DNA from: Candidatus Latescibacterota bacterium
Lineage (GTDB): Bacteria > Latescibacterota > CBDEFO01
Length of the DNA stretch: 64,000 bases
Assembly: GCA_965248755.1 (NCBI GenBank)
Contig: OZ252149.1
Location: 2,066,295 to 2,130,294 of the forward strand
Reading direction: 5' to 3'
The notes below the pieces were generated by a model. It did no database searches. It saw only the letters and a program-made list of their open reading frames with translations, and was not told where the DNA came from. A program made the position numbers and the translations under genes. Position 1 is the stretch's first letter. Each line of letters begins with the position of its first letter. This document shows, piece by piece, positions 1 to 64,000 of this stretch.

Positions 1-254
1 TATTTGGGCTTTAGAACACCGGGCGTATCCAGGAAGATCATCTGAGACGTTGCACTCGTCGCTATGCCCAGGACGTTTGTTCTAGTGGTCTGCGCCTTGG
101 GCGTGACGATGGAGAGCTTCTGTCCTATAAGCGCGTTAAACAGCGTAGACTTGCCGACATTGGGCTTTCCTATTATGGCCACATAGCCGCTTTTGTATGC
201 GTCACCTGGGGAGATATCCCCCTCTTTATTCGTGTCTTTCAAGGATTGTTCCAT
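1..254 (-). CDS. era: GTPase Era, N-terminal part (gene runs off the window start)
   Basis: Minus-strand translation reads [74 protein letters not shown]. This is the Era-type G1 P-loop GKPNVGKST plus the TPKAQTTR motif. Confidence 0.8.
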
Positions 255-281
255 ATCAGGAAGGGACGGAAGGACTCATCT

Positions 282-1091
282 TTATAGACTCTGCTTCGCG
301 TATGTAACAGCGTTTTGGAAGATAGCCATTCCATCCCCTCTTTCTTTAAGCCCCTCTCTGGTCCATCTGGGATGCTGCGTCGGATGAATGTGCCTTTCAG
401 GGTGAGGCATCAGACCGAATATCCTGCCCGTTGGATCGCATATTCCAGCTATACGATCCGTCGAACCGTTGGGATTCCAGGGGTAGTCCGCTGGATTTCC
501 GTGATCGTCAACGTATCTGAGGACTATCTGACGGTTCTCCACAAGGGCAGACAGTGTCTCCTGGTCTCTTGTTATGAATTTTCCTTCGCCGTGCGCCACG
601 GGTAGATAGATCTTGCTATCTAGATCCTGTGTGAAGACGCACTTGGTCTCTTCGCCTTTTTCCAGATAGACCCATCTGTCTTCAAATTTGCCGGAGTCGT
701 TGTTTGTGAGCGTGGCCTCAGCCAGTGGGGCTTCCGCCTGAGGCTTGTACGACCCCTCCAAAGCTGGAAGCAGTCCCGCTTTGACGAGGGCCTGGAAGCC
801 GTTGCATATGCCTATTACGAGCTTTCCGTCCTCTATGAACCTCCCAATCTGATCGTAAAGTTTGTACCTGAGTTCGTTGGCAAGTATCTTGCCGGCTGCG
901 ACATCGTCTCCGTAGGTGAAGCCTCCGGGAAGGGCAAGGATGTGATACTCAGAGAGGAAGGAAGGAGCTTTTATTACGCGGTTTATATGGATCAGACTCG
1001 TCTCGGCGCCTGCTTGCTGGAGGGCAAACTCGGTCTCCTGGTCGCAGTTGGTTCCGGCGGTCCTTAGTATTACGGCTTTGACTTCCGCCAT
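282..1091 (-). CDS. purQ: phosphoribosylformylglycinamidine synthase subunit PurQ (glutamine amidotransferase)
   Basis: 269 aa. Class I GATase motifs: GTNCD near the N-terminus, PGGFTYGD, ICNGFQALVKAGLLP (catalytic Cys), and a C-terminal HPE. Confidence 0.9.
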   Translation of the reverse strand: MAEVKAVILRTAGTNCDQETEFALQQAGAETSLIHINRVIKAPSFLSEYHILALPGGFTYGDDVAAGKILANELRYKLYDQIGRFIEDGKLVIGICNGFQALVKAGLLPALEGSYKPQAEAPLAEATLTNNDSGKFEDRWVYLEKGEETKCVFTQDLDSKIYLPVAHGEGKFITRDQETLSALVENRQIVLRYVDDHGNPADYPWNPNGSTDRIAGICDPTGRIFGLMPHPERHIHPTQHPRWTREGLKERGDGMAIFQNAVTYAKQSL

Positions 1092-1097
1092 TATCCC

Positions 1098-2504
1098 CTA
1101 ATCCTTATATTCTTCAGAATCTATCCCGAATTCGTCCATCAATCTTTTTAGATGTCTCGGAGTTATTTCAAGAATCAAGGCGGCCTTACCGATTGCACCT
1201 TGGGATTGGGAAAGGGCATTGTCCAGGATTTCAAATTTAGCCCTGTTCACCGCTTCTCTTAGAGTCAGGTCTCCGATCTGGTTTTCATCGGGGGAAACAG
1301 GAGATTCTTCAAGCTCCCGGTGCATTTCAAGCTCTAAATCTTCAGGCTCGATGTATCTGTCGCTCCCGCCGAACAGGAGGGAATTCTCTATAGCGTTTTT
1401 GAGTTCTCTGACGTTTCCGGGCCAATCGTATCGGGAGATCTTGTGTAAGGATTCGTCGGAGAGTTGTTTGTATATCTCAAGGTTTTTGGAGTACAGATCC
1501 AGGAAGTATTCGGCAAGGAGAGGTATGTCGCTCCTGCGCTCTCTTAAGAGAGGCAGCTCTATGATTGCGACTCTGAGCCTGTGATAAAGGTCGTCCCGGA
1601 ACTGGCCCGATTTCACAAGTTCGGAGAGGTCTCTGTTCGTGGCGACGATGATTCTGGCCTCAAGTTGCAACTGACTATTTCCGCCGAGGCGTTCGAAGGT
1701 CCTGTCCTGGAGCACCCTTAAGAGCTTGATCTGCACCTCTATGGGGATGTTCTCCACCTCATCCAGAAAGAGCGTCCCGGAGCCTGCCGACTCCAGCTTT
1801 GCGATGCGCCTCTGCGTGGCTCCGGTGTAGGCTCCCTTTTCGTGTCCGAATAGTTCGCTAGATGCAAGGTCAGGCGAAGTCTTTGAGACATCGGCGACCA
1901 CAAAGGGGGATCTACCGCTCAAGGTGTGTATAGCCCTTGCCACAAGTTCTTTGCCTGTTCCGGTCTCCCCCTTTATAAGGATTGTGGAATCTACACGAGC
2001 GGCTTTTTGTATCCTGTCGAAGACCTTGAGCATCTCTTCGGATTTCCCTATGATTCCCATAAACCTATCTGACTCGTTGAGCCTCTCTTTAAGTCTTTCG
2101 TTTTCGCGTTTGAGATCTGCTCTGTCCAATGCCCTATCTACGATGACAGAAAGGACATCCCTCCTCACGGGCTTTTCTAAGAAATCGTAGGCTCCCGACT
2201 TGAGCATTGCCTCTATCTTGGTGGCATCTCTTTGCGAGCCACTGATCACGACGACCTCTGTGGAGCGTTCCTTCTTTCTGACAGCGCTTAAAAAATCGAG
2301 CCCGTCTCTGCTGCTTCCCGTGTCGAATTTGAGATCCAGGAGGATAAGGTCTGGCTTTGCGCGTTCATATTGCCTCAAGCCCTCTTGAGGGTCTGAGGCG
2401 ATAACGACCTTGCAGTCCTTGGAAGAGAGTATCTCAGCGTAGAGGTCTCTATTGTACTCTTCGTCTTCGACTATGAGGATAGTATATCTGTTCCGAGAGT
2501 CCAT
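1098..2504 (-). CDS. sigma-54-dependent response regulator (NtrC/Fis family)
   Basis: N-terminal receiver (ILIVEDEE...DLILLDLKF). Central AAA+ sigma-54 activator domain (GETGTGKELVARAIH, GAYTGA, ESELFGHEKGAYTGA). C-terminal Fis-type HTH. Confidence 0.9.
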   Translation of the reverse strand: MDSRNRYTILIVEDEEYNRDLYAEILSSKDCKVVIASDPQEGLRQYERAKPDLILLDLKFDTGSSRDGLDFLSAVRKKERSTEVVVISGSQRDATKIEAMLKSGAYDFLEKPVRRDVLSVIVDRALDRADLKRENERLKERLNESDRFMGIIGKSEEMLKVFDRIQKAARVDSTILIKGETGTGKELVARAIHTLSGRSPFVVADVSKTSPDLASSELFGHEKGAYTGATQRRIAKLESAGSGTLFLDEVENIPIEVQIKLLRVLQDRTFERLGGNSQLQLEARIIVATNRDLSELVKSGQFRDDLYHRLRVAIIELPLLRERRSDIPLLAEYFLDLYSKNLEIYKQLSDESLHKISRYDWPGNVRELKNAIENSLLFGGSDRYIEPEDLELEMHRELEESPVSPDENQIGDLTLREAVNRAKFEILDNALSQSQGAIGKAALILEITPRHLKRLMDEFGIDSEEYKD

Positions 2505-2660
2505 AGTCTATTGCTCCAAAACAGTAGACAGATTGTGTGGTGCGAGGCGCCCTGGGTGCTCTGTTGATAGGGGACAAGCCACAAAGTGCGCGCCTCCGGG
2601 GCAGACACATAGCTCTGCCCGTACATATAGATATATACATAGGGACGAACCCTCCCCATG

Positions 2661-2732
2661 AATGTAGGGGCGATCCCCGATAGAGTCAATCGGGGACTCA
2701 ATCGGGGAGGGTTCACCCCGAAGCAATCTCCG
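2661..2732. repeat. composite dispersed repeat copy (GTAGGGGCGA module, CCCCGATAGAGTCAATCGGGG hairpin, CCCCGAAGCAATCTC module)
   Basis: Hairpin at 2685..2705. The flanking modules recur at more than 15 other sites in the window. Confidence 0.7.
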
Positions 2733-2758
2733 TTAGACTGCCTCTCCCTGTATGCAGT

Positions 2759-4351
2759 CTACTTGTCAGTCACCGGAAGTTTGACAATGAAGGTAGTGCC
2801 GGCCCCGACCTGGCTCTGGACGTCAATGGCCCCGCCATGTTTTTTTACCACTTCAAGGGACCCTGGAAGCCCGATGCCCATGCCGCCCTTCTTGTCGGTG
2901 GTGAAGAAATTGAATATATCCCGAATCTTCTCCTCCGGTATTCCGATCCCTGTGTCGCTGAACTTGATCTCTGCGCTCCGGCTATTATGCCCCTTGATGT
3001 CGATGGACAAAGAACCGCCGTCTTCCATCGCCTGATAGGCGTTTAGAACGATATTCGAGAAGACATCTACCATCTGTTCGGGATCGACTTCTATCGGCGG
3101 AACGTCTTTGCTGTACTCTTTGTGAACCTGTATATTCTCGGGCCTGGGAATTCTATCCAGAGAGGCGTCTATGAGGGTGGGGATACTGTAAGGCTCTTTT
3201 CGCGGCTCTTCGGGAACGGCTCTCCTCATCCTGCTTATGTCCTTTTTGACCAGCCCCAGATGTCTGTCTATTCCGTCCAGCGCCCTTTCGAGCCTGAGAT
3301 CGGACGTGCCCCCTTTGAGTGTCCTTTCTCTAATTTCGGCAGCAAACGTATCTATAGGATTTAGGAGGTTGCTGATATTGTGGGCTATCCTCCAGGTGCT
3401 CCTTCCTACCACCGCCAGCCTTTCTGACTCCTTCAGTTCATCCTGACGCTTCTTAATCTCAGAGAGCATGTATTTAAAGGCTCTGGAAAGCCCTCCTATC
3501 TCGTCGTTTCTATCTATGCCTGAAATATCTGCGTCCAATGCTCCTCCCGACGGAGTCGAGGCTCGACCTATTTTCTGGACATCTTCTGTGAGCCGCTTTA
3601 TGGGCTTTACCGTCTGTCTTATAAGAACATAGAAAAATGTAAGAGACAGCAGCGCGGCGGATAGCCCCACGATGCTCAGAAAAGGTACAGTAGGCATCAC
3701 AGGGCGGTAGTAGCCTATCTTGAGGACAAAGTCCCCGCGGTCCGATTCTATCCTCACTCCCACATCCTGGACCATCTCTCCCCCGTAGCGTATCTCATCG
3801 GAGATGATACCTTTGCCGTTATAGAGAAGCTCTTCTACGAGGTCGTAATCTCTGGGATCAGTGGAATACCCCTGTTCCTCCTCAACGTCTGTGGAAAGGT
3901 GGAACTTATGATCGTCACCTATTATCTTGATGTAGGCTATAAAGTCGCTCTTGTATTGGCTCTTGAGGAATTGGAATACAGCGTTTGCGGTGTAGTTATC
4001 TACGAGGGAACTTACAATATTGGCGACTTCTTTGGTTATGGGTTCGTATCCCTTTTCGAACATCTGGGCTTCATATTGTCGTCTTTCGAGCATCGTGGAT
4101 ATGAGGGAAAATAGAGCGACTACCAGTATGGATATTACGAATATAACCGTAGTCTTAAAGAGTATACCGACACGGAATCTGCGCTCGATCCCTTTGACTT
4201 CGACCTCACTCACTGATCTATCGCCTCCACCCGAAAGACAGTAGTCACTGGAAAGTGCATATCCGCCTATGTATAAAAATGTAACAATATTAAGGCCAAA
4301 AAGCAACCTTATTGTGACCCCCCTAAACATAGTAGACAGTAAACAGGGCAC
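2759..4351 (-). CDS. sensor histidine kinase (TM, HAMP, HisKA, HATPase_c)
   Basis: 530 aa with TM segments, an H-box (AHNISNLLNPI) and a G-box (GGMGIGLPGSLEVVKKHGGAIDVQSQVGAGTTFIVKLP). It is adjacent to the NtrC-type regulator and is the likely cognate pair. Confidence 0.85.
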   Translation of the reverse strand: MPCLLSTMFRGVTIRLLFGLNIVTFLYIGGYALSSDYCLSGGGDRSVSEVEVKGIERRFRVGILFKTTVIFVISILVVALFSLISTMLERRQYEAQMFEKGYEPITKEVANIVSSLVDNYTANAVFQFLKSQYKSDFIAYIKIIGDDHKFHLSTDVEEEQGYSTDPRDYDLVEELLYNGKGIISDEIRYGGEMVQDVGVRIESDRGDFVLKIGYYRPVMPTVPFLSIVGLSAALLSLTFFYVLIRQTVKPIKRLTEDVQKIGRASTPSGGALDADISGIDRNDEIGGLSRAFKYMLSEIKKRQDELKESERLAVVGRSTWRIAHNISNLLNPIDTFAAEIRERTLKGGTSDLRLERALDGIDRHLGLVKKDISRMRRAVPEEPRKEPYSIPTLIDASLDRIPRPENIQVHKEYSKDVPPIEVDPEQMVDVFSNIVLNAYQAMEDGGSLSIDIKGHNSRSAEIKFSDTGIGIPEEKIRDIFNFFTTDKKGGMGIGLPGSLEVVKKHGGAIDVQSQVGAGTTFIVKLPVTDK

Positions 4352-4662
4352 CGCCTCCCTTCCCTTGAGATTGCTTCGCTATCGCTCGCAATGACAATTC
4401 ATTTTGCTAAGGTCATTGCGCGGAGGCCTACCCCCGAATGATTGATCCCCGATAGATTCAATTGGGGAGGGTTCGCCCCGAAGCGATCCCCGACCCCGGA
4501 AAGGTTGAATCGGGGGCAATCGGGGACGGATCTCGCAGTCAGTACACCAAAGACACAGCCTCCTATCCCATTTTCCTGTGTTTCAGTCAAAAAATCTTTC
4601 CCCATAAAGGATATAGTATATATTGATAGGCACAACTGAGCAGTAGGAAAGATAAACCATCT

Positions 4663-5530
4663 ATGGGAACTGAGACTTACACAAAGGTACCAAACGATAT
4701 TATGGAAGGTATTTTGTGCAAGGGGTTGCTTTCAAAAAGAGAATCGCAAATCTTCTGTGTCATACTCAGAGAACGGTATAACGGCCAGTGGACAGTACGC
4801 CCTCTACGCGTTCAAAAGATCGCCGATTTTACTCGACTTGGTAGAGCAAATGCTTCCACTACTATAGGAGAGATGCTGAAGAAAAATATCATAAGACAAA
4901 GAGACGGAAAGAAAGGAAGATACTATCAAATTAATACAGATCCCCCAACTTGGATCACTAAAGGTTGTCAAAACAACAGCAAAAAGTTATTGAAACGATA
5001 ACTAAAAGTTGTCAAAACGACAACAATTGTTCCTCTAATCCATTGTTCCGCAAGGCGATACCGAGTCCTAAGGAAGCACCTAAAGGAAGTATCTAAGAAA
5101 GTATATGATGAAGATGGTAGTGCGGTCACTAAGGCACCAGACGAGACAGCATCGAAGTCTCTACAGACTTCAGCTTCAGCATCATCTTTCATAGAAATTC
5201 TATCGCAGAACATACCCGACTTCCCCGAAGACGGAAGGATACTTGAAGTAGCTAAGCGATGCGTCGAAGAGGACCCAGATGTAGATGAACGCCAGGTTGC
5301 CCAGAACTTCGTAAACTGGAAGGATCGCCCTACACTTACTCCCAAAAACATCGAATCCATCATTCAAAATCAATTTAGAACTGCCAGGGGAAAGGGCTAT
5401 TATCGCAAAGAGAGGAAGATAAACCGTCACCCTGGACAGATCCGAAAGACAAAGCAGTATATAGAAGAACTGAGAGAAACAGACGCCGAGTTAGAGTCAC
5501 AAACCCCTGAGGAGAGACAGGCAAAATGAG
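4663..5530 (+). pseudogene. phage replisome organizer / replication initiator-like protein (N-terminal HTH domain), interrupted by an in-frame TAA at 4999..5001
   Basis: 4663..5001 encodes LSKRESQIFCVILRERYNGQW..RPLRVQKIADFTRLGRANASTTIGEM, resembling the Phage_rep_org_N winged-helix domain. The same reading frame continues without a start codon from 5002 to 5530 (DEDGSAVTKAPDE...EERQAK). The two parts together are about 289 aa. Confidence 0.45.
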
Positions 5531-5547
5531 CAGGCATTAAGCAAATA

Positions 5548-5733
5548 ATGGAGGAAAGCTCAAGAAAGGCTAAAGAGTTTAGAAAAAGGAAGAAGTCCGC
5601 TAACCGAGACTTCAAGAGCGGCAGAATAAGCAGAGAGGCCTACGATAGCATCTTGAAGCAGATTCGCGATGAGGCGCAAGATGCCTGGGGACAAGGCGAA
5701 TCAGCAGACCGAATACAGGGAGAGGAAGTTTAA
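5548..5733 (+). CDS. small basic hypothetical protein (61 aa)
   Basis: ORF inside the TIR-bounded element. Lys/Arg-rich with coiled-coil character. No recognisable family. Confidence 0.3.
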   Translation: MEESSRKAKEFRKRKKSANRDFKSGRISREAYDSILKQIRDEAQDAWGQGESADRIQGEEV

Positions 5734-5894
5734 GGGAGATTGTTTGAGGCTGTACCTCCTCCCAATTACCCAACAACAAGCAATGTCTTTACGAGTACAG
5801 CCCGGTGTCATTGCGAGCGAAGCGAAGCAATCTCAAGTGAGGGGAGGCGGTACCCTGTCTACCCCCGATAGATTCCATCGGAGACTACTGTCTA

Positions 5895-6482
5895 CTATTT
5901 AATCACCTTGATCTCTTTGGAGGACTCAAATGGAGAAGCATGATTAGGCTCCTCCACAGCTCTTAACGTAACGCTCTCCTCCAGGGCGATGGTGAAGGTG
6001 ACCTTAGGCTTGGTGTGGATCGGGTGCAGATAGGCTCGTGCAAGTTCAATTTCGCCTTTGTATATGGCTATCCAGCGGACATGGTGTTGAAAGAGCGTGG
6101 GATGGAGAGCTCCCGCTCCGACCGTCACGGTCACATCGAACCATTCACCCGCTTTAACTGTGTCCGGGGCATCTATCCTGGGGACGTGCTTGGGGTCGTC
6201 CTCCACCTTGACTCTATTGATCTTTTTGAAATTAGTCACGACACTTTCATCTGTTACCTGATCCGCCATCTTTTCATCGGCAAAGACTGACGGGACGACT
6301 GTGCCGAAGATAATCCACAGGGCAACGGCAGAAAATGCAGAGGCCAATCCATAGATAAATCTTACCTTGACATTTGAGCACTTTTTAGCTATATCTAACC
6401 TTATATTCACCTTACGCCTCCTGATGTTTAGGTTTTGATCCAAGATGCCAATTACGAGGCGATATGCCAATTGCGAGACCAA
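5895..6482 (-). CDS. membrane-anchored desulfoferrodoxin / superoxide-reductase-like domain protein (lacks the Cys ligand)
   Basis: KHVPRIDAPDTVKAGEWFDVTVTVGAGALHPTLFQHHVRWIAIY resembles the SOR ferrous-iron domain (KHVPVI...HP...H...WIE). No Cys follows. There is an N-terminal TM helix. Confidence 0.45.
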   Translation of the reverse strand: MVSQLAYRLVIGILDQNLNIRRRKVNIRLDIAKKCSNVKVRFIYGLASAFSAVALWIIFGTVVPSVFADEKMADQVTDESVVTNFKKINRVKVEDDPKHVPRIDAPDTVKAGEWFDVTVTVGAGALHPTLFQHHVRWIAIYKGEIELARAYLHPIHTKPKVTFTIALEESVTLRAVEEPNHASPFESSKEIKVIK

Positions 6483-6884
6483 TGACGAGGCCTAATTATA
6501 ACTGCTGCGGAATCTCATGTCAAGGGAAAAATTAGAGATTCTTTCGCCCCGAAGCAATCTCAACCTGCAAGATCGTCTGAACAGCAAAATCCAGATTGCT
6601 TCCCCCCGATAGATTCAATCGGGGGACGCCCGCAGTGACGGTTTAGGAGGAGGAACTGTCCACAGATGAAGCAGATGGTTATTTCTCTGTTCTGTTTAGT
6701 CTTTCAGTTCGATGAAGCGATCGAGCAGAAGTGGATAAGAGAGTGGCTTTCTACGCCAACTCTGTGAGATATGCAGCGGCTATATCAGGCCCCGACTACG
6801 CCACCTCTAAGAACGGCTGGTAGGAACTAACGAAGAACCTGCAGGAGATGCAGGAATTAAGCGAGTTAAAGACAAGGAGGAAAC

Positions 6885-7673
6885 TTGATGAGAAAGATTA
6901 AATATAGAAACAGAAAGGGGGGAGGCGGTGCCCTGTCTCCCGTCTACTGTCTACTGTCTACTGCCTTCCTGGTCTTCCTCTCTATTTCGGACCTTTCAGA
7001 GGCATCAGCAGAGGTAGGGACGATTGGGGGAAGAGTGACCTTTGAAGGAGAGATTCCCAAGACGAAGGTGTTCAGGGTGACGATAGATAAATATACCTGT
7101 GGAGCTGAAAAGGCATCTCAGGAGCTGATAATCTCGCCGGATAGAGGGATAAAAAACGCTCTTCTATGGATAGAAGGCACCCCCGCTAAAAGGCAGCCGT
7201 CTGAATCGGAAAAAGATGGATTCATCACAGAATCTTCATACCGACTCGATCAGCAAAATTGCGAATATGTCCCGCACGTTCTGGTCGTCCCTCCAGAGGT
7301 CGCACTGAAGATCACGAACAGCGATCCCATAGCTCACAACGTGCACACTATCTCAGATGAGAATCCGTCTTTCAACAAGTTCCAGCAGAAGAACAAGCTG
7401 TCCGTGGTCTTCCAATACCCTGAGATAATTCAGGTGGAATGCAACATGCACAGTTGGATGAAGGCGTGGATCGTTGTGGCTGATAGTACATATTATGCGC
7501 TGACGAATAAAGACGGCTCGTTCAAAATAGAGAACATCCCGCCGGGGACCTATAAATTGAGGCTGTGGCACGAGTCCTTAGGGGAAAACGTAAAGGAAGT
7601 CATAGTTAAATTGGCAGAAGATTTGAAAGTGGACTTCAAACTCAGCAAGAGGAGTATGAATGAATCTGAATGA
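6885..7673 (+). CDS. secreted cupredoxin-like protein (putative type-1 copper site)
   Basis: His residues (HNVH), CNMHSWM (CxxHxxM) and a beta-rich sequence. The N-terminus overlaps a GGAGGCGGTGCCCTGTCTCC(CGTCTACTGTCTACTGTCTAC) repeat module, so the real start is probably downstream of 6885. Confidence 0.45.
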   Translation: MMRKIKYRNRKGGGGALSPVYCLLSTAFLVFLSISDLSEASAEVGTIGGRVTFEGEIPKTKVFRVTIDKYTCGAEKASQELIISPDRGIKNALLWIEGTPAKRQPSESEKDGFITESSYRLDQQNCEYVPHVLVVPPEVALKITNSDPIAHNVHTISDENPSFNKFQQKNKLSVVFQYPEIIQVECNMHSWMKAWIVVADSTYYALTNKDGSFKIENIPPGTYKLRLWHESLGENVKEVIVKLAEDLKVDFKLSKRSMNESE

Positions 7674-8406
7674 CAGCGTCGCTATTGTCACAGGGGCAGG
7701 TAGAGGGATAGGAGAAGCTACCGCCTTGAGGATGGCAGAGTACGGAGCAAAAGTTGCCATCGTGGACATGGATGCACTGACTGCCCACACGGTGGCAGAC
7801 AAGATAGAGGGTATGGGCCGAAGGGCAATCGCGGTGGTAGCAGATGTCTCCGACGCCTCGGATATCCGGAAGATAGTAGAAGCGACTTTGAAGGAGTTCA
7901 AAAGGATTGATATTCTGGTGAATAACGCAGGGATCGCGGGCAAGAGCGCAAAGTTATGGGAACTTACAGAGGAGGACTGGGACTCGGCGATGGACGTGGA
8001 CCTAAAGAGCGTCTTCTTGTGCTGCAAGGCCGTAGTCCCTCATATGATAGAGAGAAAATACGGAAAGATCGTGAACGTGGCTTCTATCGCGGGAAAAGAG
8101 GGAAATCCAAATCTTACGGCTTACTCAACCGCAAAGGCGGGCGTTATATGTCTGACAAAGGCTCTGGCCAAAGAGGTGATCGATTACAATATAAACGTAA
8201 ACTGCGTGTCTCCGGCCTTAGTAGATACTCCCCTATTGAGGCAGTTCCCTCAGCACGTCATAGATTATATGGTGGGCAAGATTCCGCTCGGCAGGCTGGG
8301 AACAGCTGATGAAGTGGCGGCTGTGATACATTTCTTGTCCTGTGACGATGCCAGCTTTGTTACAGGTCAGTGCTACGATGTCAGCGGAGGAAGAGCGACG
8401 TACTAA
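7660..8406 (+). CDS. SDR family oxidoreductase (3-oxoacyl-ACP reductase FabG-like)
   Basis: VAIVTGAGRGIGEATA Rossmann motif, NNAG, a YSTAKAG catalytic Tyr-x3-Lys, and a PG..TP C-terminus. Confidence 0.9.
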   Translation: MNLNDSVAIVTGAGRGIGEATALRMAEYGAKVAIVDMDALTAHTVADKIEGMGRRAIAVVADVSDASDIRKIVEATLKEFKRIDILVNNAGIAGKSAKLWELTEEDWDSAMDVDLKSVFLCCKAVVPHMIERKYGKIVNVASIAGKEGNPNLTAYSTAKAGVICLTKALAKEVIDYNINVNCVSPALVDTPLLRQFPQHVIDYMVGKIPLGRLGTADEVAAVIHFLSCDDASFVTGQCYDVSGGRATY

Positions 8407-8407
8407 A

Positions 8408-8690
8408 GATTGTAGGGGCGGGATGAATCAATCTCGTAGTCAGTAAAAAGGTAAAGGCAACGCAAGCCACACTGGTCTGCCGCTGCAGATGAATGTTGGG
8501 GCGAAGTCCGCTCGCCCTTTGGGCGCACCCACCGTGTTCGCCAGATTTATCCGTATTCTCAGGGAAGACACACAGCTCTTCTCCTGTAGATGCACCGTTC
8601 TATGTAGGGGCGAGGTTCGCTCGCCCCCGATTCTGTCAACGAGTGCTTGAGATTGCTTCGGGGTGAACCTCCTCGCAATGACTAAGGGTA
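8408..8690. repeat. composite repeat cluster (two GTAGGGGCGRG...CGCTCGCCC modules plus a GAGATTGCTTCGGGGTGAACCTCCTCGCAATGAC module)
   Basis: Same modules as the other dispersed-repeat copies. Intergenic, between the SDR gene and RecD2. Confidence 0.6.
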
Positions 8691-8736
8691 AAATAAGGAA
8701 TATCAGCAGAACTTTTTATTCAGGAAGAGCCAAAAG

Positions 8737-10968
8737 TTGTTAGAGCATTTAGAAGGAACAATAGAGCGGATAACGTACCAGAACGAAGAGACAGGGTACG
8801 TGATCGCCAAGCTTGAGCCCAAAGGTGATCCCCAACTAAAGCGCAGGCGCAGTGCCCCATCGCAGAGATTCTGGGGGCAGAACAAGAGCGCTCTAAATCT
8901 GGTCACGATAGTCGGCGAAATGGCCTCAGTAAATCCGGGCGAGAACGTGACCGTAGAAGGCTACTGGACCACTCACCCCGAGTACGGCCACCAGTTCAAA
9001 ATTGAATCTTACAAAATAGTCCATCCTTCGACCGTAGAGGGTTTAAGGAAATATTTGGGCTCAGGGCTCATCAAGGGAATAGGACCTGTTACCGCCAGTA
9101 GAATCGTGGATCATTTCGGTCTGGAAACTTTAGAAGTTATCGAAAACGATCCCGAACGTCTATCAGAGGCTCCCGGTGTAGGTGAAAAAAGAGTCAAGAT
9201 GATAGGAAAGGCATGGCAGGAGCAGAGGAAAGTAAAGGATGTGATGCTGTTCCTTCAATCTCACGACGTCAGCACAGGATATGCGACCAAGATTTACAAA
9301 CAGTACGGAGACAATGCCATAAACGTAGTAAAGAATAATCCGTATCAACTGGAAAGAGATATATGGGGCATAGGTTTCCTGACGGCCGACAGGATAGCCA
9401 GGAGCATAGGGATAGAGAACGACTCCATCGAGAGAATAAGGGCAGGGATAAGGTATGCGCTCAATAAGCTCTCCGAGGAGGGACACATCTATGCGCCGTC
9501 CTTGGAACTTGTGGAGAAGGCTGTGGAGTTTCTGGAGGTGACGGCGGAGCTCGTATCTGAGGCTTTAGGGGTGATGGAGCAGGAAAAAGAGATTGTAGTT
9601 GAGGGTGGGAGAGTCTTTTTGCCCCCTTTATATTACGCTGAGGTGGGAATTGCTAATAACCTAAAGCGCCTAATGCTCTCCCCGCTCTTCGGGAGGAATT
9701 TCGACGCCCAGAAAGAGATAGAACACATAGAAAAAAGGAGCAGCATAAGATTCTCCAAAAGGCAAACAGTTGCGATTCAAACCTCCGTTACGGATAAGGT
9801 GATGGTCCTAACAGGGGGGCCAGGGACAGGAAAGACGACTATCACCAGGGGGATAATAGATGTCTTTGAATCCAACGGGCTGAGAGTTATGCTGTGCGCT
9901 CCTACAGGGAGAGCGGCCAAAAGGCTCTCTGAGGCCACCGGAAGGAGAGCACAAACCGTTCACAGACTCCTGGGATTCAAGCCGGGTGAAGGTGCTTTCC
10001 AAAGGGACAGGGAAAACCCCCTTGATCTGGATGTCCTTATTGTTGATGAGATGTCAATGGTGGATGCGCCCTTGATGAACAGCCTCGTGCGGGCACTGCC
10101 TCACCAGGCCAGGCTTATCCTTGTGGGAGACGCCGATCAACTGCCCTCGGTAGGGGCTGGAAATGTGCTGAGAGACATAATAGATTCAGGAGAAATTCCA
10201 ATTGTCGAGCTATATGAGATATTCCGCCAGGAAAGAGGAAGTTTGATCGTTACGAACGCTCATAAGATAAATAGCGGAGAATTTCCGTATATCAATAACA
10301 AAGATTCCAGGGATTTCTTCTTCTTAGAGGAGGAGGACACGGAGTCCATCCCGGGCATAATCGAGGATCTCTGCAAAAGGAGGATCCCAAAGAGGACGGG
10401 CCTTGACCCTATAGACGACATCCAGATCATCTGTCCTATGTACAAGGGAGAGACAGGTGTCACAAATCTAAACAGCAGGCTTCAGGAGGCTCTAAATCCG
10501 ATTCCAGAGATGCCAAAGAAGCCTGTTGATACCCTGAGAATCAGAAGAGGAAACACGGAGTACAGGGTCAAAGATAAGGTGATGCAGATAAGGAATAACT
10601 ACAGCAAGATGGTATTCAACGGAGACATAGGGGCGGTAAAGACGATAAATTTGGAGGATCAGAGCCTCAGTGTCATGTTCGACAGACTCGTGGAGTACGA
10701 CTTCCGAGAATTAGATGAGTTAATATTAGCGTACGCCGTCTCTGTGCACAAATATCAGGGCAGTGAGTGCAGGGCAATGGTTATGCCTTTGACGACCCAG
10801 CACTATATGATGCTTCAGAGGAATCTGCTGTACACAGCGGTAACAAGAGCCAGAGACATGGTAGTGCTTGTAGGAACGAAGAAGGCCCTGTGGATAGCCC
10901 TCAAGAACGATAAAGTGGCAGAAAGATACACGTCGCTGGACGAAAGGTTGCGCGCTTTAGGATGTTAA
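8737..10968 (+). CDS. recD2: ATP-dependent RecD-like DNA helicase (RecD2, SF1B)
   Basis: 743 aa. HhH region (GIGPVTASRIV), Walker A (GGPGTGKTT), Walker B (LIVDEMSMVD), and a C-terminal UvrD_C_2-like segment (AVSVHKYQGSE...TAVTRAR). Confidence 0.9.
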   Translation: MLEHLEGTIERITYQNEETGYVIAKLEPKGDPQLKRRRSAPSQRFWGQNKSALNLVTIVGEMASVNPGENVTVEGYWTTHPEYGHQFKIESYKIVHPSTVEGLRKYLGSGLIKGIGPVTASRIVDHFGLETLEVIENDPERLSEAPGVGEKRVKMIGKAWQEQRKVKDVMLFLQSHDVSTGYATKIYKQYGDNAINVVKNNPYQLERDIWGIGFLTADRIARSIGIENDSIERIRAGIRYALNKLSEEGHIYAPSLELVEKAVEFLEVTAELVSEALGVMEQEKEIVVEGGRVFLPPLYYAEVGIANNLKRLMLSPLFGRNFDAQKEIEHIEKRSSIRFSKRQTVAIQTSVTDKVMVLTGGPGTGKTTITRGIIDVFESNGLRVMLCAPTGRAAKRLSEATGRRAQTVHRLLGFKPGEGAFQRDRENPLDLDVLIVDEMSMVDAPLMNSLVRALPHQARLILVGDADQLPSVGAGNVLRDIIDSGEIPIVELYEIFRQERGSLIVTNAHKINSGEFPYINNKDSRDFFFLEEEDTESIPGIIEDLCKRRIPKRTGLDPIDDIQIICPMYKGETGVTNLNSRLQEALNPIPEMPKKPVDTLRIRRGNTEYRVKDKVMQIRNNYSKMVFNGDIGAVKTINLEDQSLSVMFDRLVEYDFRELDELILAYAVSVHKYQGSECRAMVMPLTTQHYMMLQRNLLYTAVTRARDMVVLVGTKKALWIALKNDKVAERYTSLDERLRALGC

Positions 10969-10990
10969 GAGAACTGAGAGGGGACAGAAC

Positions 10991-11932
10991 ATGAACCAGC
11001 AAGAATGGACAGAATGCAGAATACAGAAGCTGATAGATAACCAAGTCACAGAAAGCATAAATCTTGAATATAAAGGCAGTGGTGCTTTAAGTAAATCGGA
11101 TGGGAAAAAGAAAGAGATAAGCAAGGACGTTTCTGCATTTGCTAATTCAGCGGGAGGAACCATCATCTATGGAGTGAAGGAATATGATGAGGAAGACAAG
11201 AAGCATCTTCCTGAAAAGATCGATGGCGGAGTAGATCCCTCAGAACTCTCAAGAGAGTGGCTTGAACAAGTAATCAACAGCAACATCCAGCCCGTAATTG
11301 ACGGCCTGCTCATCCACCAAGTCGAGCTTGTAAAGCTTGTAAAGACCAATCCGGCTAATGTCGCCTACGTAGTAGAGATACCACAGAGCGAGAGAGCACC
11401 TCATCAAGCTTCGGACAAGAAATATTACAAACGGTACAACTTTCAATCTGTCCCGATGGAGGACTATGAAGTAAAGGATGTGATGAACCGGGTCAAAGTA
11501 CCTGTAATTGAACCTATATTCAGTCATCAGGCAGTTGAGAGAACATCAGACGCTCACACCTACGACTTACAGATATTCCTTAAGAACAAGGGAAAGATAA
11601 TGGTGAGAAACTTCTATCTACAAGTCACGTTTCCGAGTTCTCTAATCAAATATATAAGTAATCTTGATTATAAATCATTACTTTTAGATGATCGTTATGA
11701 TGAGCGTTATAGAGAGATCAGCATTAACAGTTATCGAGTCCTGTTTCCAGAAGAGAGATTCCACGTAACCGAGGGATTGCGGTATATACGGTATGAAGTG
11801 AACACAGAGAGTCATCACGAAATCTGTAAATATCCTGAACTTATGAAGTTAAAATGGGCACTGTATGCTGATAACATGCCACCGAAACGAGGGGAGATTC
11901 CTCTGAGTGATAGAAGGTTAAACGGGTTTTGA
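10991..11932 (+). CDS. AlbA_2 (Schlafen-like putative DNA-binding) domain protein
   Basis: N-terminus ESINLEYKGSG...DVSAFANSAGGTIIYGV matches the AlbA_2 (PF04326) signature (E..LEFK ... AfaNt.GG.l..Gv). Starts 23 bp after the recD2 stop, on the same strand. Confidence 0.6.
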   Translation: MNQQEWTECRIQKLIDNQVTESINLEYKGSGALSKSDGKKKEISKDVSAFANSAGGTIIYGVKEYDEEDKKHLPEKIDGGVDPSELSREWLEQVINSNIQPVIDGLLIHQVELVKLVKTNPANVAYVVEIPQSERAPHQASDKKYYKRYNFQSVPMEDYEVKDVMNRVKVPVIEPIFSHQAVERTSDAHTYDLQIFLKNKGKIMVRNFYLQVTFPSSLIKYISNLDYKSLLLDDRYDERYREISINSYRVLFPEERFHVTEGLRYIRYEVNTESHHEICKYPELMKLKWALYADNMPPKRGEIPLSDRRLNGF

Positions 11933-12043
11933 GAGATAGATAACAGAGAAGATGACAAAAGACCAAAGTGGTATTATTGAGGATTATCCTTCCCTGTCCC
12001 TTAAATACGATTATGGATATTATTCAGTTGAAAGACTAATAAG

Positions 12044-13189
12044 TTGAACCTAACCTCTAAAATAAAAAAACGCGCCGCAGACCTCGGCTTCGACCTTGTG
12101 GGCGTCTCCCGCGCTCTGCCACTTCCGGGAGGGGACTTCTACCAAGAGTGGCTGGAAAAGGGCTACGCAGGCAACATGGAATATATGGAGAGGAACGCGG
12201 AAAAAAGAAAAGATCCGGGGAATCTGATAGAGGGAGCCTTATCTGTTGTATCCGTGGGAATGAACTACTTCGTGAAGGACGACAACGCCCCCGAAGATGG
12301 AGGCATCTACGGAAGGATAGCGATGTATGCGCTGGGAGATGACTATCACGATCATATCAAGAAAAAGCTCTTCGACCTTCTGGACTTTATAGAGGAGGAG
12401 TACAGCGGGGAGGTTAAAGGAAAGGCCTATGTGGATACCGGTCCCGTCCTGGAACGTGAAATAGGGAACCTTGCGGGGATAGGTTGGTACGGCAAAAACA
12501 CGAATCTCATAAATAAAGAGATAGGATCGTGGCTCTTGCTGGGTGAGATAGTTTTGAATATTGAACTTGAGTACGACGAACCTGCTCTGGACCACTGCGG
12601 GACATGTACAGCGTGCCTCGATGTCTGTCCGACTGAGGCGCTGGTTGATCCTTACGTTCTGGACTCGACGCTGTGCATTTCCTATCTGACTATAGAGTTG
12701 AAAGGACCGATCCCTCTCGAACTCAGGCCCCTTGTAGGAGACTATATATTCGGGTGTGACGACTGTCAGGATGTGTGCCCCTGGAACAGCAAAGCTGAAG
12801 AAACAGATGAACCGGCATTTCAGCCGAGAGACGGCTTTTCTGCGCCCTCTCTTGTCTCCCTTATGGGAATGGACGATAAGGCGTTCAGGTCACGTTTTAA
12901 GGGCAGCCCGATCAAAAGGGCAAAAAGGAGGGGGTTTTTGAGAAACGTGGCTGTCGCTCTTGGAAATTCTGGGAAGAAGGAGGCTATCCCCGTTCTTGTA
13001 AAATCGCTGGGGGACGACGACCCGCTCATACGGGGTCACTCTGCGTGGGCGTTAGGTCAAATTGGGGGAGATGAGGCAAAGAACGCTATGGAACAGGTCT
13101 TGGAGGTAGAGAACGATGAGGTGGTAACAAAAGAATTAGAGTATGCCCTACACAGTCTTAAACTAATGGGAACGGGTCTGCATAAATAG
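12044..13189 (+). CDS. queG: tRNA epoxyqueuosine(34) reductase QueG
   Basis: 4Fe-4S ferredoxin motifs (CGTCTACLDVCPT, CDDCQDVCP), a conserved GWYGKNTNLI, and C-terminal HEAT repeats (PLIRGHSAWALGQIGG). TTG start. Confidence 0.85.
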   Translation: MNLTSKIKKRAADLGFDLVGVSRALPLPGGDFYQEWLEKGYAGNMEYMERNAEKRKDPGNLIEGALSVVSVGMNYFVKDDNAPEDGGIYGRIAMYALGDDYHDHIKKKLFDLLDFIEEEYSGEVKGKAYVDTGPVLEREIGNLAGIGWYGKNTNLINKEIGSWLLLGEIVLNIELEYDEPALDHCGTCTACLDVCPTEALVDPYVLDSTLCISYLTIELKGPIPLELRPLVGDYIFGCDDCQDVCPWNSKAEETDEPAFQPRDGFSAPSLVSLMGMDDKAFRSRFKGSPIKRAKRRGFLRNVAVALGNSGKKEAIPVLVKSLGDDDPLIRGHSAWALGQIGGDEAKNAMEQVLEVENDEVVTKELEYALHSLKLMGTGLHK

Positions 13190-13217
13190 CAACTTTTTTG
13201 GCACTGGAGGGTTTCAA

Positions 13218-13609
13218 ATGTCCAGCACAACCACGCAGAACGCAATTGAGTGCATCATTCCAATCCTGAGTGTCAAGGATATTTCAGACAGCATAGATTA
13301 CTACGTAAAGGTGCTTGGCTTCAAGAATGAAGGTCTTATGGCGCAGACTCACCTACATTTTCAAGCGTATCACGTGACAGCTTTTCCATCTACCTATGCC
13401 AGGATGCCCAAGGCCAACGCGGGACATGGATCTGGATCGGCGTTGAGGATGCTGATGCACTCTTTGAGGAGTATAAGGCGCGGGGCGCTAAGATCCGACA
13501 CGAACCGACAAACTATTCCTGGGCATATGAAATGAGAGTCGAGGATCCTGATGGTCACGTTCTGCGCATTGGTTCAGAACCAAAGGAAGGTGAGCCTTCC
13601 AAGGACTGA
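13218..13609 (+). pseudogene. VOC (glyoxalase/bleomycin-resistance) family gene with a frameshift near a T-run at about 13360
   Basis: The N-terminus (IIPILSVKDISDSIDYYVKVLGF) is in one frame. The C-terminus (RDSFSIYLCQDAQGQRGTWIWIGVEDADALFEEYKARGAKIRHEPTNYSWAYEMRVEDPDGHVLRIG) is in the +2 frame and ends at 13609. Confidence 0.6.
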
Positions 13610-13689
13610 AATTGTCATGCAACTACGAGTGCCAACCCGCGGATGAACCAGCCGCGGTAATGGAGAACCAGTAACACAAGTAGACAGCG

Positions 13690-13870
13690 TACAGAAAGAA
13701 AGGATCTCAGTGAGATTGCTTCGGGGTGAAAGCCCTCGCAATAACTCCGGTAAAGTAACGGTCATTGTGAATCGACTACTACGGCCATCGCTAGTAGCTC
13801 CTCTGTGTCAGTGCGACCCCGTCCGATTGAATCTATCGGGGTTAGATCGGGGGAAGGAAACGATCTCACT
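13690..13870. repeat. composite repeat copy (GAGATTGCTTCGGGGTGAAAGCCCTCGCAATAAC module plus CCCCGATTGAATCTATCGGGG hairpin in reverse orientation)
   Basis: Both motifs match the family consensus. Intergenic. Confidence 0.65.
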
Positions 13871-14255
13871 TACGCTGTTTATCCCTGCATTAGTGTCCGA
13901 AATATTTTGATCTGATACTTAGAATTCAGTATTAGAAGAACCCAGTTGTTGCGGAATAATACAAATAGAATGTCAAAACGTGACCCAGATCACAAACTTT
14001 GATTTTAGATATGCGTATCGTTCTGTTGATGTTTCTTATGGGATCATGTATTTTTATTTATTTGTTCCCCCCTTCCAGCAGCGAAATCTCCCAAATTAAA
14101 GCGGGAGGTTAATTGATGGTCGGATAGATTAACTATGTACAAATGTAGCTGCAGAAGGAAGGAGATTAAAGCGGATCAGCAACAACTACTAATGGTGCAC
14201 GAACTTTCTTATTTTTTTTGTTTCTACAGATATTTCCACAGTAAAGGAGAGCTTT

Positions 14256-15842
14256 ATGATGTTAAACTTACGAAAGTCTGTTCTAGCGCTGGCGGCTATT
14301 ACTTTTTTCTTCGGAATCATTACGAGTGCTCACGCCCAACTGACCAACCCGAGCTTCGAGACAGGTGACCTAAAGGGTTGGCACTCCTCTGGATCTGTCA
14401 CAGTCGTTAGGTTCGGTGGTGGTAATTACCCAAAAGACGGCAAGTACTTTGCCTTTCTCACGGCCAGTGTGTACGGTAGCACCATTTCGCAGACATTCAC
14501 TGCAAATGCGGGAGACAAAATCTCAGGCTGGGCCTTCTTCAACGCGCAAAGCGGGTCGGCGCAGGTGCAGATCACAGAGAGCAGGTCCAAGGGTGTCTTT
14601 AAAACCTCAATTACGAGCCCTAAGTGGACCAGTTGGGAGTACAGGTTTAAGAAGAAGGGAAAGTACACCATAAAGGCGCTTCTCTTGCTCAAGAAGGGAG
14701 TCAAAGTCAAGAAGGGCAGCGGCATGGGGTTGGACGGCCTTGTACTTGACAGCAGGAACCGCCCGCCGACGGCAGATGCTGGTCCTGACCAAAAGGTAGA
14801 ATGCGTGGGTCCCGCAGGAACAAAGGTAACCCTGGACGGATCGGGATCAAGAGATCCTGATAAGAATTATCTTAGGTACACTTGGAACGGATCCTTCGGG
14901 ACGGTCACCGGCGCGAGTCCGACGGTAGTCCTCTCCCACGACATCCACACCATCACGCTTACGGTGGATGACGGCAAGGGCGGGAAGGATTCAGACAAGG
15001 TGGTCATCACGATTGTGGACACCAAGCCTCCTGAAGTCACCGCCGCGTTGGATCCCATCCAAGGGGAAGATGATGATGGGGACGAGGACGACAAGAACGA
15101 TTACGCCGTTGTGTATAGTGCTACCGATGCCTGCGATCCCAATCTGAGCCTTGAGGCAGTGATTGAGTTGCCGGATCTGGCGAATCCGAAGGTCAAATTT
15201 AAAGTGAAGGACCGCAACAAAATCAAGATTGATCTGAAGAAGAACAAGGTGACGCTGGAAGGCCCTGATCCTGAGGGACTCTGGGTACAGATTCAGAGTG
15301 CCGGCGGGATTGAGGTCGCCAATGGGCAGGAGCTGTCTATAAAGGTCAAGACCGGCTATAATAAGTATGAATACAAGTTCGATAAGGACGGGAATCTGGT
15401 GAAGGTCAAAGCTCCGGAGGCGACGTTACTGTGCACGGCCACCGATGCGTCTGGCAATGTGGGAACGGCTACGGCCAGTCTGCCTCTGGTGGTGGCAGAG
15501 GGTGATGATGGCGACGATGATGATATTCCTGGAAAGGGAAAAGGGAAGCCGTCTCTATTACCTGAGGGCTATGCCTTACAGCAGAACCATCCGAATCCGT
15601 TCAACCCTGAGACGATGATTACGTATTCACTCCCGGAGGAAACACACATCCGACTGGTGGTCTACAACCAGATGGGTCAGATTGTACGAACGTTGGTGGA
15701 TGGACACAGATCAGCAGGAAGCTACTCTATAGTCTGGGATGGCAGGGATAGTAACGGAGAGAGCCTCGCCAGCGGAATCTATCTGTATCGAATAGAGGCG
15801 GATGGATTTGTACAGACGAGGAAAATGAGTTTAATGAGGTAG
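14256..15842 (+). CDS. secreted PKD-domain protein with a T9SS type A C-terminal sorting domain
   Basis: Signal peptide, a PKD-like segment (ADAGPDQKVECVGPAGTKVTLDGSGSRDPD..YTW), and a C-terminus LQQNHPNPFNPETMITYSLPEETHIRLVVYNQMGQIVRTLVDG..SGIYLYRIEADGFVQTRKMSLMR. The last stretch is the classic T9SS type A CTD. Confidence 0.8.
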   Translation: MMLNLRKSVLALAAITFFFGIITSAHAQLTNPSFETGDLKGWHSSGSVTVVRFGGGNYPKDGKYFAFLTASVYGSTISQTFTANAGDKISGWAFFNAQSGSAQVQITESRSKGVFKTSITSPKWTSWEYRFKKKGKYTIKALLLLKKGVKVKKGSGMGLDGLVLDSRNRPPTADAGPDQKVECVGPAGTKVTLDGSGSRDPDKNYLRYTWNGSFGTVTGASPTVVLSHDIHTITLTVDDGKGGKDSDKVVITIVDTKPPEVTAALDPIQGEDDDGDEDDKNDYAVVYSATDACDPNLSLEAVIELPDLANPKVKFKVKDRNKIKIDLKKNKVTLEGPDPEGLWVQIQSAGGIEVANGQELSIKVKTGYNKYEYKFDKDGNLVKVKAPEATLLCTATDASGNVGTATASLPLVVAEGDDGDDDDIPGKGKGKPSLLPEGYALQQNHPNPFNPETMITYSLPEETHIRLVVYNQMGQIVRTLVDGHRSAGSYSIVWDGRDSNGESLASGIYLYRIEADGFVQTRKMSLMR

Positions 15843-16076
15843 GTTCTTTGTCCCATCTCACACAAGCTCACAGAATGTCTAACAAACATCCCGTCAGAAA
15901 TGGCGGGCTGTCTCTTTGGTCATTTATAGGACTGACCATTGAGTCAGAGTGGCAAAACCGCATTGCAGGATTGTAACAACAATTTCAAGACGTGTTTGAG
16001 GCTCTGGGCGCTACACAGTACTAGGAAGGCACAGGGGATTATGCCAGCACAGAATAAGCTTATCATTCTAATACCG

Positions 16077-17177
16077 ATGAATAAAACGAAAAGACCGATT
16101 TTCTACACTGGCCTGATGCTCTTTATCGCCTTGAATACACTTGTCTGCACAGGGGATCTTTTCGGATCTCAGTCCCCGATTGAATCTATCGGGGACAAGC
16201 TCGTGGGCGATTTCGACGGAGACAATGACGTAGATCTCTCTGATTTTGTTCTTTTTGTGGATGTGTTTGGAACGACGTTCAGTTCAGCGGATTGGAATCC
16301 TGTGTTCGATTTGGATGATGATGGCGAGATCAGTTTGTCCGACTTTGTGATCTTTGTGCACAACTTCGGCAAGAGTGTAGAGAAAAATGTCTCCGTCAAA
16401 ACTGAAAATCAAAGAACTATATTGTCTTTTCCCGACTATACCCTCGCGGTACAGTATGGCGAACCCGTTGGCATTGTTTCGCTTAAACTTACTGATCAAC
16501 AGACGGATTTTGTGCACCGGAACCTGCCCTTAGGAGACTAGGAATGGTTCAAGATAGATCTGAACGGTAGTCAGGTATGGCTAAAACTGATTATGCCTGA
16601 GTGGAGTAGCCCTGTTCTGCAAACGGCTGGTGATCCTGTTGTCCTGAGGTTTACCAGAGAAAACGCAATTGCTCCAGGTATCACTCTGGGGATCGAATAC
16701 ATCCTGAAGCGCGACAGACCAGAATTCGATATACACTATTCTATCATCAATTCATCTGGACAGACGCTGAAAAAGCCTTATGTGATGATCGGCTTTCCGG
16801 GATTCTCAAATTACGAACAGGTTTCCTCTGTTGAAACTGCGCTTGAAACCCGTGTCACCGCAAGCCCTTACACCAATTTCCGCGATGAGGCAATTGCGCT
16901 TAATAGAGCTGAATACCTGCTGTTGCGTCACGATGTGTCTCCTCGTTCAGGTTCCCTCGATGTCCTAAAGGGAGTTGTCTCTATTAAAGAATCCAGCCGG
17001 ATCATCACACTGGAATCTTCTTTTGTGCCTGACAAGACATACAGTGAGGTCTACTCTGCCCATGTCAATAAACCTGCGTACTTGACGAGCCACATCTATG
17101 CCTTTCTCACCGATATCCCGAATGGAGAAGAAAGAAGAATCACTATCCATTACACCGTCTATGAGAAAGAACCATAG
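16077..17177 (+). pseudogene. secreted dockerin-repeat protein; two ORFs in the same frame joined by a single in-frame TAG (16539..16541)
   Basis: Signal peptide MNKTKRPIFYTGLMLFIALNTLVC. Dockerin type-I pair (GDFDGDNDVDLSDFVLFVDVFG, DLDDDGEISLSDFVIFVHNFG). ORF 16593..17177 continues in the identical frame after the TAG. The hairpin repeat is embedded in-frame at 16166..16190 (QSPIESIGDK). Confidence 0.45.
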
Positions 17178-17216
17178 GTAAGGGACAGATAAGGCAAGAT
17201 TGCTTCGCCACTTCCT

Positions 17217-19052
17217 TTATCTTCTCTCTCCGAAGTGGTCCAGAAAGACAACAAAGTCACTGAGCTCTACTTTATCGTCTCCATCGAGGTCGAATTTCTC
17301 GTCGAATGCGGTACCACCTAAGCTTGATCCGAAGGCATCAAGGAATAGAACAAAGTCAGCAAGTCCCACCTCGTCATCTTCGTTGAAATCCCCTATAATT
17401 TCAGGGACGTTCTTTACAACAATTCTCACAGAGTGGGCTTGACTATCCGCTTGTCCGTCGCTGACGACAAGTGTAAAGGTTAATACTAAAGTCTCCGCAA
17501 CATCAGGAACAATAAATGTCGGACTTTGAGTTGTTCTGTCTGATAACGTGACCACAGGACCTGACACCTGACTCCAAAGATATGTCAAAAGATCTCCATC
17601 AGGATCGCTGCTGCCAAAACCGTCCAGAATCACCCTGACCCCCTCGTCCACTCTCTGATCCACTCCAGCATTGGCTATTGGAGGCTTGTTGACATCGTTT
17701 ACGGTAATGCTCACAGAGTCGGGCAAACTCTCCAGTTCCCCATCGTTGACAACAAGAACAAACGTTAATAGTTCTGTCTTTGTGACCTCAGGGGCTACAA
17801 ATGTCGGACTCTGAGTTGTTCTGTCTGATAAAGTGACCATAGGGCCTGATAACTGACTCCAAAGATATGTTAAAACATCTCCATCAGGATCGCTGCTGCC
17901 CGAACCGTCCAGAATCAACGTGTCCCTCTCGTCCACTCTCTGATCCACTCCAGCATTGGCTATTGGAGTCTTGTTGACATCGTTTACGGTAATGCGCACA
18001 GAGTCGGGCAAACTCTCCAGTTCCCCATCGTTGACGACAAGTGTAAACGTTAATATTAAAGTCTGCACAACCTCAGGAGCGACAAATGTCGGACTCTGAA
18101 CCGTATCGCTCGACAGCGTGACCGAAGGACCTGACACCTGAATCCAAAGATATGACAGAATATCTCCATCAGGATCGCTGCTGCCAAAACCGTCCAGAAG
18201 CACCCTGTCCCCCTCGTCCACTCTCTGATCCACTCCAGCATTGGCTATTGGAGGCTTGTTGACATCGTTTACGGTAATGCTCACAGAGTCGGGCTGACTC
18301 TCCAGTCCCCCATCGTTGACGACAAGTGTAAACGTTAGTATTTCTCTCCTTGTAACCTCAGGAGCTACAAACGTCGGACTTTGAGACACATCGCTCGAAA
18401 GCGTGACCGAAGGTCCTGACACCTGAATCCAAAGATATGACAGAATATCTCCATCAGGATCGCTACTGGCCGAACCGTCCAGAACTAGCGTGTCTCCCTC
18501 GTTTACAGTGGTGTCTACGCCGGAGTATGCGGTGGGAAGCTCCGGGAAGAAGACCGTCCTGGTCAAAATTGAAACAGCGACTCCCCCTTCATTTACCTCA
18601 AATCTATCGATCGTAAAGTTCCCGATGCCCTGGGGATCTATCACCTTGAAAGGAATTCGCAGGATCTCACCGGATCCCTCTATTGGAGAAGCCGAAGCAA
18701 ATGCCACCTTTACTGTATTTCCGACAGTGTTTGGAAAAAACAGAAAGCTACCTGTTATTGCGTGGGTTATTTCATCGGTTATTACATTGAACACATCGCT
18801 GCTGAATGTGATAAATATCTCGATAGAGTTTACACTGTCCTCCAAAGCGATAGTATCTACAACGACGGTGATGAATAAGGTGCTATCGGTCATCTCTTGA
18901 ACAGGACCGAGCCAGACGTTGATGTCACCATAGGCAGTGTGTGCAGTCGAGATAACCAGACCCACAGCGAAAGTGGACAAACCCGAAAAGATGGCCAAGA
19001 CATTTTTGAATCTTTCCATAGCTTCTGGTGCCGAGGGAAGATCCCGACTCAC
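17217..19052 (-). CDS. secreted protein with four tandem PKD/Ig-like repeats and a C-terminal dockerin
   Basis: Signal peptide. Four repeats of about 96 aa (PIANAGVDQRVDEGDRVLLDGFGSSDPDGDILSYLW...VNDVNK). C-terminal dockerin pair (GDFNEDDEVGLADFVLFLDAFG, DLDGDDKVELSDFVVFLDHFG). Confidence 0.75.
   Translation of the reverse strand: MSRDLPSAPEAMERFKNVLAIFSGLSTFAVGLVISTAHTAYGDINVWLGPVQEMTDSTLFITVVVDTIALEDSVNSIEIFITFSSDVFNVITDEITHAITGSFLFFPNTVGNTVKVAFASASPIEGSGEILRIPFKVIDPQGIGNFTIDRFEVNEGGVAVSILTRTVFFPELPTAYSGVDTTVNEGDTLVLDGSASSDPDGDILSYLWIQVSGPSVTLSSDVSQSPTFVAPEVTRREILTFTLVVNDGGLESQPDSVSITVNDVNKPPIANAGVDQRVDEGDRVLLDGFGSSDPDGDILSYLWIQVSGPSVTLSSDTVQSPTFVAPEVVQTLILTFTLVVNDGELESLPDSVRITVNDVNKTPIANAGVDQRVDERDTLILDGSGSSDPDGDVLTYLWSQLSGPMVTLSDRTTQSPTFVAPEVTKTELLTFVLVVNDGELESLPDSVSITVNDVNKPPIANAGVDQRVDEGVRVILDGFGSSDPDGDLLTYLWSQVSGPVVTLSDRTTQSPTFIVPDVAETLVLTFTLVVSDGQADSQAHSVRIVVKNVPEIIGDFNEDDEVGLADFVLFLDAFGSSLGGTAFDEKFDLDGDDKVELSDFVVFLDHFGERR
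17425..18565. repeat. about 288-bp tandem coding repeats, four copies (the PKD-like domains of the 17217..19052 gene)
   Basis: Near-identical nucleotide stretches recur at about 288-bp spacing, e.g. ccagcattggctattggaggcttgttgacatcgtttacggtaatg. Confidence 0.7.
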
Positions 19053-19164
19053 CCGGGGTGAGGAATCAGCACTTTCTCCTTTCTAAGTATCGGGTCAAAA
19101 TAGTCTGGAGGTGACTATAGCGATCCAGAATAGCACACACCAAATGGTAGACCAGGCATTTTAA

Positions 19165-19230
19165 GTGAGATTGTTTCGCTGACCCTTCGCTTTGCTCTGG
19201 GCTTCCCCGATAGATTCAATCGGGGCTCCC
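19165..19230. repeat. composite repeat copy (GAGATTGTTTCGCTGACCCTTCGC module plus CCCCGATAGATTCAATCGGGG hairpin at 19205..19225)
   Basis: Sequence match to the family. Intergenic, upstream of the FG-GAP gene. Confidence 0.65.
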
Positions 19231-19534
19231 AATGATATCTCTTACCTTCAGTGATCGCGAGGGCTGAAACCGCGTGGCAATCTGAACGGAAGGGAGGATC
19301 TGTCTCTTACTACCATATGCTGTCTATGGTTTACTTACTATAATATATCATCCTTTCCTTGGATAGGCAATATCCTTTCTTGCTTGAGACAATTTCTGAT
19401 ATATGAACAGGAAGAAAAGCTTGCTGCGAAGTTGAATCCTCTTTACATCCTGAAAGAAATTTAGTAGTATAGCTCAAGTTGTGCCCTCGTACTAAGACGC
19501 CAAACTCATCAGAACTCAGTTCAAAGGATAACAA

Positions 19535-20077
19535 ATGAAGCGGATAATTTCGTATGCCGTTCCGGCACTATTGCTCGCTTTGAATCCGACTATCCATGCA
19601 CAAATCCTGCTCGGACCTACAGCCACCAGTGTCGGGAGACAACCTTCGTCAATCTTTACCACGGATTTAGATAGAGATGGAGATAACTATCTGGCTGTAG
19701 CTCTTGGAACCGCCAATGGTATATCAGTGTTGTTCAATAATGGAGATGGGACATTCCCAGACAAGTTGAACTATAGAACTGGGAACGGTCCCAGATCAGT
19801 TTTCAGCGTAGACTTAGATAGAGATGGAGATAATGACCTGACTGGAGCAATTGGGCTCAGCAAGAGTGTATCAGTGTTGCTGAATAACGGTGATGGAACA
19901 TTTGCCCCTAAGGTGGACTATAAAACTGGGGATAGTCCCGGTTCAGTATTCAGTGCAGATTTAGTTGGAGATGGGGATAAATACCTGGCTGTGGCTAATA
20001 AGGGAATCTTTGATAAGAACACCCTTAAACTCATCAGTACCGTCTCAGCGTTGTTGAACCTGTCTATTCAACCCTGA
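19535..20077 (+). CDS. FG-GAP/VCBS repeat protein; its C-terminal T9SS type A sorting domain is degraded and out of frame
   Basis: Signal peptide. Repeats DLDRDGDNYLAV...NGDGTF. After the stop, the +1 frame reads FNPETPIHYHLATRSCVDISVYNTMGQKVGTLVS, a decayed type A CTD. Confidence 0.6.
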   Translation: MKRIISYAVPALLLALNPTIHAQILLGPTATSVGRQPSSIFTTDLDRDGDNYLAVALGTANGISVLFNNGDGTFPDKLNYRTGNGPRSVFSVDLDRDGDNDLTGAIGLSKSVSVLLNNGDGTFAPKVDYKTGDSPGSVFSADLVGDGDKYLAVANKGIFDKNTLKLISTVSALLNLSIQP

Positions 20078-20309
20078 GACTCCCATCCATTACCACCTTG
20101 CCACGCGAAGCTGTGTTGATATATCTGTCTATAATACGATGGGACAGAAGGTAGGGACATTGGTGTCCTGACGGGGTAACGGGGTATTAGAGGAGGAGAC
20201 GGCTGTGAATAAGATAAAGGAGAGCAAGACGAAAGCATTTAATGTCTTATTGTGCATAGCTGTTCTAATCTTGATCGGATGTGGTGATAGTGTCAAGGGA
20301 TTAGATTCG

Positions 20310-20933
20310 CGAAGCCTATAAGGAAGCCGCCTCGCTACCTTACACAAGAAGAGATAGACGCTCTGATTTCGGAGTGTCCCCCACATCTTTATCCTATCGT
20401 GGTTATCGCTCTTTATACAGGAATGAGAAAAGGAGAGATATTCAACCTGAAGTGGGAGGATGTAGATTTCAAGCGGGGAGTAATATCGGTCAATAACCGG
20501 GAGGACTTCCACACACAAAACTTTGATAACCGGATTATGACGCCCCTTCCTGCTACGAGTGCGGGGCGAAACCGGATGCATCCGGTTGTAGGAGAAGCGC
20601 TAAGCAGACATCCACGTTACATCTCCAGCCCTTACCTGTTCTGTAACAAAAACAACGAGCCCTATAAAGATGTAAAAAGGAGCTTTGCAGGCGCTCTTAC
20701 AAGGGCAGGTATTACCAACTTCAGATTTCACGCTCTACGACATACATTCGGCTCGTGGCTTGTAATGTCTGGTGTTGATCTGGCTACAGCACAGGAACTT
20801 ATGGGGCATAAGACAATTTCGATGACATTACATTAGGCCCATCTTGCCGCAGGCCCATCTTGCCGCAGGCCCATCTTGCCCCGAGTCACCTGAAGGATGC
20901 CATAGACAAACTGAATCTGAGTGGACACTATCG
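20310..20933 (+). pseudogene. tyrosine recombinase (phage integrase) fragment: N-terminally truncated and frameshifted at the C-terminus by a 16-bp tandem repeat
   Basis: Catalytic-domain motifs: ALYTGMRKGEIFNLKWEDVD, HALRHTFGSWLVMSGVDLATAQELMGHKTISMT. The expected ending AHLAPSHLKDAIDKLN is present but displaced by (AGGCCCATCTTGCCGC)x3. Confidence 0.6.
20835..20882. repeat. 16-bp tandem repeat, about 3 copies (AGGCCCATCTTGCCGC)
   Basis: Direct tandem triplication inside the integrase 3-prime end. The third copy has a 1-nt difference. Confidence 0.8.
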
Positions 20934-20954
20934 GGACACGCAGAAGAAAAAGAA

Positions 20955-20993
20955 AAGCACTTAGCTTGGAAGTTAGTTCTTCTAAGTGCTTTA
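20955..20993 (-). terminator. rho-independent terminator downstream of tRNA-Thr (minus strand)
   Basis: Inverted repeat AAGCACTTAG...CTAAGTGCTT. It is followed on the minus strand by TTCTTTTTCTT. Confidence 0.5.
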
Positions 20994-21010
20994 TTGTGAA
21001 CGAGATATAC

Positions 21011-21086
21011 TGGAGCCGGCGAAGGGACTCGAACCCCCGACCTGCTCATTACAAGTGAGCTGCTCTACCAGCTGAGCTACACCGGC
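21011..21086 (-). tRNA. tRNA-Thr (anticodon TGT)
   Basis: The reverse complement folds as a cloverleaf: acceptor GCCGGTG/CGCCGGC, D-arm GCTC-AGCTGGTA-GAGC, anticodon loop CTTGTAA, TTCGAGT T-loop, and an encoded CCA. Confidence 0.85.
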
Positions 21087-21155
21087 GTAAGCTGGAATTA
21101 AATCTAAACCGTCAGTCTCGATATGTCAAGCAAAAAAGTAGACAGGGTACCGCGT

Positions 21156-22652
21156 TTAGCTGAAAGCTGTCCAGTTGTCTTTGTGTTTCCATGTAGTTCC
21201 TTCCGTCCTGTCTTCTAACTCTACTCCCCTTTCAGAAAGCTGATCCCTTATCTTATCGGACAGCTCCCACTCTTTCTTCTCTCTCATCTTTGACCTAACT
21301 TCCACCAGCAGATCTATTAGACGATCTATATTCTGTGAATCGTCTTTACCGGCAAATTCCAGTTTCAGGCCTAAGACGTCCGAGATCAGTTTTATCCTAT
21401 CCTGGACCCTTAAAAGTAGTGCCCCTCTGGTCTCGTTCCTCTCCATCTGGGTCACTACATTTGCGCGCTTAGAGAGGTCGAACAATACCGAAAGAGCCTG
21501 CGGAGCGTTGAAATCGTCATCCATCGCCTTCTCGAATCGCTCTTTCGCACTTTCTGTCTCCTCAAATAGTTCCCTATCCTCACTTGATAACGAAGCCTCA
21601 CAAATATCTGCCTTCCTTGATGCGCCCTGTGAGGATAGATGGATGTTTCTGGAGGCATTTATCAACCTCTCCAGTCCGCTTTGCGCACCTTTGAGCGCTT
21701 CTTCTGAGATCTCCACCGGACTTCTGTAGTGACCGCTTAATATCAGCAATCTGACAGCCTGTGGGCTATACTTTTTGAAAGCGTCCTTTATGGTCAGGAA
21801 ATTCCCAAGGGACTTGCTCATCTTCACGCCGTCCACAGTCACCATGTTATTGTGCATCCAATACCGCACAAAAGGACTCCCCGTAGATCCCTCGCTTTGC
21901 GTTATCTCACACTCGTTGTGAGGGAAGATATTTTCCATTCCCCCGCCGTGGATATCGGTCGTCTCTCCCAGGTACTTCATCGCCATAGCCGAGCATTCCA
22001 CGTGCCAGCCTGGATAGCCCCAGCCCCAAGGGCTCGGCCACTTTAATATATGACCCTCCCGAGCTTTCTTCCACAAAGCAAAGTCAACAGGGGCCTCCTT
22101 TTCGGGATTGACCTTAACTCTGGCGCCCTCTTTAAGCTCCTCTACCTTCCTACCTGAAAGCTTCCCGTACTGGGAAAAACTCGACACCCTGAAGTACACA
22201 GAACCGTTGACTTCGTAAGCGTGCCCTCTTTCAATCAGGGTCTTTATAAGCTCTATCTGCTCGCAGATGTGTCCACTTGCACGGGGAGAGATATCGGGCC
22301 TTAGGACGTTTAAGGCATCCATGTCCTCAAAATAGCTCCTCGTATAGGTCTCGGCTAGTTCCATAGGTTCGACCCTTTCGAGTGCAGCCCTTTTTATAAG
22401 CTTATCCTCACCCTCGTCCGAATCGTCTGTCAGATGCCCTACGTCTGTGATGTTCTGAACATACCTTACCTTATATCCTGAATACCTTAAATACCTTACA
22501 ATTACATCAAAGCTTATGTAGCATTTGGCGTGTCCTAAGTGAGCGTGGTCGTAGACCGTAGGACCGCACACATACATACTCACTCTGCCCGTCCTTAAAG
22601 GCTCAAACTCCTCTTTTTTCCTCGTCAGGCTGTTGTACACCATCAGAGCCAT
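21156..22652 (-). CDS. cysS: cysteine--tRNA ligase
   Basis: 498 aa. HIGH-type motif ([16 protein letters not shown]), zinc-binding Cys residues, and KMSKSLGNF. Confidence 0.95.
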
Positions 22653-22683
22653 TTCAGTCTCCCGATAGACATTCTTTTACCGT

Positions 22684-23292
22684 TTACACTTGAACTTTTC
22701 TTTTGCGCCAGTAGAGGACAGACCCGACGCAGACCAAAAGTGCCATGATTATAAAAGCTGCTGTGTTATACCTTCTGAAGAGCTGGGCAGCCATCTCCCA
22801 GTTTTCTCCCGCTATCAGCCCGGCAAACACCAAAAGTCCGTTCCATATGATCATCCCTACAGAACCGTAGAGGGCTATCTTGCCTGCTGACATCTTGCTT
22901 GCCCCTGCAAGGGGGGAGATAATCGACCTGACTCCCGGAAGGAACCTGTTAATCAGTATCACTTTATATCCGTATCTGCTCAGCCACCTTTGCGCCTTCG
23001 CTGTGTTCTTGGGGGAAAAGAGCCTCTTCCTCCTCTCATCTGAGAAGAACGCATTACCCAGATAGAGTCCGACGTAATAGACGAACATAAACCCTATAAT
23101 ACTCCCGAGAAGGGCCGCGCCGATCATTGGAGTCAGCTTCAAGACCCCTATCCCGACTAAATAGGCCCCGAAAATTGTCACAAGATCGCCCGGTACGGGA
23201 GGGACAACGTTCTCCAAGAAAGAATTCAAAAATAAGAGGATGTAGATAGTCTCTGGGCCCAGGGATGATATGAAGTTTGTAACTTCCTGCAC
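22684..23292 (-). CDS. DedA/TVP38 family membrane protein
   Basis: 202 aa with multiple TM helices and a VPPVPGDLVTIFGAYLVG DedA motif. Confidence 0.8.
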   Translation of the reverse strand: MQEVTNFISSLGPETIYILLFLNSFLENVVPPVPGDLVTIFGAYLVGIGVLKLTPMIGAALLGSIIGFMFVYYVGLYLGNAFFSDERRKRLFSPKNTAKAQRWLSRYGYKVILINRFLPGVRSIISPLAGASKMSAGKIALYGSVGMIIWNGLLVFAGLIAGENWEMAAQLFRRYNTAAFIIMALLVCVGSVLYWRKRKVQV

Positions 23293-23329
23293 TTATTGCC
23301 CCCGAAATAAGTAGAAAAGGCACATGCTC

Positions 23330-23440
23330 TTCCCATGAGTTTGCTTCGGGTTTGGGACCTCGCAATAACCAAAAGCCGAAGATATGCACCGTCATTGCCA
23401 TCCCCGAATGAATCTATCGGGGATGGCAAAACAACCTCAC
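23330..23440. repeat. composite repeat copy (GAGTTTGCTTCGGGTTTGGGACCTCGCAATAAC module plus extended hairpin GCCATCCCCGAATGAATCTATCGGGGATGGC)
   Basis: Hairpin core at 23402..23422, with the stem extended to 11 bp. Intergenic. Confidence 0.65.
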
Positions 23441-23911
23441 TTAGAATGCCTTTCCCTGTACACTTTCTACTGATTTATGGCGGACAGTGCCGCCGACAAC
23501 TATTCCAGCACTGATCAAAATCAAATTTTTGATAATATACTGCCCTGCAAGGGTAAGACCGTAAGGAAAATGGGTAAAACACACGTCAGGTAACAGGACT
23601 AAAGGGAGCATTGTCCCCGGCATCTGCAAGAAAAGCAAAAAAAGAGCGGCGCGGATAAGTGGACGAAACAGCAAGCCCACGCCGATGGCTACCTCCCACC
23701 ATCCAAGGATAGGAACGAATAGATCAGGAGGTAACCAATAGACTGTCCTTTTTACCAGTTCTGCCGCGGGGCTGATCCCTAAAGGCTTTAATATTCCAAA
23801 CCAGATGAATATGATCCCCAGGGACATTCTAAGAAGAAAGTGACCGTACCTTCTCATCCATCCGGCAATGGACCGATCAATCTGGTCAAACGCTGTAAAC
23901 ATATTTGCCAC
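23441..23911 (-). CDS. DoxX-like family membrane protein
   Basis: 156 aa with 4 TM segments. The N-terminus (FLLRMSLGIIFIWFGILK) is typical of DoxX / DUF417-type proteins. Confidence 0.55.
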   Translation of the reverse strand: MANMFTAFDQIDRSIAGWMRRYGHFLLRMSLGIIFIWFGILKPLGISPAAELVKRTVYWLPPDLFVPILGWWEVAIGVGLLFRPLIRAALFLLFLQMPGTMLPLVLLPDVCFTHFPYGLTLAGQYIIKNLILISAGIVVGGTVRHKSVESVQGKAF

Positions 23912-24013
23912 TCTTGCCCGGTCCCCCCAAAGTTACCCATGTCAGACATGCCTGCCTGACATGAAACAGGAACAGAGCTGAATTTCTGTCGACCAATGAC
24001 GGGAAAAAAGAAA

Positions 24014-25185
24014 CTATACGATATTAAGAGCGGCGTTGATATCGTCCTGATAGACTGTATGCCGATCTTCTATAACATCGGTGACTAAAAGAGGTCGATT
24101 TTGAGCTGAGGATTCGATCACAGCGTAGGATAAAGCCATTGCTTCCAGCCCCGACTGTCCATCGGTTTCAAACTCCACCTCTCCATTGATAGCTCTGAGG
24201 AACTCGAGCAACTCCAAAGTGACTGGATTGGTTAATCCTCCGGGAAACTGGGATTTTTTGAGTTCTGTTGGCGCGTTTGCCTTGTAATATTCGACTAGGC
24301 CGATTCTCTTCCCGCCATCGAGGAAGAGCGTGTCCTCCTTCAGACATCCCTCTTCGCCGTAGATGGTGTAAGGGACGCTTGTAGATTCTCCCCCGTGTCC
24401 CCACAAGGTCAGGACCCACACTCCTGTCGCGCCGCATTCGAACTCCAAAAGTGAGAACGACGCATCCTCCACGCTGTTTTCAAAGGGCTCAGATTTGATA
24501 CCTAATTCGTCGCGAAGATATCGGAACGGAACGAAATGTCGCGCCATTCCGAAGACCTGTTTGACCTCTCCAATATGAAGCCTGAAAAGATCGGCGTGGT
24601 GTACACCCATGTCGAGCACCCATCCCGCTCCGGCATCCATCTTTCGATGTCTCCAGGGAGTGCCTGCGACGACGGAATCGGGAACACCCTCAATACGACC
24701 TGAATCATTATCTTCGGCTCTCCGAGCAGCCCCTGATCGACAGCGTACTTCCGAGCGCTCTGATTCAACCCGCGTCTGGTATTTTCCGCTACTCATAAGA
24801 TCTTACCTGTCCTCTTGGCCGTTTCGATCATACGGCGTCCTGCGCGGATAGTTATGGCAAAAGGCTTCTCCACCATGCAATCTATCCCGGCCTCCAGAGA
24901 GTCGATGGCGATAGTGTGGTGGCTTTTGTGATCCGTTACTATATCCACCGCGTCCACTATCCTTTCATCGAGCACCTGACGGTAGTCAGTAAAGACCTTA
25001 GGGCGATATCTGAGCCGCTCCTCTGCGGCATCTGCAGCGGTCTGGGCACGCTCCTCTACTATGTCGCATACGGCTGTCAACTCGCCGATATTAAACCCTG
25101 AATCAATGATGTCCTTGAGACATTGTGACCTTGACTGCGCCATCCCTCCGGTGCCGATGATTCCTATACGAACCTTCTGGCTCAT
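24014..25185 (-). pseudogene. Gfo/Idh/MocA family oxidoreductase disrupted by an in-frame TGA and/or a frameshift at about 24793
   Basis: N-terminal Rossmann ORF (RIGIIGTGGMAQ...MVEKPFA...AKRTGKIL*) and C-terminal ORF (TPWRHRKMDAGAGWVLDMGVHHADLF...) together are about 390 aa. After the TGA the original frame continues plausibly (VAENTRRGLNQSARKYAVDQGLLGEPKIM). Confidence 0.6.
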
Positions 25186-25409
25186 TCAGCTTTCACCTGT
25201 TTTTCAACTTCTGTTCCCGCGATGAGTTCCCTAAAATCGATGCCTAAGATACGGGCTAACTTCTTGACCACCTCCACTCTCGGAACGAAGCCGTGGTCTA
25301 TCTTGCTCAGGTAACCCTGGGCTATGCCCGCCTTTTCGGAAAGCTCTTTTTTGCCTATCCCTTTTTCTTTGATAATCTTATTAAGTCGCTCACTGAGCGA
25401 TCCCTCCAT
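25182..25409 (-). CDS. XRE-family helix-turn-helix transcriptional regulator
   Basis: 75 aa. KELSEKAGIAQGYLSKIDHG is a Cro/C1-type HTH. Confidence 0.8.
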   Translation of the reverse strand: MEGSLSERLNKIIKEKGIGKKELSEKAGIAQGYLSKIDHGFVPRVEVVKKLARILGIDFRELIAGTEVEKQVKAE

Positions 25410-25434
25410 GGCTTGTCCTCCTTGTGGGATTACT

Positions 25435-26625
25435 TCAGTTTTTCAGACTATGATGCACTGTAGATACAGCGTAAGCCCCTATGCCCTCACCTCTTCCCAA
25501 ATAGCCTAATCCCTCAGTCGTCGTTGCCTTTACAGAGATTCTGTCCTTATCTATGCTCAGGGCGTCGGCTATGTTCTTGCGCATTTGAGATATGAACTTT
25601 GAGACTTTCGGCCTCTGCGCAGCAATAGTAGAATCCACGTTCACAATGGAAAAGCCCCTATCATCCAATATCTTCCTTACGCTCTCCAGAATAATCAGAC
25701 TCGAGATCCCTTCAAATTCGGGGTCAGAATCGGGGAAATGTCTTCCGATGTCGCCTAAAGCTGCAGCGCCTAAAAGGGAATCCGCAATGGCGTGACAGAG
25801 CACGTCCGCATCCGAATGACCCAAAAGCCCCTTTTCAAAGGGAATCTGAACTCCGCCTAATATCAGCTTTCTGTCATCTTGGAGCCTGTGAACGTCGAAT
25901 CCGTGACCTATCCTCAAATTCGGAGCGCCTGTTCTATTGGCGCTCTCCATCCTGCCCAAGATCAACTCTCCGACCTCCATATCCTCAGGCGTAGTAATCT
26001 TTATGTTATCGTATGACCCCTCCACAATCCCTACGCTGTGTCCTAACCTCTCAACCAAAGCCGCCTCATCAGTCCCGTAGAATCCATCTTCAAACGCCCT
26101 TTCAAACGCCCTCTCTAATATCGTCCTCTCGAATACCTGGGGAGTCTGTGCGCACCATAGACTTTCTCTGTCCAGAGTGCGCTCCACAAATTTGTCCCTG
26201 CAGAACTTCACCGTATCCACAGCCCGTACAGCCACGATAACAGCCCCCGCATCTTTGCAAAGCTCCACAGCCTTATCTATCAAGTCCGGTTCTATAAATG
26301 GCCTCACAGCGTCGTGAACGACAACTATATCGATGTCCTTTTCTAAAACCTTCAGCCCCTCGTAGACAGAATCTTGTCTCTGTCTACCGCCAGTCACAAC
26401 CTTTGAGACTTTGCCGAATCCCGCTCCAACCTCATCCCGGCATAGTTCCACATATCCTTTTGGGGCAACTACCACCACTCTGTCTATTGACTTGCAGTCT
26501 TCAAGTTTTTTGAGCGTATGAGCCAGAATCGTCCTCCCGCACAACTTTCTGAACTGCTTTGCTCTTTTTTCTCCCATCCTAACCCCCGCCCCAGCCGCAG
26601 GAATGACAGCCCCGACCACAGACAA
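25435..26625 (-). CDS. ispDF: bifunctional 2-C-methyl-D-erythritol 4-phosphate cytidylyltransferase / 2-C-methyl-D-erythritol 2,4-cyclodiphosphate synthase (IspDF)
   Basis: N-terminal IspD ([20 protein letters not shown]). C-terminal IspF ([37 protein letters not shown]). Confidence 0.9.
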
Positions 26626-27299
26626 ATTTTGGATCCTTCAAGATTATGTTTTTCGACTACAGGTGCAGTCATCAGATATGTTCAGATAGTTCGTATTTCG
26701 TCTTTGAGACGTTTCTACTCAATGGAAGAATGTTGCAACCACAGCAAATCGGTTCCACATACGATATCTTGGCTTTGACAGCTAAGATAAGAAAGAAGTT
26801 ACCGGATGTCAATAAGAGACCTTATGTAAACTCCCATATCGAAGAACACCCCATGTCAGGGCCAGTCGACACCAATTTCTGAGCACTTCGGAGAGAGCTT
26901 GTGGGAAGTGAACCATTCTTAGGGGTTGATTTGACAACTCACGGTTCTTACAGTTACTAAAGTTCACTCGATTCAGGCTTAAAGTGGCTGGAGACATGTG
27001 AGAGGGGAGACATTGTGCTCCGACTCCCTCCCTGGGGCGAGGATTCTTCTGTCCATCGTCGCACAGAGACGAGGTTCGACCAACGTTCTGATGAAGCCTG
27101 CGTGGCTCTTTTTAAGCTTTCTCTTGCAGGTTACCACGGTCTGCCCATGACTGCCGCGTGGACGACAGTTATCAAAAGCATGGATAGTATTGGGGCGTCA
27201 GAAGAGCCATATATCTGAGGGTGAATAACAGTACTGAACAGAGCAAAATGACATATCGTCTGAGTCGGATTCTCAAACATTTAAGGGACACATTGGACG

Positions 27300-27760
27300 C
27301 TACGGCTGATCTTGTTGAATTTCAGCTCCTTTCTGCTTCTCATATAACAGCAGATCGGCTATACTAGACTTTTCCAGCAACTCAAGCATCTTCTCCTCTG
27401 CCTCTAACCACACATCGCACAGGGCACAATCCCTTTCGTGAGGCCACCCCTCCCATCTCAATATGCACCGGCGAAACACAACAGGTCCATCTATCGCTTC
27501 CACCACCTGCCGCATCGTAAGCTCATCAGCATCACAAGCCAAGAAAAATCCCCCTTTGGCCCCCCTTCTGGACCTGACAAAACCTGCCTTGAATAAATCT
27601 TGCAGGATCTTGGCAAGGAAACTTTTGGGTGTATTTTCTGCTTGGCTATTCGGTTGATAAGGACTGCCTTTGGACTAGGCTGAGAAGCCAGATACATAAG
27701 TGCCCGCGTGGCATAATCTACAGCTATAGTTAACTGCATTTCCACTTCTCCTCTGTGCAA
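27300..27760 (-). pseudogene. Rrf2-family (IscR/NsrR-like) transcriptional regulator with a frameshift at an A4 run near 27615
   Basis: N-terminal ORF MQLTIAVDYATRALMYLASQP. The correct downstream frame reads ENTPKSFLAKILQDLFKAGFVRSRRGAKGGFFLACDADELTMRQVVEAIDGPVVFRRCILR..CALCD, which contains the 3-Cys cluster motif. Confidence 0.65.
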
Positions 27761-28349
27761 AATGGCTTGACTACAAGCAGTTTGTTTATTAAAATAACTA
27801 CATCTGTATCTATATTCACCACTTTGATAGATTCGTTTGGAACTAAAAATGAACCTCGCCTGCTGTTGTCACCTCCAAGGGGTTTAGCGACAGAGCACCT
27901 GAACTTAAGGGTAACGTTTCAATATAATCCAAAGATGTTGAGTTGTCAAGCACTAAAGTAAGGTAAATAATACAATTATAGTCATCTGTTTTGCGCCAAC
28001 ATGGTTGTATGCCCTCAAAAGTTGCATGGCCCTTCGTCTCATACGGCTAAATAACTGCAAAGAGACAATGTCTGCAGGCAGCTGTGATATCATCAGTTAC
28101 GATCTACAAGACGTTTGCCTATTTTATCACACTGCGTGCCTTGAAGGACAAAGGTGATGTCTTTTTGCTTGAGCTTTTTTACAGGGATCCAAACATGGGA
28201 GGTATCCGATGACATCATACGAACGGTTTATGTGCGCCCTTGAAACATGAGGGGCTTGGGTTCGGCGTGGTAGGCCAGACATTCTTGTCTGACATGGGCG
28301 AGGAGACCTCGCCCCTACACTACTTTACTTGAGGAGGAAGATTGCCGTA

Positions 28350-29297
28350 ATGTCAGAAGAACTCATATCAAAATTGGACAACTGGGAGGTGCTATTGCTT
28401 GTGGGAGGTGCCTTCAAGGCGGGCATATTTGACCTCTTGTCCGACGGTCCGATGTCCGCGCCGGAGATTGAAAGTGGTCTTAAAGGAGATCAAAGAGCTA
28501 TCACAGCTGTCGCTGACGCTCTTGTGGAGGAGGGTTATCTGGATAAACACGAGGAAAAGTATCACATAAGCGACAGAGCAAGGGATATCTTTGTAGATTC
28601 TGCAAGTCCCATCTATTCGGCCGGCAGGATTATGCTTCGGTACGAACTGGTGGAACGCTGGCTGAATATCCCTGAACTTATAAAGGGAGATAAGACCCCC
28701 CAAGGATTCAGATCCGAAGAGGAGCTCAAAATCTTCGTGGCGGCTATGGCACAAAGACCGAAAGAGTCGGTCCGGGAAGCTGTGGACATCTGCCTTGAAT
28801 ACGTCCCAAATATGAAGACCCTGTTAGATCTGGGAGGAGGTCCGGGGGCACACGCTGTAGAATTTGCCGCAAGGGGCATCAGGGTAACTGTCTTGGATAC
28901 ACCCGAAGTGATAGATATTGTCAGAGCTGTTCTCGGGATGGAGAAGAGGATAGATTTAGTTGTGGGCGATTTCTTGGAGTCGGTCCCCCAAGGACCCTTT
29001 GACCTTATCTTTATGGGCAACATAACCCATATATATGGCCCCGAGGATAACAAGGCGCTTTTCAACAAAGCGGGCCAATCTCTCGCCTCTGATGGATACG
29101 TGGCGATCCTAGACTTTGTGCGGGGTCGAAGCCCTTACGCCCCGCTATTTGCGGTCAATATGCTGGTCAACACGGAAAGTGGAGGCACGTGGACCCGAGG
29201 GGAGTATGGCGCATGGCTCAAAGAAGCGGGCTTTGAAGAGATAAAGATAGAGGATATTGAAGACAAGGACGTACAACTCATATTCGCTAAAAGGTGA
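28350..29297 (+). CDS. class I SAM-dependent O-methyltransferase (dimerisation domain plus O-MT domain)
   Basis: LLDLGGGPGAHAVEFAARGIRVTVLD SAM motif I. N-terminal winged-helix dimerisation region. Probable ATG start at 28350 with a GAGGAGGA RBS. Confidence 0.8.
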   Translation: MSEELISKLDNWEVLLLVGGAFKAGIFDLLSDGPMSAPEIESGLKGDQRAITAVADALVEEGYLDKHEEKYHISDRARDIFVDSASPIYSAGRIMLRYELVERWLNIPELIKGDKTPQGFRSEEELKIFVAAMAQRPKESVREAVDICLEYVPNMKTLLDLGGGPGAHAVEFAARGIRVTVLDTPEVIDIVRAVLGMEKRIDLVVGDFLESVPQGPFDLIFMGNITHIYGPEDNKALFNKAGQSLASDGYVAILDFVRGRSPYAPLFAVNMLVNTESGGTWTRGEYGAWLKEAGFEEIKIEDIEDKDVQLIFAKR

Positions 29298-32194
29298 CTA
29301 TACTTTCTGACAGTACCTCTTACACATATCGCCTCGGCGTGGACATCGGCGGCACATTTACTGATATAATGCTTATGGATGACCGGACCGGAAAGCTAAT
29401 AATCGAGAAGGTTCCCACCACGGCAGAAGATCCATCTGTAGCCGTAGTAGATGGTCTTTCCGACATCCTCAAGGAAAATGCAATATCCCCCCAGGACATA
29501 GCCAACGCCATACACGGCACCACACTCGTTACGAACGCCATTATAGAGAGGAGGGGAGCAAAGGCAGGCCTTATAACCACAGAGGGCTTTAGAGACGCCC
29601 TGGAGATAGGAAGAGAAAGGCGGTACGACATATACGACCTTTTTCTCGAACTGCCAGAACCCCTGATCCCCAGATATCTGAGATGCGAAATAGATGAGAG
29701 GCTCGATAGCGAGGGGAACGTCATGAAAGAGCCCGATGGCGATGAAGTCTCAGAAAAGATCGAATACCTGCTGTCCCAGGCCGTGGAGGCGATAGCTGTC
29801 TGTCTCCTCCATTCCTACCGAAATCCCGCTCACGAGGTTGCCGTAAGGGATGCCATAGCTAAAATCGCACCCGAGATGTCAGTATCCCTCTCATCTGACG
29901 TCGTGCCTGAGATAAGAGAGTACGAAAGGACATCCACCACAGTCGCCAACGTTTACGCCAAGCCCCTCTGTGAGAGATATCTCGGCTCTCTTCAATCTGA
30001 ATTGAAAGACCTCGGGGTTCAAAGCGATCTGTATATAATGCTTTCCAACGGGGGGATAGCCACCTGCGAGACAGCCGGAGAGTTCCCGGTAAGAATAGTG
30101 GAATCTGGTCCCGCAGCAGGTGCACTCGCCGCTGTCTTCTACGGTAAACTTACAGATACGCCTGACATAATCTCATTCGACATGGGAGGCACTACCGCCA
30201 AGACCTGCATCATAACTGACAATCTCCCAACATATACCACCGATTTCGAGATCGCACGCGTCCACCGGTTCAAAAAGGGCAGCGGACTGCCCATAAAGGT
30301 ACCGGTCATAGAGATGATCGAAATAGGGGCAGGCGGCGGGAGCATCGCCTCGATAGACAAGATGGGACTCTTGAAGGTCGGTCCCCAAAGTGCAGGATCA
30401 GATCCCGGTCCTGTCTGCTGCGATAGAGGCGGAGATGATCCCACAGTCACAGACGCAGACCTAATCCTCGGTTACCTCAACCCCGACTACTTCCTCGGCG
30501 GCAGGATGAAGCTGAACGTTCAAAAGGCCGTGGACGCTATACGGACTAAAATAGCAGAACCCCTCGGATTAGGTCTGGCTCACGCCGCTTTCGGAATTCA
30601 TCAGGTAGTAAACGAGAACATGGCCAACGGCTCAAGAATACACGCCGTCGAAAAGGGCAAAGATCTCAGAAGGTACGTCCTTGCGGCGTTCGGAGGGGCC
30701 GGTCCTGTGCACGCCTCTCGGATCGCTGAAAAGCTCAGAATAGAAAAGATAATAGTCCCCCTTGCCGCCGGAGCCACGTCTGCCTTCGGCTTATTGACCG
30801 CCCCGATCTCCTTCGATTTGGTGCGCACGTACATTTCTTCCCTTGGGGAACTCGATATAGATCGACTCAATAGTAAATTCGGCGATATGGAAAGGTCAGT
30901 CCTGAGTCTGCTTGAAAACGCCAGAGTCCCGGAACAAGATGTAATCATAATCAGGTCAGCCGACATGCGCTACAAGGGACAGGGCTTCGAGATCAATGTC
31001 CTTGTACCTTCGGGAGAGATAACCTCCGAGGCGATTCCAACTTTGCAGAGAGCCTTTGAAGAAGAATACCTCAGGAACTACAAGAGACTGAATAGGGGGT
31101 TTGAGATAGAAGCCCTGAACTGGAGAGTGTTCGCATCTGGACCCAAGCCCGAGGTTAAACTAAACTTTCATACGCCCTTGCAGGGCAGCTTAGACGACGC
31201 CCTTAAGTCCCGTCGGAAGGTCTATTTCGACGAGTACGGAGAATACATAGACTGTCCTGTCTACGACCGATACGCTCTCGCCCCCGGATCCAGCTTCAAA
31301 GGCCCAGCCATTGTGGAGGAGAGGGAATCCACGGCGGTAGTCTGCCCTCAATGGGAGGCACATACGGATCGATACAACAACCTTATTATGACCCGATGCG
31401 ATCCCCGATTGAATCTATCGGGGAGCAAAAAAGACGTCGCAAGGACTCAGTTCGGAAGACAGGCCGAGCGATACGCCCATAGCTCCGTTCACGCAAGTGG
31501 TGAGACGCTCTCTGCAATCGTACAGTTGGCCGGTCCGACCCGCAAAGACAAAAGCCTGGACGTAGCCACAGGCACAGGCTTCACCGCCTTCGCCGTAGCG
31601 GAATCGGCAGGATCCGTTATTGCCACGGACATAACTCCTCCCATGCTCGACCAGGCGAGGAAGATAGCAGAGGAACGTCGTATTTCCAACGTGATCTTTC
31701 AACTTGCCGATTCGGAGAATCTCCCCTTTAAGGATCGAACCTTCGATATTGTAACCTGCCGAAGTGCGCCCCATCACTTCGGGGATGTCCCCGCATTTCT
31801 CATGGAATCGGCAAGGATCTTAAGACGGGGCGGACGCCTCGTCGTATCCGACCCATCCTCGCCTGAAGACGATGAAATTGACCGATGGATCAATAGGTTG
31901 GAATCGATCCGCGACCCCTCGCATGTGAGAATGTATCGTCCCACAGAATGGAAGAGCATGCTCGAAGGAGCCGGACTCATTCTTAAAGATGAACTCCTCA
32001 GCGTTTCTTACGACCAGACCTTTGTCCGATGGACAGACAGAGCCGGAGTCGGCTCCAAAGTTAAAGAAAAGCTCAAAGAGATGTTTCTGAACGCCCCCGA
32101 CAAGGTAAAGGCCGCCTTCGGAATCGAATGCGACAGTGACGACATAAAATTTCGCTGGAACGCATACGTCTTCAGAGCTGAAAGAGAAGACTGA
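29294..32194 (+). CDS. hydantoinase A / oxoprolinase-family (HyuA) protein fused in-frame to a C-terminal class I SAM methyltransferase
   Basis: Residues 1 to about 695 are Hydantoinase_A-like (DIGGTFTD..., GPAIVEERESTAVVCP). Residues about 700-966 are Methyltransf_11-like (LDVATGTGFTAFA, ARILRRGGRLVVSD). The junction is encoded by the hairpin repeat at 31403..31423 (RCDPRLNLSGS). Confidence 0.75.
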   Translation: MTILSDSTSYTYRLGVDIGGTFTDIMLMDDRTGKLIIEKVPTTAEDPSVAVVDGLSDILKENAISPQDIANAIHGTTLVTNAIIERRGAKAGLITTEGFRDALEIGRERRYDIYDLFLELPEPLIPRYLRCEIDERLDSEGNVMKEPDGDEVSEKIEYLLSQAVEAIAVCLLHSYRNPAHEVAVRDAIAKIAPEMSVSLSSDVVPEIREYERTSTTVANVYAKPLCERYLGSLQSELKDLGVQSDLYIMLSNGGIATCETAGEFPVRIVESGPAAGALAAVFYGKLTDTPDIISFDMGGTTAKTCIITDNLPTYTTDFEIARVHRFKKGSGLPIKVPVIEMIEIGAGGGSIASIDKMGLLKVGPQSAGSDPGPVCCDRGGDDPTVTDADLILGYLNPDYFLGGRMKLNVQKAVDAIRTKIAEPLGLGLAHAAFGIHQVVNENMANGSRIHAVEKGKDLRRYVLAAFGGAGPVHASRIAEKLRIEKIIVPLAAGATSAFGLLTAPISFDLVRTYISSLGELDIDRLNSKFGDMERSVLSLLENARVPEQDVIIIRSADMRYKGQGFEINVLVPSGEITSEAIPTLQRAFEEEYLRNYKRLNRGFEIEALNWRVFASGPKPEVKLNFHTPLQGSLDDALKSRRKVYFDEYGEYIDCPVYDRYALAPGSSFKGPAIVEERESTAVVCPQWEAHTDRYNNLIMTRCDPRLNLSGSKKDVARTQFGRQAERYAHSSVHASGETLSAIVQLAGPTRKDKSLDVATGTGFTAFAVAESAGSVIATDITPPMLDQARKIAEERRISNVIFQLADSENLPFKDRTFDIVTCRSAPHHFGDVPAFLMESARILRRGGRLVVSDPSSPEDDEIDRWINRLESIRDPSHVRMYRPTEWKSMLEGAGLILKDELLSVSYDQTFVRWTDRAGVGSKVKEKLKEMFLNAPDKVKAAFGIECDSDDIKFRWNAYVFRAERED

Positions 32195-32195
32195 T

Positions 32196-33887
32196 ATGGA
32201 AAAATTAGACCCCATACAATTAGAAGTCCTCTGGAACAGGCTGATCTCCATCACACAGGAGCAGGCCGCCGCTCTGATACGGTCGTCCTTCACCACGGTC
32301 GTGAGAGAGGCGGAGGACATATCGGCCGGGGTGTTCGACACGAGGGGCAACATGGTAGCCCAGGCGATCACGGGGACTCCGGGCCATATAAATAGCATGG
32401 CAAACGCAGTCAGATTCTTCCTTGAGAGGTATCCTTTAGAGTCCCTCAGACCCGGAGACACGCTCATTAGCAACGATCCCTGGCTTACGTCGGGACATCT
32501 CAACGACATCACTGTAGTCACTCCTACTTTCAAAGGTGACAGACCTGTAGGTCTCTTTGCGAACATCTGCCACGCTATGGACATTGGCGGAAGGACGATG
32601 GGAGCCGATGCCCGCGAGGTCTTCGAAGAGGGACTCTACATCCCTGTTATGAAGCTCTGCAACAAGGGTGAATTCGATCAGACCTTAATTAGACTCATCC
32701 GGGCTAACGTCCGAGTCCCTGACCTGGTAATGGGTGATATAACCGCCCAGGTATCGGCCAACGAAGTCGGTTCTGAAAAACTTTCTGAGTGCATGGACGA
32801 ATATGGTCTCGATACCATCGAGCCCCTATCAGATGCGATAATCGATCGCTCGGAAGAGGCCATGAGAGATGCTATATCAGAGATCCCGAACGGCACGTAT
32901 AGAGATGAAATACGCATGGACGGCTTCGACGAAGACATAATCGTCAAAGTGGCCATAACCGTCGAGGACAGAGACATCAACGTGGACTACACGGGGACGT
33001 CTCAAGAATCCGACAGGGGCATAAACGTGGTGTTCAACTACTGCCACGCCTACACCACATATCCGCTCAAGTGCGCTGTCAACCCCGAAGTCCCCAACAA
33101 CGAAGGAAGCTTCAGACCCGTGACGGTCCATGCTCCCGAAGGTTGCATACTCAACGCCCTGTGGCCTGCACCAGTAAGCGGAAGACACATACTCGGACAC
33201 TTCCTCTACGGTGCTATCTTCGGCGCCCTTTCCAAGGTCATGCCCGAAAGGGTCACAGCCGAAGGCTCGTCCAACTTATGGAACACGCAGTTTGACGGAT
33301 ACGATCAAAATGGTCAGAAGTTTGCATACATCTACTTTTCATCGGGAGGGACAGGCGCCCGCCCCACCTCAGATGGTATCTCCGCTGCGGCATTCCCCAG
33401 CGGCGTCCTCGGAGTCCCGGCCGAGGTCATAGAGAACGTATCCCCGCTCTTTATGAAAAGGCGGGAGCTCATCTCCGACTCAGGCGGACCCGGTAAATTC
33501 AGGGGCGGCCTCGGACAGAAGATGGTCATAAGCGTAAGGAGCGACAGGCCCGCCGTACACTCCTGTATGTACGACCGCATAAAGAATCCGGCCAGAGGGT
33601 TTGCAGGTGGCAGTCCCGGAAGACCCGGAAGCTTTTATCTTTCCCATGGAACTTATCCACATCCAAAACGTAGGTACGTATTGGAGCCCGGAGTCGAAGT
33701 CCATCTGGACCTCCCCGGCGGGGGCGGCTTCTACCTGCCTTCTGAAAGGGACGCCGAAATGGTCCTAAAAGACGTGATAAACGGACTCGTCTCCGTAAAG
33801 AGCGCAAAAGAGGACTACAAAGTGTGGATAGATGAGAAGGCTATGACTATAGATTACGAAAAGACGGAGCAACTACGCTTAAAGTAG
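32196..33887 (+). CDS. hydantoinase B / oxoprolinase-family (HyuB) protein
   Basis: 563 aa. The N-terminus (DPIQLEVLWNRLISITQEQAAALIRSSFTTVVREAEDISAGVFD) is typical of Hydantoinase_B. Overlapping stop/start with the upstream gene. Confidence 0.9.
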   Translation: MEKLDPIQLEVLWNRLISITQEQAAALIRSSFTTVVREAEDISAGVFDTRGNMVAQAITGTPGHINSMANAVRFFLERYPLESLRPGDTLISNDPWLTSGHLNDITVVTPTFKGDRPVGLFANICHAMDIGGRTMGADAREVFEEGLYIPVMKLCNKGEFDQTLIRLIRANVRVPDLVMGDITAQVSANEVGSEKLSECMDEYGLDTIEPLSDAIIDRSEEAMRDAISEIPNGTYRDEIRMDGFDEDIIVKVAITVEDRDINVDYTGTSQESDRGINVVFNYCHAYTTYPLKCAVNPEVPNNEGSFRPVTVHAPEGCILNALWPAPVSGRHILGHFLYGAIFGALSKVMPERVTAEGSSNLWNTQFDGYDQNGQKFAYIYFSSGGTGARPTSDGISAAAFPSGVLGVPAEVIENVSPLFMKRRELISDSGGPGKFRGGLGQKMVISVRSDRPAVHSCMYDRIKNPARGFAGGSPGRPGSFYLSHGTYPHPKRRYVLEPGVEVHLDLPGGGGFYLPSERDAEMVLKDVINGLVSVKSAKEDYKVWIDEKAMTIDYEKTEQLRLK

Positions 33888-34008
33888 GGGAGAACCCATC
33901 AGATAGTAGCCGGAGAGGTGGAGCAGCGATCCACGAAGTGGTTCGCCCAAATTTAAAGGGCAGACACACGGGTCTGCCCCTACCCACTTATTAGGAGACC
34001 GATCCCCT

Positions 34009-35484
34009 ATGATTTTCCGCAGTCTTACTATCGCCATAGTTCCAGTCTTAGCATTTTTCTCGTGTGTTTCCGCGCAAAAAGTTAAACTCGACCTGTATGA
34101 AATGAGCCTCTGTCCCCACTGTGCAGAGGCGGAAAGGGTTATCCATCGGGTTATACAAGACCTTTCGGGATACATCAACTTTGACCTGTACTACGTGGCA
34201 GATTTAAGAGAAGACGGAACGATAGAGAGCCTCAGGGGAGAAGAGGAAGTAAACGAGGACCTTCGCCGCATAGCCATTTGGGAACTCTATGCCGAAAAAT
34301 TCTGGGACTATACACAGCTGAGAAATGTCACTGTTCCAGAGGCTCCCTGGCAGGAATCGGCTCTGAAAGTTGAGATCGCTCCTAAACAAATTGAAGCCTA
34401 CATCGAAAGTGGTAAAGCCGAAGAGAGCTTGCGATCGCACATATCGAGGACCGACAGTCTCAAAATCTTCGATTCTCCGACCATCTATATAGACGGAAAA
34501 CCCTACGAAGATTCTATAGAACGGTTCGCTCTCCTCAAGGCCATCTGCGCAAGATTAGATTATGAACCGCTAGCCTGCAAATCCGTCCCCACGTGTTCCC
34601 GAGACGCGGACTGCTTAAAAGAGGGCTACATCGGGACCTGCCTAAAGCCGGGGACTTTGGAATCCAGATGCATTTACGAGAAGACCAGACCTATCCCTCT
34701 GACGATCGTCTATCACAAAGATGCGCACTTCACCAACGAAGCCCAGATCGTCCAGTCCACAAAGGTACTCTTCCCTGGGGTACGGATCAGGAGAGTTTCC
34801 CACAACTCCTACGAGGGCAAACTACTCATCATACAACACAACCTAAGGAAGCTTCCCGCCTACATATTCGGAGAGGGACTGCTTGAGGACAAGAACTTCC
34901 CTCAGATCAAGAGTAGGATCTATGAGAGCCGGGGTGTTTATCTTATCTTCCCTGAAGCCGTCGGAGCGTCTGTTCTGATCGAAAGAGAAAGGACTCCCGG
35001 GCGGGCTGACATCTTCGTTTCGAGCGTCTCCTCAAGAGCGTTAGGAGTCATCAGAGATACAATGGCACACATGGAGGGCTATGAAGGACCCCAAAACGTC
35101 TACATCCACTACGTAACCCGAAAGAATAGAGATGGCGAACTTGTCGCCGGCGGCGGCAGATACGAAGTTGAAGAATCGATAAGACAGCTTGTAGTCAACA
35201 AGTTCTATGCTGAAAAATATCCGGAATATATAAGGGCCAAGATTCGGTCCGGGGGAAGCTCGTACTGGGAGGAGACTGTAGAAGCCGTAGGCCTGGATCC
35301 TGATACGATAAAGGCAATAGCAAGAAGCGAAACCGGGCTATCGCTCCTTAAAGAGGACGCCCGGCTATCTGAAGAACTCGGCATAACTGGCGAAATAGTC
35401 TTTCTGATAGACAACCAGGAACTGGTCACCATCGCTGAAAAAGAACAACTCCAAACTATCTTAAACTACATTTTTCCAAGGTAA
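34009..35484 (+). CDS. secreted DsbA-family (thioredoxin-fold) protein, two DsbA-like domains
   Basis: Signal peptide. CPHC active-site motif in domain 1. C-terminal ELGITGEIVFLIDNQ resembles the DsbA C-terminal motif. Confidence 0.5.
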   Translation: MIFRSLTIAIVPVLAFFSCVSAQKVKLDLYEMSLCPHCAEAERVIHRVIQDLSGYINFDLYYVADLREDGTIESLRGEEEVNEDLRRIAIWELYAEKFWDYTQLRNVTVPEAPWQESALKVEIAPKQIEAYIESGKAEESLRSHISRTDSLKIFDSPTIYIDGKPYEDSIERFALLKAICARLDYEPLACKSVPTCSRDADCLKEGYIGTCLKPGTLESRCIYEKTRPIPLTIVYHKDAHFTNEAQIVQSTKVLFPGVRIRRVSHNSYEGKLLIIQHNLRKLPAYIFGEGLLEDKNFPQIKSRIYESRGVYLIFPEAVGASVLIERERTPGRADIFVSSVSSRALGVIRDTMAHMEGYEGPQNVYIHYVTRKNRDGELVAGGGRYEVEESIRQLVVNKFYAEKYPEYIRAKIRSGGSSYWEETVEAVGLDPDTIKAIARSETGLSLLKEDARLSEELGITGEIVFLIDNQELVTIAEKEQLQTILNYIFPR

Positions 35485-35584
35485 TAGACAGCGTACAGAG
35501 CAGGTCTGCTTCCTTGCGAAAAACAACGACGGTAAATACGGATGGGAGCAGGTGCCGCTTTCTACTGACTACGAGCTTGCTTGG

Positions 35585-35775
35585 CTGTCCCCGACCCCCA
35601 ATTGAATCTAATGGGGGCTCAATCGGAGATCGCAGTGACGTTGCGTGGCTTATACCTTAAATCATGGAGCGCTCTTTCTTTTTGTCATTGCGAGGTGCCA
35701 AACCCTGAAGCAATCTCACCTGTCCACTGAATAGACAAGAATCTCTGTTTTACTGTCTACTGATTTTTCAAGTTC
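35585..35775. repeat. composite repeat copy (hairpin variant CCCCCAATTGAATCTAATGGGGG, a GTCATTGCGAGG...CTGAAGCAATCTCACC module, and TACTGTCTACTG)
   Basis: Matches to the family modules. Intergenic. Confidence 0.6.
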
Positions 35776-36782
35776 TATTTCACTCTTGAGATCAACTCTT
35801 GAGTAAACTCAGTCGTGCTCAAATTTCCCCCCAGGTCGCGAGTACTTTTCCCCTCCTTCAGAAGATCCCAAAGGCAGTCCTTTACAGTATTGGCGGTCTG
35901 GACTTCATGCAGATGCTCAATGAGCATCGTTAAAGCTAAAAAGGCTGCCGTAGGATTTGCAACGTCCTTTCCCGCTATATCAGGAGCTGTCCCTCCCACA
36001 GGATCGAACATAGCAAAACGCACGCGCCCTTTGCTGTCAAAGGCATACGACCCGCTTGCCCCAAGCCCAATTGAGCCCACAAGCCCGCACGCCATATCGG
36101 ATAGAAAATCTCCGTATTCGTTGGGGACAACTATAACATCGAAGTCCTGGGGATTCAGGATAATCTCGGCTAAAAGGGCATCGAAAAGTTCAACTCTATA
36201 TTCCACATCGGGATAGTCTTTGGCCACGTCCGCCACTACCTTTTGAAAGAGGCCATCTGTGGCTTTCTGGATAGTATACTTAGAGGACGATGTCACTGTT
36301 TTCCCTGTCTTCCGCGCCAGTTCAAAAGCATAGATCGCAGCCTTTCTGCAGGGATCCTTTTCGATGATCCTGATTGAGACGGCGCCATCTTTTCCTATCA
36401 ATATTCCGGGGTCTTCGTACGTCCCTCCCGTCGCCACCCGTATAACATCCAGCTTTAGCGCCTTTTTGAAATTGCTCTGCACTCCGGGGATCGTAGCCAC
36501 CGGGCGATGGATCAGGCTGAAGTCGAACATCCGCCTCAAGACAACGTTAGGGCTTTTCTTTTGTGTTATCGTCGGATATTTTAGAGCCACTTTCGTCATT
36601 TTTATAGAGTCGTGGGCTCTGTCATATATCTTTCTGTCCTCCTGCTCTCGCCTTTCTACACTCAGATCCACAGGGAAAAACTTCAGTTCCACAGGTAAAG
36701 CGTCTGATAACGTTTGGACTGCTCGTCTCAGTTCATCCGATATACCGTCTCCCAGGAACTCCGTAACCTGATGAGTTATCAT
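35775..36782 (-). CDS. isocitrate/isopropylmalate dehydrogenase family protein
   Basis: 335 aa. NEYGDFLSDMACGLVGSIGLGASG matches the Iso_dh signature (N.YGDILSD...GslGl.pSa). Confidence 0.8.
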   Translation of the reverse strand: MITHQVTEFLGDGISDELRRAVQTLSDALPVELKFFPVDLSVERREQEDRKIYDRAHDSIKMTKVALKYPTITQKKSPNVVLRRMFDFSLIHRPVATIPGVQSNFKKALKLDVIRVATGGTYEDPGILIGKDGAVSIRIIEKDPCRKAAIYAFELARKTGKTVTSSSKYTIQKATDGLFQKVVADVAKDYPDVEYRVELFDALLAEIILNPQDFDVIVVPNEYGDFLSDMACGLVGSIGLGASGSYAFDSKGRVRFAMFDPVGGTAPDIAGKDVANPTAAFLALTMLIEHLHEVQTANTVKDCLWDLLKEGKSTRDLGGNLSTTEFTQELISRVK

Positions 36783-37396
36783 CAGATATCCTTTACAGTA
36801 TCCCTGTAGGCATCTCCAATAATCTGCCAGTCCTGGTACATCATCTTCTTTTTAGCCTTTATGGTTTCGGGATCTCCGTATAGAGCGCTGGCAGGGTTAA
36901 ACGTTAGAAACGTCTTGTACTCCTTATCCTTTGTCTGGGTCACGTACCAGCCCCTCAGTTCCTCAAGCTTCCCCTGTAAATTAAGCAGATGGAGCATAGG
37001 GAGTCTTCCCATCGCCACTGCAAAAGTAGGATCCACCAATTCTATCTCTGTTATAAGCCTATCGTGACAGGCTCTTATCTCTGAAACCCTTGGCGATCTA
37101 TCGTTGGGAGCCCGGCACAACACTACATTTGTGAGATATGCGTCACTCTTGGGGATTTCCACTTTAGGCGCCGCAAGGATCTTGTCCAAAAGCTCGCCAG
37201 CGGATCCGCTAAAAGGTATCCCTGTTGCCTCATCGTTCCTGACCGGTCTTTCTGCTACAAGGAGCACCTTCGAATGGGGGAAGCCCCACCCGAACACCAC
37301 TTTTTTCCTGCTCTTATGCAGATCGCATAGTTCGCAATTCTTATAGTTCCTCTCAAGCTCACGAAGTGTTAGTCTATTCATCACACATAAACCCAA
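36782..37396 (-). CDS. uracil-DNA glycosylase, family 4
   Basis: CELCDL...VVFGWG...VLLVAERPVRNDEATGIPFSGSAGELLD...NVVLCRAPNDRSP. These are the family 4 UDG motifs with the Fe-S Cys residues. Confidence 0.85.
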   Translation of the reverse strand: MGLCVMNRLTLRELERNYKNCELCDLHKSRKKVVFGWGFPHSKVLLVAERPVRNDEATGIPFSGSAGELLDKILAAPKVEIPKSDAYLTNVVLCRAPNDRSPRVSEIRACHDRLITEIELVDPTFAVAMGRLPMLHLLNLQGKLEELRGWYVTQTKDKEYKTFLTFNPASALYGDPETIKAKKKMMYQDWQIIGDAYRDTVKDI

Positions 37397-37849
37397 ATTG
37401 AAAATATGTAGCGCCTGAACTCTTATAACTTAACAGCTGTTGGGGATGTCCCTCCACAGAGGAAGCACAACTCGGCTTAAAGTTCTGAGTAGCCGAGAAG
37501 TCCCATCCTACGAAGAAATTCACTTTGAAGTTTCCCCCCCGAAGTTCCTGCTGATCACACTTGCCGGACCATAAACTGTCAGCGTCTTAAACCTTAAGTA
37601 GTAGTAAACCATGGCTCTTGGAGCACTACTGTCGCCCTCGATTGGGCGATACGCTCTGCAAAGAGGAACCCCTTTTCCGCCTCACTCGGAAACGACACGC
37701 CCTTTGCTTCAGAAGTCACCGGACGTATTTTATATATTCCCCGAAAAGAACGTGCACCCACATCTCGTACAGCCTTCGTTAAAGAACAGTACCAAGAAAG
37801 ACTCTACTTCATGCAAATTAAAGAGGACAAGCTAGAAAGTCAAGCAAAA

Positions 37850-38960
37850 AAGCTAACTAGACGAAACAAACAGAAAGATATATCTATCGAATAATCGTCC
37901 GGTAAAGGCACATGATATGCACTCTTGACATAGTTAGAGAGTCGAGAGTCGAGAGTCAAGATTGGGAAGTTAAAAAGTTGAGGGTCGAGGTTTTCTGTGC
38001 GTTCGTGTTGGGCGGCTATTTGTAAAGTGGTTTTGAAGTCTTTGTAGCTATTATGTCTTTGGGTATTGAACAGCCATTGATAGGTTTGGAGTTTTAGACA
38101 GAGGTTGGAACGGTTGATAGTCTTGATGGTGTCGTAGAATTCATATTCGATTAGGCCGTGGGCGCGTTCTACATCGGATTGGTGGGTAGTTGCTCCAGGT
38201 GGGATGCGTTTATGTTTTACTCCTTGTCGTTCGATAAGGATGGTAAAGAGGGTCTTTTTGAGGGCATCCTTCTGTATTGACGAATTGGCTGCCGTTGTCG
38301 GTTTGGATCTTTCGTGGATAGACCTTGTGGTCTTCCAGGTGTTGGAGTAATGCTTCGGCGAAGATGCAGGAGTTGATGAGGGTCTGTTCGTCTGCCAGGC
38401 TTACAAAAAGAGCCCCTGTTTTGACGTCTCTGGCAGTATACTGGAACATAGGGAGTTGGGCACCTGTTTTGTAGTGTTGTTTCAGGTAGTTGGGGATGTC
38501 GCACAGATGTTTGACATCGATCTGGATATGTTCATAGGGACGTAATTTCTTCTCGCACTGGTAAGCCAGCACTTTTCTTTTCCACTTTCGTTTACGTCTT
38601 TTAAAGAGATCATGCTTATCTAGTTAGCCTAAGCAGTCGGTTTGGAAGGTATTTGACTGACTTGAACATTGTGTGTTCGGAGGAAACCTGGTAGATATGG
38701 GTATCCCAAACAAGCATAGACCTGTCGGAACTCTACAAAAAGCTATTTGATTTTCTTTGGGAAGGCATATTAAGGTTTATTGGTGCTTTGGTGTCATTTG
38801 GTAGACTCTTGATGGATCGATCTTGTCGATAGCAGTTGAGCTACTTTCTGACGCTCTGGACCACCTTTTTCGCAGCTCGACAGGATTACGATTAAGAACA
38901 AGAACATCGCTATAAGTGATTGCATTCTCCATGGTATCTACCCTCCTTTTTTCAGTCCTC
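37850..38960 (-). mobile_element. IS481-family transposase gene remnant (fragmented and frameshifted)
   Basis: ORF 38210..38572 contains HIQIDVKHL...YTARDVKTGALFVS...IQTDNGSQF (DDE motifs). The C-terminal part (KTLFTILIERQGVKHKRIPPGATTHQSDVERAHGLIEYEFY) is in another frame. There is no intact N-terminal HTH. A (GAGAGTC)x3 repeat lies at 37937..37957. Confidence 0.55.
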
Positions 38961-39229
38961 ACCTAAATATAGGCAAAATTATCCCGTGAGGGTGGATACC
39001 ATGTGCCTTTACTCTTCTAAAATCACAATTTCTCACTTGACTTAAACCCACAGCTATCTTATCTTTTAAACCTTAACCCTTTTCCCCAAAAAAGTTCTTC
39101 GACCACTTCGCCACTTCGTGCCCCCTGCAAAAAGGGGGTCGCAGCGACGCACGCAGTGCCCACGCTACCTTTGGGGAGGACCTTCAAAGCCCAAAATTAC
39201 ATTCTATAAAGTTAAGGAGCTAGAAAGCC

Positions 39230-39613
39230 ATGCTCACAGATTATGCAGGTGTACTTATCTTCCTTACGGTCGGGACACTCTTTATTTTGGTAAGTCTGAC
39301 TTTAGCCAGAATCTTCCGCGCTAATGATCCGACACCTGAAAAGCTGACGCCCTACGAGTGCGGCGAGGAACCTGAGGGCGGAGCCTGGATACAGTTCAAC
39401 ATAAGGTTTTACATTATAGCTTTGATTTTCATAATATTCGACGTAGAGATCGTCTTCCTCTTCCCCTGGGCTGTGGTCTACAAGAGTCTGGGCTTTTTCG
39501 CCCTTGTGGAGATGATGATCTTTGTATCTATACTCCTTGTGGGGCTTGCCTATGTCTGGAAGAAAGGTGACCTTGAATGGGTCAAGCCTCAGTCGCCTTA
39601 TGGAAACAAGTAG
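39230..39613 (+). CDS. nuoA: NADH-quinone oxidoreductase subunit A
   Basis: 127 aa with 3 TM helices. PYECGEEP and FDVEIVFLFPWAVV motifs. Confidence 0.9.
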   Translation: MLTDYAGVLIFLTVGTLFILVSLTLARIFRANDPTPEKLTPYECGEEPEGGAWIQFNIRFYIIALIFIIFDVEIVFLFPWAVVYKSLGFFALVEMMIFVSILLVGLAYVWKKGDLEWVKPQSPYGNK

Positions 39614-39620
39614 ACAGTAG

Positions 39621-39643
39621 CCCACGATAGATTCAATCGGGGG
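39621..39643. repeat. hairpin repeat copy (CCCACGATAGATTCAATCGGGGG) between nuoA and nuoH
   Basis: Family match. Confidence 0.6.
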
Positions 39644-39695
39644 TAGAAAGAGGCGACACTTCCTATCCCTTTACCGTTTACTAATGTAGAGAAAT

Positions 39696-40799
39696 ATGGA
39701 ATCCTTTGTAGACACGGTCATCGACTTAGTATCCCCTTTATCCCAACTTTCCCGGGATTGGGTGTATCTGGGGCTTACTCTGCAGGATTGGGTATATCTG
39801 GGGCTTACTCTGGTCGGATGCGCCTCCGTTTTGGGATTTATCTCGGTCTTTGCCCTATTTGCTATCTGGCTGGAGCGCAAGGTCTCAGCCCATATGCAGG
39901 ACAGACTCGGACCCATGAGGGTCGGGGGATGGCACGGTTGGGCGCAGACTATCGCTGACGGGATTAAACTCTTTTTGAAAGAGGACATCATCCCGGCTAT
40001 GGCGGACAGAAAGCTCTTCACCTTAGCTCCTCTTGTCGTATTTGTCGGCTCATTCGCGGTCTTTGTGGCCGTTCCCTTCGGGGATAGATTGATAGTTCGG
40101 GATCTGAACATAGGGATCTTTTATATCCTTGCGATATCCTCCCTGGTGGTTATTGGGGTTGTAATGGCAGGTTGGTCATCTAACAACAAGTGGTCGCTTT
40201 TGGGGGCTATGCGCTCTGCCGCCCAGGTAGTAAGTTACGAAATACCCGTTGCGCTTGCCCTTTTATCCGTCATAATGATAGTCGGAAGCTTGAGTATGCA
40301 GGACATAGTCAAAGACCAGAGTGGCGGATTTTTGAACTGGTTCATCTTCAGGAACCCGTTCACTTTTTTGGCCTTCTTCATATACTTTGTGGCCTCGCTT
40401 TCTGAGGTCAACCGGACCCCTTTTGACATCCCAGAAGCCGAGTCAGAATTGGTTGCAGGATACCACACGGAATACAGCGGAATGAGATTTTCCTTCTTTT
40501 TTATAGCCGAATACGCAAACATGTTCGCCGTCAGCGCCATAGCGACCACGATCTTTTTGGGAGGATGGCAAGCGCCCTGGGGAGACCCCATAGTCGCGGA
40601 TGGCGCCATCTGGTTTATAGGCAAAGCCACCTTCCTTGTCTTTGTGCAGATGTGGATTAGGTGGACACTCCCAAGACTCAGAGTAGATCAACTTATGTAC
40701 ATCGGATGGAAAGTCCTTACGCCATTTTCGTTTGCCAATATAATTGGAGTAGGATTATGGATGTACATCTTCGACTTGTTTGATAAAGTGCAAGGATGA
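39696..40799 (+). CDS. nuoH: NADH-quinone oxidoreductase subunit H
   Basis: 367 aa. [39 protein letters not shown] is the NuoH/ND1 signature. Confidence 0.9.
39757..39816. repeat. 30-bp in-frame tandem duplication inside the nuoH 5-prime end
   Basis: GATTGGGTGTATCTGGGGCTTACTCTGCAG followed by GATTGGGTATATCTGGGGCTTACTCTGGTC. The protein reads [20 protein letters not shown]. Confidence 0.8.
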
Positions 40800-41316
40800 G
40801 ATGACCGCCTCAGATATAATATTCTACATCTTCGCTTTCATAACCGTCGGTTCGGGGGCCGTCGTAGTCTTTTCAAAAAGGATAGTCTATTCGGCCTTTG
40901 CCCTCCTCTTTACCTTCTTCGGAGTTGCAGGACTCTACATCTTACTTTCCGCTGACTTCCTCGCCGCCACACAGGTCATAATCTACGTAGGAGGCATACT
41001 GGTCCTCCTTTTATTCGGAGTTATGATGACCCACAGAGTATATGACGTCCAGATCAGACAGCAGAGGATCAATTTTCTACCTGGAATGTTAGTGGTAATC
41101 TTCGTCTTCGCCATGCTGCTGACAGTTATCTTCAACAAAGATTCCTGGATGCCTCCCGTCGAGAAGGAGATTACGTCTACGACGTCACAGATCGGAAACA
41201 TGCTTATGACGGACTTCCTACTCCCGTTTGAAGTAGCCTCGGTTCTTTTGTTGATCGCACTTATGGGGGCTGCACTTATAGCGCGAAGAGAAAAAGGCGA
41301 GGGAGGGAAAAGATGA
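40780..41316 (+). CDS. nuoJ: NADH-quinone oxidoreductase subunit J
   Basis: 178 aa. TM protein with the [22 protein letters not shown]6 pattern. Confidence 0.85.
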
Positions 41317-41618
41317 TAACTTTGGAACACTACCTTGTAGTGAGCGCAATTCTCTTTTGCCTTGGAGCCTTCGGCGTAATAACCAGAAGGAACGCTGTAA
41401 GCATCCTTATGGGGATAGAGCTTATCTTAAACTCTGCCAATATAAATTTTGTAGCTTTTGCTCGCTATACCGCGCAGGGACTCGAAGGGCAGGTGGTGGC
41501 GATCTTCGTGATCACATTGGCCGCCGCCGAAGCCGCAGTAGCATTAGCGATTGTGCTGAACATATACAGGAGCTTCCACATTATAGATGTAGACGAGGCG
41601 GACGCCCTGAAAGAGTGA
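41313..41618 (+). CDS. nuoK: NADH-quinone oxidoreductase subunit K
   Basis: 101 aa. HYLVVSAILFCLGAFGVITRRN...GIELILNSANINFVAF...AAAEAAVALAIV (ND4L). Confidence 0.9.
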   Translation: MITLEHYLVVSAILFCLGAFGVITRRNAVSILMGIELILNSANINFVAFARYTAQGLEGQVVAIFVITLAAAEAAVALAIVLNIYRSFHIIDVDEADALKE

Positions 41619-41687
41619 CTTGTGGCAGGTTTATGCAGACTGTATAATCACAGTTAGGGCGACTCGCACGCACATGCACAACGCAAT

Positions 41688-42407
41688 ATGAGGAGAAATA
41701 TGCTTGATCGAATCTCAGACGGGCGCACCGACTTGGTGTTCGATTATCTATCAGAAGGCCATGCCGCCAACTCCGTGGACAGAAATGGAGTGTCTCTAAT
41801 CAAATGGTGCGCTTATTACGGCGATGTCAGTGCAATACGATTCCTGCTCGCCAACGGTGAATCACTCGAGTCGTTCGGAGAAAACCTCGACCTCAACGGC
41901 GCTGCGTTTCAAGGGCACTGGCAACTATGCCAGTTTCTCATCGAAAATGGCGCTGACGTAAATCATCCTCTGCCGGATACAGGAGAGACGCCACTGCACG
42001 CGGCCTTATGCAAAGCCAATCGCCCTGCATACAACCACGTCATCAAAATTCTACTCGCCAATGGTGCGAATCCCAATTGCGTGACAAAGGAATCCGTTGA
42101 AACGGGTTGCTTCATGCGAGATTGCAGAACGAAAGCCGAAACACCCCTCCATCGTGCCGCCGCCTTTGGCACCGAAGAGGCCATCCAACTTCTTCTGGAT
42201 GCAGGCGCGACCATCGATGCCAAAGACATGAATGGAGATTCTCCGATCACCTGGGCCAGTTGGCACCTGCGCCCGGACTTCATTCTCAAGAAACTCTGTT
42301 ACGGTGACTTTTCCATTCATCCAGATAGAATAGCGCGCTCCATAAGCTACCGCGGCACCGGCTGGAGTCCCATGGAATCCTTTCTACTTGGGGAACCACA
42401 TGTCTGA
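41688..42407 (+). CDS. ankyrin-repeat protein
   Basis: At least 4 ANK repeats (TPLHAALCKAN...VIKILLANGANPN; TPLHRAAAFGTEEAIQLLLDAGATIDAKDMNGDSPITWAS). Confidence 0.8.
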   Translation: MRRNMLDRISDGRTDLVFDYLSEGHAANSVDRNGVSLIKWCAYYGDVSAIRFLLANGESLESFGENLDLNGAAFQGHWQLCQFLIENGADVNHPLPDTGETPLHAALCKANRPAYNHVIKILLANGANPNCVTKESVETGCFMRDCRTKAETPLHRAAAFGTEEAIQLLLDAGATIDAKDMNGDSPITWASWHLRPDFILKKLCYGDFSIHPDRIARSISYRGTGWSPMESFLLGEPHV

Positions 42408-42485
42408 CACTGTTTGTCGGCCTAACAAGCGCATGAAGCTGACAGGAGATTTTGAGAGTTATATGAGAACACAGCGGGAAACACA

Positions 42486-44507
42486 ATGATAGAATTGGCC
42501 TGTATAGTACTGCTTTTACCTCTCTTGGCCTTCACCATACAGATATTTGTGGGCAAAAGACTCCCAAGAGGGGGAGACTGGCTCCCCACTGGGGCTATGT
42601 TTCTTTGTCTGGGACTCTCCGTAGTAATCTTGGCCAAAGTGTTAGCGGCGTACGATCCCGACTATAAAGAGACCTTTTCCTTTATGTGGATCGATATCGG
42701 CGACTTCAGAGTTGAAGGGGGCATCCTCTTGGACAACGTCACGGCCATTATGCTTGTGGTCGTGACTCTGGTAAGTGCTCTTGTGCACCTCTACTCTATA
42801 GGCTACATGCACGATGATCCACTCTACTCTCGCTTCTTCGCGTACTTGGGTCTATTCTCTTTTTCGATGTTAGGGCTTGTGCTCTCTGATAATTTTCTTT
42901 TCTTATACTGCTTCTGGGAGCTTGTGGGGCTTACCTCATATCTCTTGATAGGCTTCTGGTTCGAACGCCCTGCCGCCGCCTCTGCCGGAAAGAAAGCCTT
43001 TATCGTTACAAGGATAGGCGACGTGGGGATGTTCATAGGGATAATGATAATCTTCAGTCAGATCGGTAAATTCGGCTATCAGGGCGTATTCGACAGCGTG
43101 GCACAGGGAGAACTCAGCGGAACGCTTTTGACCGTTGCCGGTGTTTGCATCTTCTTCGGAGCAGTCGGGAAATCCGCGCAGTTTCCGCTCCACGTCTGGC
43201 TCCCGGATGCGATGGAGGGTCCCACTCCCGTTAGTGCGCTTATACACGCCGCAACGATGGTCGCAGCAGGCGTCTATCTTGTGGTCAGGGTGTTTCCATT
43301 CCTCTCACCCGATGCACTCACGTTCATCGCATATACAGGAGTCATAACAGCCTTCCTCGGCGCGACCATAGCGATAGCCCAAAACGACATAAAGCGCGTC
43401 CTTGCCTACTCCACCATAAGCCAACTTGGATATATGATGCTCGGACTCGGCGTCGGAGCATATGTAGCAGGCTTCTTTCATCTGGTAACACACGCGGCAT
43501 TTAAGGCATGCCTCTTCCTCTGCTCAGGCTCTGTCATCCACGCCCTCGGCACGCAGGATATGAGAGAGATGGGCGGGCTCAAAGATAAGATGCCCATAAC
43601 TTTCAAGACGATGCTCATCGCCACGTTAGCAATTTCCGGCGTCCCTTTGACATCGGGGTTTTTAAGCAAAGACGCCATCCTTGCGGGAAGTTTGGGATTC
43701 GGCTTCTTCGAGCAACCCCGGCACATGCTGTTGCCGCTATTAGGATTTATCACCGCCGGAATGACGGCATTCTATATGTTCAGACTGATATTTATGACCT
43801 TCTACGGCCAACCCAGAGACAGAGAAAAATATGAGCACGCACACGAATCTCCAAAGTCGATGACGATACCTTTGGTAGTCCTTTCGTCTTTGACTTTTTT
43901 CTTTTTCTACACATTTAACTTCAACCCCTTCTCCACATCTGGCTGGTTCTATGATATAATCCATAAGCCCGCATCGAGCGTCCACCAAGCTGTGGGAACA
44001 GTGGATGCAGGCTATGTCCTCGCCTCATCGGAAGCCCACGACCCTGCGCACATTCCCGCCCTGATGCTCTCCCTCCTTATAGCAGCAGGGGGCATATATC
44101 TTGCTTATTTGACCTATTACAAGGGAAGAATCTCGGCGGACGCTTGGGCTGACAGATTCAGCTTCACCTATAGACTCATATATAACAAATGGTACTTCGA
44201 TGAACTTTATCACTTTATAGTCATCCGACCTACACTTGCCATCAGATCGTTTTTAGGATGGTTCGACCAGAAGGTCATCGACGGCGTCGTCAACGGAGCC
44301 GCCCGCATCACCACGTTCATTTCATTCCTTGAGGGACGCTTCGACAATATAGTTATAGACGGACTCGTCAACCAGACTGCAGGAGCTGTAATAGGGGCAG
44401 GATCTATCTTCAGAAAGATACAGACAGGAAGGGTACAGACATATATTATGTTCGCCCTTGTGGGAGCGATTATCATATTTTTGATACGTGTGGCTGTAGA
44501 AAAATAA
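42486..44507 (+). CDS. nuoL: NADH-quinone oxidoreductase subunit L
   Basis: 673 aa. Polytopic, ND5-type motifs (WLPDAMEGPTPVSALIHAATMVAAGVYL). Confidence 0.9.
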   Translation: MIELACIVLLLPLLAFTIQIFVGKRLPRGGDWLPTGAMFLCLGLSVVILAKVLAAYDPDYKETFSFMWIDIGDFRVEGGILLDNVTAIMLVVVTLVSALVHLYSIGYMHDDPLYSRFFAYLGLFSFSMLGLVLSDNFLFLYCFWELVGLTSYLLIGFWFERPAAASAGKKAFIVTRIGDVGMFIGIMIIFSQIGKFGYQGVFDSVAQGELSGTLLTVAGVCIFFGAVGKSAQFPLHVWLPDAMEGPTPVSALIHAATMVAAGVYLVVRVFPFLSPDALTFIAYTGVITAFLGATIAIAQNDIKRVLAYSTISQLGYMMLGLGVGAYVAGFFHLVTHAAFKACLFLCSGSVIHALGTQDMREMGGLKDKMPITFKTMLIATLAISGVPLTSGFLSKDAILAGSLGFGFFEQPRHMLLPLLGFITAGMTAFYMFRLIFMTFYGQPRDREKYEHAHESPKSMTIPLVVLSSLTFFFFYTFNFNPFSTSGWFYDIIHKPASSVHQAVGTVDAGYVLASSEAHDPAHIPALMLSLLIAAGGIYLAYLTYYKGRISADAWADRFSFTYRLIYNKWYFDELYHFIVIRPTLAIRSFLGWFDQKVIDGVVNGAARITTFISFLEGRFDNIVIDGLVNQTAGAVIGAGSIFRKIQTGRVQTYIMFALVGAIIIFLIRVAVEK

Positions 44508-44547
44508 CCGCGAACTATATATCCAAACTCAGGAGGAACATTAGCTG

Positions 44548-46023
44548 ATGCCGATACTTACACCCATAGTATTCGTCCCGCTGCTGGGAGCTTTGATAAT
44601 CCTGCTGATCCCTAAGCAAAACGAAAGGGCCATTAAGATCGTAGCCCTCATAGCCACAGCGGCATGCGTCCTCCTTGCTTTCAATCTATACAATTCGTTT
44701 GACCGAAGTACGACTGAAATGCAGTTTGTCGAACGGCACAGTTGGATCGAATCCTTCAATATAGAATATTTTCTGGGGATAGATGGACTCTCAGTCACGA
44801 TGGTCCTTCTGACCGCCCTTTTATCCTTCCTATGCATCCCCGTATCGTGGAAGATTAGCAAAGGTATAAAGGGCTACTTTGCGCTCTTTCTGCTCTTGGA
44901 GACCGGGATGCAGGGCGTATTCTGTTCTCTGGACTTCTTTTTGTTCTACGTATTCTGGGAGGTAATGCTTTTGCCGATGTACTTCCTCATAGGGGTATGG
45001 GGCGGCCCGCGGCGCGAATATGCGGCCATCAAGTTTTTCCTCTACACCCTTTTAGGGAGCGTCGTTCTCTTGTTGGCGATGCTGGCGTTCTACTTCACGA
45101 CGGAGCCTCACACGTTCGATATGACGGCACTCATGACCCACAGATACGGCTTCACGTTCCAGATTGCGGTCTATGTAGCTATGTTTATCGGTTTTGCCAT
45201 TAAGGTTCCGATATTTCCTTTCCATACGTGGCTCCCCGATGCGCACGTGGAGGCCCCGACAGCCGTAAGCGTCATTTTAGCTGGCGTCCTTTTGAAGATG
45301 GGGACTTACGGCATCCTGCGTTTTAACTTTCAGATGCTCCCAGACGCTACTAAGTACTTCGCAATTCCACTGGCTATACTCGGAGTCATAAACATAATCT
45401 ACGGGGCGCTGTGTGCGATGGCACAAACGGATCTCAAGAAGTTGGTGGCATATTCGAGCATAAGCCATATGGGATTCGTACTCCTGGGTGCCGCTTCGTT
45501 GACCTCGGCCGGGATAAACGGAGCCGTCCTTCAGATGTTCAATCACGGCACTACTACGGCCATGCTCTTCTTGCTCGTCGGCGTCATCTACGACAGAGCG
45601 CACCACAGAGACATTAATGGATTCGGAGGTCTTGGCTCTAAGATGCCCATCTACACGGGCATCACATCATTGGCTTTCTTCGCTTCGCTGGGGCTTCCGG
45701 GTCTTTCCAGCTTCATAAGCGAAGTTTTATGTTTCCTGGGCGCCTTCCAAAAATACTGGGCAGATCCCATGTACAGATGGATAGTGATAATACCTACTCT
45801 CGGAGTAGTCCTGACAGCGGGATATTTCCTCTGGACGTTTCAGAGAATGTTTCTGGGACCTTTGAATCCTAAATATGAAGACCTCCCCGAAATAAACAAA
45901 AGAGAGATCTTCAGCCTGGCTCCATTAGGGGCCATAGTCATATTCCTCGGCGTCTATCCGATGCCCGTTTTGAACCTTATGAGAACATCTTTAAACAATA
46001 TCATAAAGATGGTTGGACCCTGA
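44548..46023 (+). CDS. nuoM: NADH-quinone oxidoreductase subunit M
   Basis: 491 aa. ND4-type motifs (WLPDAHVEAPTAVSVILAGVLLKMGTYGILRF). Confidence 0.9.
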   Translation: MPILTPIVFVPLLGALIILLIPKQNERAIKIVALIATAACVLLAFNLYNSFDRSTTEMQFVERHSWIESFNIEYFLGIDGLSVTMVLLTALLSFLCIPVSWKISKGIKGYFALFLLLETGMQGVFCSLDFFLFYVFWEVMLLPMYFLIGVWGGPRREYAAIKFFLYTLLGSVVLLLAMLAFYFTTEPHTFDMTALMTHRYGFTFQIAVYVAMFIGFAIKVPIFPFHTWLPDAHVEAPTAVSVILAGVLLKMGTYGILRFNFQMLPDATKYFAIPLAILGVINIIYGALCAMAQTDLKKLVAYSSISHMGFVLLGAASLTSAGINGAVLQMFNHGTTTAMLFLLVGVIYDRAHHRDINGFGGLGSKMPIYTGITSLAFFASLGLPGLSSFISEVLCFLGAFQKYWADPMYRWIVIIPTLGVVLTAGYFLWTFQRMFLGPLNPKYEDLPEINKREIFSLAPLGAIVIFLGVYPMPVLNLMRTSLNNIIKMVGP

Positions 46024-46100
46024 AAAGGTAGACTTGGCACCGTCTTCGTTCCCTATAAAACAGTGAACGTATATAGAGACCAACCTGTGCGTTCACCCAT

Positions 46101-47636
46101 TTGGGAAAAACAAAGGGAGAAGGATGTGCCTTACCTACTGTCTACTTCGAAAGCGAGAGCTTCGTGTTAGAAGAAATTATCAGAAGTAACATAGACAGTC
46201 TCAAATATATCTATCCTGAGATCGTCGTCGTACTCACGCTGGTTACTGTGATAATAACGGACCTGCTCCTTAAAAGGAGTAGACAGGCCCCCGTGGCGAT
46301 TGTTTCCACGATAGGGCTTATCATAGCCCTCGTTTTGATCGGTCAGCTCTACTCTGAGGAGAGTCGTTCTCTCTTTGCCGGAATGATGGCACTCGATCCA
46401 TTTTCCCTCTTTTTTAAGGCTGTCTTTTGCCTTGCCACCATAATAATAACGCTCTTTTCCATTACGTCTCCTGAGGTGCCAGAAGAACGCTCCGGTGAGT
46501 ATTATGCTCTCTTGCTGGGGATTGTCCTCGGTGGTTTTATGATGGCCTCCGCGACCAATCTCTTGATGATGTACCTTTCGCTTGAACTTGTCAGCATTCC
46601 CTCATATGTGCTTGCTTGCTTCCTCAAAAACGACCGCCGCTCTTCAGAGGCCGGGCTTAAATACTCAATCTACGGAGGCGTATCCTCAGGAGCAATGATT
46701 TACGGTATGTCTCTGCTCTACGGGGCTACGGGTTCAATTAATATTTATCAGATTAGCCAGAGCATAAGTCAGTCACAACATTACGATTTAACGCTTGTGG
46801 TATCCATCATCCTCATAATGGCCGGACTCGGATACAAGATAGCCTCAGTGCCCTTCCACTTTTGGACTCCCGACGTCTATGAAGGAGCACCCACACCTGT
46901 AACAGCCTATTTTTCAATCGTTCCCAAGGCCGCGGGATTTGCGATGCTCTCCAGATTCTTCTACTCCGGTGTATCCACATCAGAATGGATGCCGCAGATA
47001 GACTGGCCCTATCTTTTGGCCATAATATCCGCTGCCACCATGACGCTCGGCAATTTTGTGGCTATCTGGCAGGACAACTTAAAGAGGCTTCTTGCCTACT
47101 CAAGTATAGCGCACGCAGGATATATCCTTATGGGGGTTGTAATGCTCTCCCCTGATGGGCTCAAAGCCGTTATGTTCTACATCGCAGTCTACCTGTTTAT
47201 GAATTTAGGAGCCTTTCTGGTCGTCATAGCTATCTCCCAAAAGCTCAACACAGAAGACATAAAGGGCTACAGCGGTCTTGGATGGAGATCGCCCTTTGTC
47301 GCCGTCGCCATGACAATCTTCCTCTTCTCACTTACCGGGCTTCCACCTACAGGCGGATTTGTGGGGAAATTTTACCTCTTTGCCGCAGTCATAAAGGGCA
47401 AATACTACTGGCTCGCCATCGTAGGTGTCCTCAACAGTGTCGTCTCTTTGTACTACTACGCAAGGATAGTAAAGGTTATGTTCTTGGAGGATGCCCTAAC
47501 AGACGAAAAAGTGGTAATATCTACTTTGCATACAGTCCTTCTAACTCTGTTGGTTATACCTACGGTTCTGTTGGGAGTTTACTTTGTCCCTCTTGTCAAG
47601 CTGGCCGATAAATCTTTAGAGCTTTTGGGATACTAA
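46101..47636 (+). CDS. nuoN: NADH-quinone oxidoreductase subunit N
   Basis: ND2-type motifs (FHFWTPDVYEGAPTPVTAYFS). The true start is probably a GTG near 46160; upstream is a TACTGTCTACT repeat motif. Confidence 0.85.
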   Translation: MGKTKGEGCALPTVYFESESFVLEEIIRSNIDSLKYIYPEIVVVLTLVTVIITDLLLKRSRQAPVAIVSTIGLIIALVLIGQLYSEESRSLFAGMMALDPFSLFFKAVFCLATIIITLFSITSPEVPEERSGEYYALLLGIVLGGFMMASATNLLMMYLSLELVSIPSYVLACFLKNDRRSSEAGLKYSIYGGVSSGAMIYGMSLLYGATGSINIYQISQSISQSQHYDLTLVVSIILIMAGLGYKIASVPFHFWTPDVYEGAPTPVTAYFSIVPKAAGFAMLSRFFYSGVSTSEWMPQIDWPYLLAIISAATMTLGNFVAIWQDNLKRLLAYSSIAHAGYILMGVVMLSPDGLKAVMFYIAVYLFMNLGAFLVVIAISQKLNTEDIKGYSGLGWRSPFVAVAMTIFLFSLTGLPPTGGFVGKFYLFAAVIKGKYYWLAIVGVLNSVVSLYYYARIVKVMFLEDALTDEKVVISTLHTVLLTLLVIPTVLLGVYFVPLVKLADKSLELLGY

Positions 47637-47679
47637 TAACCCCAAGAAAGTGGTCTGGGCACTGCGTGCGTCGATGCCA

Positions 47680-47697
47680 ACCCTTTTTGCAAAGGGT
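47680..47697 (+). terminator. possible hairpin after nuoN (ACCCTTTTTGCAAAGGGT)
   Basis: 6-7 bp stem with a 4-nt loop. No U-tract follows, so this is weak. Confidence 0.2.
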
Positions 47698-47831
47698 ACG
47701 AAGTGGTTAAGTGGTCGGAGAGCTTCTTGAAAAAGAAGATAATGGGTAGAGTCCGACTGTAATGAATCCTTGACATTTCTTGTGAGTTACAGCATTTTGG
47801 TTGTAGTTTATCAAAGTTACTCGGAACGATT

Positions 47832-47907
<76 letters not shown>

Positions 47908-48099
47908 ATAATTCCATCATAATCAATAAGTTGTGATGGATTTCTTCTTGCCGTTAATATTTAAGTTAATGGAGTAGGAAAGCTGAACTTGGTACGTTGA
48001 GAATTTGTTGATCTGTAGCGATATTGGGGACATGAAAAATTGACCTCGCTGCAGAGGAAGAACATTTTGAGTACTATAAGACTGGTCGGCTGCGTTGTC

Positions 48100-48205
48100 G
48101 TAAGTGTAAATTGATCCCCAATAGACTCAATTGGGGATTGACCAGAAAACTGGCCACTACCTTTCTGAGAGAAGAGTCGAATTACTCCCCCCGATAGATT
48201 CAATC
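48100..48205. repeat. two hairpin repeat copies (CCCCAATAGACTCAATTGGGG at 48106..48126; CCCCGATAGATTCAATCGGGG at 48179..48199)
   Basis: Family match. Sits immediately upstream of the IS1595 fragment. Confidence 0.65.
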
Positions 48206-48209
48206 GGGG

Positions 48210-48791
48210 GTGCGATACCAGGTTCCATACACAAGGAAGACCATGGAACGCTGGTATAGGATCATCAGAAAGGCAATCTACCATCACACTTTCAAGGAGT
48301 TTGAACCCCTAGAAGGTGAACTTGAGATGGATGAAACTCTCTTCGGTGGTAGGAGACCTGGTAAAAGAGGTTGGGGTTCCGAAGGCAAACAGATAGTCTT
48401 TGGCATCTATCAGAGAAAGGGTAAGGTGTTGACCTTTGCTGTCCCCTCAAGGAGTCGTGACTCACTACTGCCTCTTATTACCTAACACAGCAGACCAGGG
48501 AGCTTGTATTACACCGATAGTTGGATAGCCTACGCCTCGCTTTCTATCAGCGGCAACCGCCTGGTAGTGCCAAAAGAGAAGGGCATAGCGAAGGGAAAAG
48601 ATCACCTCAATGGGGTGGAAGGCTTCTGGTCGTATGCCAAACACTGGCTCCATCAATATCAAGGCGTTGACAAAAGCTTCTTCCACCTTTACCTTAAAGA
48701 GGTAGAGTGGCGTTTCAACCACCGCCACGAAAATCTACTTCCTCTTATGAGAAAGCTACTCGATCAACAGGCTGTAAGTGACATGAGTTAG
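48210..48791 (+). mobile_element. IS1595-family (ISXO2-like DDE) transposase C-terminal fragment, frameshifted
   Basis: ELEMDETLFGGRRPGKRGWGSEGKQIVFGIYQRKGKV, then after a frame change YYTDSWIAYASL...HLNGVEGFWSYAKHWLHQYQGVDKSFFHLYLKEVEWRFNHR. These are DDE_Tnp_IS1595 motifs. The N-terminal half is missing. Confidence 0.6.
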
Positions 48792-49074
48792 TGGAACTTT
48801 AGTTATGCATTACCCTAATCAAAAATTCTTTTCGGGTGATGACAATGTCCCGGCAGTAAACTCGGACCACCCCCTTCGCACCCTGCTATCGGCGTGGGCG
48901 GCAGAAATGGGGAATTCTGGTTAACATGGATAGGCCACTATGACAACACAAAAAGACTCATCCTTTGACGTTGAGAGCAAGAGTAAACAAAGCGTTCAGC
49001 TTGGGAGCCCGAGCCAACGGTCTGCACTTCGATTCACGAAAGACGGACTCACTCCTGACCAGTCCCAATAACCG

Positions 49075-50082
49075 GTGGATCGTCAGCCAATAAACGAGTA
49101 CGCAGAGTTGAAACAGTTGGTTAGACAACGCGGACTCTTGGATAAGCAACTCGCTTACTACACCTATAAACTACTCTCAACATTAGGGTTGCTGGCCATC
49201 AGCCTTACAATCCTTGCACTCGTAGATACCCTCTGGGTGCAGCTCATAAATGCTGGTTTTCTGGCCTTCGTCTTCGCCCAGTTAGGTTTCATCGGCCACG
49301 ATGCAGGCCATAGGCAGATCTTTGGGTCGGACCGCAACAATGAAATCGCAGGCCTTGCCGTCTGCTTCTTGTTGGCTTTTGAGTGTAGCTGGTGGATCGA
49401 TAAGCACAATCGCCATCACAACAATCCCAATCACCTGGCTCTGGACCCAGATGCAGACTTTCCCGTTCTGGCTTTCACGAAGGAACAGGCCCTTAAAAAG
49501 AAGGGGTTTTTCAGGTTCATCGTAAAATACCAGGCCTTCCTCTTTTACCCGATGTTGCTTCTCGAGGGACTGGGCCTGCGACTAGCAGGGATTCAATACG
49601 TATTTGCCAACAAAATCAAATATCCTGTAGCAGAACCACTGCTCATGATGTGCCACTTCGCGGTCTACCTTGGCTTCTTATTCTTTTTCTTAAGTCCTTG
49701 GCACGCCGTGTTGTTTATCATAATTAACCAAGCGGTATTGGGTCTGATTGTGGGGTCGGTATTTGCGCCCAATCACAAAGGTATGCTTATGGTGGGCAAA
49801 AACGAAGAGATGGACTTCCTCCGGCGTCAGGTGCTAACTGCTCGAAATGTAAAAGGCCATCCTCTTACTGATTTCTGGTATGGGTGTCTCAACTATCAGA
49901 TTGAGCATCACTTGTTCCCCAACATGCCTCGCAATAATCTGAAGGAAACGCAGGAAATTGCAAAAGCGTTCTGTAAGGAACACTCCATCCCGTATCACGA
50001 GACAGGAATCGTTCAATCTGTGAAGGAAATCCTGCAGCATTTGCACCAGGAAAGCGCGCCATTACGGGAGAGAAAGGCATAA
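49075..50082 (+). CDS. membrane fatty acid desaturase family protein
   Basis: Three His boxes (HDAGH, HNRHH, QIEHHLFP) and TM helices. Confidence 0.8.
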   Translation: MDRQPINEYAELKQLVRQRGLLDKQLAYYTYKLLSTLGLLAISLTILALVDTLWVQLINAGFLAFVFAQLGFIGHDAGHRQIFGSDRNNEIAGLAVCFLLAFECSWWIDKHNRHHNNPNHLALDPDADFPVLAFTKEQALKKKGFFRFIVKYQAFLFYPMLLLEGLGLRLAGIQYVFANKIKYPVAEPLLMMCHFAVYLGFLFFFLSPWHAVLFIIINQAVLGLIVGSVFAPNHKGMLMVGKNEEMDFLRRQVLTARNVKGHPLTDFWYGCLNYQIEHHLFPNMPRNNLKETQEIAKAFCKEHSIPYHETGIVQSVKEILQHLHQESAPLRERKA

Positions 50083-50474
50083 CATTCCGTCTAATGTTCT
50101 TCTAGCCAGAGAGCCTATGGAGAGATGCGATAGTACAGACAAGAGGCGGCAATCTATTCGAGCATGAAATGAAAAATCCGGGTTGAAAGCCAAGGTTGAA
50201 GCGCCTTGCGTGATGCGCTTTGTGGCGGAGCAGGGGTGCACCGCTGCGGCCCCTGTTTGCTGGGGGACGAAGTGCCAGAAAACCGCGAAGCGGCGAAGTG
50301 GGCGAAGCAATCTGACTTAGGTTTCCTCTCCCTGTGTGTGGGCTACTATTTAGGATCCCTATAAACTTGTGCCTACTATTTTGACGCGATACTTGGCTTT
50401 TACCTGAAGGGAGGGAACCCTGATGTCAAACTCCTTTAATCACGGGCAGTCAGACCGTTTAATCTCCAAATGGG

Positions 50475-52616
50475 GTGATAAAAATGTCTTGGTGTGCAAG
50501 AATGGGTAGTATTTTATGTAAGCTGGCAGGGTTGATTCTGCTTGCTTTGATGGTCACCGCCATCTTTTTAGATGACGCCACCTGTGCGACTATCTACAGG
50601 ATCGGAAAGCCCTTTTCGGATGCAGAAAGGACCAGTCTCGAGGGGATAGGGATTGAGGTCCAGCAGTTCAGCTGGGAAGTTTATGAGTCGGTGAAGAACC
50701 TGGATGTGGACTCTCTGAAGGCGGCACATGGCGGCTCAATTGAACCCAAGTTTATCAGGCCGGGTGAGAGCATAGCCGCAACGGCTCTGGACAGAGGAGG
50801 ATGGATAGCCGAAGGTACCCAAGACGATGAGAGGCTAAGCTTCAAAGAGGGATATGAAATCGAAGGCAACGTTGCGAATAACATGATAGACGGGGATCCG
50901 ACCACGGCTTTTGTGTGGCCTAGGCCGGCGCCCCCGGGTTGGAAAAGAAACGGCGGAAGATGTCATAAAGCGCCTCACCGGATAGTTATTAACTTAGGCG
51001 GACAATTTGTCGTCGACAAAGTAAGATTCTACCCTCGTGAAGGAATATCCCCTGATGGTGAGGAATATAAGACTCACTTCATAGAGGACTACCAATTGGG
51101 TACCAGTCAAGGCCGCAGGCCGCAGGATTTCGTCGAGACCTACTTGTGTCGAGGATCAGCTTTCATCCCGAGCTTCCGACAGTTTGCCCAGTACACTCAC
51201 CCAGGAACCGATCTTGACCAATCTGGAGGTCCATCTGGCAAAAGTGAAGACCATGATGATGTTGAAAATATATTTACTGAAGTTATAATACCGCTTGACC
51301 CTCCGGAGAAAATCTCTTATGTCGCGTTGTTGATCTGGCTCCCAATTGTGAAGACGATAGAGATCGCCGAGTTTGAGGTCTTTGGGCCGGAGGGCTTTAT
51401 AGAAGAAGCCGCTTATATAGCTGACGTAATTGAGTTGGACGACATCGCCAGTTTCGGCGAGCTCACCTGGTCAGGGAGTCGTGATCCCAGGGCGGAGGCC
51501 AATATCCGAACCAGGAGCGGGACAGATCCTCAGCCGATTGTTTACTGGATACTCAAAGGTCAGCTGCGAACGCAGGTAGTTTTGCCTTCGACCAATGAGG
51601 AAGGAGAAGAGCTCAGCTTAGAGGAGTACAGAAGTGCTTTCTACAAACTCCCGGAAAATGTTTGGGCTGACTCGACTTACGATACGGAAAACTGGAGCTT
51701 CTGGTCTGCTCCTTACAAGTTTGAAAGTCCGGGAGCACCTATCGTCTCTCCTGGTCCCCGCAAATTCCTTCAGATCGGCGTGGATTTTGCCTCCGAAGTT
51801 AACGATGGCAGCCGGATCGAGTATTTACAGTTTAAGGCCTCTGTGCCTCCTGCGGCTCGAGAGATAGTAGGTGAGATCTTCCCTACAGAAGTCGAGATAG
51901 GGAAGGTAACACACAAGTTCAGCTATTTTGTCAAGGCAACGATGACAGCTGTGGATAAAGGATTCGACACCTTGGAGATCACCACACCTTATGGGGTTAG
52001 TTCGGTCGATTCGCTAAGTGTAGATGGAATCAATCAGGACGGTTTCACCTGGGTGAAAAAGGCCGACGATTCTGGCTTTGAGGTCACATTACCCAGGAAG
52101 TTGGATACAGGAGACAGCGGAGTCATAGTTGAAGTGGTCTTCCAAGCTCCTGTTTTGAGGGAGCGCGGGACCTTTTTTGACGGCAGTGTGTTCGACAGCG
52201 CACAGCCTCACGAAGTTCATCAGAAGATCAAGGCTGGCAACGTGGCAGATGAGATCGAAAGCGATGTCCTTACGGTGATAACGTCTTTGGCCGAATCGAT
52301 ATTGTCCTCACCAGAGGTCTCTCCAAATCCCTTTACACCGAATGGCGACGGTGTCAATGATGTACTGAACCTATCTTATACCATTTTGAGGCTGACTGCC
52401 CCTGTTCCTGTCTCAATCGATATATACGATCTTTCCGGTGTCTTTATAAAGACAGTCTATTCTGGGAACGACTCCGTAGGACAATACCCCCGGCAATGGG
52501 ATGGTAGAGACAGCGAGGATAATCTTGTTCCACCCGGGATATATGTGTATCGCGTATCGGTAGAGGCTCAGGAAGGGGAGGAGACGGCGACAGGGACTGT
52601 CTCTGTCGCCTATTAA
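50475..52616 (+). CDS. secreted protein with a discoidin/F5-8-type-C-like domain and a T9SS type B (CHU_C) C-terminal sorting domain
   Basis: Signal anchor. The C-terminus NPFTPNGDGVNDVLNLSY...IDIYDLSGVFIKTVY...WDGRD...PPGIYVYRVSV matches the type B CTD. Confidence 0.7.
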   Translation: MIKMSWCARMGSILCKLAGLILLALMVTAIFLDDATCATIYRIGKPFSDAERTSLEGIGIEVQQFSWEVYESVKNLDVDSLKAAHGGSIEPKFIRPGESIAATALDRGGWIAEGTQDDERLSFKEGYEIEGNVANNMIDGDPTTAFVWPRPAPPGWKRNGGRCHKAPHRIVINLGGQFVVDKVRFYPREGISPDGEEYKTHFIEDYQLGTSQGRRPQDFVETYLCRGSAFIPSFRQFAQYTHPGTDLDQSGGPSGKSEDHDDVENIFTEVIIPLDPPEKISYVALLIWLPIVKTIEIAEFEVFGPEGFIEEAAYIADVIELDDIASFGELTWSGSRDPRAEANIRTRSGTDPQPIVYWILKGQLRTQVVLPSTNEEGEELSLEEYRSAFYKLPENVWADSTYDTENWSFWSAPYKFESPGAPIVSPGPRKFLQIGVDFASEVNDGSRIEYLQFKASVPPAAREIVGEIFPTEVEIGKVTHKFSYFVKATMTAVDKGFDTLEITTPYGVSSVDSLSVDGINQDGFTWVKKADDSGFEVTLPRKLDTGDSGVIVEVVFQAPVLRERGTFFDGSVFDSAQPHEVHQKIKAGNVADEIESDVLTVITSLAESILSSPEVSPNPFTPNGDGVNDVLNLSYTILRLTAPVPVSIDIYDLSGVFIKTVYSGNDSVGQYPRQWDGRDSEDNLVPPGIYVYRVSVEAQEGEETATGTVSVAY

Positions 52617-52815
52617 TTACACTATTACCGGTGGTCAAGCAAGAATTCCCCCGTTCAAAGTGTTAAGGATTCGTTATATCAGCAGAAATTAGATAGATAG
52701 CAGTATCCAAATCAGGTGTATGTTAGTGAAAGATTGCATAAAGGATTCATGTCAGCCAGCTCTTTATGAAGTTCTGTCAATCAATAAAGGGCAAACTAAT
52801 TAACATTCTTAGTGG

Positions 52816-54948
52816 GTGATGACAATGTCCTGGTTTACAAGAAATAGCAGTGTTCTATCAAAGCTGACAGGATTGATTCTTCTTGCTTTGGTAGTCATCA
52901 GTATCTTTTCAGATGAAGCCACCTGTGCGACTATCTACAGGATCGGAAGGCCGTTTTCACAAGCAGAGAGAGACAGTCTCGAGAGGATAGGGATTGAGGT
53001 CCAGCAGTTCAGCTGGGAAGTTTATGAGTCGGTGCAGAGTCTCGATGTGGACTCTCTGAAAGCGGCGGATGGCGGCTCAATTGAACCCAAGTTTATCAGG
53101 GAGGGTGAGAGCATAGCCGCAACGGCTCTGGACAGAGGAGGATGGATAGCCGAAGGTACCCAATCCGATGAGACGCTAGGCACCCTTGAGAGATATAAAA
53201 TCCAAGGCAACATTGGGAACAACATGATAGATGGGGATCCGACCACGGCTTTTGTGTGGCCTTGGCCGCCGCCCCCGGGGGAGCAAAGAGGCGGCGCAAG
53301 ATGTCATAATGCGCCTCACCGGATAGTTATTTACTTAGGCGGACTATTTGTCGTCGATAAAGTAAGATTCTACACTCGTGAAGGAATATCCCCTGAGGGT
53401 GAGGAATATGAGACTCACTTCATAGAGGACTATGAATTGGGTACCAGCCTTGGCCGCAGGCCGCAGGATTTCTTCGAGAGCTACTTGTGTCGAGGATCAG
53501 CTTACATCCCGAGCTTCCGACAGTTTGCCAAGTACACTCTCTCACGCACTAATACGCATGAGCCGATTGAAAATATATTTTCTGAAGTTATAATACCGCT
53601 TGATCCTCCGGAGAAAATCTCTTATGTCGCGTTGTTGATCTATACCCCAAATTTGAAGACGATAGAGATCGCCGAGTTTGAGGTCTTAGGCTTACGAGAG
53701 AGCTTTATAGAAGAATCCGCTTATATAGCTGACATAATTGAGTTGGACGACATCGCCAGTTTCGGCGAGATCACCTGGTCGGGGAGTCGTGATCCCAGGG
53801 CGGAGGCTAATATCCGAACCAGGAGCGGGACAGATCCTCAGCCGATTGTTTACTCGATACTCAAAGGTCCGCTGCTAACGCAGGTAGTTTTGCCTTCGAC
53901 CGATCAGAAAGGAGAAGAGCTCAGCTTAGAGGAGTACAGAAGTGACTTCTACAAACTCCCGGATAATGTTCGGGCTGACTCGACTTACGATACGGAAAAC
54001 TGGAGCTTCTGGTCTGCTCCTTACAAGTTTGAAAGTCCGGGAGCACCTATCGTCTCTCCTGGTCCCCGCAAATTCTTTCAGATCGGCGTGGATTTTGCCT
54101 CCGAAGTTAACGATGGCAGCCGGATCGAGTATTTACAGTTTAAGGCCTCTGTGCCTCCTGCGGCGCGAGAGATAGTTGGTGAGATCTTCCCTGCGGAAGT
54201 CGAGATAGGGAAGGTAACACACAAGTTCAGCTATTTTGTCAAGGCAACGATGACAGCTGTGGATAAAGGATTCGACAGTGTTGAGATCACCACACCTTAT
54301 AGGTTTAGTTCGGTGGATTCGCTAAGAGTAGATGGCATCAATCAGGACGGTTTCGACTTGAAGGTAAAGGAGGACAGCTTAGGCTTTGAGGTCACATTAC
54401 CTACGGATCCGGAAACTGGACTTCCTAGGAAGTTGGATACAGGAGATAGCGGAGTCATAGTTGAAGTGGTCTTCCAAGCTCCTGTTTTGAGGGAGCGCGG
54501 GACCTTTTTTGACGGCAGGGTGTTCGTCAAGGCAGAGCCTCACGAAGTTCGTCAGAGGATCAAGCCTGGCAACGTTGCAGATGAGATCGAAAGCGATGTC
54601 CTTACCGTGATAACGTCTTTGGCCGAATCGATATTGTCCTCTCCCCAGGTCTCTCCAAATCCCTTTACACCCAATGGCGATGGGGTCAATGACCTATTGA
54701 ACATATCTTATGCTATTCTGAGGTTGACTGCCCCTGTTCCTGTCTCAATCGATATATACGATCTTTCCGGTGACTTTATAAAGACAGTCTATTCTGGGAA
54801 CGACTCCGTAGGACAATATATCCGGCATTGGGATGGGGGAGACAATAAGGATAATCTTGTTCCACCCGGGATATATGTGTATCGCGTATCGGTAGAGGCT
54901 CAGGAAGGGGAGGAGACGGCGACAGGGACTATCTCTGTTGTCTATTAA
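52816..54948 (+). CDS. tandem paralog of 50475..52616 (roughly 85% identical by eye), T9SS type B CTD
   Basis: Collinear with the upstream gene, including conserved 3-prime flanking sequence. The tandem duplication unit is about 2.34 kb. Confidence 0.7.
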   Translation: MMTMSWFTRNSSVLSKLTGLILLALVVISIFSDEATCATIYRIGRPFSQAERDSLERIGIEVQQFSWEVYESVQSLDVDSLKAADGGSIEPKFIREGESIAATALDRGGWIAEGTQSDETLGTLERYKIQGNIGNNMIDGDPTTAFVWPWPPPPGEQRGGARCHNAPHRIVIYLGGLFVVDKVRFYTREGISPEGEEYETHFIEDYELGTSLGRRPQDFFESYLCRGSAYIPSFRQFAKYTLSRTNTHEPIENIFSEVIIPLDPPEKISYVALLIYTPNLKTIEIAEFEVLGLRESFIEESAYIADIIELDDIASFGEITWSGSRDPRAEANIRTRSGTDPQPIVYSILKGPLLTQVVLPSTDQKGEELSLEEYRSDFYKLPDNVRADSTYDTENWSFWSAPYKFESPGAPIVSPGPRKFFQIGVDFASEVNDGSRIEYLQFKASVPPAAREIVGEIFPAEVEIGKVTHKFSYFVKATMTAVDKGFDSVEITTPYRFSSVDSLRVDGINQDGFDLKVKEDSLGFEVTLPTDPETGLPRKLDTGDSGVIVEVVFQAPVLRERGTFFDGRVFVKAEPHEVRQRIKPGNVADEIESDVLTVITSLAESILSSPQVSPNPFTPNGDGVNDLLNISYAILRLTAPVPVSIDIYDLSGDFIKTVYSGNDSVGQYIRHWDGGDNKDNLVPPGIYVYRVSVEAQEGEETATGTISVVY

Positions 54949-55230
54949 TTGCACTATTACCGGTGGTCACGCAAAACTTACCCCCTTCAAAGTGTTAAGG
55001 ATTCGTTATATCCACAGAAATTGGATAGATAGCAGTATCCAAATCAGGTGTATGTTAGTCTAATTTTGCATAAACGGTTTATGGGAACTAACTCTTATGG
55101 GAGAAAATTACTCTATAACGGATCGTAGTTCATCGTATACTCCCCAACGGATGAGGAGGTGGAGCAAAGTATCGGGGATTAGTGGTTATTCCACAACAGT
55201 TAATATCAATCCTAAAGGGGAATTCTGAAA

Positions 55231-57372
55231 ATGAGATTTGTAGTCTCATGTACTATTCTGATTATGTCGGTTGCTCTGAACGCTTCTGCATATACTCAAG
55301 AGAACTTGTTGGTAAACAGTGACTTGCGCCAAGGAGAGCCCGGCGAGAATAATTTCGGCTGGGTGATGGATTTGGCCAAGGACCAGAAGAGTGAATGCAC
55401 CGTTGTCAACGGTCGCAGGCCCGGAAGTCGGGCTATACGCATCTACAACGACGAACTGGGCGAATCTTACATCATACAAGAGATCGCCGTTCGACCCTGG
55501 CGCTGGTACGTAGCGGAGGTGTGGGTCAACAGCGAGGGGATGCGTAACCTCGGTTTTGCCCCGTACCTTATGCTGCAGGGAGGCCGCGGTGTGAGCGGAA
55601 GACATAATTTTGATGACGCATGGGAATTGCCGAAGGCGGGTTGGCACCAGCTGCGATTGATCGAACACACAACTGATTCAGATCGTCTGACATTGAAGTT
55701 AGGAGGCCAAGGCTGGAGCGGTGAGATGCTATTCACTGAACCAGTGGTCCGCGAATCCAGCATGCTTGAGGCCACCCGGGCGCTCTGGCAGACTCATCAT
55801 CCGGCACCTACCCCTTACGAGCACCACCTTATCCCTTGGGAGCCTAAAGGCGATCAGGGTCCGCGTGGGTACGCCTTCCACAAACGCAACTTCGCCAGGG
55901 TGGCTCGCAACTATCCTAACTCTTTCGAAATCTGGGGTCGCTTTAACCCAAGCCCAGACCCGGAGGGACGTATCTCGTTGTGGCTGCCGCCTGGCAAGTG
56001 CGAGATGGTGATCGACAGCGACCTGGAAGCGGGCGAGTTGGCAGTCGGATATGTCCAGTACGAATGGCACGGTGGTTCTCAGCTCCCGATGCCGATCTAC
56101 TTCCAGGGGGTCGAGCCGCCGCAGGTAACCCCTCCGAAAAGAGCGGTCACGATGATCACCGTGGCTCCGGAGACTTTCAACAACTGGGAAGGTGGACGAG
56201 GGGCCATGGTGCGCGACTTAAAACGCTTCGGCTTCACCCGTATGGAAGTATGGGGACGCAGTGATGTTCGACCGTATTACGCCGAGGGGATATCCAGCGC
56301 CAACCAATGGTCACCGAACTGGGACTTCGATGCCGAAAAGTACCCCGATGCCCGCGGGGTTAGCCTGAATGGAAAACACGCTAAACTGATGTGCCCATCC
56401 TACCGAGGTCCAGCTTTCACCCTTCAACTCGCCAACGCTAAAGAATCTTCCCGCTACGCCTCCGCCCTGTCCCTGGACGACGAGTGGTACGCCATGAGAG
56501 GCAGCCAAAGTCCGACGATATGCTTCGGCGACCGCTGTATGGAACGTTGGAATGGGTGGGTCTCTGAACATAAACCCGAGCTGGAGAAGGTGAGTCCGAA
56601 GATCTTCGCCAGGCAGCCGCACAAATATCCCGGGCACTACGATGCGTGGCTTCTTTTCCGCGGTTACCTGGTCGCCGAGAAATATGCTCTGATCCGGCAA
56701 GCGTTCTTTGAAGCCCTCAAGGAGACCCAGGTGAAAACGACTCCGTATCCGTGGGTGCAGGCTTACATAGGCGGCGGGCCAGTCATCGGCCTGCATTCAA
56801 ACAAGTCTCTGGCAGAGGCTCTGGATTATGTCGCTAACATGGACTACTCAAGCGCGCGCGTATTGCGGGAGAACGTTGCCAGATTGGCGCCCCAGACCGG
56901 CAAGAAACTCTTATTCACTATCTCGCCGGGATACCTGGGAAGCCCACCTGGTGACGCGCGCTCCCAGGTACTCGAAGTAGTCATGGGTGGTTCACAAGGA
57001 GTCCACGTCTGGTGCTATCACATAGGGACTGACACCGGTCACATGGTAGATATGGCCGAGGCCATCAAGATGTTCTCCCCCGTGGAAGACATAATCCTGG
57101 ACGGCGCGGTTCAGGCCGGCTACACGAGCGACACAAACTCGGTGAACCTGTTGGCCAGAGTGAAAGACGACGAAAGCGTCTTGCTCGTGTCGGACTACTC
57201 ACCGAACCCCGGCCGCATGAAGGTGTCGGTGCCCGGCGAGGCGGAGTTGGAAGTCACCGACCTGTTCACCGACCAAGTCGTCGCACGCCTGGACGCAAAG
57301 GAACGATCGTTCGCGACAACCCTGAAGCGGACCTTCACAGCAAGGCTGTACCACTTGCAGTCCACAAAGTGA
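55231..57372 (+). CDS. secreted protein: N-terminal CBM4_9-like carbohydrate-binding domain plus an uncharacterised C-terminal domain of about 540 aa (paralog 1)
   Basis: Signal peptide. NLLVNSDLRQGEPGENNFGW...RPWRWYVAEVWV resembles the CBM_4_9 pattern (nlv.NgdFE.g..gW ... Y.lsaWvk). Confidence 0.55.
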   Translation: MRFVVSCTILIMSVALNASAYTQENLLVNSDLRQGEPGENNFGWVMDLAKDQKSECTVVNGRRPGSRAIRIYNDELGESYIIQEIAVRPWRWYVAEVWVNSEGMRNLGFAPYLMLQGGRGVSGRHNFDDAWELPKAGWHQLRLIEHTTDSDRLTLKLGGQGWSGEMLFTEPVVRESSMLEATRALWQTHHPAPTPYEHHLIPWEPKGDQGPRGYAFHKRNFARVARNYPNSFEIWGRFNPSPDPEGRISLWLPPGKCEMVIDSDLEAGELAVGYVQYEWHGGSQLPMPIYFQGVEPPQVTPPKRAVTMITVAPETFNNWEGGRGAMVRDLKRFGFTRMEVWGRSDVRPYYAEGISSANQWSPNWDFDAEKYPDARGVSLNGKHAKLMCPSYRGPAFTLQLANAKESSRYASALSLDDEWYAMRGSQSPTICFGDRCMERWNGWVSEHKPELEKVSPKIFARQPHKYPGHYDAWLLFRGYLVAEKYALIRQAFFEALKETQVKTTPYPWVQAYIGGGPVIGLHSNKSLAEALDYVANMDYSSARVLRENVARLAPQTGKKLLFTISPGYLGSPPGDARSQVLEVVMGGSQGVHVWCYHIGTDTGHMVDMAEAIKMFSPVEDIILDGAVQAGYTSDTNSVNLLARVKDDESVLLVSDYSPNPGRMKVSVPGEAELEVTDLFTDQVVARLDAKERSFATTLKRTFTARLYHLQSTK

Positions 57373-57448
57373 ACTCTAGAAAATCTGGGAGACCTTTAGG
57401 TGAATGGCGTTGCCAACAGTGACCCAAGCGCTCGCAGGCAATTTTGGT

Positions 57449-57907
57449 ATGAATAGCGTTGTTGAGGAGATCTATATTGCCCCCAATGGCGGCGACCCGA
57501 TGGAAAGGGTGGAGCAGATTGAAGCCGTGGTCGACTGTGGCCTCTATGGGGATCGCTATATGAGACGGACGGGATACTGGTCTGGGGTCGATGAATGCCA
57601 GGTTACTTTGATCGAAAAGGAAGATATCGAATCGATTAGGAAGGAGAGCGATATTCAGATTGCCAACGGTCAACACCGACGCAACATTGTCACGCAGTGT
57701 GTTCGCCTTGAGAAGCTGAGGGGTAAGCAATTTGCCGTCGGAGAGGCCGTACTGGAATATGATTGTCCCCGCCCACCGTGCAGCTACATTCAGGGGATTA
57801 CCCAGAAAGGAATGACGAAAGCCCTGGGACGGACGCGAGGCGGTATCTGTGCCCGTGTAGTGAAGTCCGGAGTCATACGAGTAGGGGACTCCATTCAAGT
57901 ACTTTAA
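57449..57907 (+). CDS. MOSC-domain protein
   Basis: GLYGDRYMRRTGYWSG...QVTLIEKEDIE...RRNIVTQ...FAVGEAVLEYDCPRPPCSYI...GGICARVVKSGVIRVGDSI. Confidence 0.65.
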   Translation: MNSVVEEIYIAPNGGDPMERVEQIEAVVDCGLYGDRYMRRTGYWSGVDECQVTLIEKEDIESIRKESDIQIANGQHRRNIVTQCVRLEKLRGKQFAVGEAVLEYDCPRPPCSYIQGITQKGMTKALGRTRGGICARVVKSGVIRVGDSIQVL

Positions 57908-58379
57908 GCAGTCTTGTGCAATTATTTACTGCAAGCCTGCACAAAAAATGAAATCGTGTCCAGATCGAAGGCCCGCCTGGTGATAGAACCCTCAGTAGTA
58001 AGCCTGACCTCCCAATTCGAAGCATCCCTTATCTGGCCCGCAGTCCTCCGTGCACACAGAGTCGTTATCAGGGCCGACTACCAGCATCGTCTTGAGACAC
58101 CAATATTGAGTTTCCGGACTCGTCTCTGTCAGGTACAGGGGCGACCTTTCTGCCGGAACGTATGACGCCTTCGCCCTGAGATACTGGCATATTGCTTGCA
58201 CCATTGCTACTTCCTTCGGCACTATCAAGCTTTCAAAGCAGACAAGATAGCATGTCTGAGCAACGTCTTGGCCAAGTTCACCTTGTTGGCGTGGTCCTCG
58301 CCGTTCTGGGTGGACGCGGGGTAGGAGTATGCGCGCACAGGAAATAACATGACTGAATTGGAAATCTATCACGTTGATG

Positions 58380-58620
58380 TTCAGGGCTTACCGATTCTCG
58401 ACGACATGCATGACCACGATCAGCCGCTGGAAGTGCGTATCAACGGCATCCCCTGCTCATGGCCGGGACTAGCCGAACACGTTAAAGCGTCAGGATGAGA
58501 AAGAGCCTCAGCCGCGCCGGCACGTCTATGACGTATCCCCGGAGGCCCTGAGCGACGGCTACAACCTGTCGAGGTGAGCGCCAAGCACATGATCACGTGG
58601 GTAGAGATCTCGGTGCGATA
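58380..58620 (+). pseudogene. degraded 3-prime fragment of the glycoside-hydrolase-like gene (copy of the end of 58783..60366)
   Basis: Aligns with 60128..60366, including the terminal GATCACGTGGGTAGAGATCTCGGTGCGATAG, but with indels and stops. Confidence 0.55.
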
Positions 58621-58782
58621 GGTTTCATGGATACGCGGGGAAGCTTCCATAGGCGGGCGATCTCCGCTAGAGCTTCAGTTGTTGGGATGGGTTTGCGGAA
58701 AGTCCTGTCCTCGAATGACTCTATCGGGGGATGGATTTTCAAACGTAATCGGCGTTCGTTTAGAGAGAAAGAGGAGTTGGCC

Positions 58783-60366
58783 ATGAAGAGTGTCTGGATG
58801 GGGATGTTGATTCTGGGTCTGGCCGGTGTTTCCGCCTCCGACAATGACGGCAACCTGCTTGCAAACAGTGATTCCAAAGGAGAAGCCAACATGAATGATG
58901 CTAATGCTGCCCGAGGGAAGGTCATCTACAACCTGGACTGCACTCAGTTCTTTATGGGGTCGTTCGGTCCCATTGTCCCCGAGACGATCGACAAGTTCGT
59001 GGACACGCACGCTGCTCTCGGAGTCACGGATCTCTTCATCAACGTCAACGCAAAGCGCACCAACTACCGGAGCGATGTATGGGAATCATATTGGGACGGC
59101 TACGATCCGAGCGTCGGCGACGACCAGGCGTTCTTCGCGGGACTTGACCCGAAACGCAGGTTCGAGACGGGGTTGTTCAAGAACATGCTGGCGCTTCACG
59201 AGCAGGGATGCGACTACCCGAAGAGAATGATCGACCGTGCGAGGCGAAATCGAGTAAAGGGGTGGATCTCGCTGCGAATGAACGACGACCACAACCCCCA
59301 TCTCGCGGATCATCCGGCCCACAGCACGATCTGGAAGTCACATCCGGAATGGCGCCTTGCATATGGCCTGGACTACGAACAGCCCGAGGTGCGTGAGCAC
59401 TATATGAAACTCGTCCGGGAGGTGTGTTCTCGCTACGACCTGGACGGTCTGGAACTGGATTTTCTGCGTTTCTGGCTCTACTTTCGCGCCGGACGCGAGC
59501 ACGAAGGTGCGAAGCTAATGACAGCTTTTGTGGAGCAGGCGCGGCAGGCGACAGAAGAAGCCGCGAAGCGATTGGGGCATCCCGTCGAACTCGCCGTGCG
59601 CGTACCGACAACTCCGTGGATCGCCCGCAGGCACGGATTGGATGCGATCGCCTGGGCTAAGAGAGGGCTAGTGGACCTGATTGTGGTCGGATCGTTTTGG
59701 TTCTCCGTCGATAGTGACATGCCTATCGAGACCTGGAAAGGTCTGCTCATCGGTACGGACGTTGCCGTCGCAGTGCATCTGGAAGACGGGATCAATTCGG
59801 GCGACAGCGGTCGTCATACGATGACGCATGAGGAGATGCGCGGGGTATTGGTGAGCGCTCTGCACCGCGGGGCCGACGCGGTATACTTCTTCAATCTCTT
59901 TACGGGACCGCATCAGCGCTGGCCGCGTGAGGATCATGACCGGCTGCTGAGGGACGCAGGGTCCTATGCAGAGCTTCGCGCTGGGCCGCGGCGGCATGCG
60001 ATCACCATCATGAACCCCTGGGCGGAGGGTGAGCCGGGTGAAGCCAGGTCGCTCCCTTACGCCGGCATGCACGGTGTCTTCCGCCTTCACATCGGACCGA
60101 AGCCACTCTCACAACAGAACGCCCGGATTGAGCTGGTGGCGCCGGAACACGATCAGCCGCTGGAGGTACGTCTCAATGGCATCCCCTGTAAATGGTCAGG
60201 CCTTGTCGAAGCCGAACACGTTAAAGCGTCAGGATGGAAAGAGCCTGAACCGCGCCGACACATCTATGACGTGCTCCCGGAGGCCCTGAGCGACGGGTAC
60301 AATCTGATCGAAGTGACCTCCGAGGAAGATGTCAAGATCACGTGGGTAGAGATCTCGGTGCGATAG
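58783..60366 (+). CDS. secreted putative TIM-barrel glycoside-hydrolase-like protein
   Basis: Signal peptide MKSVWMGMLILGLAGVSA with a GAGGAG RBS. GH-like motifs (GLELDFLRF). The ORF-track extension to 58597 is non-coding leader. Confidence 0.45.
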   Translation: MKSVWMGMLILGLAGVSASDNDGNLLANSDSKGEANMNDANAARGKVIYNLDCTQFFMGSFGPIVPETIDKFVDTHAALGVTDLFINVNAKRTNYRSDVWESYWDGYDPSVGDDQAFFAGLDPKRRFETGLFKNMLALHEQGCDYPKRMIDRARRNRVKGWISLRMNDDHNPHLADHPAHSTIWKSHPEWRLAYGLDYEQPEVREHYMKLVREVCSRYDLDGLELDFLRFWLYFRAGREHEGAKLMTAFVEQARQATEEAAKRLGHPVELAVRVPTTPWIARRHGLDAIAWAKRGLVDLIVVGSFWFSVDSDMPIETWKGLLIGTDVAVAVHLEDGINSGDSGRHTMTHEEMRGVLVSALHRGADAVYFFNLFTGPHQRWPREDHDRLLRDAGSYAELRAGPRRHAITIMNPWAEGEPGEARSLPYAGMHGVFRLHIGPKPLSQQNARIELVAPEHDQPLEVRLNGIPCKWSGLVEAEHVKASGWKEPEPRRHIYDVLPEALSDGYNLIEVTSEEDVKITWVEISVR

Positions 60367-60494
60367 GTTTCATGCATACGCGGGGAAGCCTTGATAGGGG
60401 GGCGATCTCCGCTAGAGCTTCAGTTGTTGGGATGGGTTTGCGGAAAGTATGGATTTTCAAACGTAACCGGCATTTATGAAAGGAGAAAGAGCAC

Positions 60495-62765
60495 ATGGCT
60501 ATGGAGATTCTCTTGATGGTGATGGTGATTCTGGGTCTGGCCCGAATTTCTGCCGCCGACAATGACGGGAACTTGCTTGTGAACAGCGATTTCAGCCAGG
60601 GCAATCCGAGCGAGGAGAGTTTCGGCTGGACGGTGGAGCTGGCTGAGGGAGAGAAGAACGAGTGCACCGTGGTAGAAGGGCACCAGCCGGAAACTTACGC
60701 AGTACGTATTTACAATGACGAAAGGAGTTCATCGGGCATCAGTCAGAATGTGGCTGTTAGACCCTGGCGCTGGTATGTGGCCGAGGTGTGGGTTAAGAGC
60801 GACGGGATGTATCCTTCCGTAGTTGGCTTCTCTTTAAAAGGTGGCCGTAAGAATGGCGTGTGGCGGTACAAAATGGATCTTTATCACAGGCCGAAATCAG
60901 GATGGCGCATGATACGGGTGTACGATCACTCGGGGGACAGTGAGCGGCTGACACTATGGATAGGCGGTGATGCCTGGAGCGGCGAGCTGCTCTTAAGCGA
61001 ACCCGTCGTCCGTGAGTGCAGCCAGGTGGAAGCGCTCTCGTACCACCCCAAACCAGCTGACCGCCATCCAGCATATGGCGGTCCTCCCATCGATCCTGAG
61101 AAGGGACTGCCCGGGTATGCCTTCCTGCGAGCGGACGTCCGCCGGGTAGCTCGTGACTTCCCGAATGCGTTGCGGATCTCGATGGACATCCCGGACCCTG
61201 AGGACTCTGAGGGGAGGGTCGCGTTGTGGCTGCCGGCGGGCATTCGCTTCCTTAAACTGCGACCTCATGGCGGAGGGAAGAGACCCCCAAAAGTGACAGA
61301 TCTATCGGGCGGCACAGATGCCCGGGGCGGCATGTACCTCGAGCTGCATACGGGCCCTGGCGAGAGCAACCTGCTGATCGAATCCGACCTGGAGCCGGGC
61401 GAGCGGGCAACGGGGTACGTCTATTACGAGTGGAACGGCGGCTTTCAGCTTCCCAGGCCGGTTGCATTTGAAGGGGTAGAACTGCCGAAGGTCACTGCGC
61501 CGAGGCGAATCGTCACTGCACTTGATGTCTACGGTGCTGCTTACCTGAATTGGGAGAACTTCAAACCTGGCCTGGACGGGCGGGAGGCTATGGTCCGGGA
61601 CATGAAACGTTTGGGCTTCAACCGGTTACAACTATGGGGTGGGGATCCTCGACCCTACGCCAGCATGGGCCTGCAGGGCGCCACCTCCTACGGAGGGAGC
61701 TTTTCCGTGGATGCGGAAAAATACCCTGAGTCGGTCGCTGTCGCATTGAATGGAGAACGTACGAAGGTGATGTGCCCGTCATATCGGGGTCCGGGTTTTA
61801 AGACTAACCCATGGCTGGAGCGCTTGAGAGACACTGCTGCGATCACTTCGGCGGTGAATCTGGACGACGAGGTTTACCTGATGTCCGGCGTTGGCCCGGT
61901 CATCTGTTTCGACGACCGTTGTATTAAACGTTGGAAAGAGTGGGTGAGCGAGCACAAGCCTGGCCTGGCCGGTATTACCCCCAGGGAGTTCTTCAAGCGG
62001 GCGCACAACTATCCGGAGCACTACGAGGCATGGTTGAGATTTCGCTGTGATCTGGTGGCCGAGCGGTTTGGCATACTGCGGCAGGTGTTCCATGAAGCGG
62101 TCAAGAAATCCGGTGTGAAGACGACGCCCGAGCCAGAGTTGGGGGCGTTCACAGGCGAGGAGATGTTGATGGGTCTGTCTTCAATTGAGGCCTTGAGCGG
62201 GGCTCTGGATTTTATTTCACCCATGATCTATCTGAATGGGGACGGTGTGCGCAAAGAAGTTGCCAAGATTGCACCAATTAGCGGCGGGAAGCTAGTGGTC
62301 TGCCTGGCACCGGGATATGGCAATAGTCCGCCCGGTGACGCCAGGTCGCAGGTACTTGAAACCGTGATGGGTGGTGCAAGGGGCTTTGTCGCCTGGAACT
62401 ATGACATCGGCCCGATGACTACCGGTCACCTGGCGGATATGTCCGAGGCGATCAAGATGTTTTCCCCCGTTGAGGACATCATTCTAGACGGCGAGCTTCA
62501 GCCTGGATACGCCGCTGACACTGAATCAGCGAATCTGCTGGCAAGGAAACAGGGAGACGAAACTGTCTTACTTGTCTCGGACTACACACCTGGAGGTGCG
62601 CGGGCTAAGGTAACGGTACCGGGGCAGGCCAGTCTGGAGGTGGTCGATCTTTTCACCGATGAGGTGGTGGCTCGTTTGGATACGAGAAAACGGACTTTTG
62701 AAGTCAAACTCAGACGTGACTTTCAAGCACGTCTCTACCACCTGCGGCCGGCAGGTAGCTCATAG
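60495..62765 (+). CDS. CBM4_9-like secreted protein, paralog 2
   Basis: Collinear with 55231..57372 (NLLVNSDFSQGNPSEESFGW...RPWRWYVAEVWVKSDGM...SPPGDARSQVLE...KMFSPVEDIILDG). Confidence 0.6.
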   Translation: MAMEILLMVMVILGLARISAADNDGNLLVNSDFSQGNPSEESFGWTVELAEGEKNECTVVEGHQPETYAVRIYNDERSSSGISQNVAVRPWRWYVAEVWVKSDGMYPSVVGFSLKGGRKNGVWRYKMDLYHRPKSGWRMIRVYDHSGDSERLTLWIGGDAWSGELLLSEPVVRECSQVEALSYHPKPADRHPAYGGPPIDPEKGLPGYAFLRADVRRVARDFPNALRISMDIPDPEDSEGRVALWLPAGIRFLKLRPHGGGKRPPKVTDLSGGTDARGGMYLELHTGPGESNLLIESDLEPGERATGYVYYEWNGGFQLPRPVAFEGVELPKVTAPRRIVTALDVYGAAYLNWENFKPGLDGREAMVRDMKRLGFNRLQLWGGDPRPYASMGLQGATSYGGSFSVDAEKYPESVAVALNGERTKVMCPSYRGPGFKTNPWLERLRDTAAITSAVNLDDEVYLMSGVGPVICFDDRCIKRWKEWVSEHKPGLAGITPREFFKRAHNYPEHYEAWLRFRCDLVAERFGILRQVFHEAVKKSGVKTTPEPELGAFTGEEMLMGLSSIEALSGALDFISPMIYLNGDGVRKEVAKIAPISGGKLVVCLAPGYGNSPPGDARSQVLETVMGGARGFVAWNYDIGPMTTGHLADMSEAIKMFSPVEDIILDGELQPGYAADTESANLLARKQGDETVLLVSDYTPGGARAKVTVPGQASLEVVDLFTDEVVARLDTRKRTFEVKLRRDFQARLYHLRPAGSS

Positions 62766-62789
62766 CACTTTTTTGGAGGTTAGCCCATG

Positions 62790-62960
62790 GCCAAACCTTT
62801 CCGAAACCGAACACGTCAGAGCATCCGGATGGAAAGATCCTCAGCCGTGACGGGGGAGTTTATGACGTGCGCCCGGACGCCAACAGCCTCTGCTAGAATC
62901 TGATCGAAGTAAGCGCCAAGCACGGTGTTAAGATCACGTGGGCAGGGATCTCGGCGCGAC
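62790..62960 (+). pseudogene. second degraded 3-prime fragment of the GH-like gene
   Basis: EHVRASGWKDPQP...KITWAGISAR-like remnant ending GATCACGTGGGCAGGGATCTCGGCGCGACAG. Confidence 0.4.
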
Positions 62961-63145
62961 AGGTGTGCCTGTCCCCGAATGACTTTATCGGGGATTGCTT
63001 CCGCCGGGAAGCGTCGATTGGCGGCCGATCTCTGCTATGGTCTCAGTTGTTGGTACTGGGCTTGTCCAAAGTCCTGTCCCCGAATGACTTTATCGGGGGA
63101 TGGATTTTCAAATGTAACCGGCATTCACACAGGAAGAAAGAGGAG

Positions 63146-64000
63146 ATGACTATGAAGAGTGTCTGGGCGGTGATGTTGATTCTGGGCCTGTCCCCGAATG
63201 ACTCTATCGGAGATCTGGCCTCTGCTGCTGCCGCCAACAATCACGGGAACCTGCTTGTAAACAGCGATTTCAGCCAGGGCAAACCGAGCCAGGAGAGTTT
63301 CGTCTGGAGAGTGGAGCTGGCTGAGGGAGAGAAGAACGAGTGCTCCGTTGTAGAAGGGCCTCGCCCGGGAACTAGCGCCGTACGCATTTACAATGACGAA
63401 CGGAGTTCATCGGGCATCGACCAAAAGTTCGCTGTTCGGCCCTGGCGGTGGTATGTGGCCGAGGTGTGGGTTAAGAGCGACGGAATGTATCCGTCCGTTG
63501 TTGGCATGTCTTTGCAAGGTGGCCGTAAGAGTGGTGGGTGGCGGTACTTCATGGATTTGTATCACAGGCCGAAATCCGGATGGCGGATGATACGGGCGTA
63601 TGATCACTCGGGGGACAGTGAGCAGCTGACATTATCGATAGGCGGTGGTGACTGGAGCGGCGAGCTGCTCTTAAGCGAACCGGTTGTACATGAAATAAGC
63701 CTAGTAGAAGCTGTTGGCTACCACCGGTTGCCGGGATACCATCGTAACCCGGCACGGTACGGTCCTTCCTCGGACCCTGCGAAGGGACAGTATGGGTACG
63801 CCCACCAGGAAGGTGATGTCAGCCGGGTAGCCCGCAACTTCCCGAACCCGTTCTATATCAGTGGCCGTATGGACGCCAATGCGCCTGAGGGGAGGATCTC
63901 GTTGTGGCTGCCGGCGGGCATTCGCTTCCTTAAGCTTCGACCTCATGGCGGAGGGAAGAGGCCCCCAAAGGTGACAGATCTATCGGGCGGTGTGGATGCC
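63146..64000 (+). CDS. CBM4_9-like secreted protein, paralog 3 (partial, runs off the window end). A hairpin repeat is inserted in-frame in the signal peptide.
   Basis: MTMKSVWAVMLILGLSPNDSIGDLASAAAANNHGNLLVNSDFSQG..RPWRWYVAEVWVKSDGM. The insert CCCCGAATGACTCTATCGG sits at 63192..63210. Confidence 0.6.
   Translation, partial: MTMKSVWAVMLILGLSPNDSIGDLASAAAANNHGNLLVNSDFSQGKPSQESFVWRVELAEGEKNECSVVEGPRPGTSAVRIYNDERSSSGIDQKFAVRPWRWYVAEVWVKSDGMYPSVVGMSLQGGRKSGGWRYFMDLYHRPKSGWRMIRAYDHSGDSEQLTLSIGGGDWSGELLLSEPVVHEISLVEAVGYHRLPGYHRNPARYGPSSDPAKGQYGYAHQEGDVSRVARNFPNPFYISGRMDANAPEGRISLWLPAGIRFLKLRPHGGGKRPPKVTDLSGGVDA

What the first reader, a model, noticed from the sequence alone, without database searches (positions are those of the whole stretch)
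2661..63210. Modular dispersed hairpin-repeat family (core CCCCGATAGATTCAATCGGGG) at roughly 18-20 sites
A 21-bp perfect or near-perfect palindromic unit recurs in both orientations. The standard form has stem CCCCGAT/ATCGGGG with a 7-nt loop. Variants include CCCCGAATGACTYTATCGGGG and CCCCAATAGACTCAATTGGGG. Hairpin cores, mostly identified in the composite-repeat feature entries above, are at 2685, 4447, 4494, 5871, 6604, 13820, 16166, 19205, 23402, 31403, 35596, 39621, 48106, 48179, 58708, 62973, 63078 and 63192.

The hairpin is usually accompanied by other reusable modules:
- GAGATTGCTTCGGGGTGAACC..CTCGCAATGAC (at 2716, 4367, 5807, 6543, 8643, 13712, 19166, 23337, 35685, 50295).
- GTAGGGGCGAGGTTCGCTCGCCCC (at 2655, 8408, 8499, 8607).
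- GGAGGCGGTGCCCTGTCTAC(TGTCTAC)n (at 4340, 5841, 6920, 35745, 39610, 46130).

This composite architecture resembles Correia/NEMIS, ERIC or REP/BIME-type elements but is not any of them by sequence. The density, about one copy per 3.5 kb, is high.
Basis: seen in the sequence. Interest (0 to 1): 0.8.

Follow-up and report, generated by a model that had tools for sequence, protein, structure and literature searches.

The report
Tiny mobile hairpin repeat family
A 23-27-base DNA hairpin (core CCCCGATAGATTCAATCGGGG) is scattered through this Latescibacterota genome at about one copy per 4 kb, is gained and lost between close relatives without a target duplication, and occurs letter for letter in unrelated bacterial phyla; it is one of the smallest mobile-looking DNA elements known, and what moves it is unknown.

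Summary
The window holds 17 copies of the 21-mer within 3 mismatches (0 expected by chance) plus one indel variant.

**The unit.** It is a 23-nt hairpin, Y-CCCCGAT-AGATTCA-ATCGGGG-R, with an 8-bp stem and a 7-nt loop. Stem covariation is significant. A subfamily carries an (A/G)CAGG tail, which gives an exact 27-nt unit.

**Distribution.** The window is about 95% identical to Latescibacterota MAG CBDEFO01, where the motif is genome-wide. The identical 21-mer also occurs in about 42% GC "Deltaproteobacteria" groundwater MAGs and in 61-67% GC contigs.

**Mobility.** Fourteen filled versus empty comparisons, between strains or between paralogous or multicopy sequences, show insertions of exactly 27 nt or of 19-21 nt net. 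One Delta-lineage case is 28 nt. None has a target-site duplication, and TC^G(A) recurs as a target.

**Context.** About 70% of copies are intergenic. Some sit in frame in ORFs. 58% nest within 30 nt of other small repeats: GAGATTGCTTCG...CTCGCAATGAC, GTAG-type REPs, TGTCTAC heptamers or their own family.

**Classification.** It is not a Correia, ERIC or MITE element. It fails the REP tests I could run: no GTAG head, no REPIN doublets and no flanking RAYT in 680 kb. The RAYTs found in Delta loci flank GTAG REPs instead. The closest analogue is the small dispersed repeats of Nostoc.

**Mechanism.** Probably trans-mobilisation of a single-stranded hairpin. The enzyme was not identified.

The parts
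2675..2695 (+). Hairpin copy (1 mismatch). Intergenic, between a sigma-54 response-regulator gene and a histidine-kinase gene. Wedged between a GTAG-REP half (2664-2674) and a module-1 arm, and followed by a 12-nt partial duplicate, ACTCAATCGGGG.
   Evidence: The related strain L180 has about 160 nt more here between two hairpin copies.
4447..4467 (+). Hairpin copy (compensatory-type variant ...ATTGGGG) inside an interrupted module-1 element. Part of a roughly 165-nt repeat composite that is absent from the related strain L180.
4494..4515 (+). 22-nt indel variant, CCCCGGAAAGGTTGAATCGGGG. It belongs to the AGGTTGA-loop subfamily also seen as a 27-nt insertion in L016.
5863..5883 (+). Hairpin copy (2 mismatches) embedded in the TGTCTAC heptamer / GGAGGCGGTACCCTGTCTAC module, just downstream of a desulfoferrodoxin gene. 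Conserved in L180.
6604..6624 (+). Perfect copy inserted after GATTGCTTC of a module-1 element. The hairpin is absent at the orthologous place in L180.
13821..13841 (-). Hairpin copy (2 mismatches). Intergenic, next to a module-1 element (13712-13745) and an extra CCCCGAT half-site.
16174..16194 (-). Perfect copy in frame in an ORF, just after the predicted signal peptide. It encodes SPIESIG(D).
19205..19225 (+). Perfect copy in a divergent intergenic region, inside a degenerate module-1 element.
23402..23422 (-). Copy (1 mismatch) at the apex of a longer hairpin, TTGCCAT[..]ATGGCAA (DNA fold -15.6 kcal/mol, z = -6.1).
31403..31423 (-). Perfect copy in frame (PRLNLSG) at the junction between a hydantoinase-A part and a methyltransferase part of a 966-aa fused ORF.
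35596..35616 (-). Copy with a compensated stem (CCCCATT..AATTGGGG), nested in the loop of an older copy of the same family (CCGATTGAGC[..]GTCGGGGA). Convergent intergenic region.
39620..39643 (+). Copy between nuoA and nuoH. It is absent from three related genomes: AGACAGT[GGGCA]GTAG becomes AGACAGT[AGCCCACGATAGATTCAATCGGGG]GTAG, a net gain of 19 nt.
48116..48136 (+). Compensated variant (CCCCAAT..ATTGGGG) inside a decayed IS1595-like transposase gene. Conserved in related strains.
48189..48209 (+). Perfect copy inside the same IS1595-like pseudogene. Related strains carry two further copies here that the window lacks (about 48240 and 48761).
58704..58730 (-). 27-nt unit, CCTGT+CCTCGAATGACTCTATCGGGG+G, about 50 nt upstream of the start codon of a GHL10-like paralog. 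Exactly absent from the paralogous segment at 60381-60519.
62968..62994 (-). 27-nt unit upstream of the third paralog. Absent from the paralogous segments at about 60304 and about 58569.
63073..63099 (-). 27-nt unit at the same relative site as 58704. The related MAG has a tandem doublet (27-nt spacing) here.
63187..63213 (-). 27-nt unit inserted in frame in the signal-peptide region (GL|SPNDSIGD|LA). Exactly absent from the two paralogs (60468-60607 and 58766-58876).
8649..8682 (+). Reference copy of 'module 1' (GAGATTGCTTCG-variable apex-CTCGCAATGAC), an independent small repeat and a frequent landing place of the hairpin. Other full copies: 4367-4395 (+), 5807-5834 (-), 13712-13745 (+), 23337-23369 (+), 35684-35717 (-).
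   Evidence: Hairpin present or absent inside it.
8604..8627 (+). GTAG-type REP-like hairpin, GTAGGGGCGAGGTTCGCTCGCCCC (DNA fold -10.7 kcal/mol). Other copies at 8495-8518 (+) and 28295-28318 (-); partial copies at 2664 and 8412.
   Evidence: The same architecture flanks RAYT genes in the Delta-lineage loci L005 and L099.
6921..6961 (+). GGAGGCGGTGCCCTGTCTCC followed by TGTCTAC heptamer repeats. Heptamer arrays are another recurrent landing place.

Best explanation
This is a family of ultra-short, non-coding, non-autonomous mobile hairpins.

Shown:
- The conserved unit is a 23-nt hairpin, Y CCCCGAT AGATTCA ATCGGGG R, with an 8-bp stem and a 7-nt sequence-conserved loop, followed by a pyrimidine. 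One subfamily adds (A/G)CAGG(C), which gives an exact 27-nt unit.
- Copies are gained and lost between genomes that are 93-97% identical, and between paralogous or multicopy sequences. Insertions are 27 nt, or 19-21 nt net.
- No target-site duplication is made. Sometimes 2-5 target bases are replaced. TC^G(A) recurs as a target.
- Copies tend to land in or beside other small repeats, including loops of their own family.
- Copies later act as breakpoints for deletions and duplications.

Inferred:
- The hairpin folds on single-stranded DNA, at the replication fork or in a transcription bubble.
- A sequence- and structure-specific enzyme supplied in trans cuts it at the base of the stem.
- That enzyme would be an HUH/Y1 (RAYT- or IS200-like) protein, or an as yet unrecognised one.
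- The excised strand is then joined into single-stranded target DNA. This is the way REPs and IS200/IS605 ends are thought to move, which would explain the missing target duplication.
- The same hairpin in unrelated phyla implies that the element and its mobiliser spread horizontally, or that a very conserved protein dictates the sequence.
For: Abundance and definition.
- 17 sites against 0 expected.
- A profile of 168 copies shows conservation only from -1 to about +25.
- The -1/+21 pair is Watson-Crick in 127 of 159 copies (75 expected), while -2/+22 and -3/+23 are depleted.

Hairpin under constraint.
- DNA fold -7.5 kcal/mol, z = -3.2.
- 17 compensatory double changes against 2.5 expected, maximum 9 in 2000 simulations.
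- The count of structure pairs gives 50 both-side changes against 21.5 +/- 3.4, reached by 0 of 500 shuffles.

Mobility.
- Exact 27-nt insertions relative to paralogs at 63187, 58704/63073 and 62968, L069 against 4 paralogous copies, and L016 nested in another copy.
- Tandem doublets spaced 27 nt apart.
- A 19-nt gain at TC^GATC in L011 relative to 11 IS copies.
- A 19-nt gain at TC^GATC in L178/L179 relative to the window.
- The nuoA-nuoH copy is absent in three related genomes.
- The 6604 and 4447 copies are absent in L180.
- An extra copy in L177-L179 that the window lacks.
- The same behaviour in the Delta lineage.

Distribution.
- Genome-wide in MAG CBDEFO01, and present in 'Deltaproteobacteria'/Thermodesulfobacteriota MAGs.
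- 96 metagenome loci, including 61-67% GC contigs.

Placement.
- 25-29% of copies lie inside long ORFs, against 72-81% of the sequence.
- Orientation is biased relative to the gene strand, 84:51, and relative to local GC skew.
- 58% of contexts have another small repeat within 30 nt, against 5.5% at random.
Against: - No mobilising enzyme was found. An HMM of RAYT proteins and tblastn with IS200 TnpA and E. coli RAYT found nothing in about 680 kb of Latescibacterota DNA.
- The RAYTs found in Delta-lineage loci are flanked by their own GTAG-type REPs, not by this hairpin.
- Genes bracketed by inverted hairpins are ordinary housekeeping genes.
- Only about 15% of the related genome could be examined.
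- Insertion boundaries are not uniform (19, 20, 21, 27 and 28 nt, with a few target bases replaced). This fits a precise transposase less well than it fits a copy or repair process, although mutation after insertion blurs the junctions.
- The direction of each event (gain or precise loss) is inferred by parsimony only.
- The preference for hairpin loops is not general. Flank-to-flank complementarity is not significantly raised overall.
Confidence: 0.6

Rival explanations
1. The hairpin spreads without a dedicated enzyme. Replication or repair template switching, or short-patch gene conversion, seeded by microhomology (for example TC/GA or CGAT), copies it from one locus into another, preferentially at stall-prone repeats.
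For: - Variable net insert sizes, with 2-5 target bases replaced.
- Targets that mimic the base of the stem, TC^GA.
- Clustering in repeat-rich, structure-prone spacers.
- Partial half-copies and 10-12-nt slipped duplicates beside many copies.
- No enzyme found.
Against: - Six independent events are exactly 27 nt, with clean junctions and no microhomology.
- Insertions occur in unique sequence with no similarity to the element, such as the signal-peptide site and the nuoA spacer.
- Identical units in different phyla would need the same process to fix the same sequence independently.
Confidence: 0.2
2. The hairpins are primarily functional cis-elements kept by selection: mRNA 3'-end or stability hairpins, attenuators, or binding sites for a conserved protein. 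Their mobility would be incidental.
For: - Intergenic enrichment and orientation bias relative to genes.
- A conserved loop sequence and a compensated stem.
- In high-GC contigs, occurrence in the nusG-rplK spacer and the rpsB leader.
- REPs are known to be co-opted in this way (established knowledge).
Against: - No T-run follows the stem.
- Copies lie in divergent promoter regions, inside pseudogenes, inside other repeats and in frame in ORFs.
- About half of the comparable sites differ between strains with 95-97% identical genes. That turnover is too fast for conserved regulatory sites.
- No Rfam family matches.
Confidence: 0.1
3. The copies are solo ends or decay products of a larger element whose subterminal hairpin this is, such as an IS200/IS605-type PATE or a MITE.
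For: - Two related subfamilies (AGATTCA-ATCGGGG, and AGAnnCA-TTCGGGG with a CAGG tail) co-occur in both Latescibacterota and Delta lineages, as left and right ends would.
- Hairpins lie inside a roughly 270-bp MITE-like repeat and a roughly 300-bp Delta composite.
Against: - Nothing is conserved beyond about 25 nt in 168 copies.
- Within those larger repeats the hairpin is itself present or absent.
- Clean insertions of 19-27 nt contain nothing but the hairpin.
- Close pairs are mostly direct and at variable spacing.
Confidence: 0.07

Closest known systems
Small dispersed repeats (SDR4-6) of Nostoc punctiforme and relatives (Elhai et al., Genome Res 2008)
   Same: From my own knowledge of that paper, which the paper tools do not hold:
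- units of 21-27 nt;
- hairpin-forming;
- present or absent between related sequences;
- nested in other repeats and MITEs and in tandem heptamer repeats;
- no known enzyme.

The HIP1 paper PMC5861425 confirms that SDR5 uses a short palindrome as its insertion site and that SDRs were found only in Nostocaceae.
   Different: - The sequence is unrelated.
- The host is Latescibacterota plus other, non-cyanobacterial phyla, not a single family.
- An exact 27-nt unit and a TC^G(A) target are documented here.
- The cross-phylum identity of the unit has no counterpart in what I recall of SDRs.
REP/PU elements, BIME mosaics and REPINs mobilised by RAYT (TnpA-REP)
   Same: - A short extragenic palindrome at hundreds of copies.
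- A compensated stem.
- Mosaics with other small motifs.
- Strain-to-strain polymorphism.
- A presumed single-strand hairpin substrate.
- No target duplication.
   Different: - No GTAG/GTGG head.
- About 23 nt instead of 30-40 nt.
- No inverted doublets at fixed spacing.
- No RAYT beside copies.
- Genuine GTAG-type REPs coexist in the same genomes and are the ones flanking RAYTs.
- The sequence is shared across phyla, whereas REPs are usually lineage-specific.
Rickettsia palindromic elements (RPE)
   Same: Palindromic repeats that insert in frame into protein-coding genes and add a peptide. Here the added peptides are SPIESIGD, SPNDSIGD and PRLNLSG.
   Different: RPEs are 100-150 bp. Here most copies are intergenic, and the coding insertions are 7-9 codons at tolerant places: a signal-peptide region and a domain junction.
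Correia/NEMIS, ERIC/IRU and classical MITEs
   Same: Dispersed, non-coding, hairpin-capable and abundant in intergenic DNA.
   Different: Those elements are 100-160 bp, with terminal inverted repeats and a target duplication (TA for Correia). This unit is 19-27 nt, with no terminal repeats beyond its own stem and no duplication.
Mobile GC clusters and double-hairpin elements of fungal mitochondrial DNA
   Same: Very short GC-rich palindromes that spread within a genome, nest in one another and occasionally enter coding sequence (my own knowledge).
   Different: They occur in organellar genomes, have a different sequence, and were reported with short target duplications.

Membership tests
REP / REPIN (RAYT-mobilised) | Conserved 5' GTAG/GTGG tetranucleotide next to the palindrome | tested here: not met
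   The position profile of 168 copies shows no conserved head. Only Y at -1, and R-Y (and sometimes CAGG) on the 3' side.
REP / REPIN (RAYT-mobilised) | Imperfect palindrome of 20-40 nt, mostly extragenic and at high copy number | tested here: met
   - 23-nt hairpin.
- About 70% of copies are outside ORFs, although 72-81% of the sequence is ORF.
- About 0.2-0.3 copies per kb.
REP / REPIN (RAYT-mobilised) | A RAYT (Y1/HUH, PF01797) gene flanked by copies of the repeat | tested here: inconclusive
   - No RAYT or IS200-like ORF in about 680 kb of Latescibacterota DNA (tblastn; HMM of 37 RAYTs).
- Genes bracketed by inverted copies are housekeeping genes.
- RAYTs in the Delta loci L005, L099/L112 and L027 are flanked by other repeats.
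- About 85% of the genome could not be examined.
REP / REPIN (RAYT-mobilised) | REPIN organisation: two inverted REPs at a fixed short spacing as the replicating unit | tested here: not met
   Of 32 neighbouring pairs within 400 nt, 24 are direct and the spacings vary. The only recurrent spacing is a 27-nt direct tandem.
Small dispersed repeats (SDR) of Nostocaceae | 21-27-nt hairpin unit, present or absent between homologous sequences, nested in other repeats and heptamer arrays | tested here: met
   - Unit size of 23-27 nt and insertions of 19-27 nt.
- Nesting in other repeats.
- Heptamer contexts in 15% of copies.
Small dispersed repeats (SDR) of Nostocaceae | Sequence family and host range (Nostocaceae only) | tested here: not met
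   The hosts are Latescibacterota, 'Deltaproteobacteria'/Thermodesulfobacteriota MAGs and high-GC contigs. PMC5861425 states that SDRs were found only in Nostocaceae. The SDR sequences themselves could not be compared because the paper is not held.
Correia / NEMIS | 100-156 bp element with 26-bp terminal inverted repeats and a TA target duplication | tested here: not met
   Nothing is conserved beyond about 25 nt. Insertions are 19-27 nt without duplication.
ERIC / IRU | Imperfect palindrome of about 127 bp with a conserved central inverted repeat | tested here: not met
   Unit length is 23-27 nt. No Rfam or other family hit.
MITE (generic) | Terminal inverted repeats derived from a parent IS, plus a target-site duplication | tested here: not met
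   There is no duplication at any of 14 filled/empty junctions. No parent IS carries the hairpin at its ends. Instead the hairpin sits inside IS copies as an insertion.
IS200/IS605-derived palindrome-associated elements (PATE) | Two different subterminal hairpins bounding a longer element, which inserts 3' of a fixed tetra- or pentanucleotide | tested here: inconclusive
   - Two subfamilies exist, but they are not found as the boundaries of a common element.
- The bases 5' of clean insertions differ: AGA, CAT, CAA, TTT, TAA.
- TC^G recurs for the 19-nt class.

The most novel reading that the evidence does not exclude
The hairpin is moved by machinery that is not RAYT/IS200-like. This would be an unrecognised, horizontally shared system that excises or copies a hairpin of fixed length (23 or 27 nt) and pastes it into single-stranded DNA without a target duplication. 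It would operate on the same substrate in Latescibacterota, Desulfobacterota-like and high-GC Proteobacteria-like genomes. That would make it the smallest mobile DNA with a cross-phylum host range and a handle on how SDR-type elements move.
Probability: 0.3. Interest if true: 0.8.

Novelty: new variant of a known kind. Interest (0 to 1): 0.58.

Why it matters
- **Smallest mobile elements.** How repeats well below 100 nt move is unsolved. REP mobility is only partly understood, and SDR mobility is not understood at all.
- **Clean material.** This family offers an exactly delimited 23/27-nt unit and many filled and empty sites among near-identical genomes. It also has a recurrent target and the same sequence in several phyla. 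A comparative search for the co-inherited enzyme is therefore feasible.
- **Genome change in an uncultured phylum.** The element remodels intergenic regions, drives deletions and duplications between copies, and adds 7-9 residues to proteins.
- **Practical nuisance.** Such repeats break short-read assemblies, create spurious ORFs, and could mislead binning because identical 21-31-mers occur in different phyla.

Tried and rejected
**Searches of known libraries**
- Rfam at gathering and at E <= 1 found only two tRNAs. Rfam on the high-GC loci found only a tRNA.
- Literature searches for the hairpin sequence and for GTCATTGCGAG found nothing relevant.
- The SDR paper could not be read.
- The hairpin is absent from viral contigs and from the plasmid and phage collections.

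**Search for the mobiliser**
- tblastn with remembered IS200 TnpA and E. coli RAYT sequences hit only the Delta locus L005.
- A homologue search with that RAYT confirmed it as RayT/PF01797. No hit lay on a contig with the length of a contig of the Latescibacterota MAG.
- An HMM built from those RAYTs hit only Delta loci.
- The idea that a RAYT sits between inverted hairpins is rejected for the sampled DNA.

**Ideas tested and dropped**
- DNA-uptake-sequence idea: rejected, because isolated half-sites are at background.
- Peptide-motif idea (SPIESIGD): rejected as the primary cause, because most copies are intergenic and occur in all open frames.
- 'Always inserts into loops of larger hairpins': not supported overall.
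- Intrinsic terminator: no T-run follows the stem.

**Other dead ends**
- Exact-protein look-ups for three other window proteins found nothing. The window's own contig is apparently not in that collection.

Full report
**1.

- The 21-mer CCCCGATAGATTCAATCGGGG occurs at 17 distinct places in the 64-kb window within 3 mismatches. None of 100 dinucleotide-preserving shuffles gave a single match.
- Five copies are perfect.
- Its k-mers are the commonest 11-mers of the window.
- The strict pattern CCCCGA-N7-11-TCGGGG gives 9 hits against 0.03 expected.
- The isolated half-site ATCGGGG is not enriched once hairpins and their fragments are set aside. The unit is therefore the hairpin, not a short uptake-type word.
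- The three other 'modules' are also present at the listed places. Some of those are partial, and there is one unlisted GTAG-type copy at 28295-28318.

**2. What the unit is**

I collected 168 distinct copies from the window and from a related genome. Their position profile shows conservation only from position -1 to about +25. Nothing is shared further out.

- *Stem.* Position -1 is T or C and position +21 is A or G, and the two covary: T-A 91, C-G 48. This pair is Watson-Crick in 127 of 159 contexts (75 expected). The next two flanking pairs are depleted in complementarity.
- *Shape.* The element is a 23-nt hairpin with an 8-bp stem and a 7-nt loop, followed by a pyrimidine.
- *Folding.* It folds as such in DNA (-7.5 kcal/mol, z = -3.2) and in RNA (-12.2 kcal/mol).
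- *Stem maintenance.* Among 248 insertion contexts there are 17 compensatory double changes (CCCCAAT..ATTGGGG, CCCCTAT..ATAGGGG, CCCTGAT..ATCAGGG). That compares with 2.5 expected and a maximum of 9 in 2000 simulations.
- *Covariation count.* On 123 distinct 23-mers, the named structure has 50 cells changed on both sides against 21.5 +/- 3.4 in shuffles (0 of 500 reach it). It also beats all slid registers.
- *Loop.* Its sequence is conserved except at its fourth base. This points to recognition of sequence as well as of shape.
- *Second subfamily.* It has loop AGAGTCA and right arm TTCGGGG, and carries a tail ACAGG(C).

**3. Where the window comes from and how far the family reaches**

- The window is 88-97% identical to parts of the Latescibacterota MAG CBDEFO01. 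It is a close relative of that MAG, not the same genome.
- A truncated scan of one genome per species returned 80 8-kb blocks holding an exact copy. 68 belong to that MAG and lie on all eight of its contigs.
- Loci fetched through proteins rather than through the motif carry 3-4 copies per 16-20 kb. By extrapolation this means several hundred copies per genome.
- The other blocks belong to 'Deltaproteobacteria' and Thermodesulfobacteriota groundwater MAGs, plus one short 'Nanoarchaeia' contig.
- The metagenome scan gave 96 loci. Most have about 42% GC. Six contigs have 61-67% GC, and there the identical 21-mer sits between nusG and rplK or upstream of rpsB.
- Both subfamilies, including the CAGG tail, occur in the Delta lineage too.
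- Matches between phyla reach 28-31 identical bases around the hairpin, while nothing else is shared above about 68% identity.
- No copy was found in viral contigs, phage genomes or plasmids.

**4. It is gained and lost**

*Within the window.* The three paralogous gene heads at 58-63 kb differ by clean 27-nt insertions (CCTGT + CCCCGAATGACTCTATCGGGG + R).

| Unit | Position | Absent from |
|---|---|---|
| 63187-63213 | in frame, in the signal-peptide region | both paralogs |
| 58704-58730 and 63073-63099 | upstream of the start codon | paralog at 60381-60519 |
| 62968-62994 | upstream of the third paralog | the other two paralogous segments |

*In the related MAG.*
- The same regions hold other numbers of units, a tandem doublet at 27-nt spacing, and deletions and duplications bounded by units.
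- Further exact 27-nt insertions are L069 relative to four paralogous copies and L016, where a unit sits inside another hairpin of a roughly 270-bp repeat.

*A second class adds 19-21 nt net.*
- L011 relative to 11 copies of an IS: GTC^GATC.
- L178/L179 relative to the window at 48761: CTC^GATC.
- The window's nuoA-nuoH copy relative to three related genomes, with five target bases replaced.
- L015 relative to 12 IS copies.
- Two sites in the 270-bp repeat.
- An extra copy in L177-L179 that the window lacks.

*Other comparisons.*
- The syntenic contig L180 has genes 93-97% identical to the window's. The 6604 copy and the whole 4447 composite are missing from it. At 2675 the window lacks about 160 nt lying between two hairpin copies.
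- About half of the sites that can be compared differ between these close relatives.
- No junction shows a target duplication.
- In the Delta lineage a 28-nt unit is likewise present or absent within copies of a larger repeat.

**5. Where it lands**

- Only 25% of copies lie in a stop-to-stop frame of 200 codons or more, against 72% of random positions.
- With crude gene calls, 29% are genic although 81% of the DNA is.
- Real coding insertions exist at tolerant places: after a signal peptide (16174, SPIESIGD), in a signal peptide (63192), and at the junction of a hydantoinase part and a methyltransferase part of one long ORF (31403).
- Three copies sit in a decayed IS1595-like transposase gene in the related strains. 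The window has two of them.
- Orientation is moderately biased relative to the gene strand (84 against 51) and relative to local GC skew.
- 58% of 158 contexts have another small repeat within 30 nt, against 5.5% of random positions:
  - the element GAGATTGCTTCG...CTCGCAATGAC, 20%, typically just after GATTGCTTC;
  - fragments or loops of its own family, 32%;
  - TGTCTAC heptamers, 15%;
  - GTAG-type hairpins, 7%.
A general rule that it lands in loops of bigger hairpins is not supported.

**6. What it is not**

- *Correia, ERIC and MITEs.* These are excluded by size, by the lack of terminal repeats other than the stem, and by the lack of a duplication.
- *REP head and doublets.* There is no GTAG head and no inverted doublet at fixed spacing.
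- *RAYT.* No RAYT was found in the roughly 680 kb of Latescibacterota DNA available. Genes between inverted hairpins are ordinary ones.
- *True REPs coexist.* In the Delta loci L005 and L099/L112, RAYT genes are flanked by GTAGGGGAGGGGCTTGTCCCCTCCC and GTAGCGCGGGGGTTTATCCCCCGC. L027 has its own inverted repeat. The window's GTAGGGGCGAGGTTCGCTCGCCCC has that architecture. If a RAYT exists in this genome, its obvious partner is that family, not the CCCCGAT hairpin.
- *Limit of this test.* About 85% of the genome was out of reach, so the RAYT test is inconclusive rather than negative.

**7. Most likely mechanism**

*Shown:*
- a sharply delimited hairpin whose pairing is maintained;
- insertions of fixed or nearly fixed length without duplication;
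- rapid turnover;
- a recurrent TC^G(A) target for the short class;
- nesting in repeat-rich spacers;
- later recombination between copies.

*Inferred:*
- The hairpin forms on single-stranded DNA and is cut at the stem base by a sequence- and structure-specific protein supplied in trans.
- It is then joined into single-stranded target DNA, as proposed for REPs and shown for IS200/IS605 ends (established knowledge).
- The cross-phylum identity then means that the mobiliser is horizontally shared, or that a very conserved protein dictates the sequence.

*Main rival.* The main rival is enzyme-free copying by template switching or short-patch conversion. It is favoured by the variable junctions of the 19-21-nt class and by stem-like microhomology at targets. 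The six clean 27-nt events in unrelated sequence argue against it.

*Weaker rivals.* Selection for a regulatory role may act on some copies, but it cannot explain the placement or the turnover. The 'solo end of a larger element' idea is contradicted by the clean insertions.

**8. Comparison and novelty**

- The closest known things are the 21-27-nt small dispersed repeats of Nostoc. The similarity lies in behaviour, size and nesting, including heptamer arrays. That comparison rests on my knowledge of the paper, plus the statement in PMC5861425. REP/BIME mosaics come next.
- This family differs in sequence and in hosts (Latescibacterota and at least two other deep lineages). It also has an exact 27-nt unit, a TC^G(A) target and identical sequence across phyla.
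- I found no description of the sequence and no Rfam family for it.
- I rate it a new variant of a known kind, of moderate to high interest. The phenomenon is not unprecedented. It is, however, an unusually clean and widely distributed case that makes the open question of how sub-30-nt repeats move testable.

Noticed in passing
window 47990-49000 (next to tRNA-Phe 47832-47907); L019 826-2345; L177 18564-19919: A decayed IS1595-like transposase gene, with stops and frameshifts, lies beside tRNA-Phe. In the related MAG an extra IS of about 1.5 kb (DDE_Tnp_1/DUF772; at least 12 copies in the sampled loci) is inserted between the tRNA and this pseudogene. In L177-L179 another copy of that IS replaces the window's genes upstream of nuoA.
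   Followed up: partly
L016 1640-1990 and 16 other MAG loci; window 4367-4440 has a similar pair of inverted module-1 copies: A MITE-like repeat of about 270 bp (17 copies in the sampled 544 kb). It is built around two inverted copies of GTCATTGCGAGCCGAAGGCGAAGCAATCTC. Its copies differ by hairpin insertions at three sites.
   Followed up: partly
window 4367-4395, 5807-5834, 8649-8682, 13712-13745, 23337-23369, 35684-35717; metagenome locus L156 4821-4863: 'Module 1' has a conserved base (GTCATTGCGA ... GAAGCAATCTC) and a variable GC-rich apical stem-loop. It folds only weakly as given. It also occurs in the low-GC groundwater lineage, so it too is shared across phyla.
   Followed up: partly
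L005 5842-6390; L099 (reverse strand) 6998-7477; L112; L027 4168-4860: RAYT (PF01797) genes in the Delta-lineage loci are flanked by their own GTAG-type REPs. The one in L005 is interrupted by a stop or frameshift.
   Followed up: yes
window 29294-32194: One 966-aa ORF joins a complete hydantoinase/oxoprolinase A (three Pfam domains) to a SAM methyltransferase. The joint, at about residue 704-711, is a hairpin copy read in frame. This may be two genes fused by loss of a stop codon.
   Followed up: partly
window 50475-57372 and 58597-64000: Two tandem paralog arrays. One has three proteins of about 710 aa with a CHU_C/type IX secretion C-terminal domain. The other has GHL10-like secreted proteins whose upstream regions are hot spots for the 27-nt unit. 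The related MAG has a different number of repeats in this region (27.7 kb against 14.3 kb between shared markers).
   Followed up: partly
L130/L133 (nusG-rplK spacer); L128/L165 (upstream of rpsB); L161; L098: In 61-67% GC contigs, which look proteobacterial from their ribosomal-protein sequences, the exact 21-mer with GC...G flanks occurs as single copies in leaders of ribosomal-protein operons. The organisms were not identified.
   Followed up: partly
L014 2440-3140: A tandem array with a period of about 82 nt lies directly beside two hairpin copies, which sit in a related sequence context.
   Followed up: no
window 6934-6961, 4325-4345, 5882-5895, 39605-39620, 46132-46145: TGTCTAC heptamer repeats, often attached to GGAGGCGGTGCCC, recall the short tandem heptamer repeats of heterocystous cyanobacteria. 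In the sampled data they were found only in the Latescibacterota sequences.
   Followed up: partly
L066 (DASRUK010000033.1, 3.4 kb, 'Nanoarchaeia' MAG): An exact hairpin copy lies on a short contig binned as an archaeon. This could be a binning error caused by, or revealed by, the shared repeat.
   Followed up: no

Follow-up and report, generated by a model that had tools for sequence, protein, structure and literature searches.

A probable relic of a lambda-O-type replication module lies between lineage-specific repeats in a Latescibacterota chromosome

Is a gene that is framed by a long inverted repeat the cargo of a mobile element, or does it lie between repeats of the host? The question is raised by a 1.47-kb unit (4367-5833) in the stretch of 64,000 nucleotides from a Candidatus Latescibacterota bacterium that was analysed here (the window; coordinates refer to it unless a contig is named). 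A gene resembling replication initiators, which we call rep, is found there between inverted copies of a 27-bp module. A preliminary description, made from the sequence alone, left two readings: a small mobile or satellite-like element that uses the repeats as its ends, or a phage remnant trapped between two MITE copies. Our results make it likely that the locus is a relic replication module between lineage-specific host repeats, and that these repeat copies are not the functional termini of an element carrying rep.

The first open reading frame of the gene (ORF1; 4663-5001, plus strand, 112 aa) encodes a predicted lambda-O-type N-terminal winged-helix DNA-binding domain. It matched the Pfam family Phage_rep_O (PF04492) over residues 5-92 with 32.3 bits (E=1.4e-7), the gathering score being 28.7, and it matched four PHROG replication-initiator families, PHROG 277, 678 and 2365 being described as 'replication initiation O-like'. 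The TIGR01610 profile (phage_O_Nterm) was matched over its full length, with a score (37.7 bits) that stays under the cut-off of 45.5. Annotated phage 'replication protein O' genes were matched weakly and non-significantly by tblastn, with only 26-32% identity over 92 residues (6-97; E 0.06-0.9). The homology to replication initiators that had been proposed for this ORF is detectable, with the Pfam match above its gathering score. The profile matched is that of the lambda O family and not the one of the replisome organizers that had been proposed: Phage_rep_org_N was absent among the Pfam matches of ORF1 at E<=1. Solved structures gave no match to ORF1 at E<=10, and a structure prediction from a two-sequence alignment reached a mean pLDDT of only 38.6. 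The ATG is preceded, at a distance of 11 nt, by an AGGAAAG motif. The upstream region (4564-4662, plus strand), which is common to the sister lineage described below and is 45 nt longer there, yielded no sigma-70-like promoter.

The inverted repeat around the gene is real and more extensive than had been claimed. The 28-mer at 4367-4394 was found exactly as quoted in the preliminary description, and its inverted partner at 5806-5833 differs solely by one extra base (A 4381). A repeat search returned arms of 42 nt with 90% identity (4339-4380/5821-5862) and of 15 nt with 100% identity (4382-4396/5806-5820), which combine into a contiguous inverted repeat of ~58 nt that is 93% identical and reaches ~70 nt with its outer part. 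This outer part is ATAGTAGACAGTA at 4329-4341, pairing over an additional 13 nt with 5886-5898; the right arm is broken between 5862 and 5886 by a copy of a 22-nt hairpin (5863-5884). The number of such inverted-repeat patterns expected by chance is ~0, and the two arms are mutual best matches within the 64 kb. Hairpin copies had been placed just inside each end. Two of them (4447-4468 and 4495-4516) do lie inside the left end, whereas the right one, at 5863-5884, lies outside the 27-bp module.

To what extent do the gene and its repeats belong together? A search with the C-terminal part of rep returned one protein with 89% identity on contig L001, which is syntenic with the window (response regulator, kinase, rep, desulfoferrodoxin), and the kinase protein cluster led to three further contigs, L002, L005 and L006. 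These four assemblies form one clade, the sister lineage, so that with the window five versions of the locus could be compared. L001 and L002 are ~99% identical over the 12 kb that they share; between the clade and the window, identity amounts to 95-97% in the flanking DNA and to 93% across the rep region. Its contigs are low-coverage long-read assemblies, and indels of 1-2 nt in them may therefore be errors. The gene occupies the same site, between the histidine-kinase and desulfoferrodoxin genes, in all five assemblies, and an open ORF1 is found in four of them, the window and three from the sister clade. The 204-nt mosaic repeat block at 4360-4563 (plus strand), which holds the 28-nt module and the two left hairpin copies, is wholly missing from all four sister assemblies, the junction being bracketed by GCCTCC. 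On the right, 5710-5843 is replaced in the sister clade by 109 unrelated nucleotides, which represent another repeat family. Both 27-bp modules are thus lacking in the four sister assemblies despite the same gene at the same site. Only the outer arm is common to both sides in both lineages, in the form GTAGACAGGG[C/T]ACCGCCTC; its sequence is also written GTAGACAGGGYACCGCCTC, and on the left it is made up of ATAGTAGACAGTA and ACAGGGCACCGCCTCC (4329-4359, plus strand). The GCCTCC copies at both edges of the left block fit either a target duplication or a deletion, so that the modules may have been gained in the window or lost from the sister clade. The preliminary description had suggested a search for empty-site alleles; none was found among the five assemblies, and the next relatives of the kinase (~50% identity) have other neighbours and are not syntenic. 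With the gene in every assembly and no empty site recovered, its acquisition by insertion is presumed.

The two lineages also differ at other places. Intergenic regions are swapped wholesale between them while the genes are 96-98% identical (window 2683-2709 versus L001 3595-3784, and window 8407-8725 versus L001 9302-9429), which points to a very fast turnover of intergenic repeats. At 10947-12039 the window carries a gene for a 313-aa protein with a Schlafen AlbA_2 domain, and L001 (11651-13521) carries a 250-nt repeat element and an insertion sequence with a DDE_Tnp_1 transposase. Four copies of this insertion sequence lie within 21 kb of the sister lineage, and the window has none at those sites.

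The flanking sequences proved to be assembled from modules that recur throughout the region. The 22-nt hairpin has 21 matches in the 64 kb, with 0 expected, and the GAGATTGCTTCGC core has 14, with 2 expected. These modules are dispersed in intergenic DNA in both orientations and in differing combinations, and they are polymorphic between close strains. The left flank (4329-4563) and the right flank (5710-5898, minus strand) have a common end architecture of GTAGACAG..., then GAGATTGCTTCG..., then CTCGCAATGAC. The same architecture is seen in cargo-free elements of 190-290 nt, located in the window at 13676-13895 and 35478-35772 and in L001 at 11655-11905, one of which is polymorphic between the lineages. 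The right flank is a mosaic element comprising a module at 5713-5742, which recurs at 2724-2753, the 27-nt module (5807-5833), the outer arm (5844-5862), the hairpin (5863-5884) and GTAGACAG (5886-5898). A third copy of the outer module (GGAGGCGGTGCCCTGTCT...CTACTGTCTACTG) lies at 6917-6960 on the minus strand, oriented like the right arm, inside the 5' end of ORF 6885-7673. Since each flank has its own inner end-like module (5713-5742 on the right, a degenerate one on the left), each can be parsed as complete by itself, in a parse that is ambiguous because the repeats are mosaic. Judged by these shared modules, the host's mosaic intergenic repeats are represented by a copy on either side of the gene. 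No Rfam family was found in the region. In being built of short recombined modules (the 22-nt hairpin, GAGATTGC...GCAATGAC and the GTAGACAG heptads), the flanks resemble the BIME/REP sequences of E. coli, the pneumococcal BOX elements and the Correia elements of Neisseria. They differ from these in the sequences of the modules and in a 27/28-nt core that is exactly conserved across many phyla and viral contigs. An enzyme associated with the host's mosaic repeats, either a RAYT or a transposase, was not identified.

The module itself, GAGATTGCTTCGCT(N)TCGCTCGCAATGAC, is far more widespread than the gene. Among representative genomes, at least 120 stretches belonging to many bacterial phyla contain exact copies; the carriers include isolates of Sphingopyxis, Chryseobacterium and Thiomicrospira as well as one Thermoplasmata (archaeal) MAG. 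The module is also present in 41 viral stretches of IMG/VR. The copies in the genomes have unrelated flanks, and about half of the copies listed have a diverged inverted partner 10-40 nt upstream, an arrangement opposite to that of the window pair, which is 1.4 kb apart. A relative of rep was found near the module at none of the 161 loci listed. The 27-nt module alone is not a notable hairpin (z about 0) and has no Rfam family, and our literature search found no paper containing its sequence or its translations. A sequence that stays unchanged between bacterial phyla and viral contigs is a by-product perhaps worth more than the main finding. As ends of a rep element the inverted modules do not stand up, being widespread and never linked to rep at these loci.

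Could the two arms be the halves of one older repeat? In this reading a single palindromic mosaic element was already in place and was split when the rep DNA entered it. The interior of the left flank (4480-4546) is indeed closely like the interior of a cargo-free element (35586-35640), in which the modules follow in the same order (GTAGACAG, GAGATTGC..., ...GCAATCTC, CTGTCTAC), and the arms are 93% identical over 58 nt. However, the right flank starts with an end-like module of its own and the left flank ends with a degenerate one, the sister lineage retains the outer arms only, and, with repeats that are mosaics, the parse on which this reading depends is ambiguous; we consider such a split element unlikely.

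The reading as a non-autonomous mobile or satellite-like element, with the inverted repeat copies as termini and rep as cargo, is a poor fit and seems quite improbable. It draws on the inverted repeat of ~58-70 nt, on the terminal arrangement shared with the cargo-free elements of 190-290 nt (35478-35772; L001 11655-11905, with presence and absence differing between lineages for one) and on the conservation of the outer arm in both lineages. Against it, the sister lineage has the gene but neither of the inner 27-bp arms, the gene lies at one and the same site in every assembly, each flank has an inner end-like module of its own, and neither a transposase, an integrase nor another recombinase is encoded. 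No second copy or relative turned up in protein, viral or JGI searches. Neither the ends at 4367/5833 nor those at 4329/5898 are flanked by a target-site duplication, and GCCTCC brackets the left 204-nt block alone. The comparison with MITEs comes out similarly. The cargo-free copies are MITE-like in their size, their inverted ends and their presence or absence between strains; unlike MITEs, they show no consistent target-site duplication and no parent transposase element was seen. The 1.47-kb unit has terminal inverted repeats but no target-site duplication, and protein, viral and metagenome searches together with the five assemblies revealed neither multiple copies nor polymorphism. To the extent of these data, the 1.5-kb unit carrying rep occurs once and is immobile. 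Because a lone broken gene sits between common host intergenic repeats, we read the locus as an ordinary gene relic and not as a small mobile element. The repeats may still have had a part in the arrival of the gene, since the outer arm is kept on both sides in both lineages, the arms in the window are each other's best match and the cargo-free elements have the same ends.

The state of the gene bears out the description as a relic. ORF1 ends at an in-frame TAA (4999-5001), beyond which the frame was correctly described as open; it runs through 175 sense codons, where 176 had been counted, to a TGA at 5527-5529. The whole of 4663-5733 is a single frame with two internal stops only. A 61-aa ORF (5548-5733), which had been described as following, is present and shares the frame of the upstream part of rep; in the sister lineage, which has TGG in place of the TGA, it is fused to that part. 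On both grounds it is best regarded as the tail of the same ancestral ORF of ~354 aa and not as a gene of its own. A gene on the opposite strand was rejected, as all other frames of the C-terminal block carry 6-16 stops.

The C-terminal part (5002-5733, plus strand) had no family match in Pfam, PHROGs or NCBIfam. An exhaustive search of 1.84 billion representative proteins found no true homologue of it, the only matches being this gene's own tail ORFs (61 and 48 aa) and one repetitive junk protein. Word-indexed protein searches with rep matched only the sister-lineage orthologues, and beyond these no second copy or relative was found in 5.8 billion proteins, the 1.84 billion representatives, viral contigs or JGI contigs. 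Scans of viral contigs with the rep protein and of plasmids by tblastn gave no match, nor did scans of JGI metagenomes with the outer repeat arm and a conserved 31-mer of the gene, and exact look-ups of the ORF1 and 61-aa proteins returned no contig on record. An intact form of a C-terminal domain able to recruit a helicase loader was not found, with TAA 4999 and TGA 5527 in the window and frame shifts in the sister lineage. The neighbours of rep are genes for a histidine kinase, a sigma-54 response regulator, desulfoferrodoxin, an SDR protein and RecD2; a P/DnaC-like loader or other genes of a phage replication module are absent among them.

Directly after the N-domain lies a candidate origin. 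Three 22-nt iteron-like tandem repeats (4957-5024, plus strand; TRF period 22, 3.1 copies) were found here, and the rest of the window has none. Each contains a dyad symmetry (GTTGTC..GACAAC); the array sits at the GC minimum of the region and is adjoined by a second short tandem repeat of 12 nt x 3 (5068-5104, plus strand). The middle repeat is degenerate and reads GATAAC for GACAAC, which creates the TAA at 4999-5001; the frame is one C-to-T change from being open. The window has three copies, L001 and L005 have two, and L002 and L006 have one, so that the two-copy and the one-copy state were each seen in two independent assemblies. Because each iteron loss removes 22 nt, the frame is shifted in the sister strains. 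The position of the repeats places a putative origin inside the rep gene, downstream of the part encoding the N-domain, with the iterons as putative binding sites that ORF1 would be expected to bind.

In lambda the origin likewise consists of iterons inside a gene, with four 19-bp iterons in gene O. The window gene shares with lambda O/ori-lambda (PF04492, TIGR01610) the N-terminal winged-helix origin-binding domain and the short dyad-symmetric tandem iterons, placed in the gene after the N-domain part and at the lowest-GC point. Unlike lambda, it has three (or two, or one) 22-nt repeats and no clear AT-rich unwinding block, its C-terminal part is inactivated and unrelated to anything known, and it lacks a P-like loader gene and a phage context. 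The 'replisome organizer' of the SPP1 G38P type (Phage_rep_org_N) also has an N-terminal DNA-binding domain and origin repeats inside its own gene. The window gene would appear to follow the same logic; the profile that it matches, however, is Phage_rep_O. A lambda-like layout with the origin in the initiator gene would occur here in an uncultured anaerobe, with an iteron number that varies among near-identical strains.

Substitutions between the window and L001 separate the two parts of the gene. The N-domain has 8 synonymous and 5 non-synonymous changes (omega 0.16), whereas the C-terminal part has 6.5 and 33.5 (omega 1.44), with 11, 12 and 6 changes at the three codon positions; the contrast is significant by Fisher's test (p=0.003), its N-domain side resting on 13 substitutions. 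At 4.2% per site, the C-terminal part has diverged as much as synonymous sites have in the genes closest to it, the two for the kinase and the response regulator (dS 0.045-0.05), and the flanking genes have an omega of 0.09-0.36 at a dS of 0.045-0.12. From this pattern the C-terminal two thirds appear to evolve neutrally, as the pseudogene part. ORF1 may still be constrained. The constraint is at most suggested, because there are only 13 substitutions and because non-coding frames of the neighbouring block reach an omega of 0.3-0.6 by chance.

These data weigh heavily against a full-length initiator that still functions, whether by stop-codon read-through, by a -1 frameshift (C AAA AAG at the L001 junction) or by phase variation in iteron number. 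Such recoding would account for one frame with two stops only over 4663-5733, for a second ORF in the -1 frame after AAAAAG in L001 and for iteron numbers that differ among near-identical strains. It is hard to reconcile with the C-terminal omega of ~1.4 and the spread of changes over codon positions, with lesions that differ by lineage, with one-iteron strains that need a different shift, with the TAA in the very version (three iterons) that is in frame, and with the lack of conserved homologues of the C-terminal part; we regard it as very improbable. An IS3/IS1-like insertion sequence with a helix-turn-helix orfA and orfB in the -1 frame, to which the size of 1.4-1.6 kb, the inverted-repeat bounds and the two overlapping ORFs with AAAAAG in L001 might point, is effectively refuted: transposase homology is absent, as neither DDE nor rve nor any other domain of such enzymes was detected with Pfam, NCBIfam or PHROGs, orfA matches Phage_rep_O and not a transposase helix-turn-helix, the second ORF has no homologues whereas transposases are abundant, and the frame relation is not conserved among strains.

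The relic replication module that we favour would span 4564-5733 and consist of a lambda-O-type initiator gene with an iteron origin inside its coding sequence. Its presumed source is a phage-like or plasmid-like element that once entered the chromosome and left the module behind. The relic now appears to be fixed in the species between the histidine-kinase and desulfoferrodoxin genes. Its C-terminal two thirds are probably a pseudogene, with the TAA and the TGA in the window and a frame shifted by the loss of 22-nt iterons in the sister lineage, while the 112-aa N-terminal DNA-binding ORF is still open and possibly still expressed; any continued function of ORF1 is conjectural. The inverted 27-bp copies would belong to the host's mosaic intergenic repeats on each side and be specific to one lineage. 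Of the two readings offered at the outset, the phage remnant between two MITE copies has held up best, with its lambda-O-type N-terminus, the decay of the rest and flanks that are copies of a host repeat. The element with repeat ends has not, given modules that are missing in the sister lineage, a single-copy gene, and the lack of a target-site duplication and of a recombinase.

A further possibility, which we consider doubtful, is that the retained ORF1 and the iterons form a domesticated, stand-alone origin-binding module kept by selection. If so, ORF1 might, for example, serve as a local regulator or bind to the origins of related phages on their entry and block them, and slippage in the number of 22-nt repeats would change both its C-terminal tail and its binding sites. 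The locus may be one where a phage initiator has kept its DNA-binding domain alone. As the relic that we think it is, it makes a cautionary case: a long inverted repeat round a gene can mimic a mobile element, and the comparison of sister strains shows that the arms come and go independently of the gene.

Repeat modules also overlap the ends of coding sequences. The stop codon of the desulfoferrodoxin gene (TAG, 5895-5897) lies inside the right repeat element, in a GTAGACA(G) module, and the TAG stop of the kinase gene (2759-2761) and the stop of the RecD2 gene in L001 are likewise inside such a module. Heptad modules of this kind were found at gene 3' ends at 2756-2764, 5886-5898 and 35482-35495 and in L001 at 11660-11695; tandem GTAGACA(G) copies put TAG in all three frames. 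At 5' coding ends, modules fall in signal-peptide-like regions: GGGGALSPVYCLLSTA in ORF 6885-7673 (module 6917-6960) and, at 63188-63212, LGLSPNDSIGDL after an ATG near 63153. Three copies of a hairpin variant (CTGTCCCCGAATGACTTTATCGGGG) lie on one strand within 62970-63212, at spacings of 105 and 114 nt, where TRF reports no tandem array. REP-like units, consisting of GTAG and a GC-rich palindrome (e.g. GTAGGGGCGAGGTTCGCTCGCCCC), are interleaved with other modules at 2660-2675 and 8407-8640 and in L001 at 11910-11975.

Elsewhere in the window, the ORF at 14256-15842 encodes PKD and FlgD-Ig domains, together with weak, sub-threshold matches to C-terminal sorting domains of type IX secretion (Por_Secre_tail, CHU_C; 22 bits, cut-off 27), a possible hint at a host from the FCB group. 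Three tandem plus-strand ORFs of similar size (713, 710 and 713 aa; 50475-57372) may be paralogues.

Follow-up and report, generated by a model that had tools for sequence, protein, structure and literature searches.

A nuoAHJKLMN membrane-arm gene cluster with strain-variable cargo between nuoK and nuoL in a Latescibacterota bacterium

Introduction

Complex I is not always encoded by a single operon. In cyanobacteria and plastids the ndh set is split into ndhC-K-J, ndhA-I-G-E and the scattered genes ndhB, ndhD and ndhF. Unrelated genes, like psaC, a pterin dehydratase or an antiporter, are also able to ride inside complex I operons, as is seen in the plastid series ndhH-A-I-G-E-psaC-ndhD and in the nqo operons of Rhodothermus marinus, which include co-transcribed foreign genes. 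The locus described here resembles these split ndh and nqo sets in that the enzyme would be built from several loci, in the natural break after nuoK (ndhE), and in the presence of foreign genes inside the operon. It differs from them in keeping all seven membrane genes together, with the Q-module genes presumably away from the cluster, and in having cargo that differs from strain to strain within one species-level group.

In most clades, split nuo clusters are a common finding (PMC12361115). The closest described arrangement is the partial nuoAHJKLMN operon of Salinispora, Streptomyces sp. SM17 and SM18, and Kocuria flava, proposed as a set of "marine adaptation genes" (PMC6676996, which cites Penn and Jensen 2012). 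Our cluster has an identical membrane-arm-only gene set and order. However, the actinomycete operon accompanies a full nuoA-N operon as an additional copy, while here no second NuoL appears among matches of at least ~54% identity, and the published description of the actinomycete operon mentions no cargo gene (PMC6676996). The present cluster is one further example of the split and partial nuo arrangements already on record.

Results

Gene content and order. The window analyzed is a whole stretch of 64 kb of DNA from a Candidatus Latescibacterota bacterium. At positions 39230 to 47636, Pfam and NCBIfam profiles identify the cluster nuoA-H-J-K-[ankyrin]-L-M-N (Table 1), confirming the gene content and order proposed in the initial annotation, with the ankyrin-repeat gene between nuoK and nuoL. 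The ATG of nuoJ lies 1 nt past the nuoH stop, so nuoI cannot fit there, and nuoK overlaps nuoJ by 4 nt. For nuoN there is an alternative start (GTG at 46164), from which the sister strains are annotated and which gives a product of 490 aa. The nuoA-nuoH gap had been described as about 80 bp containing a hairpin repeat; the length is essentially right, but the hairpin is at chance level (z = -1.37, with 19 of 200 shuffles folding equally well), and an inverted-repeat search found nothing in this spacer. Past the cluster, the first terminator-like hairpin in a scan with a crude consensus is at 47913-47940, after the tRNA-Phe gene. On the other side, synteny with the sister strains ends at 38963 in the blastn map, just downstream of the integrase-core remnant. 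Elsewhere, the window encodes a desulfoferrodoxin, which hints at anaerobic or microaerophilic life.

Table 1. Features of the nuo cluster and its flanks (positions within the 64 kb window)
Feature	Coordinates	Strand	Remarks
Decayed transposase remnant (integrase-core, rve)	38210..38572	-	Pfam rve E=6.9e-5, under gathering score
Left repeat copy	39092..39178	+	Holds hairpin CCCCCTGCAAAAAGGGGG; blastn and alignment with right copy
nuoA	39230..39613	+	127 aa; PF00507 E=1.8e-39
nuoA-nuoH spacer	39614..39695	+	82 bp; canonical operons put nuoB, C, D here
nuoH	39696..40799	+	367 aa; PF00146 E=1e-123; NF004741 377.8 bits, cut-off 305
nuoJ	40801..41316	+	171 aa; PF00499; start codon checked
nuoK	41313..41618	+	101 aa; PF00420; NF004320 112.6 bits, cut-off 57
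Strain-specific cargo cassette	41613..42464	+	No similarity to sister strains (blastn)
Ankyrin-repeat gene	41700..42407	+	235 aa; Pfam Ank families
nuoL	42486..44507	+	673 aa; NF005141 692.5 bits, cut-off 556
nuoM	44548..46023	+	491 aa; TIGR01972 634 bits, cut-off 263.8
nuoN	46101..47636	+	511 aa from TTG 46101; TIGR01770 446.9 bits, cut-off 332.6
Right repeat copy (reverse complement)	47645..47730	-	Begins 9 nt past nuoN stop
tRNA-Phe(GAA)	47832..47907	+	ARAGORN, Rfam
IS1595-family transposase remnant, downstream of cluster	48504..48791	+	PF12762 E=9.9e-10

The whole cluster is bracketed by a pair of ~90-nt inverted repeats (~85% identity over ~85 nt), a feature that is new here. In the left copy, a crude consensus scan places a TAnnTTTG motif at 39166-39173, with nuoA 57 bp further downstream. 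The same pair is found in the three sister strains (L008, L009, and L010), and it is absent elsewhere in the window and from the other 168 of the 171 loci compared. The repeat has no match in Rfam and its fold is not significant. When the cluster was checked as a possible mobile segment, terminal inverted repeats were present, and the flanks within the window showed only decayed, unrelated IS remnants.

Subunit identity and conservation. All seven subunit families are full length and score over the Pfam gathering thresholds. NuoH, NuoK, NuoL, NuoM, and NuoN also exceed the NCBI curated cut-offs, whereas NuoA and NuoJ fall slightly under the NCBIfam equivalog cut-offs. Among near-invariant residues, defined as those at least 95% conserved in homologs from canonical operons, 367 of 368 are kept, the sole change being A236S in NuoH (64/65). 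The others are complete in NuoA (18/18, including Y42-E43-C44-G45), NuoJ (13/13), NuoK (11/11, including the membrane glutamates E36 and E73), NuoL (117/117), NuoM (90/90), and NuoN (54/54), and those retained include the lining of the quinone site, i.e., the NuoA Y-E-C-G loop and the NuoH core. Compared with the three sister strains, dN/dS is 0 to 0.15 for all seven genes, with a dN of 0 for nuoA. By these substitution patterns, the seven nuo genes are under strong purifying selection and make up a functional rather than a decaying set.

In terms of distances, the subunits nest among those of canonical 11-subunit operons of FCB, Acidobacteriota, and Gemmatimonadota, without any long branch. 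Models of related complexes score poorly: FpoL reaches 558 bits against a cut-off of 1050, FpoH 300 against 475, and the Hyf and Mrp models are far under their own cut-offs. A relative of the Fpo, Mbh, Hyf, or Mrp type was rejected, as the Nuo models pass and those models fall short, and the suggestion of a divergent paralog group or of an Fpo- or Mbh-like system is accordingly disfavoured. Among 5.8 billion proteins, the best NuoL match outside its own cluster is only 68% identical and the next one 61%; the lineage is very sparsely sampled.

Absence of the peripheral arm from the window. The reported lack of nuoB, C, D, and I and of nuoE, F, and G is borne out across the 64 kb window. With Pfam-verified NuoB, NuoC, NuoD, and NuoI queries from a canonical relative, tblastn against its six frames gave a best E value of 0.21, and Pfam found no NuoE, NuoF, or NuoG in any other ORF of at least 120 aa. 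A NuoD query from the nearest lineage gave no hit on the source contig or the contigs of its relatives among the 120 matches listed, which reach down to ~65% identity, and a more divergent NuoD would lie below that floor.

A mis-join that dropped nuoBCDI from the locus was the refutation named beforehand. We give this assembly artefact practically no credence, as four independent long-read assemblies share one order. Three further assemblies, made independently from different samples, have the same nuoA-nuoH and nuoH-nuoJ adjacencies on contigs of 2.03 Mb, 408 kb, and 98 kb, and across all four the junctions measure 63-82 bp and 1-2 nt, respectively. A short-read KSB1 MAG with the same gene order and the tight fit of nuoJ behind nuoH also speak against a mis-join, and nothing was found in its support.

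Origin of the compact order. Compared to the canonical 11-subunit operon of FCB, Acidobacteriota, and Gemmatimonadota, the cluster has seven orthologous membrane subunits (55-72% identity) in the same relative order, but nuoB, C, D, and I are gone, leaving 82 bp between nuoA and nuoH and 1 nt between nuoH and nuoJ. The classical order A-B-C-D-H-I-J-K-L-M-N is found in 76 of the 80 best reference-genome loci listed, and in 76 of the 80 best relatives listed the nuoA-nuoH position holds ~2.3 kb with nuoBCD. As the nearest sampled lineage on a long contig (L171, 61% NuoL identity) also has the classical order, the compact A-H-J-K-L-M-N order is, judging from these gene orders, a derived state.

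The same compact order is found in a housekeeping context in a KSB1 (Zhuqueibacterota) MAG (L061), in three unrelated lineages (L150, L161, and L167), and also in 2M-type clusters. Its occurrence in these lineages indicates that splitting at the P/Q module boundary is recurrent. It arose independently in the 2M-type clusters and the marine actinomycetes, and probably in the KSB1 MAG. The KSB1 cluster gives the best cross-lineage matches for NuoM (67%) and NuoL (71%; the match is partial, since this MAG has its nuoL broken into two ORFs), and it has no nuoBCDI in ~9 kb upstream or ~4 kb downstream. However, its NuoH (63%) is no closer than the canonical homologs (70-72%), and its nuoK-nuoL gap is cargo-free and only 48 bp long. 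The arrangement may share ancestry with ours. Regarding the actinobacterial partial operons, neither the best 80 loci nor the best 120 proteins include an actinobacterial sequence. Shared descent with them was rejected, as the closest listed homologs are from FCB, Acidobacteriota, and Gemmatimonadota; since the nearest relatives are not actinobacterial, the resemblance is convergent and of independent origin.

The nuoK-nuoL slot. The gap between nuoK and nuoL measures 867 bp and bears cargo, against a median of 28 bp in 120 operons, among which this is the junction most often expanded. The sister strains, ~95% identical in DNA and with Nuo proteins 93-100% identical, carry 650 bp of other DNA in the slot, and blastn homology breaks right at the gene edges, at the final two codons of nuoK on one side and ~20 bp short of the nuoL ATG on the other. 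Where our strain has the ankyrin gene, L008 and L009 have a putative RelE/YafQ-type toxin-antitoxin (TA) pair, and L010 has an IS together with the toxin ORF. The L009 pair consists of same-strand ORFs of 71 and 82 aa with a 4-nt overlap. As the toxin ORF scores below the cut-offs (24.4 bits versus 30 for YafQ_toxin and 23.8 versus 27.9 for RelE_StbE, with E of about 4e-5 for both) and the antitoxin ORF has no family match, the TA call stays putative.

An ankyrin protein of 239 aa had been proposed for this gap. The gene is indeed there, but the 235-aa product is likelier, starting at ATG 41700 instead of 41688. This codon is preceded by a GAGGAG Shine-Dalgarno sequence and is the start used by all homologs and by the database entry (P0001, 100% match), which begins at Met5 of the longer reading. 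The Pfam families Ank_2, Ank_4, and Ank score over their gathering thresholds, and no signal peptide was found. The AF2 model is a solenoid of six helix-pair repeats (pLDDT of 86.6), for which Foldseek matched DARPins and gankyrin with a probability of 1.0. Crude consensus scans detected no terminator-like hairpin or TAnnTTTG motif in either spacer flanking the gene, while both are present at the cluster ends. In L010 the IS lies between nuoK and nuoL and nuoLMN show no visible decay, so that either nuoLMN have their own promoter or this strain tolerates polarity, and co-transcription across the slot is tentative.

Could the ankyrin protein serve the membrane arm as a lineage-specific accessory subunit or assembly factor, encoded at the meeting point of the proximal and distal pump modules? 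The gene is on the same strand, within the operon and, by the crude scan, without a terminator on either side; its family is under strong constraint (omega of 0.05-0.2); and the same junction holds a different solenoid-repeat gene (zinc-ribbon plus TPR, 329 aa) in L106, which is of an unrelated lineage. Even so, such a role seems highly improbable to us. Comparison with the sister strains, all three of which lack the gene and have TA or IS cargo in the slot although their Nuo proteins are 97-100% identical to ours, largely refutes it. Clustered at 90% identity, the protein is the only member of its group, its homologs (75-86% identical) are in five unrelated contexts with no nuo genes nearby, the compact KSB1 cluster leaves hardly any space at this junction, and the predicted structure is a generic ANK solenoid. 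On this comparative evidence, the ankyrin gene is a strain-specific passenger and no component of complex I, and its initial presentation as a meaningful oddity of a respiratory operon does not hold.

Discussion

We consider it probable that this is an otherwise canonical complex I, with a membrane-arm operon split from a Q-module presumably encoded elsewhere, and with the ankyrin gene as a passenger. The cluster would encode the whole membrane arm (the P-module, NuoA, H, J, K, L, M, and N) of a proton-pumping enzyme. The genes nuoB-C-D, usually between nuoA and nuoH, and likewise nuoI, usually between nuoH and nuoJ, appear to have been cleanly removed from the locus; the Q-module genes would lie elsewhere in the 4.5 Mb genome, and the enzyme would be assembled from separately transcribed modules. 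The nuoK-nuoL spacer is where the proximal pump module (A/H/J/K) naturally gives way to the distal one (L/M/N), and it is the most insertion-tolerant junction; the ankyrin gene landed there as a passenger and is probably read through from the nuo promoter. That the membrane subunits need a separately encoded peripheral module, as first suggested, receives indirect support from the conserved residues and the purifying selection, although the partner genes were not found within the 64 kb.

The other readings differ in what the arm is paired with. The cluster could be an extra partial paralogous set in a genome that has a complete nuo operon at another site, serving either as an alternative isoform with a Q-module borrowed from the main enzyme or as an added module for ion translocation. 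Marine actinomycetes are a published case of this gene order as an additional copy (PMC6676996), two complex I operons are found in ~3% of bacterial genomes (PMC4453560), and tandem or extra nuo sets are seen at five of our loci (L063, L074, L086, L124, and L158). Nevertheless, the matches listed include no second NuoL of the 4.54 Mb contig or of the sister contigs, down to a floor of ~54% identity below which the test is blind to a second copy. The subunits are also as conserved as sole-copy canonical ones and tightly constrained, and their nearest relatives are operons of the canonical FCB and Gemmatimonadota type, not actinobacterial ones. A second partial set, which had been raised initially, is weakly disfavoured by the NuoL result, and overall we find it rather unlikely.

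We see still less probability in a non-Nuo peripheral module (group 4 hydrogenase-like, Fpo-like, or another ferredoxin- or H2-linked one) replacing NuoBCDI. Complex I is built of modules, and there are documented cases of partial operons with a different module for electron input; the peripheral genes are missing from the window, and the desulfoferrodoxin there would suit an anaerobic or microaerophilic host. However, NuoH passes the NuoH cut-off and falls well short of that for FpoH, the Hyf, Mbh, and Mrp models are far below their cut-offs for NuoL, NuoM, and NuoN, the near-invariant residues of quinone-reducing canonical enzymes are retained, and NuoBCDI are present in all of the closest relatives listed. 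That the genome is devoid of any NuoB, C, D, or I, with the arm relying on a non-homologous, as yet unrecognised module for electron input or translocating ions on its own, seems a slim chance at best. If the genome did lack a Q-module, the importance of the finding would rise greatly, and the independent recurrence of membrane-arm-only clusters would show the P-module to be a machine that can be exchanged and deployed separately.

The partition between the P and Q modules is repeated and precise, with always exactly nuoB, C, D, and I lost, which bears on how the modules evolve and are exchanged. The sister strains provide a natural experiment, as the alternation of ankyrin, putative TA, and IS cargo among them indicates that the nuoK-nuoL junction tolerates cargo exchange, and this fits the modular assembly logic of the proximal and distal pump. 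For annotators it is also a caution that genes embedded in an operon are not to be taken as accessory subunits.

Gene content and order of the cluster

The order read by the initial annotation, nuoA-H-J-K-ankyrin-L-M-N, was borne out on the forward strand by Pfam for every gene and by NCBIfam for nuoH, nuoK, nuoL, nuoM, and nuoN (see the table). The rest of the complex, likewise claimed to be missing, is indeed absent from the window: a six-frame search of its whole length with NuoB, NuoC, NuoD, and NuoI from a canonical relative (L012), their identities checked by Pfam, gave a best match of only E=0.21, and Pfam scans of all other window ORFs of at least 120 aa revealed no NuoE, NuoF, or NuoG. 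As nuoJ starts 1 nt past the nuoH stop codon, there is no space for nuoI. The spacer of about 80 bp described between nuoA and nuoH exists (82 bp), but the hairpin placed in it is at chance level (fold z=-1.37, matched by 19 of 200 shuffles), and a search for an inverted repeat in this spacer detected none.

Coordinates of the nuo cluster, its bracketing repeats, and other features (window coordinates unless a sister-strain locus, L008 to L010, is named)
Feature	Position	Strand	Remarks
nuo cluster with ankyrin gene	39230-47636	+	Pfam, NCBIfam
Left repeat copy, ~90 nt	39092-39178	+	Upstream of nuoA
nuoA	39230-39613	+	Pfam family far above threshold
nuoH	39696-40799	+	Pfam far above threshold; NCBI curated cut-off exceeded
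nuoJ	40801-41316	+	Pfam family far above threshold
nuoK	41313-41618	+	Pfam far above threshold; NCBI curated cut-off exceeded
Ankyrin-repeat gene	41700-42407 (alternative start 41688)	+	Pfam far above threshold
nuoL	42486-44507	+	Pfam far above threshold; NCBI curated cut-off exceeded
nuoM	44548-46023	+	Pfam far above threshold; NCBI curated cut-off exceeded
nuoN	46101 or 46164 to 47636	+	Pfam far above threshold; NCBI curated cut-off exceeded
Right repeat copy (reverse complement)	47645-47730	-	9 nt past nuoN stop
1.5-kb IS copies	L008:5132-6657, 15471-16992; L009:5155-6680; L010:3605-5131, 7921-9445, 17948-19473
RecD2-type helicase (743 aa), then directly Schlafen/AlbA_2-domain protein (313 aa)	8737-11932
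GFO/IDH/MocA oxidoreductase, two ORFs, 4-nt overlap	24014-25185	-
O-methyltransferase, then 966-aa fusion, then hydantoinase B	28329-33887
Three tandem genes, ~710 aa each	50475-52616, 52816-54948, 55231-57372

Identity and constraint of the membrane subunits

Judged from their sequences, the seven membrane proteins are canonical complex I subunits. We aligned them with homologs from canonical operons (71 to 131 sequences per subunit) and scored the positions conserved in at least 95%. NuoA keeps 18 of 18 such positions, including the Y-E-C-G loop, NuoH 64 of 65, NuoJ 13 of 13, and NuoK 11 of 11, including Glu36 and Glu73, while NuoL (117/117), NuoM (90/90), and NuoN (54/54) retain all of theirs. 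Models for Fpo, hydrogenase-4, and Mrp scored the cluster proteins far under their own cut-offs. The suggestion of a divergent paralog group is not sustained, as distances put the subunits amid ordinary operons of the FCB group, Acidobacteriota, Latescibacterota, and Gemmatimonadota, with no long branch.

Sister strains and the assembly

The window proteins were found in a large protein collection on a contig of 4,540,735 bp, and close relatives carry the same cluster in three other assemblies, on contigs of 2.03 Mb (L008), 408 kb (L009), and 98 kb (L010). DNA identity to these sister strains is about 95 to 97% over nuoA-K and nuoL-N, and dN/dS against each of them lies between 0 and 0.15 for all seven nuo genes. 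The A-H and H-J adjacencies recur in all three, which excludes a mis-joined contig as the source of the arrangement. In L010, nuoA (~5432-5822) is disrupted by a 1-bp indel; with only ~4.3x long-read coverage of that contig, a sequencing error is more probable than a pseudogene. Compared with the sister strains, synonymous sites have diverged more 3' of the nuoK-nuoL gap (dS of 0.14 to 0.19 for nuoL and nuoM) than 5' of it (0.04 to 0.10 for nuoA-K), a rise that could reflect recombination accompanying cassette exchange.

The nuoK-nuoL slot and the ankyrin gene

The initial annotation singled out the ankyrin gene as an unusual part of a respiratory operon, a view that gives way to one of incidental cargo, as the same slot holds other DNA in the sister strains. 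L009 has a putative toxin-antitoxin pair, a 71-aa ORF and an 82-aa ORF overlapping by 4 nt; in two libraries the 82-aa ORF matches RelE/StbE and YafQ below threshold (E about 4e-5). L008 has the same pair with the toxin truncated, and in L010 the antitoxin ORF is interrupted by a 1.5-kb IS. Between strains, homology is lost at the final two nuoK codons and regained ~20 bp before the nuoL ATG. An integron-like attC at the 3' end of the cassette was considered and rejected, inspection by eye giving a single partial core-site match and no integrase.

The ankyrin protein is the single member of its cluster at 90% identity, and its family comprises more than 120 clusters at 75 to 86% identity over the full length. 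With omega values of 0.05 to 0.2 and dS saturated against most homologs, this 235-aa family is unusually conserved. The copies match the GC content of each host across a range of 50 to 67%, and several hosts are labelled Acidobacteriota or Blastocatellia. Nucleotide identity between the window gene and one homolog (L004) is 87%, over a stretch reaching from 34 bp before the ATG through the stop codon. None of the five different contexts of homologs that we examined contains nuo genes or conserved neighbours. In the predicted structure (pLDDT 86.6), six ANK repeats form a solenoid, with low confidence for an insertion and the tail, and its structural matches are DARPins and gankyrin only. A role as a defence-system component was discarded, PADLOC giving generic ANK similarities only, and none of the papers searched links an ankyrin gene to nuoK or nuoL as operon partners. 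We therefore regard the ankyrin gene as a passenger, not as a component of complex I. It is probably expressed by read-through: neither spacer flanking it holds a terminator-like hairpin or the Bacteroidota-type -7 promoter motif TAnnTTTG. This motif stands 57 bp before nuoA, and a terminator-like hairpin is first met past tRNA-Phe.

The K-L junction is the most often expanded one of the distal nuo operons in the fetched loci, with spacers of more than 200 bp in 8 of 120 cases, compared with 1/129 for J-K, 3/106 for L-M, and 1/90 for M-N. It is the boundary of the proximal and distal pump modules, and in cyanobacteria and plastids operons also break here, with psaC following ndhE. One expanded gap (L106), from an unrelated lineage, contains a same-strand zinc-ribbon/TPR-repeat gene of 329 aa (L106:8894-9883, +), the second gene of solenoid repeats at this junction; expanded gaps were also seen in the fetched loci L036, L021, L121, L153, L162, and L108. 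Another small cargo gene, coding for a 23S rRNA intervening-sequence protein (PF05635), lies between nuoH and nuoI in an otherwise canonical operon of Ignavibacteriaceae (L015:10994-11383, +).

Bracketing repeat and mobile elements

The whole nuoA-nuoN cluster is enclosed by two inverted repeat copies, ~85% identical, and the pair is kept in all four strains. The repeat has a central CCCCCTGCAAAAAGGGGG hairpin, and its left copy carries a TAnnTTTG motif. Neither the rest of the window nor the other 168 loci, of 171 examined, yielded a further copy. We rejected its assignment to a structured RNA or known family, as Rfam gave no match and its fold was not significant. IS elements are abundant on both flanks of the cluster, and synteny with the sister strains ends 270 bp upstream of nuoA. 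The 1.5-kb IS of the sister strains (DUF772 plus DDE_Tnp_1) occurs in copies at least 99% identical; two in the same orientation enclose the nuo cluster and tRNA-Phe in L008, resembling a composite transposon. The 64-kb window contains no copy.

Other features of the window

TAnnTTTG is enriched in the window (48 matches against 26.8 expected, with 0 of 100 shuffles reaching 48), and many proteins bear T9SS C-terminal sorting domains (CHU_C, Por_Secre_tail), a combination indicative of an FCB-group organism. The matches at 17575, 17860, 18145, and 18430 are spaced by 285 bp inside a PKD-repeat gene because of its tandem domain repeats. Among the three tandem ~710-aa genes, the first two have CHU_C/FlgD_ig T9SS sorting domains, and Pfam matched nothing in the third; the ~86% DNA identity of the first two to each other's sister-strain counterparts suggests a paralog array. 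The 966-aa protein is an unusual fusion of hydantoinase/oxoprolinase A with a C-terminal SAM methyltransferase. The GFO/IDH/MocA gene is split into an N-terminal Rossmann domain (24793-25185) and a C-terminal domain (24014-24796), being either a frameshifted pseudogene or the product of a sequencing indel. The RecD2-type helicase and Schlafen/AlbA_2 protein may be a defence-related pair.

Origin of the compact order and probable location of the Q-module

A NuoH query showed the order A-[B,C,D]-H-[I]-J-K-L-M-N in 76 of the 80 reference-genome loci listed, with nuoA adjoining nuoH only in L061, from a candidate division KSB1 (Zhuqueibacterota) MAG, and the short locus L062. Identity to reference genomes reached at most 72% for NuoH among the matches listed, and NuoL reached at most 60% in JGI metagenomes; against 5.8 billion proteins, NuoL retrieved its own cluster, one match at 68%, and then matches of at most 61%. 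The source lineage is very poorly sampled. The nearest lineage represented by a long contig, L171, has the full canonical operon of 11 genes, so the compact order is derived. L061 also has the compact A-H-J-K-L-M-N, amid housekeeping genes and with nuoBCDI absent from ~9 kb upstream and ~4 kb downstream; the KSB1/Zhuqueibacterota paper does not mention nuo gene order. Compact clusters occur in quite different lineages as well (L150, L161, and L167), the last two with a duplicated nuoM (A-H-J-K-L-M-M-N) and with fetched flanks free of nuoBCDI; the 2M-type clusters described in the publications consulted include NuoC and NuoD. The same partial operon, nuoAHJKLMN, is published as an additional copy in marine actinomycetes (PMC6676996), and a 2025 survey found single-cluster and split arrangements mixed in most complex I clades (PMC12361115). 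Splitting at the boundary of the P-module (membrane arm) and the Q-module is therefore recurrent and already known. Other rearrangements in the fetched loci include a second nuoA directly after nuoN in L063 (~13524-13898), L074 (~11581-11985), and L086 (~17823-18227), which suggests tandem nuo operons, and, on the minus strand of L124 and L158, extra convergent nuoL-M-N sets that lie downstream of the first operon.

The most likely reading, which we hold with some reserve, is a split operon with nuoBCDI elsewhere in the genome, because the quinone-site elements are intact and constraint is tight. That the cluster is an extra partial copy, as in the actinomycetes, seems unlikely; this second paralogous set, offered in the initial annotation as the alternative, is weakly disfavoured by the lack of a second NuoL from the same contig among the matches listed, which extend to ~54% identity. 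Among the 120 matches listed for a NuoD bait from L171, which reach down to ~65% identity, none lies on the source or sister contigs. Pairing of the membrane arm with a non-Nuo module is very unlikely, and so is a genome with no Q-module at all. The reading of the initial annotation, that the membrane arm would need a partner module encoded apart from it, is reasonable as a hypothesis.
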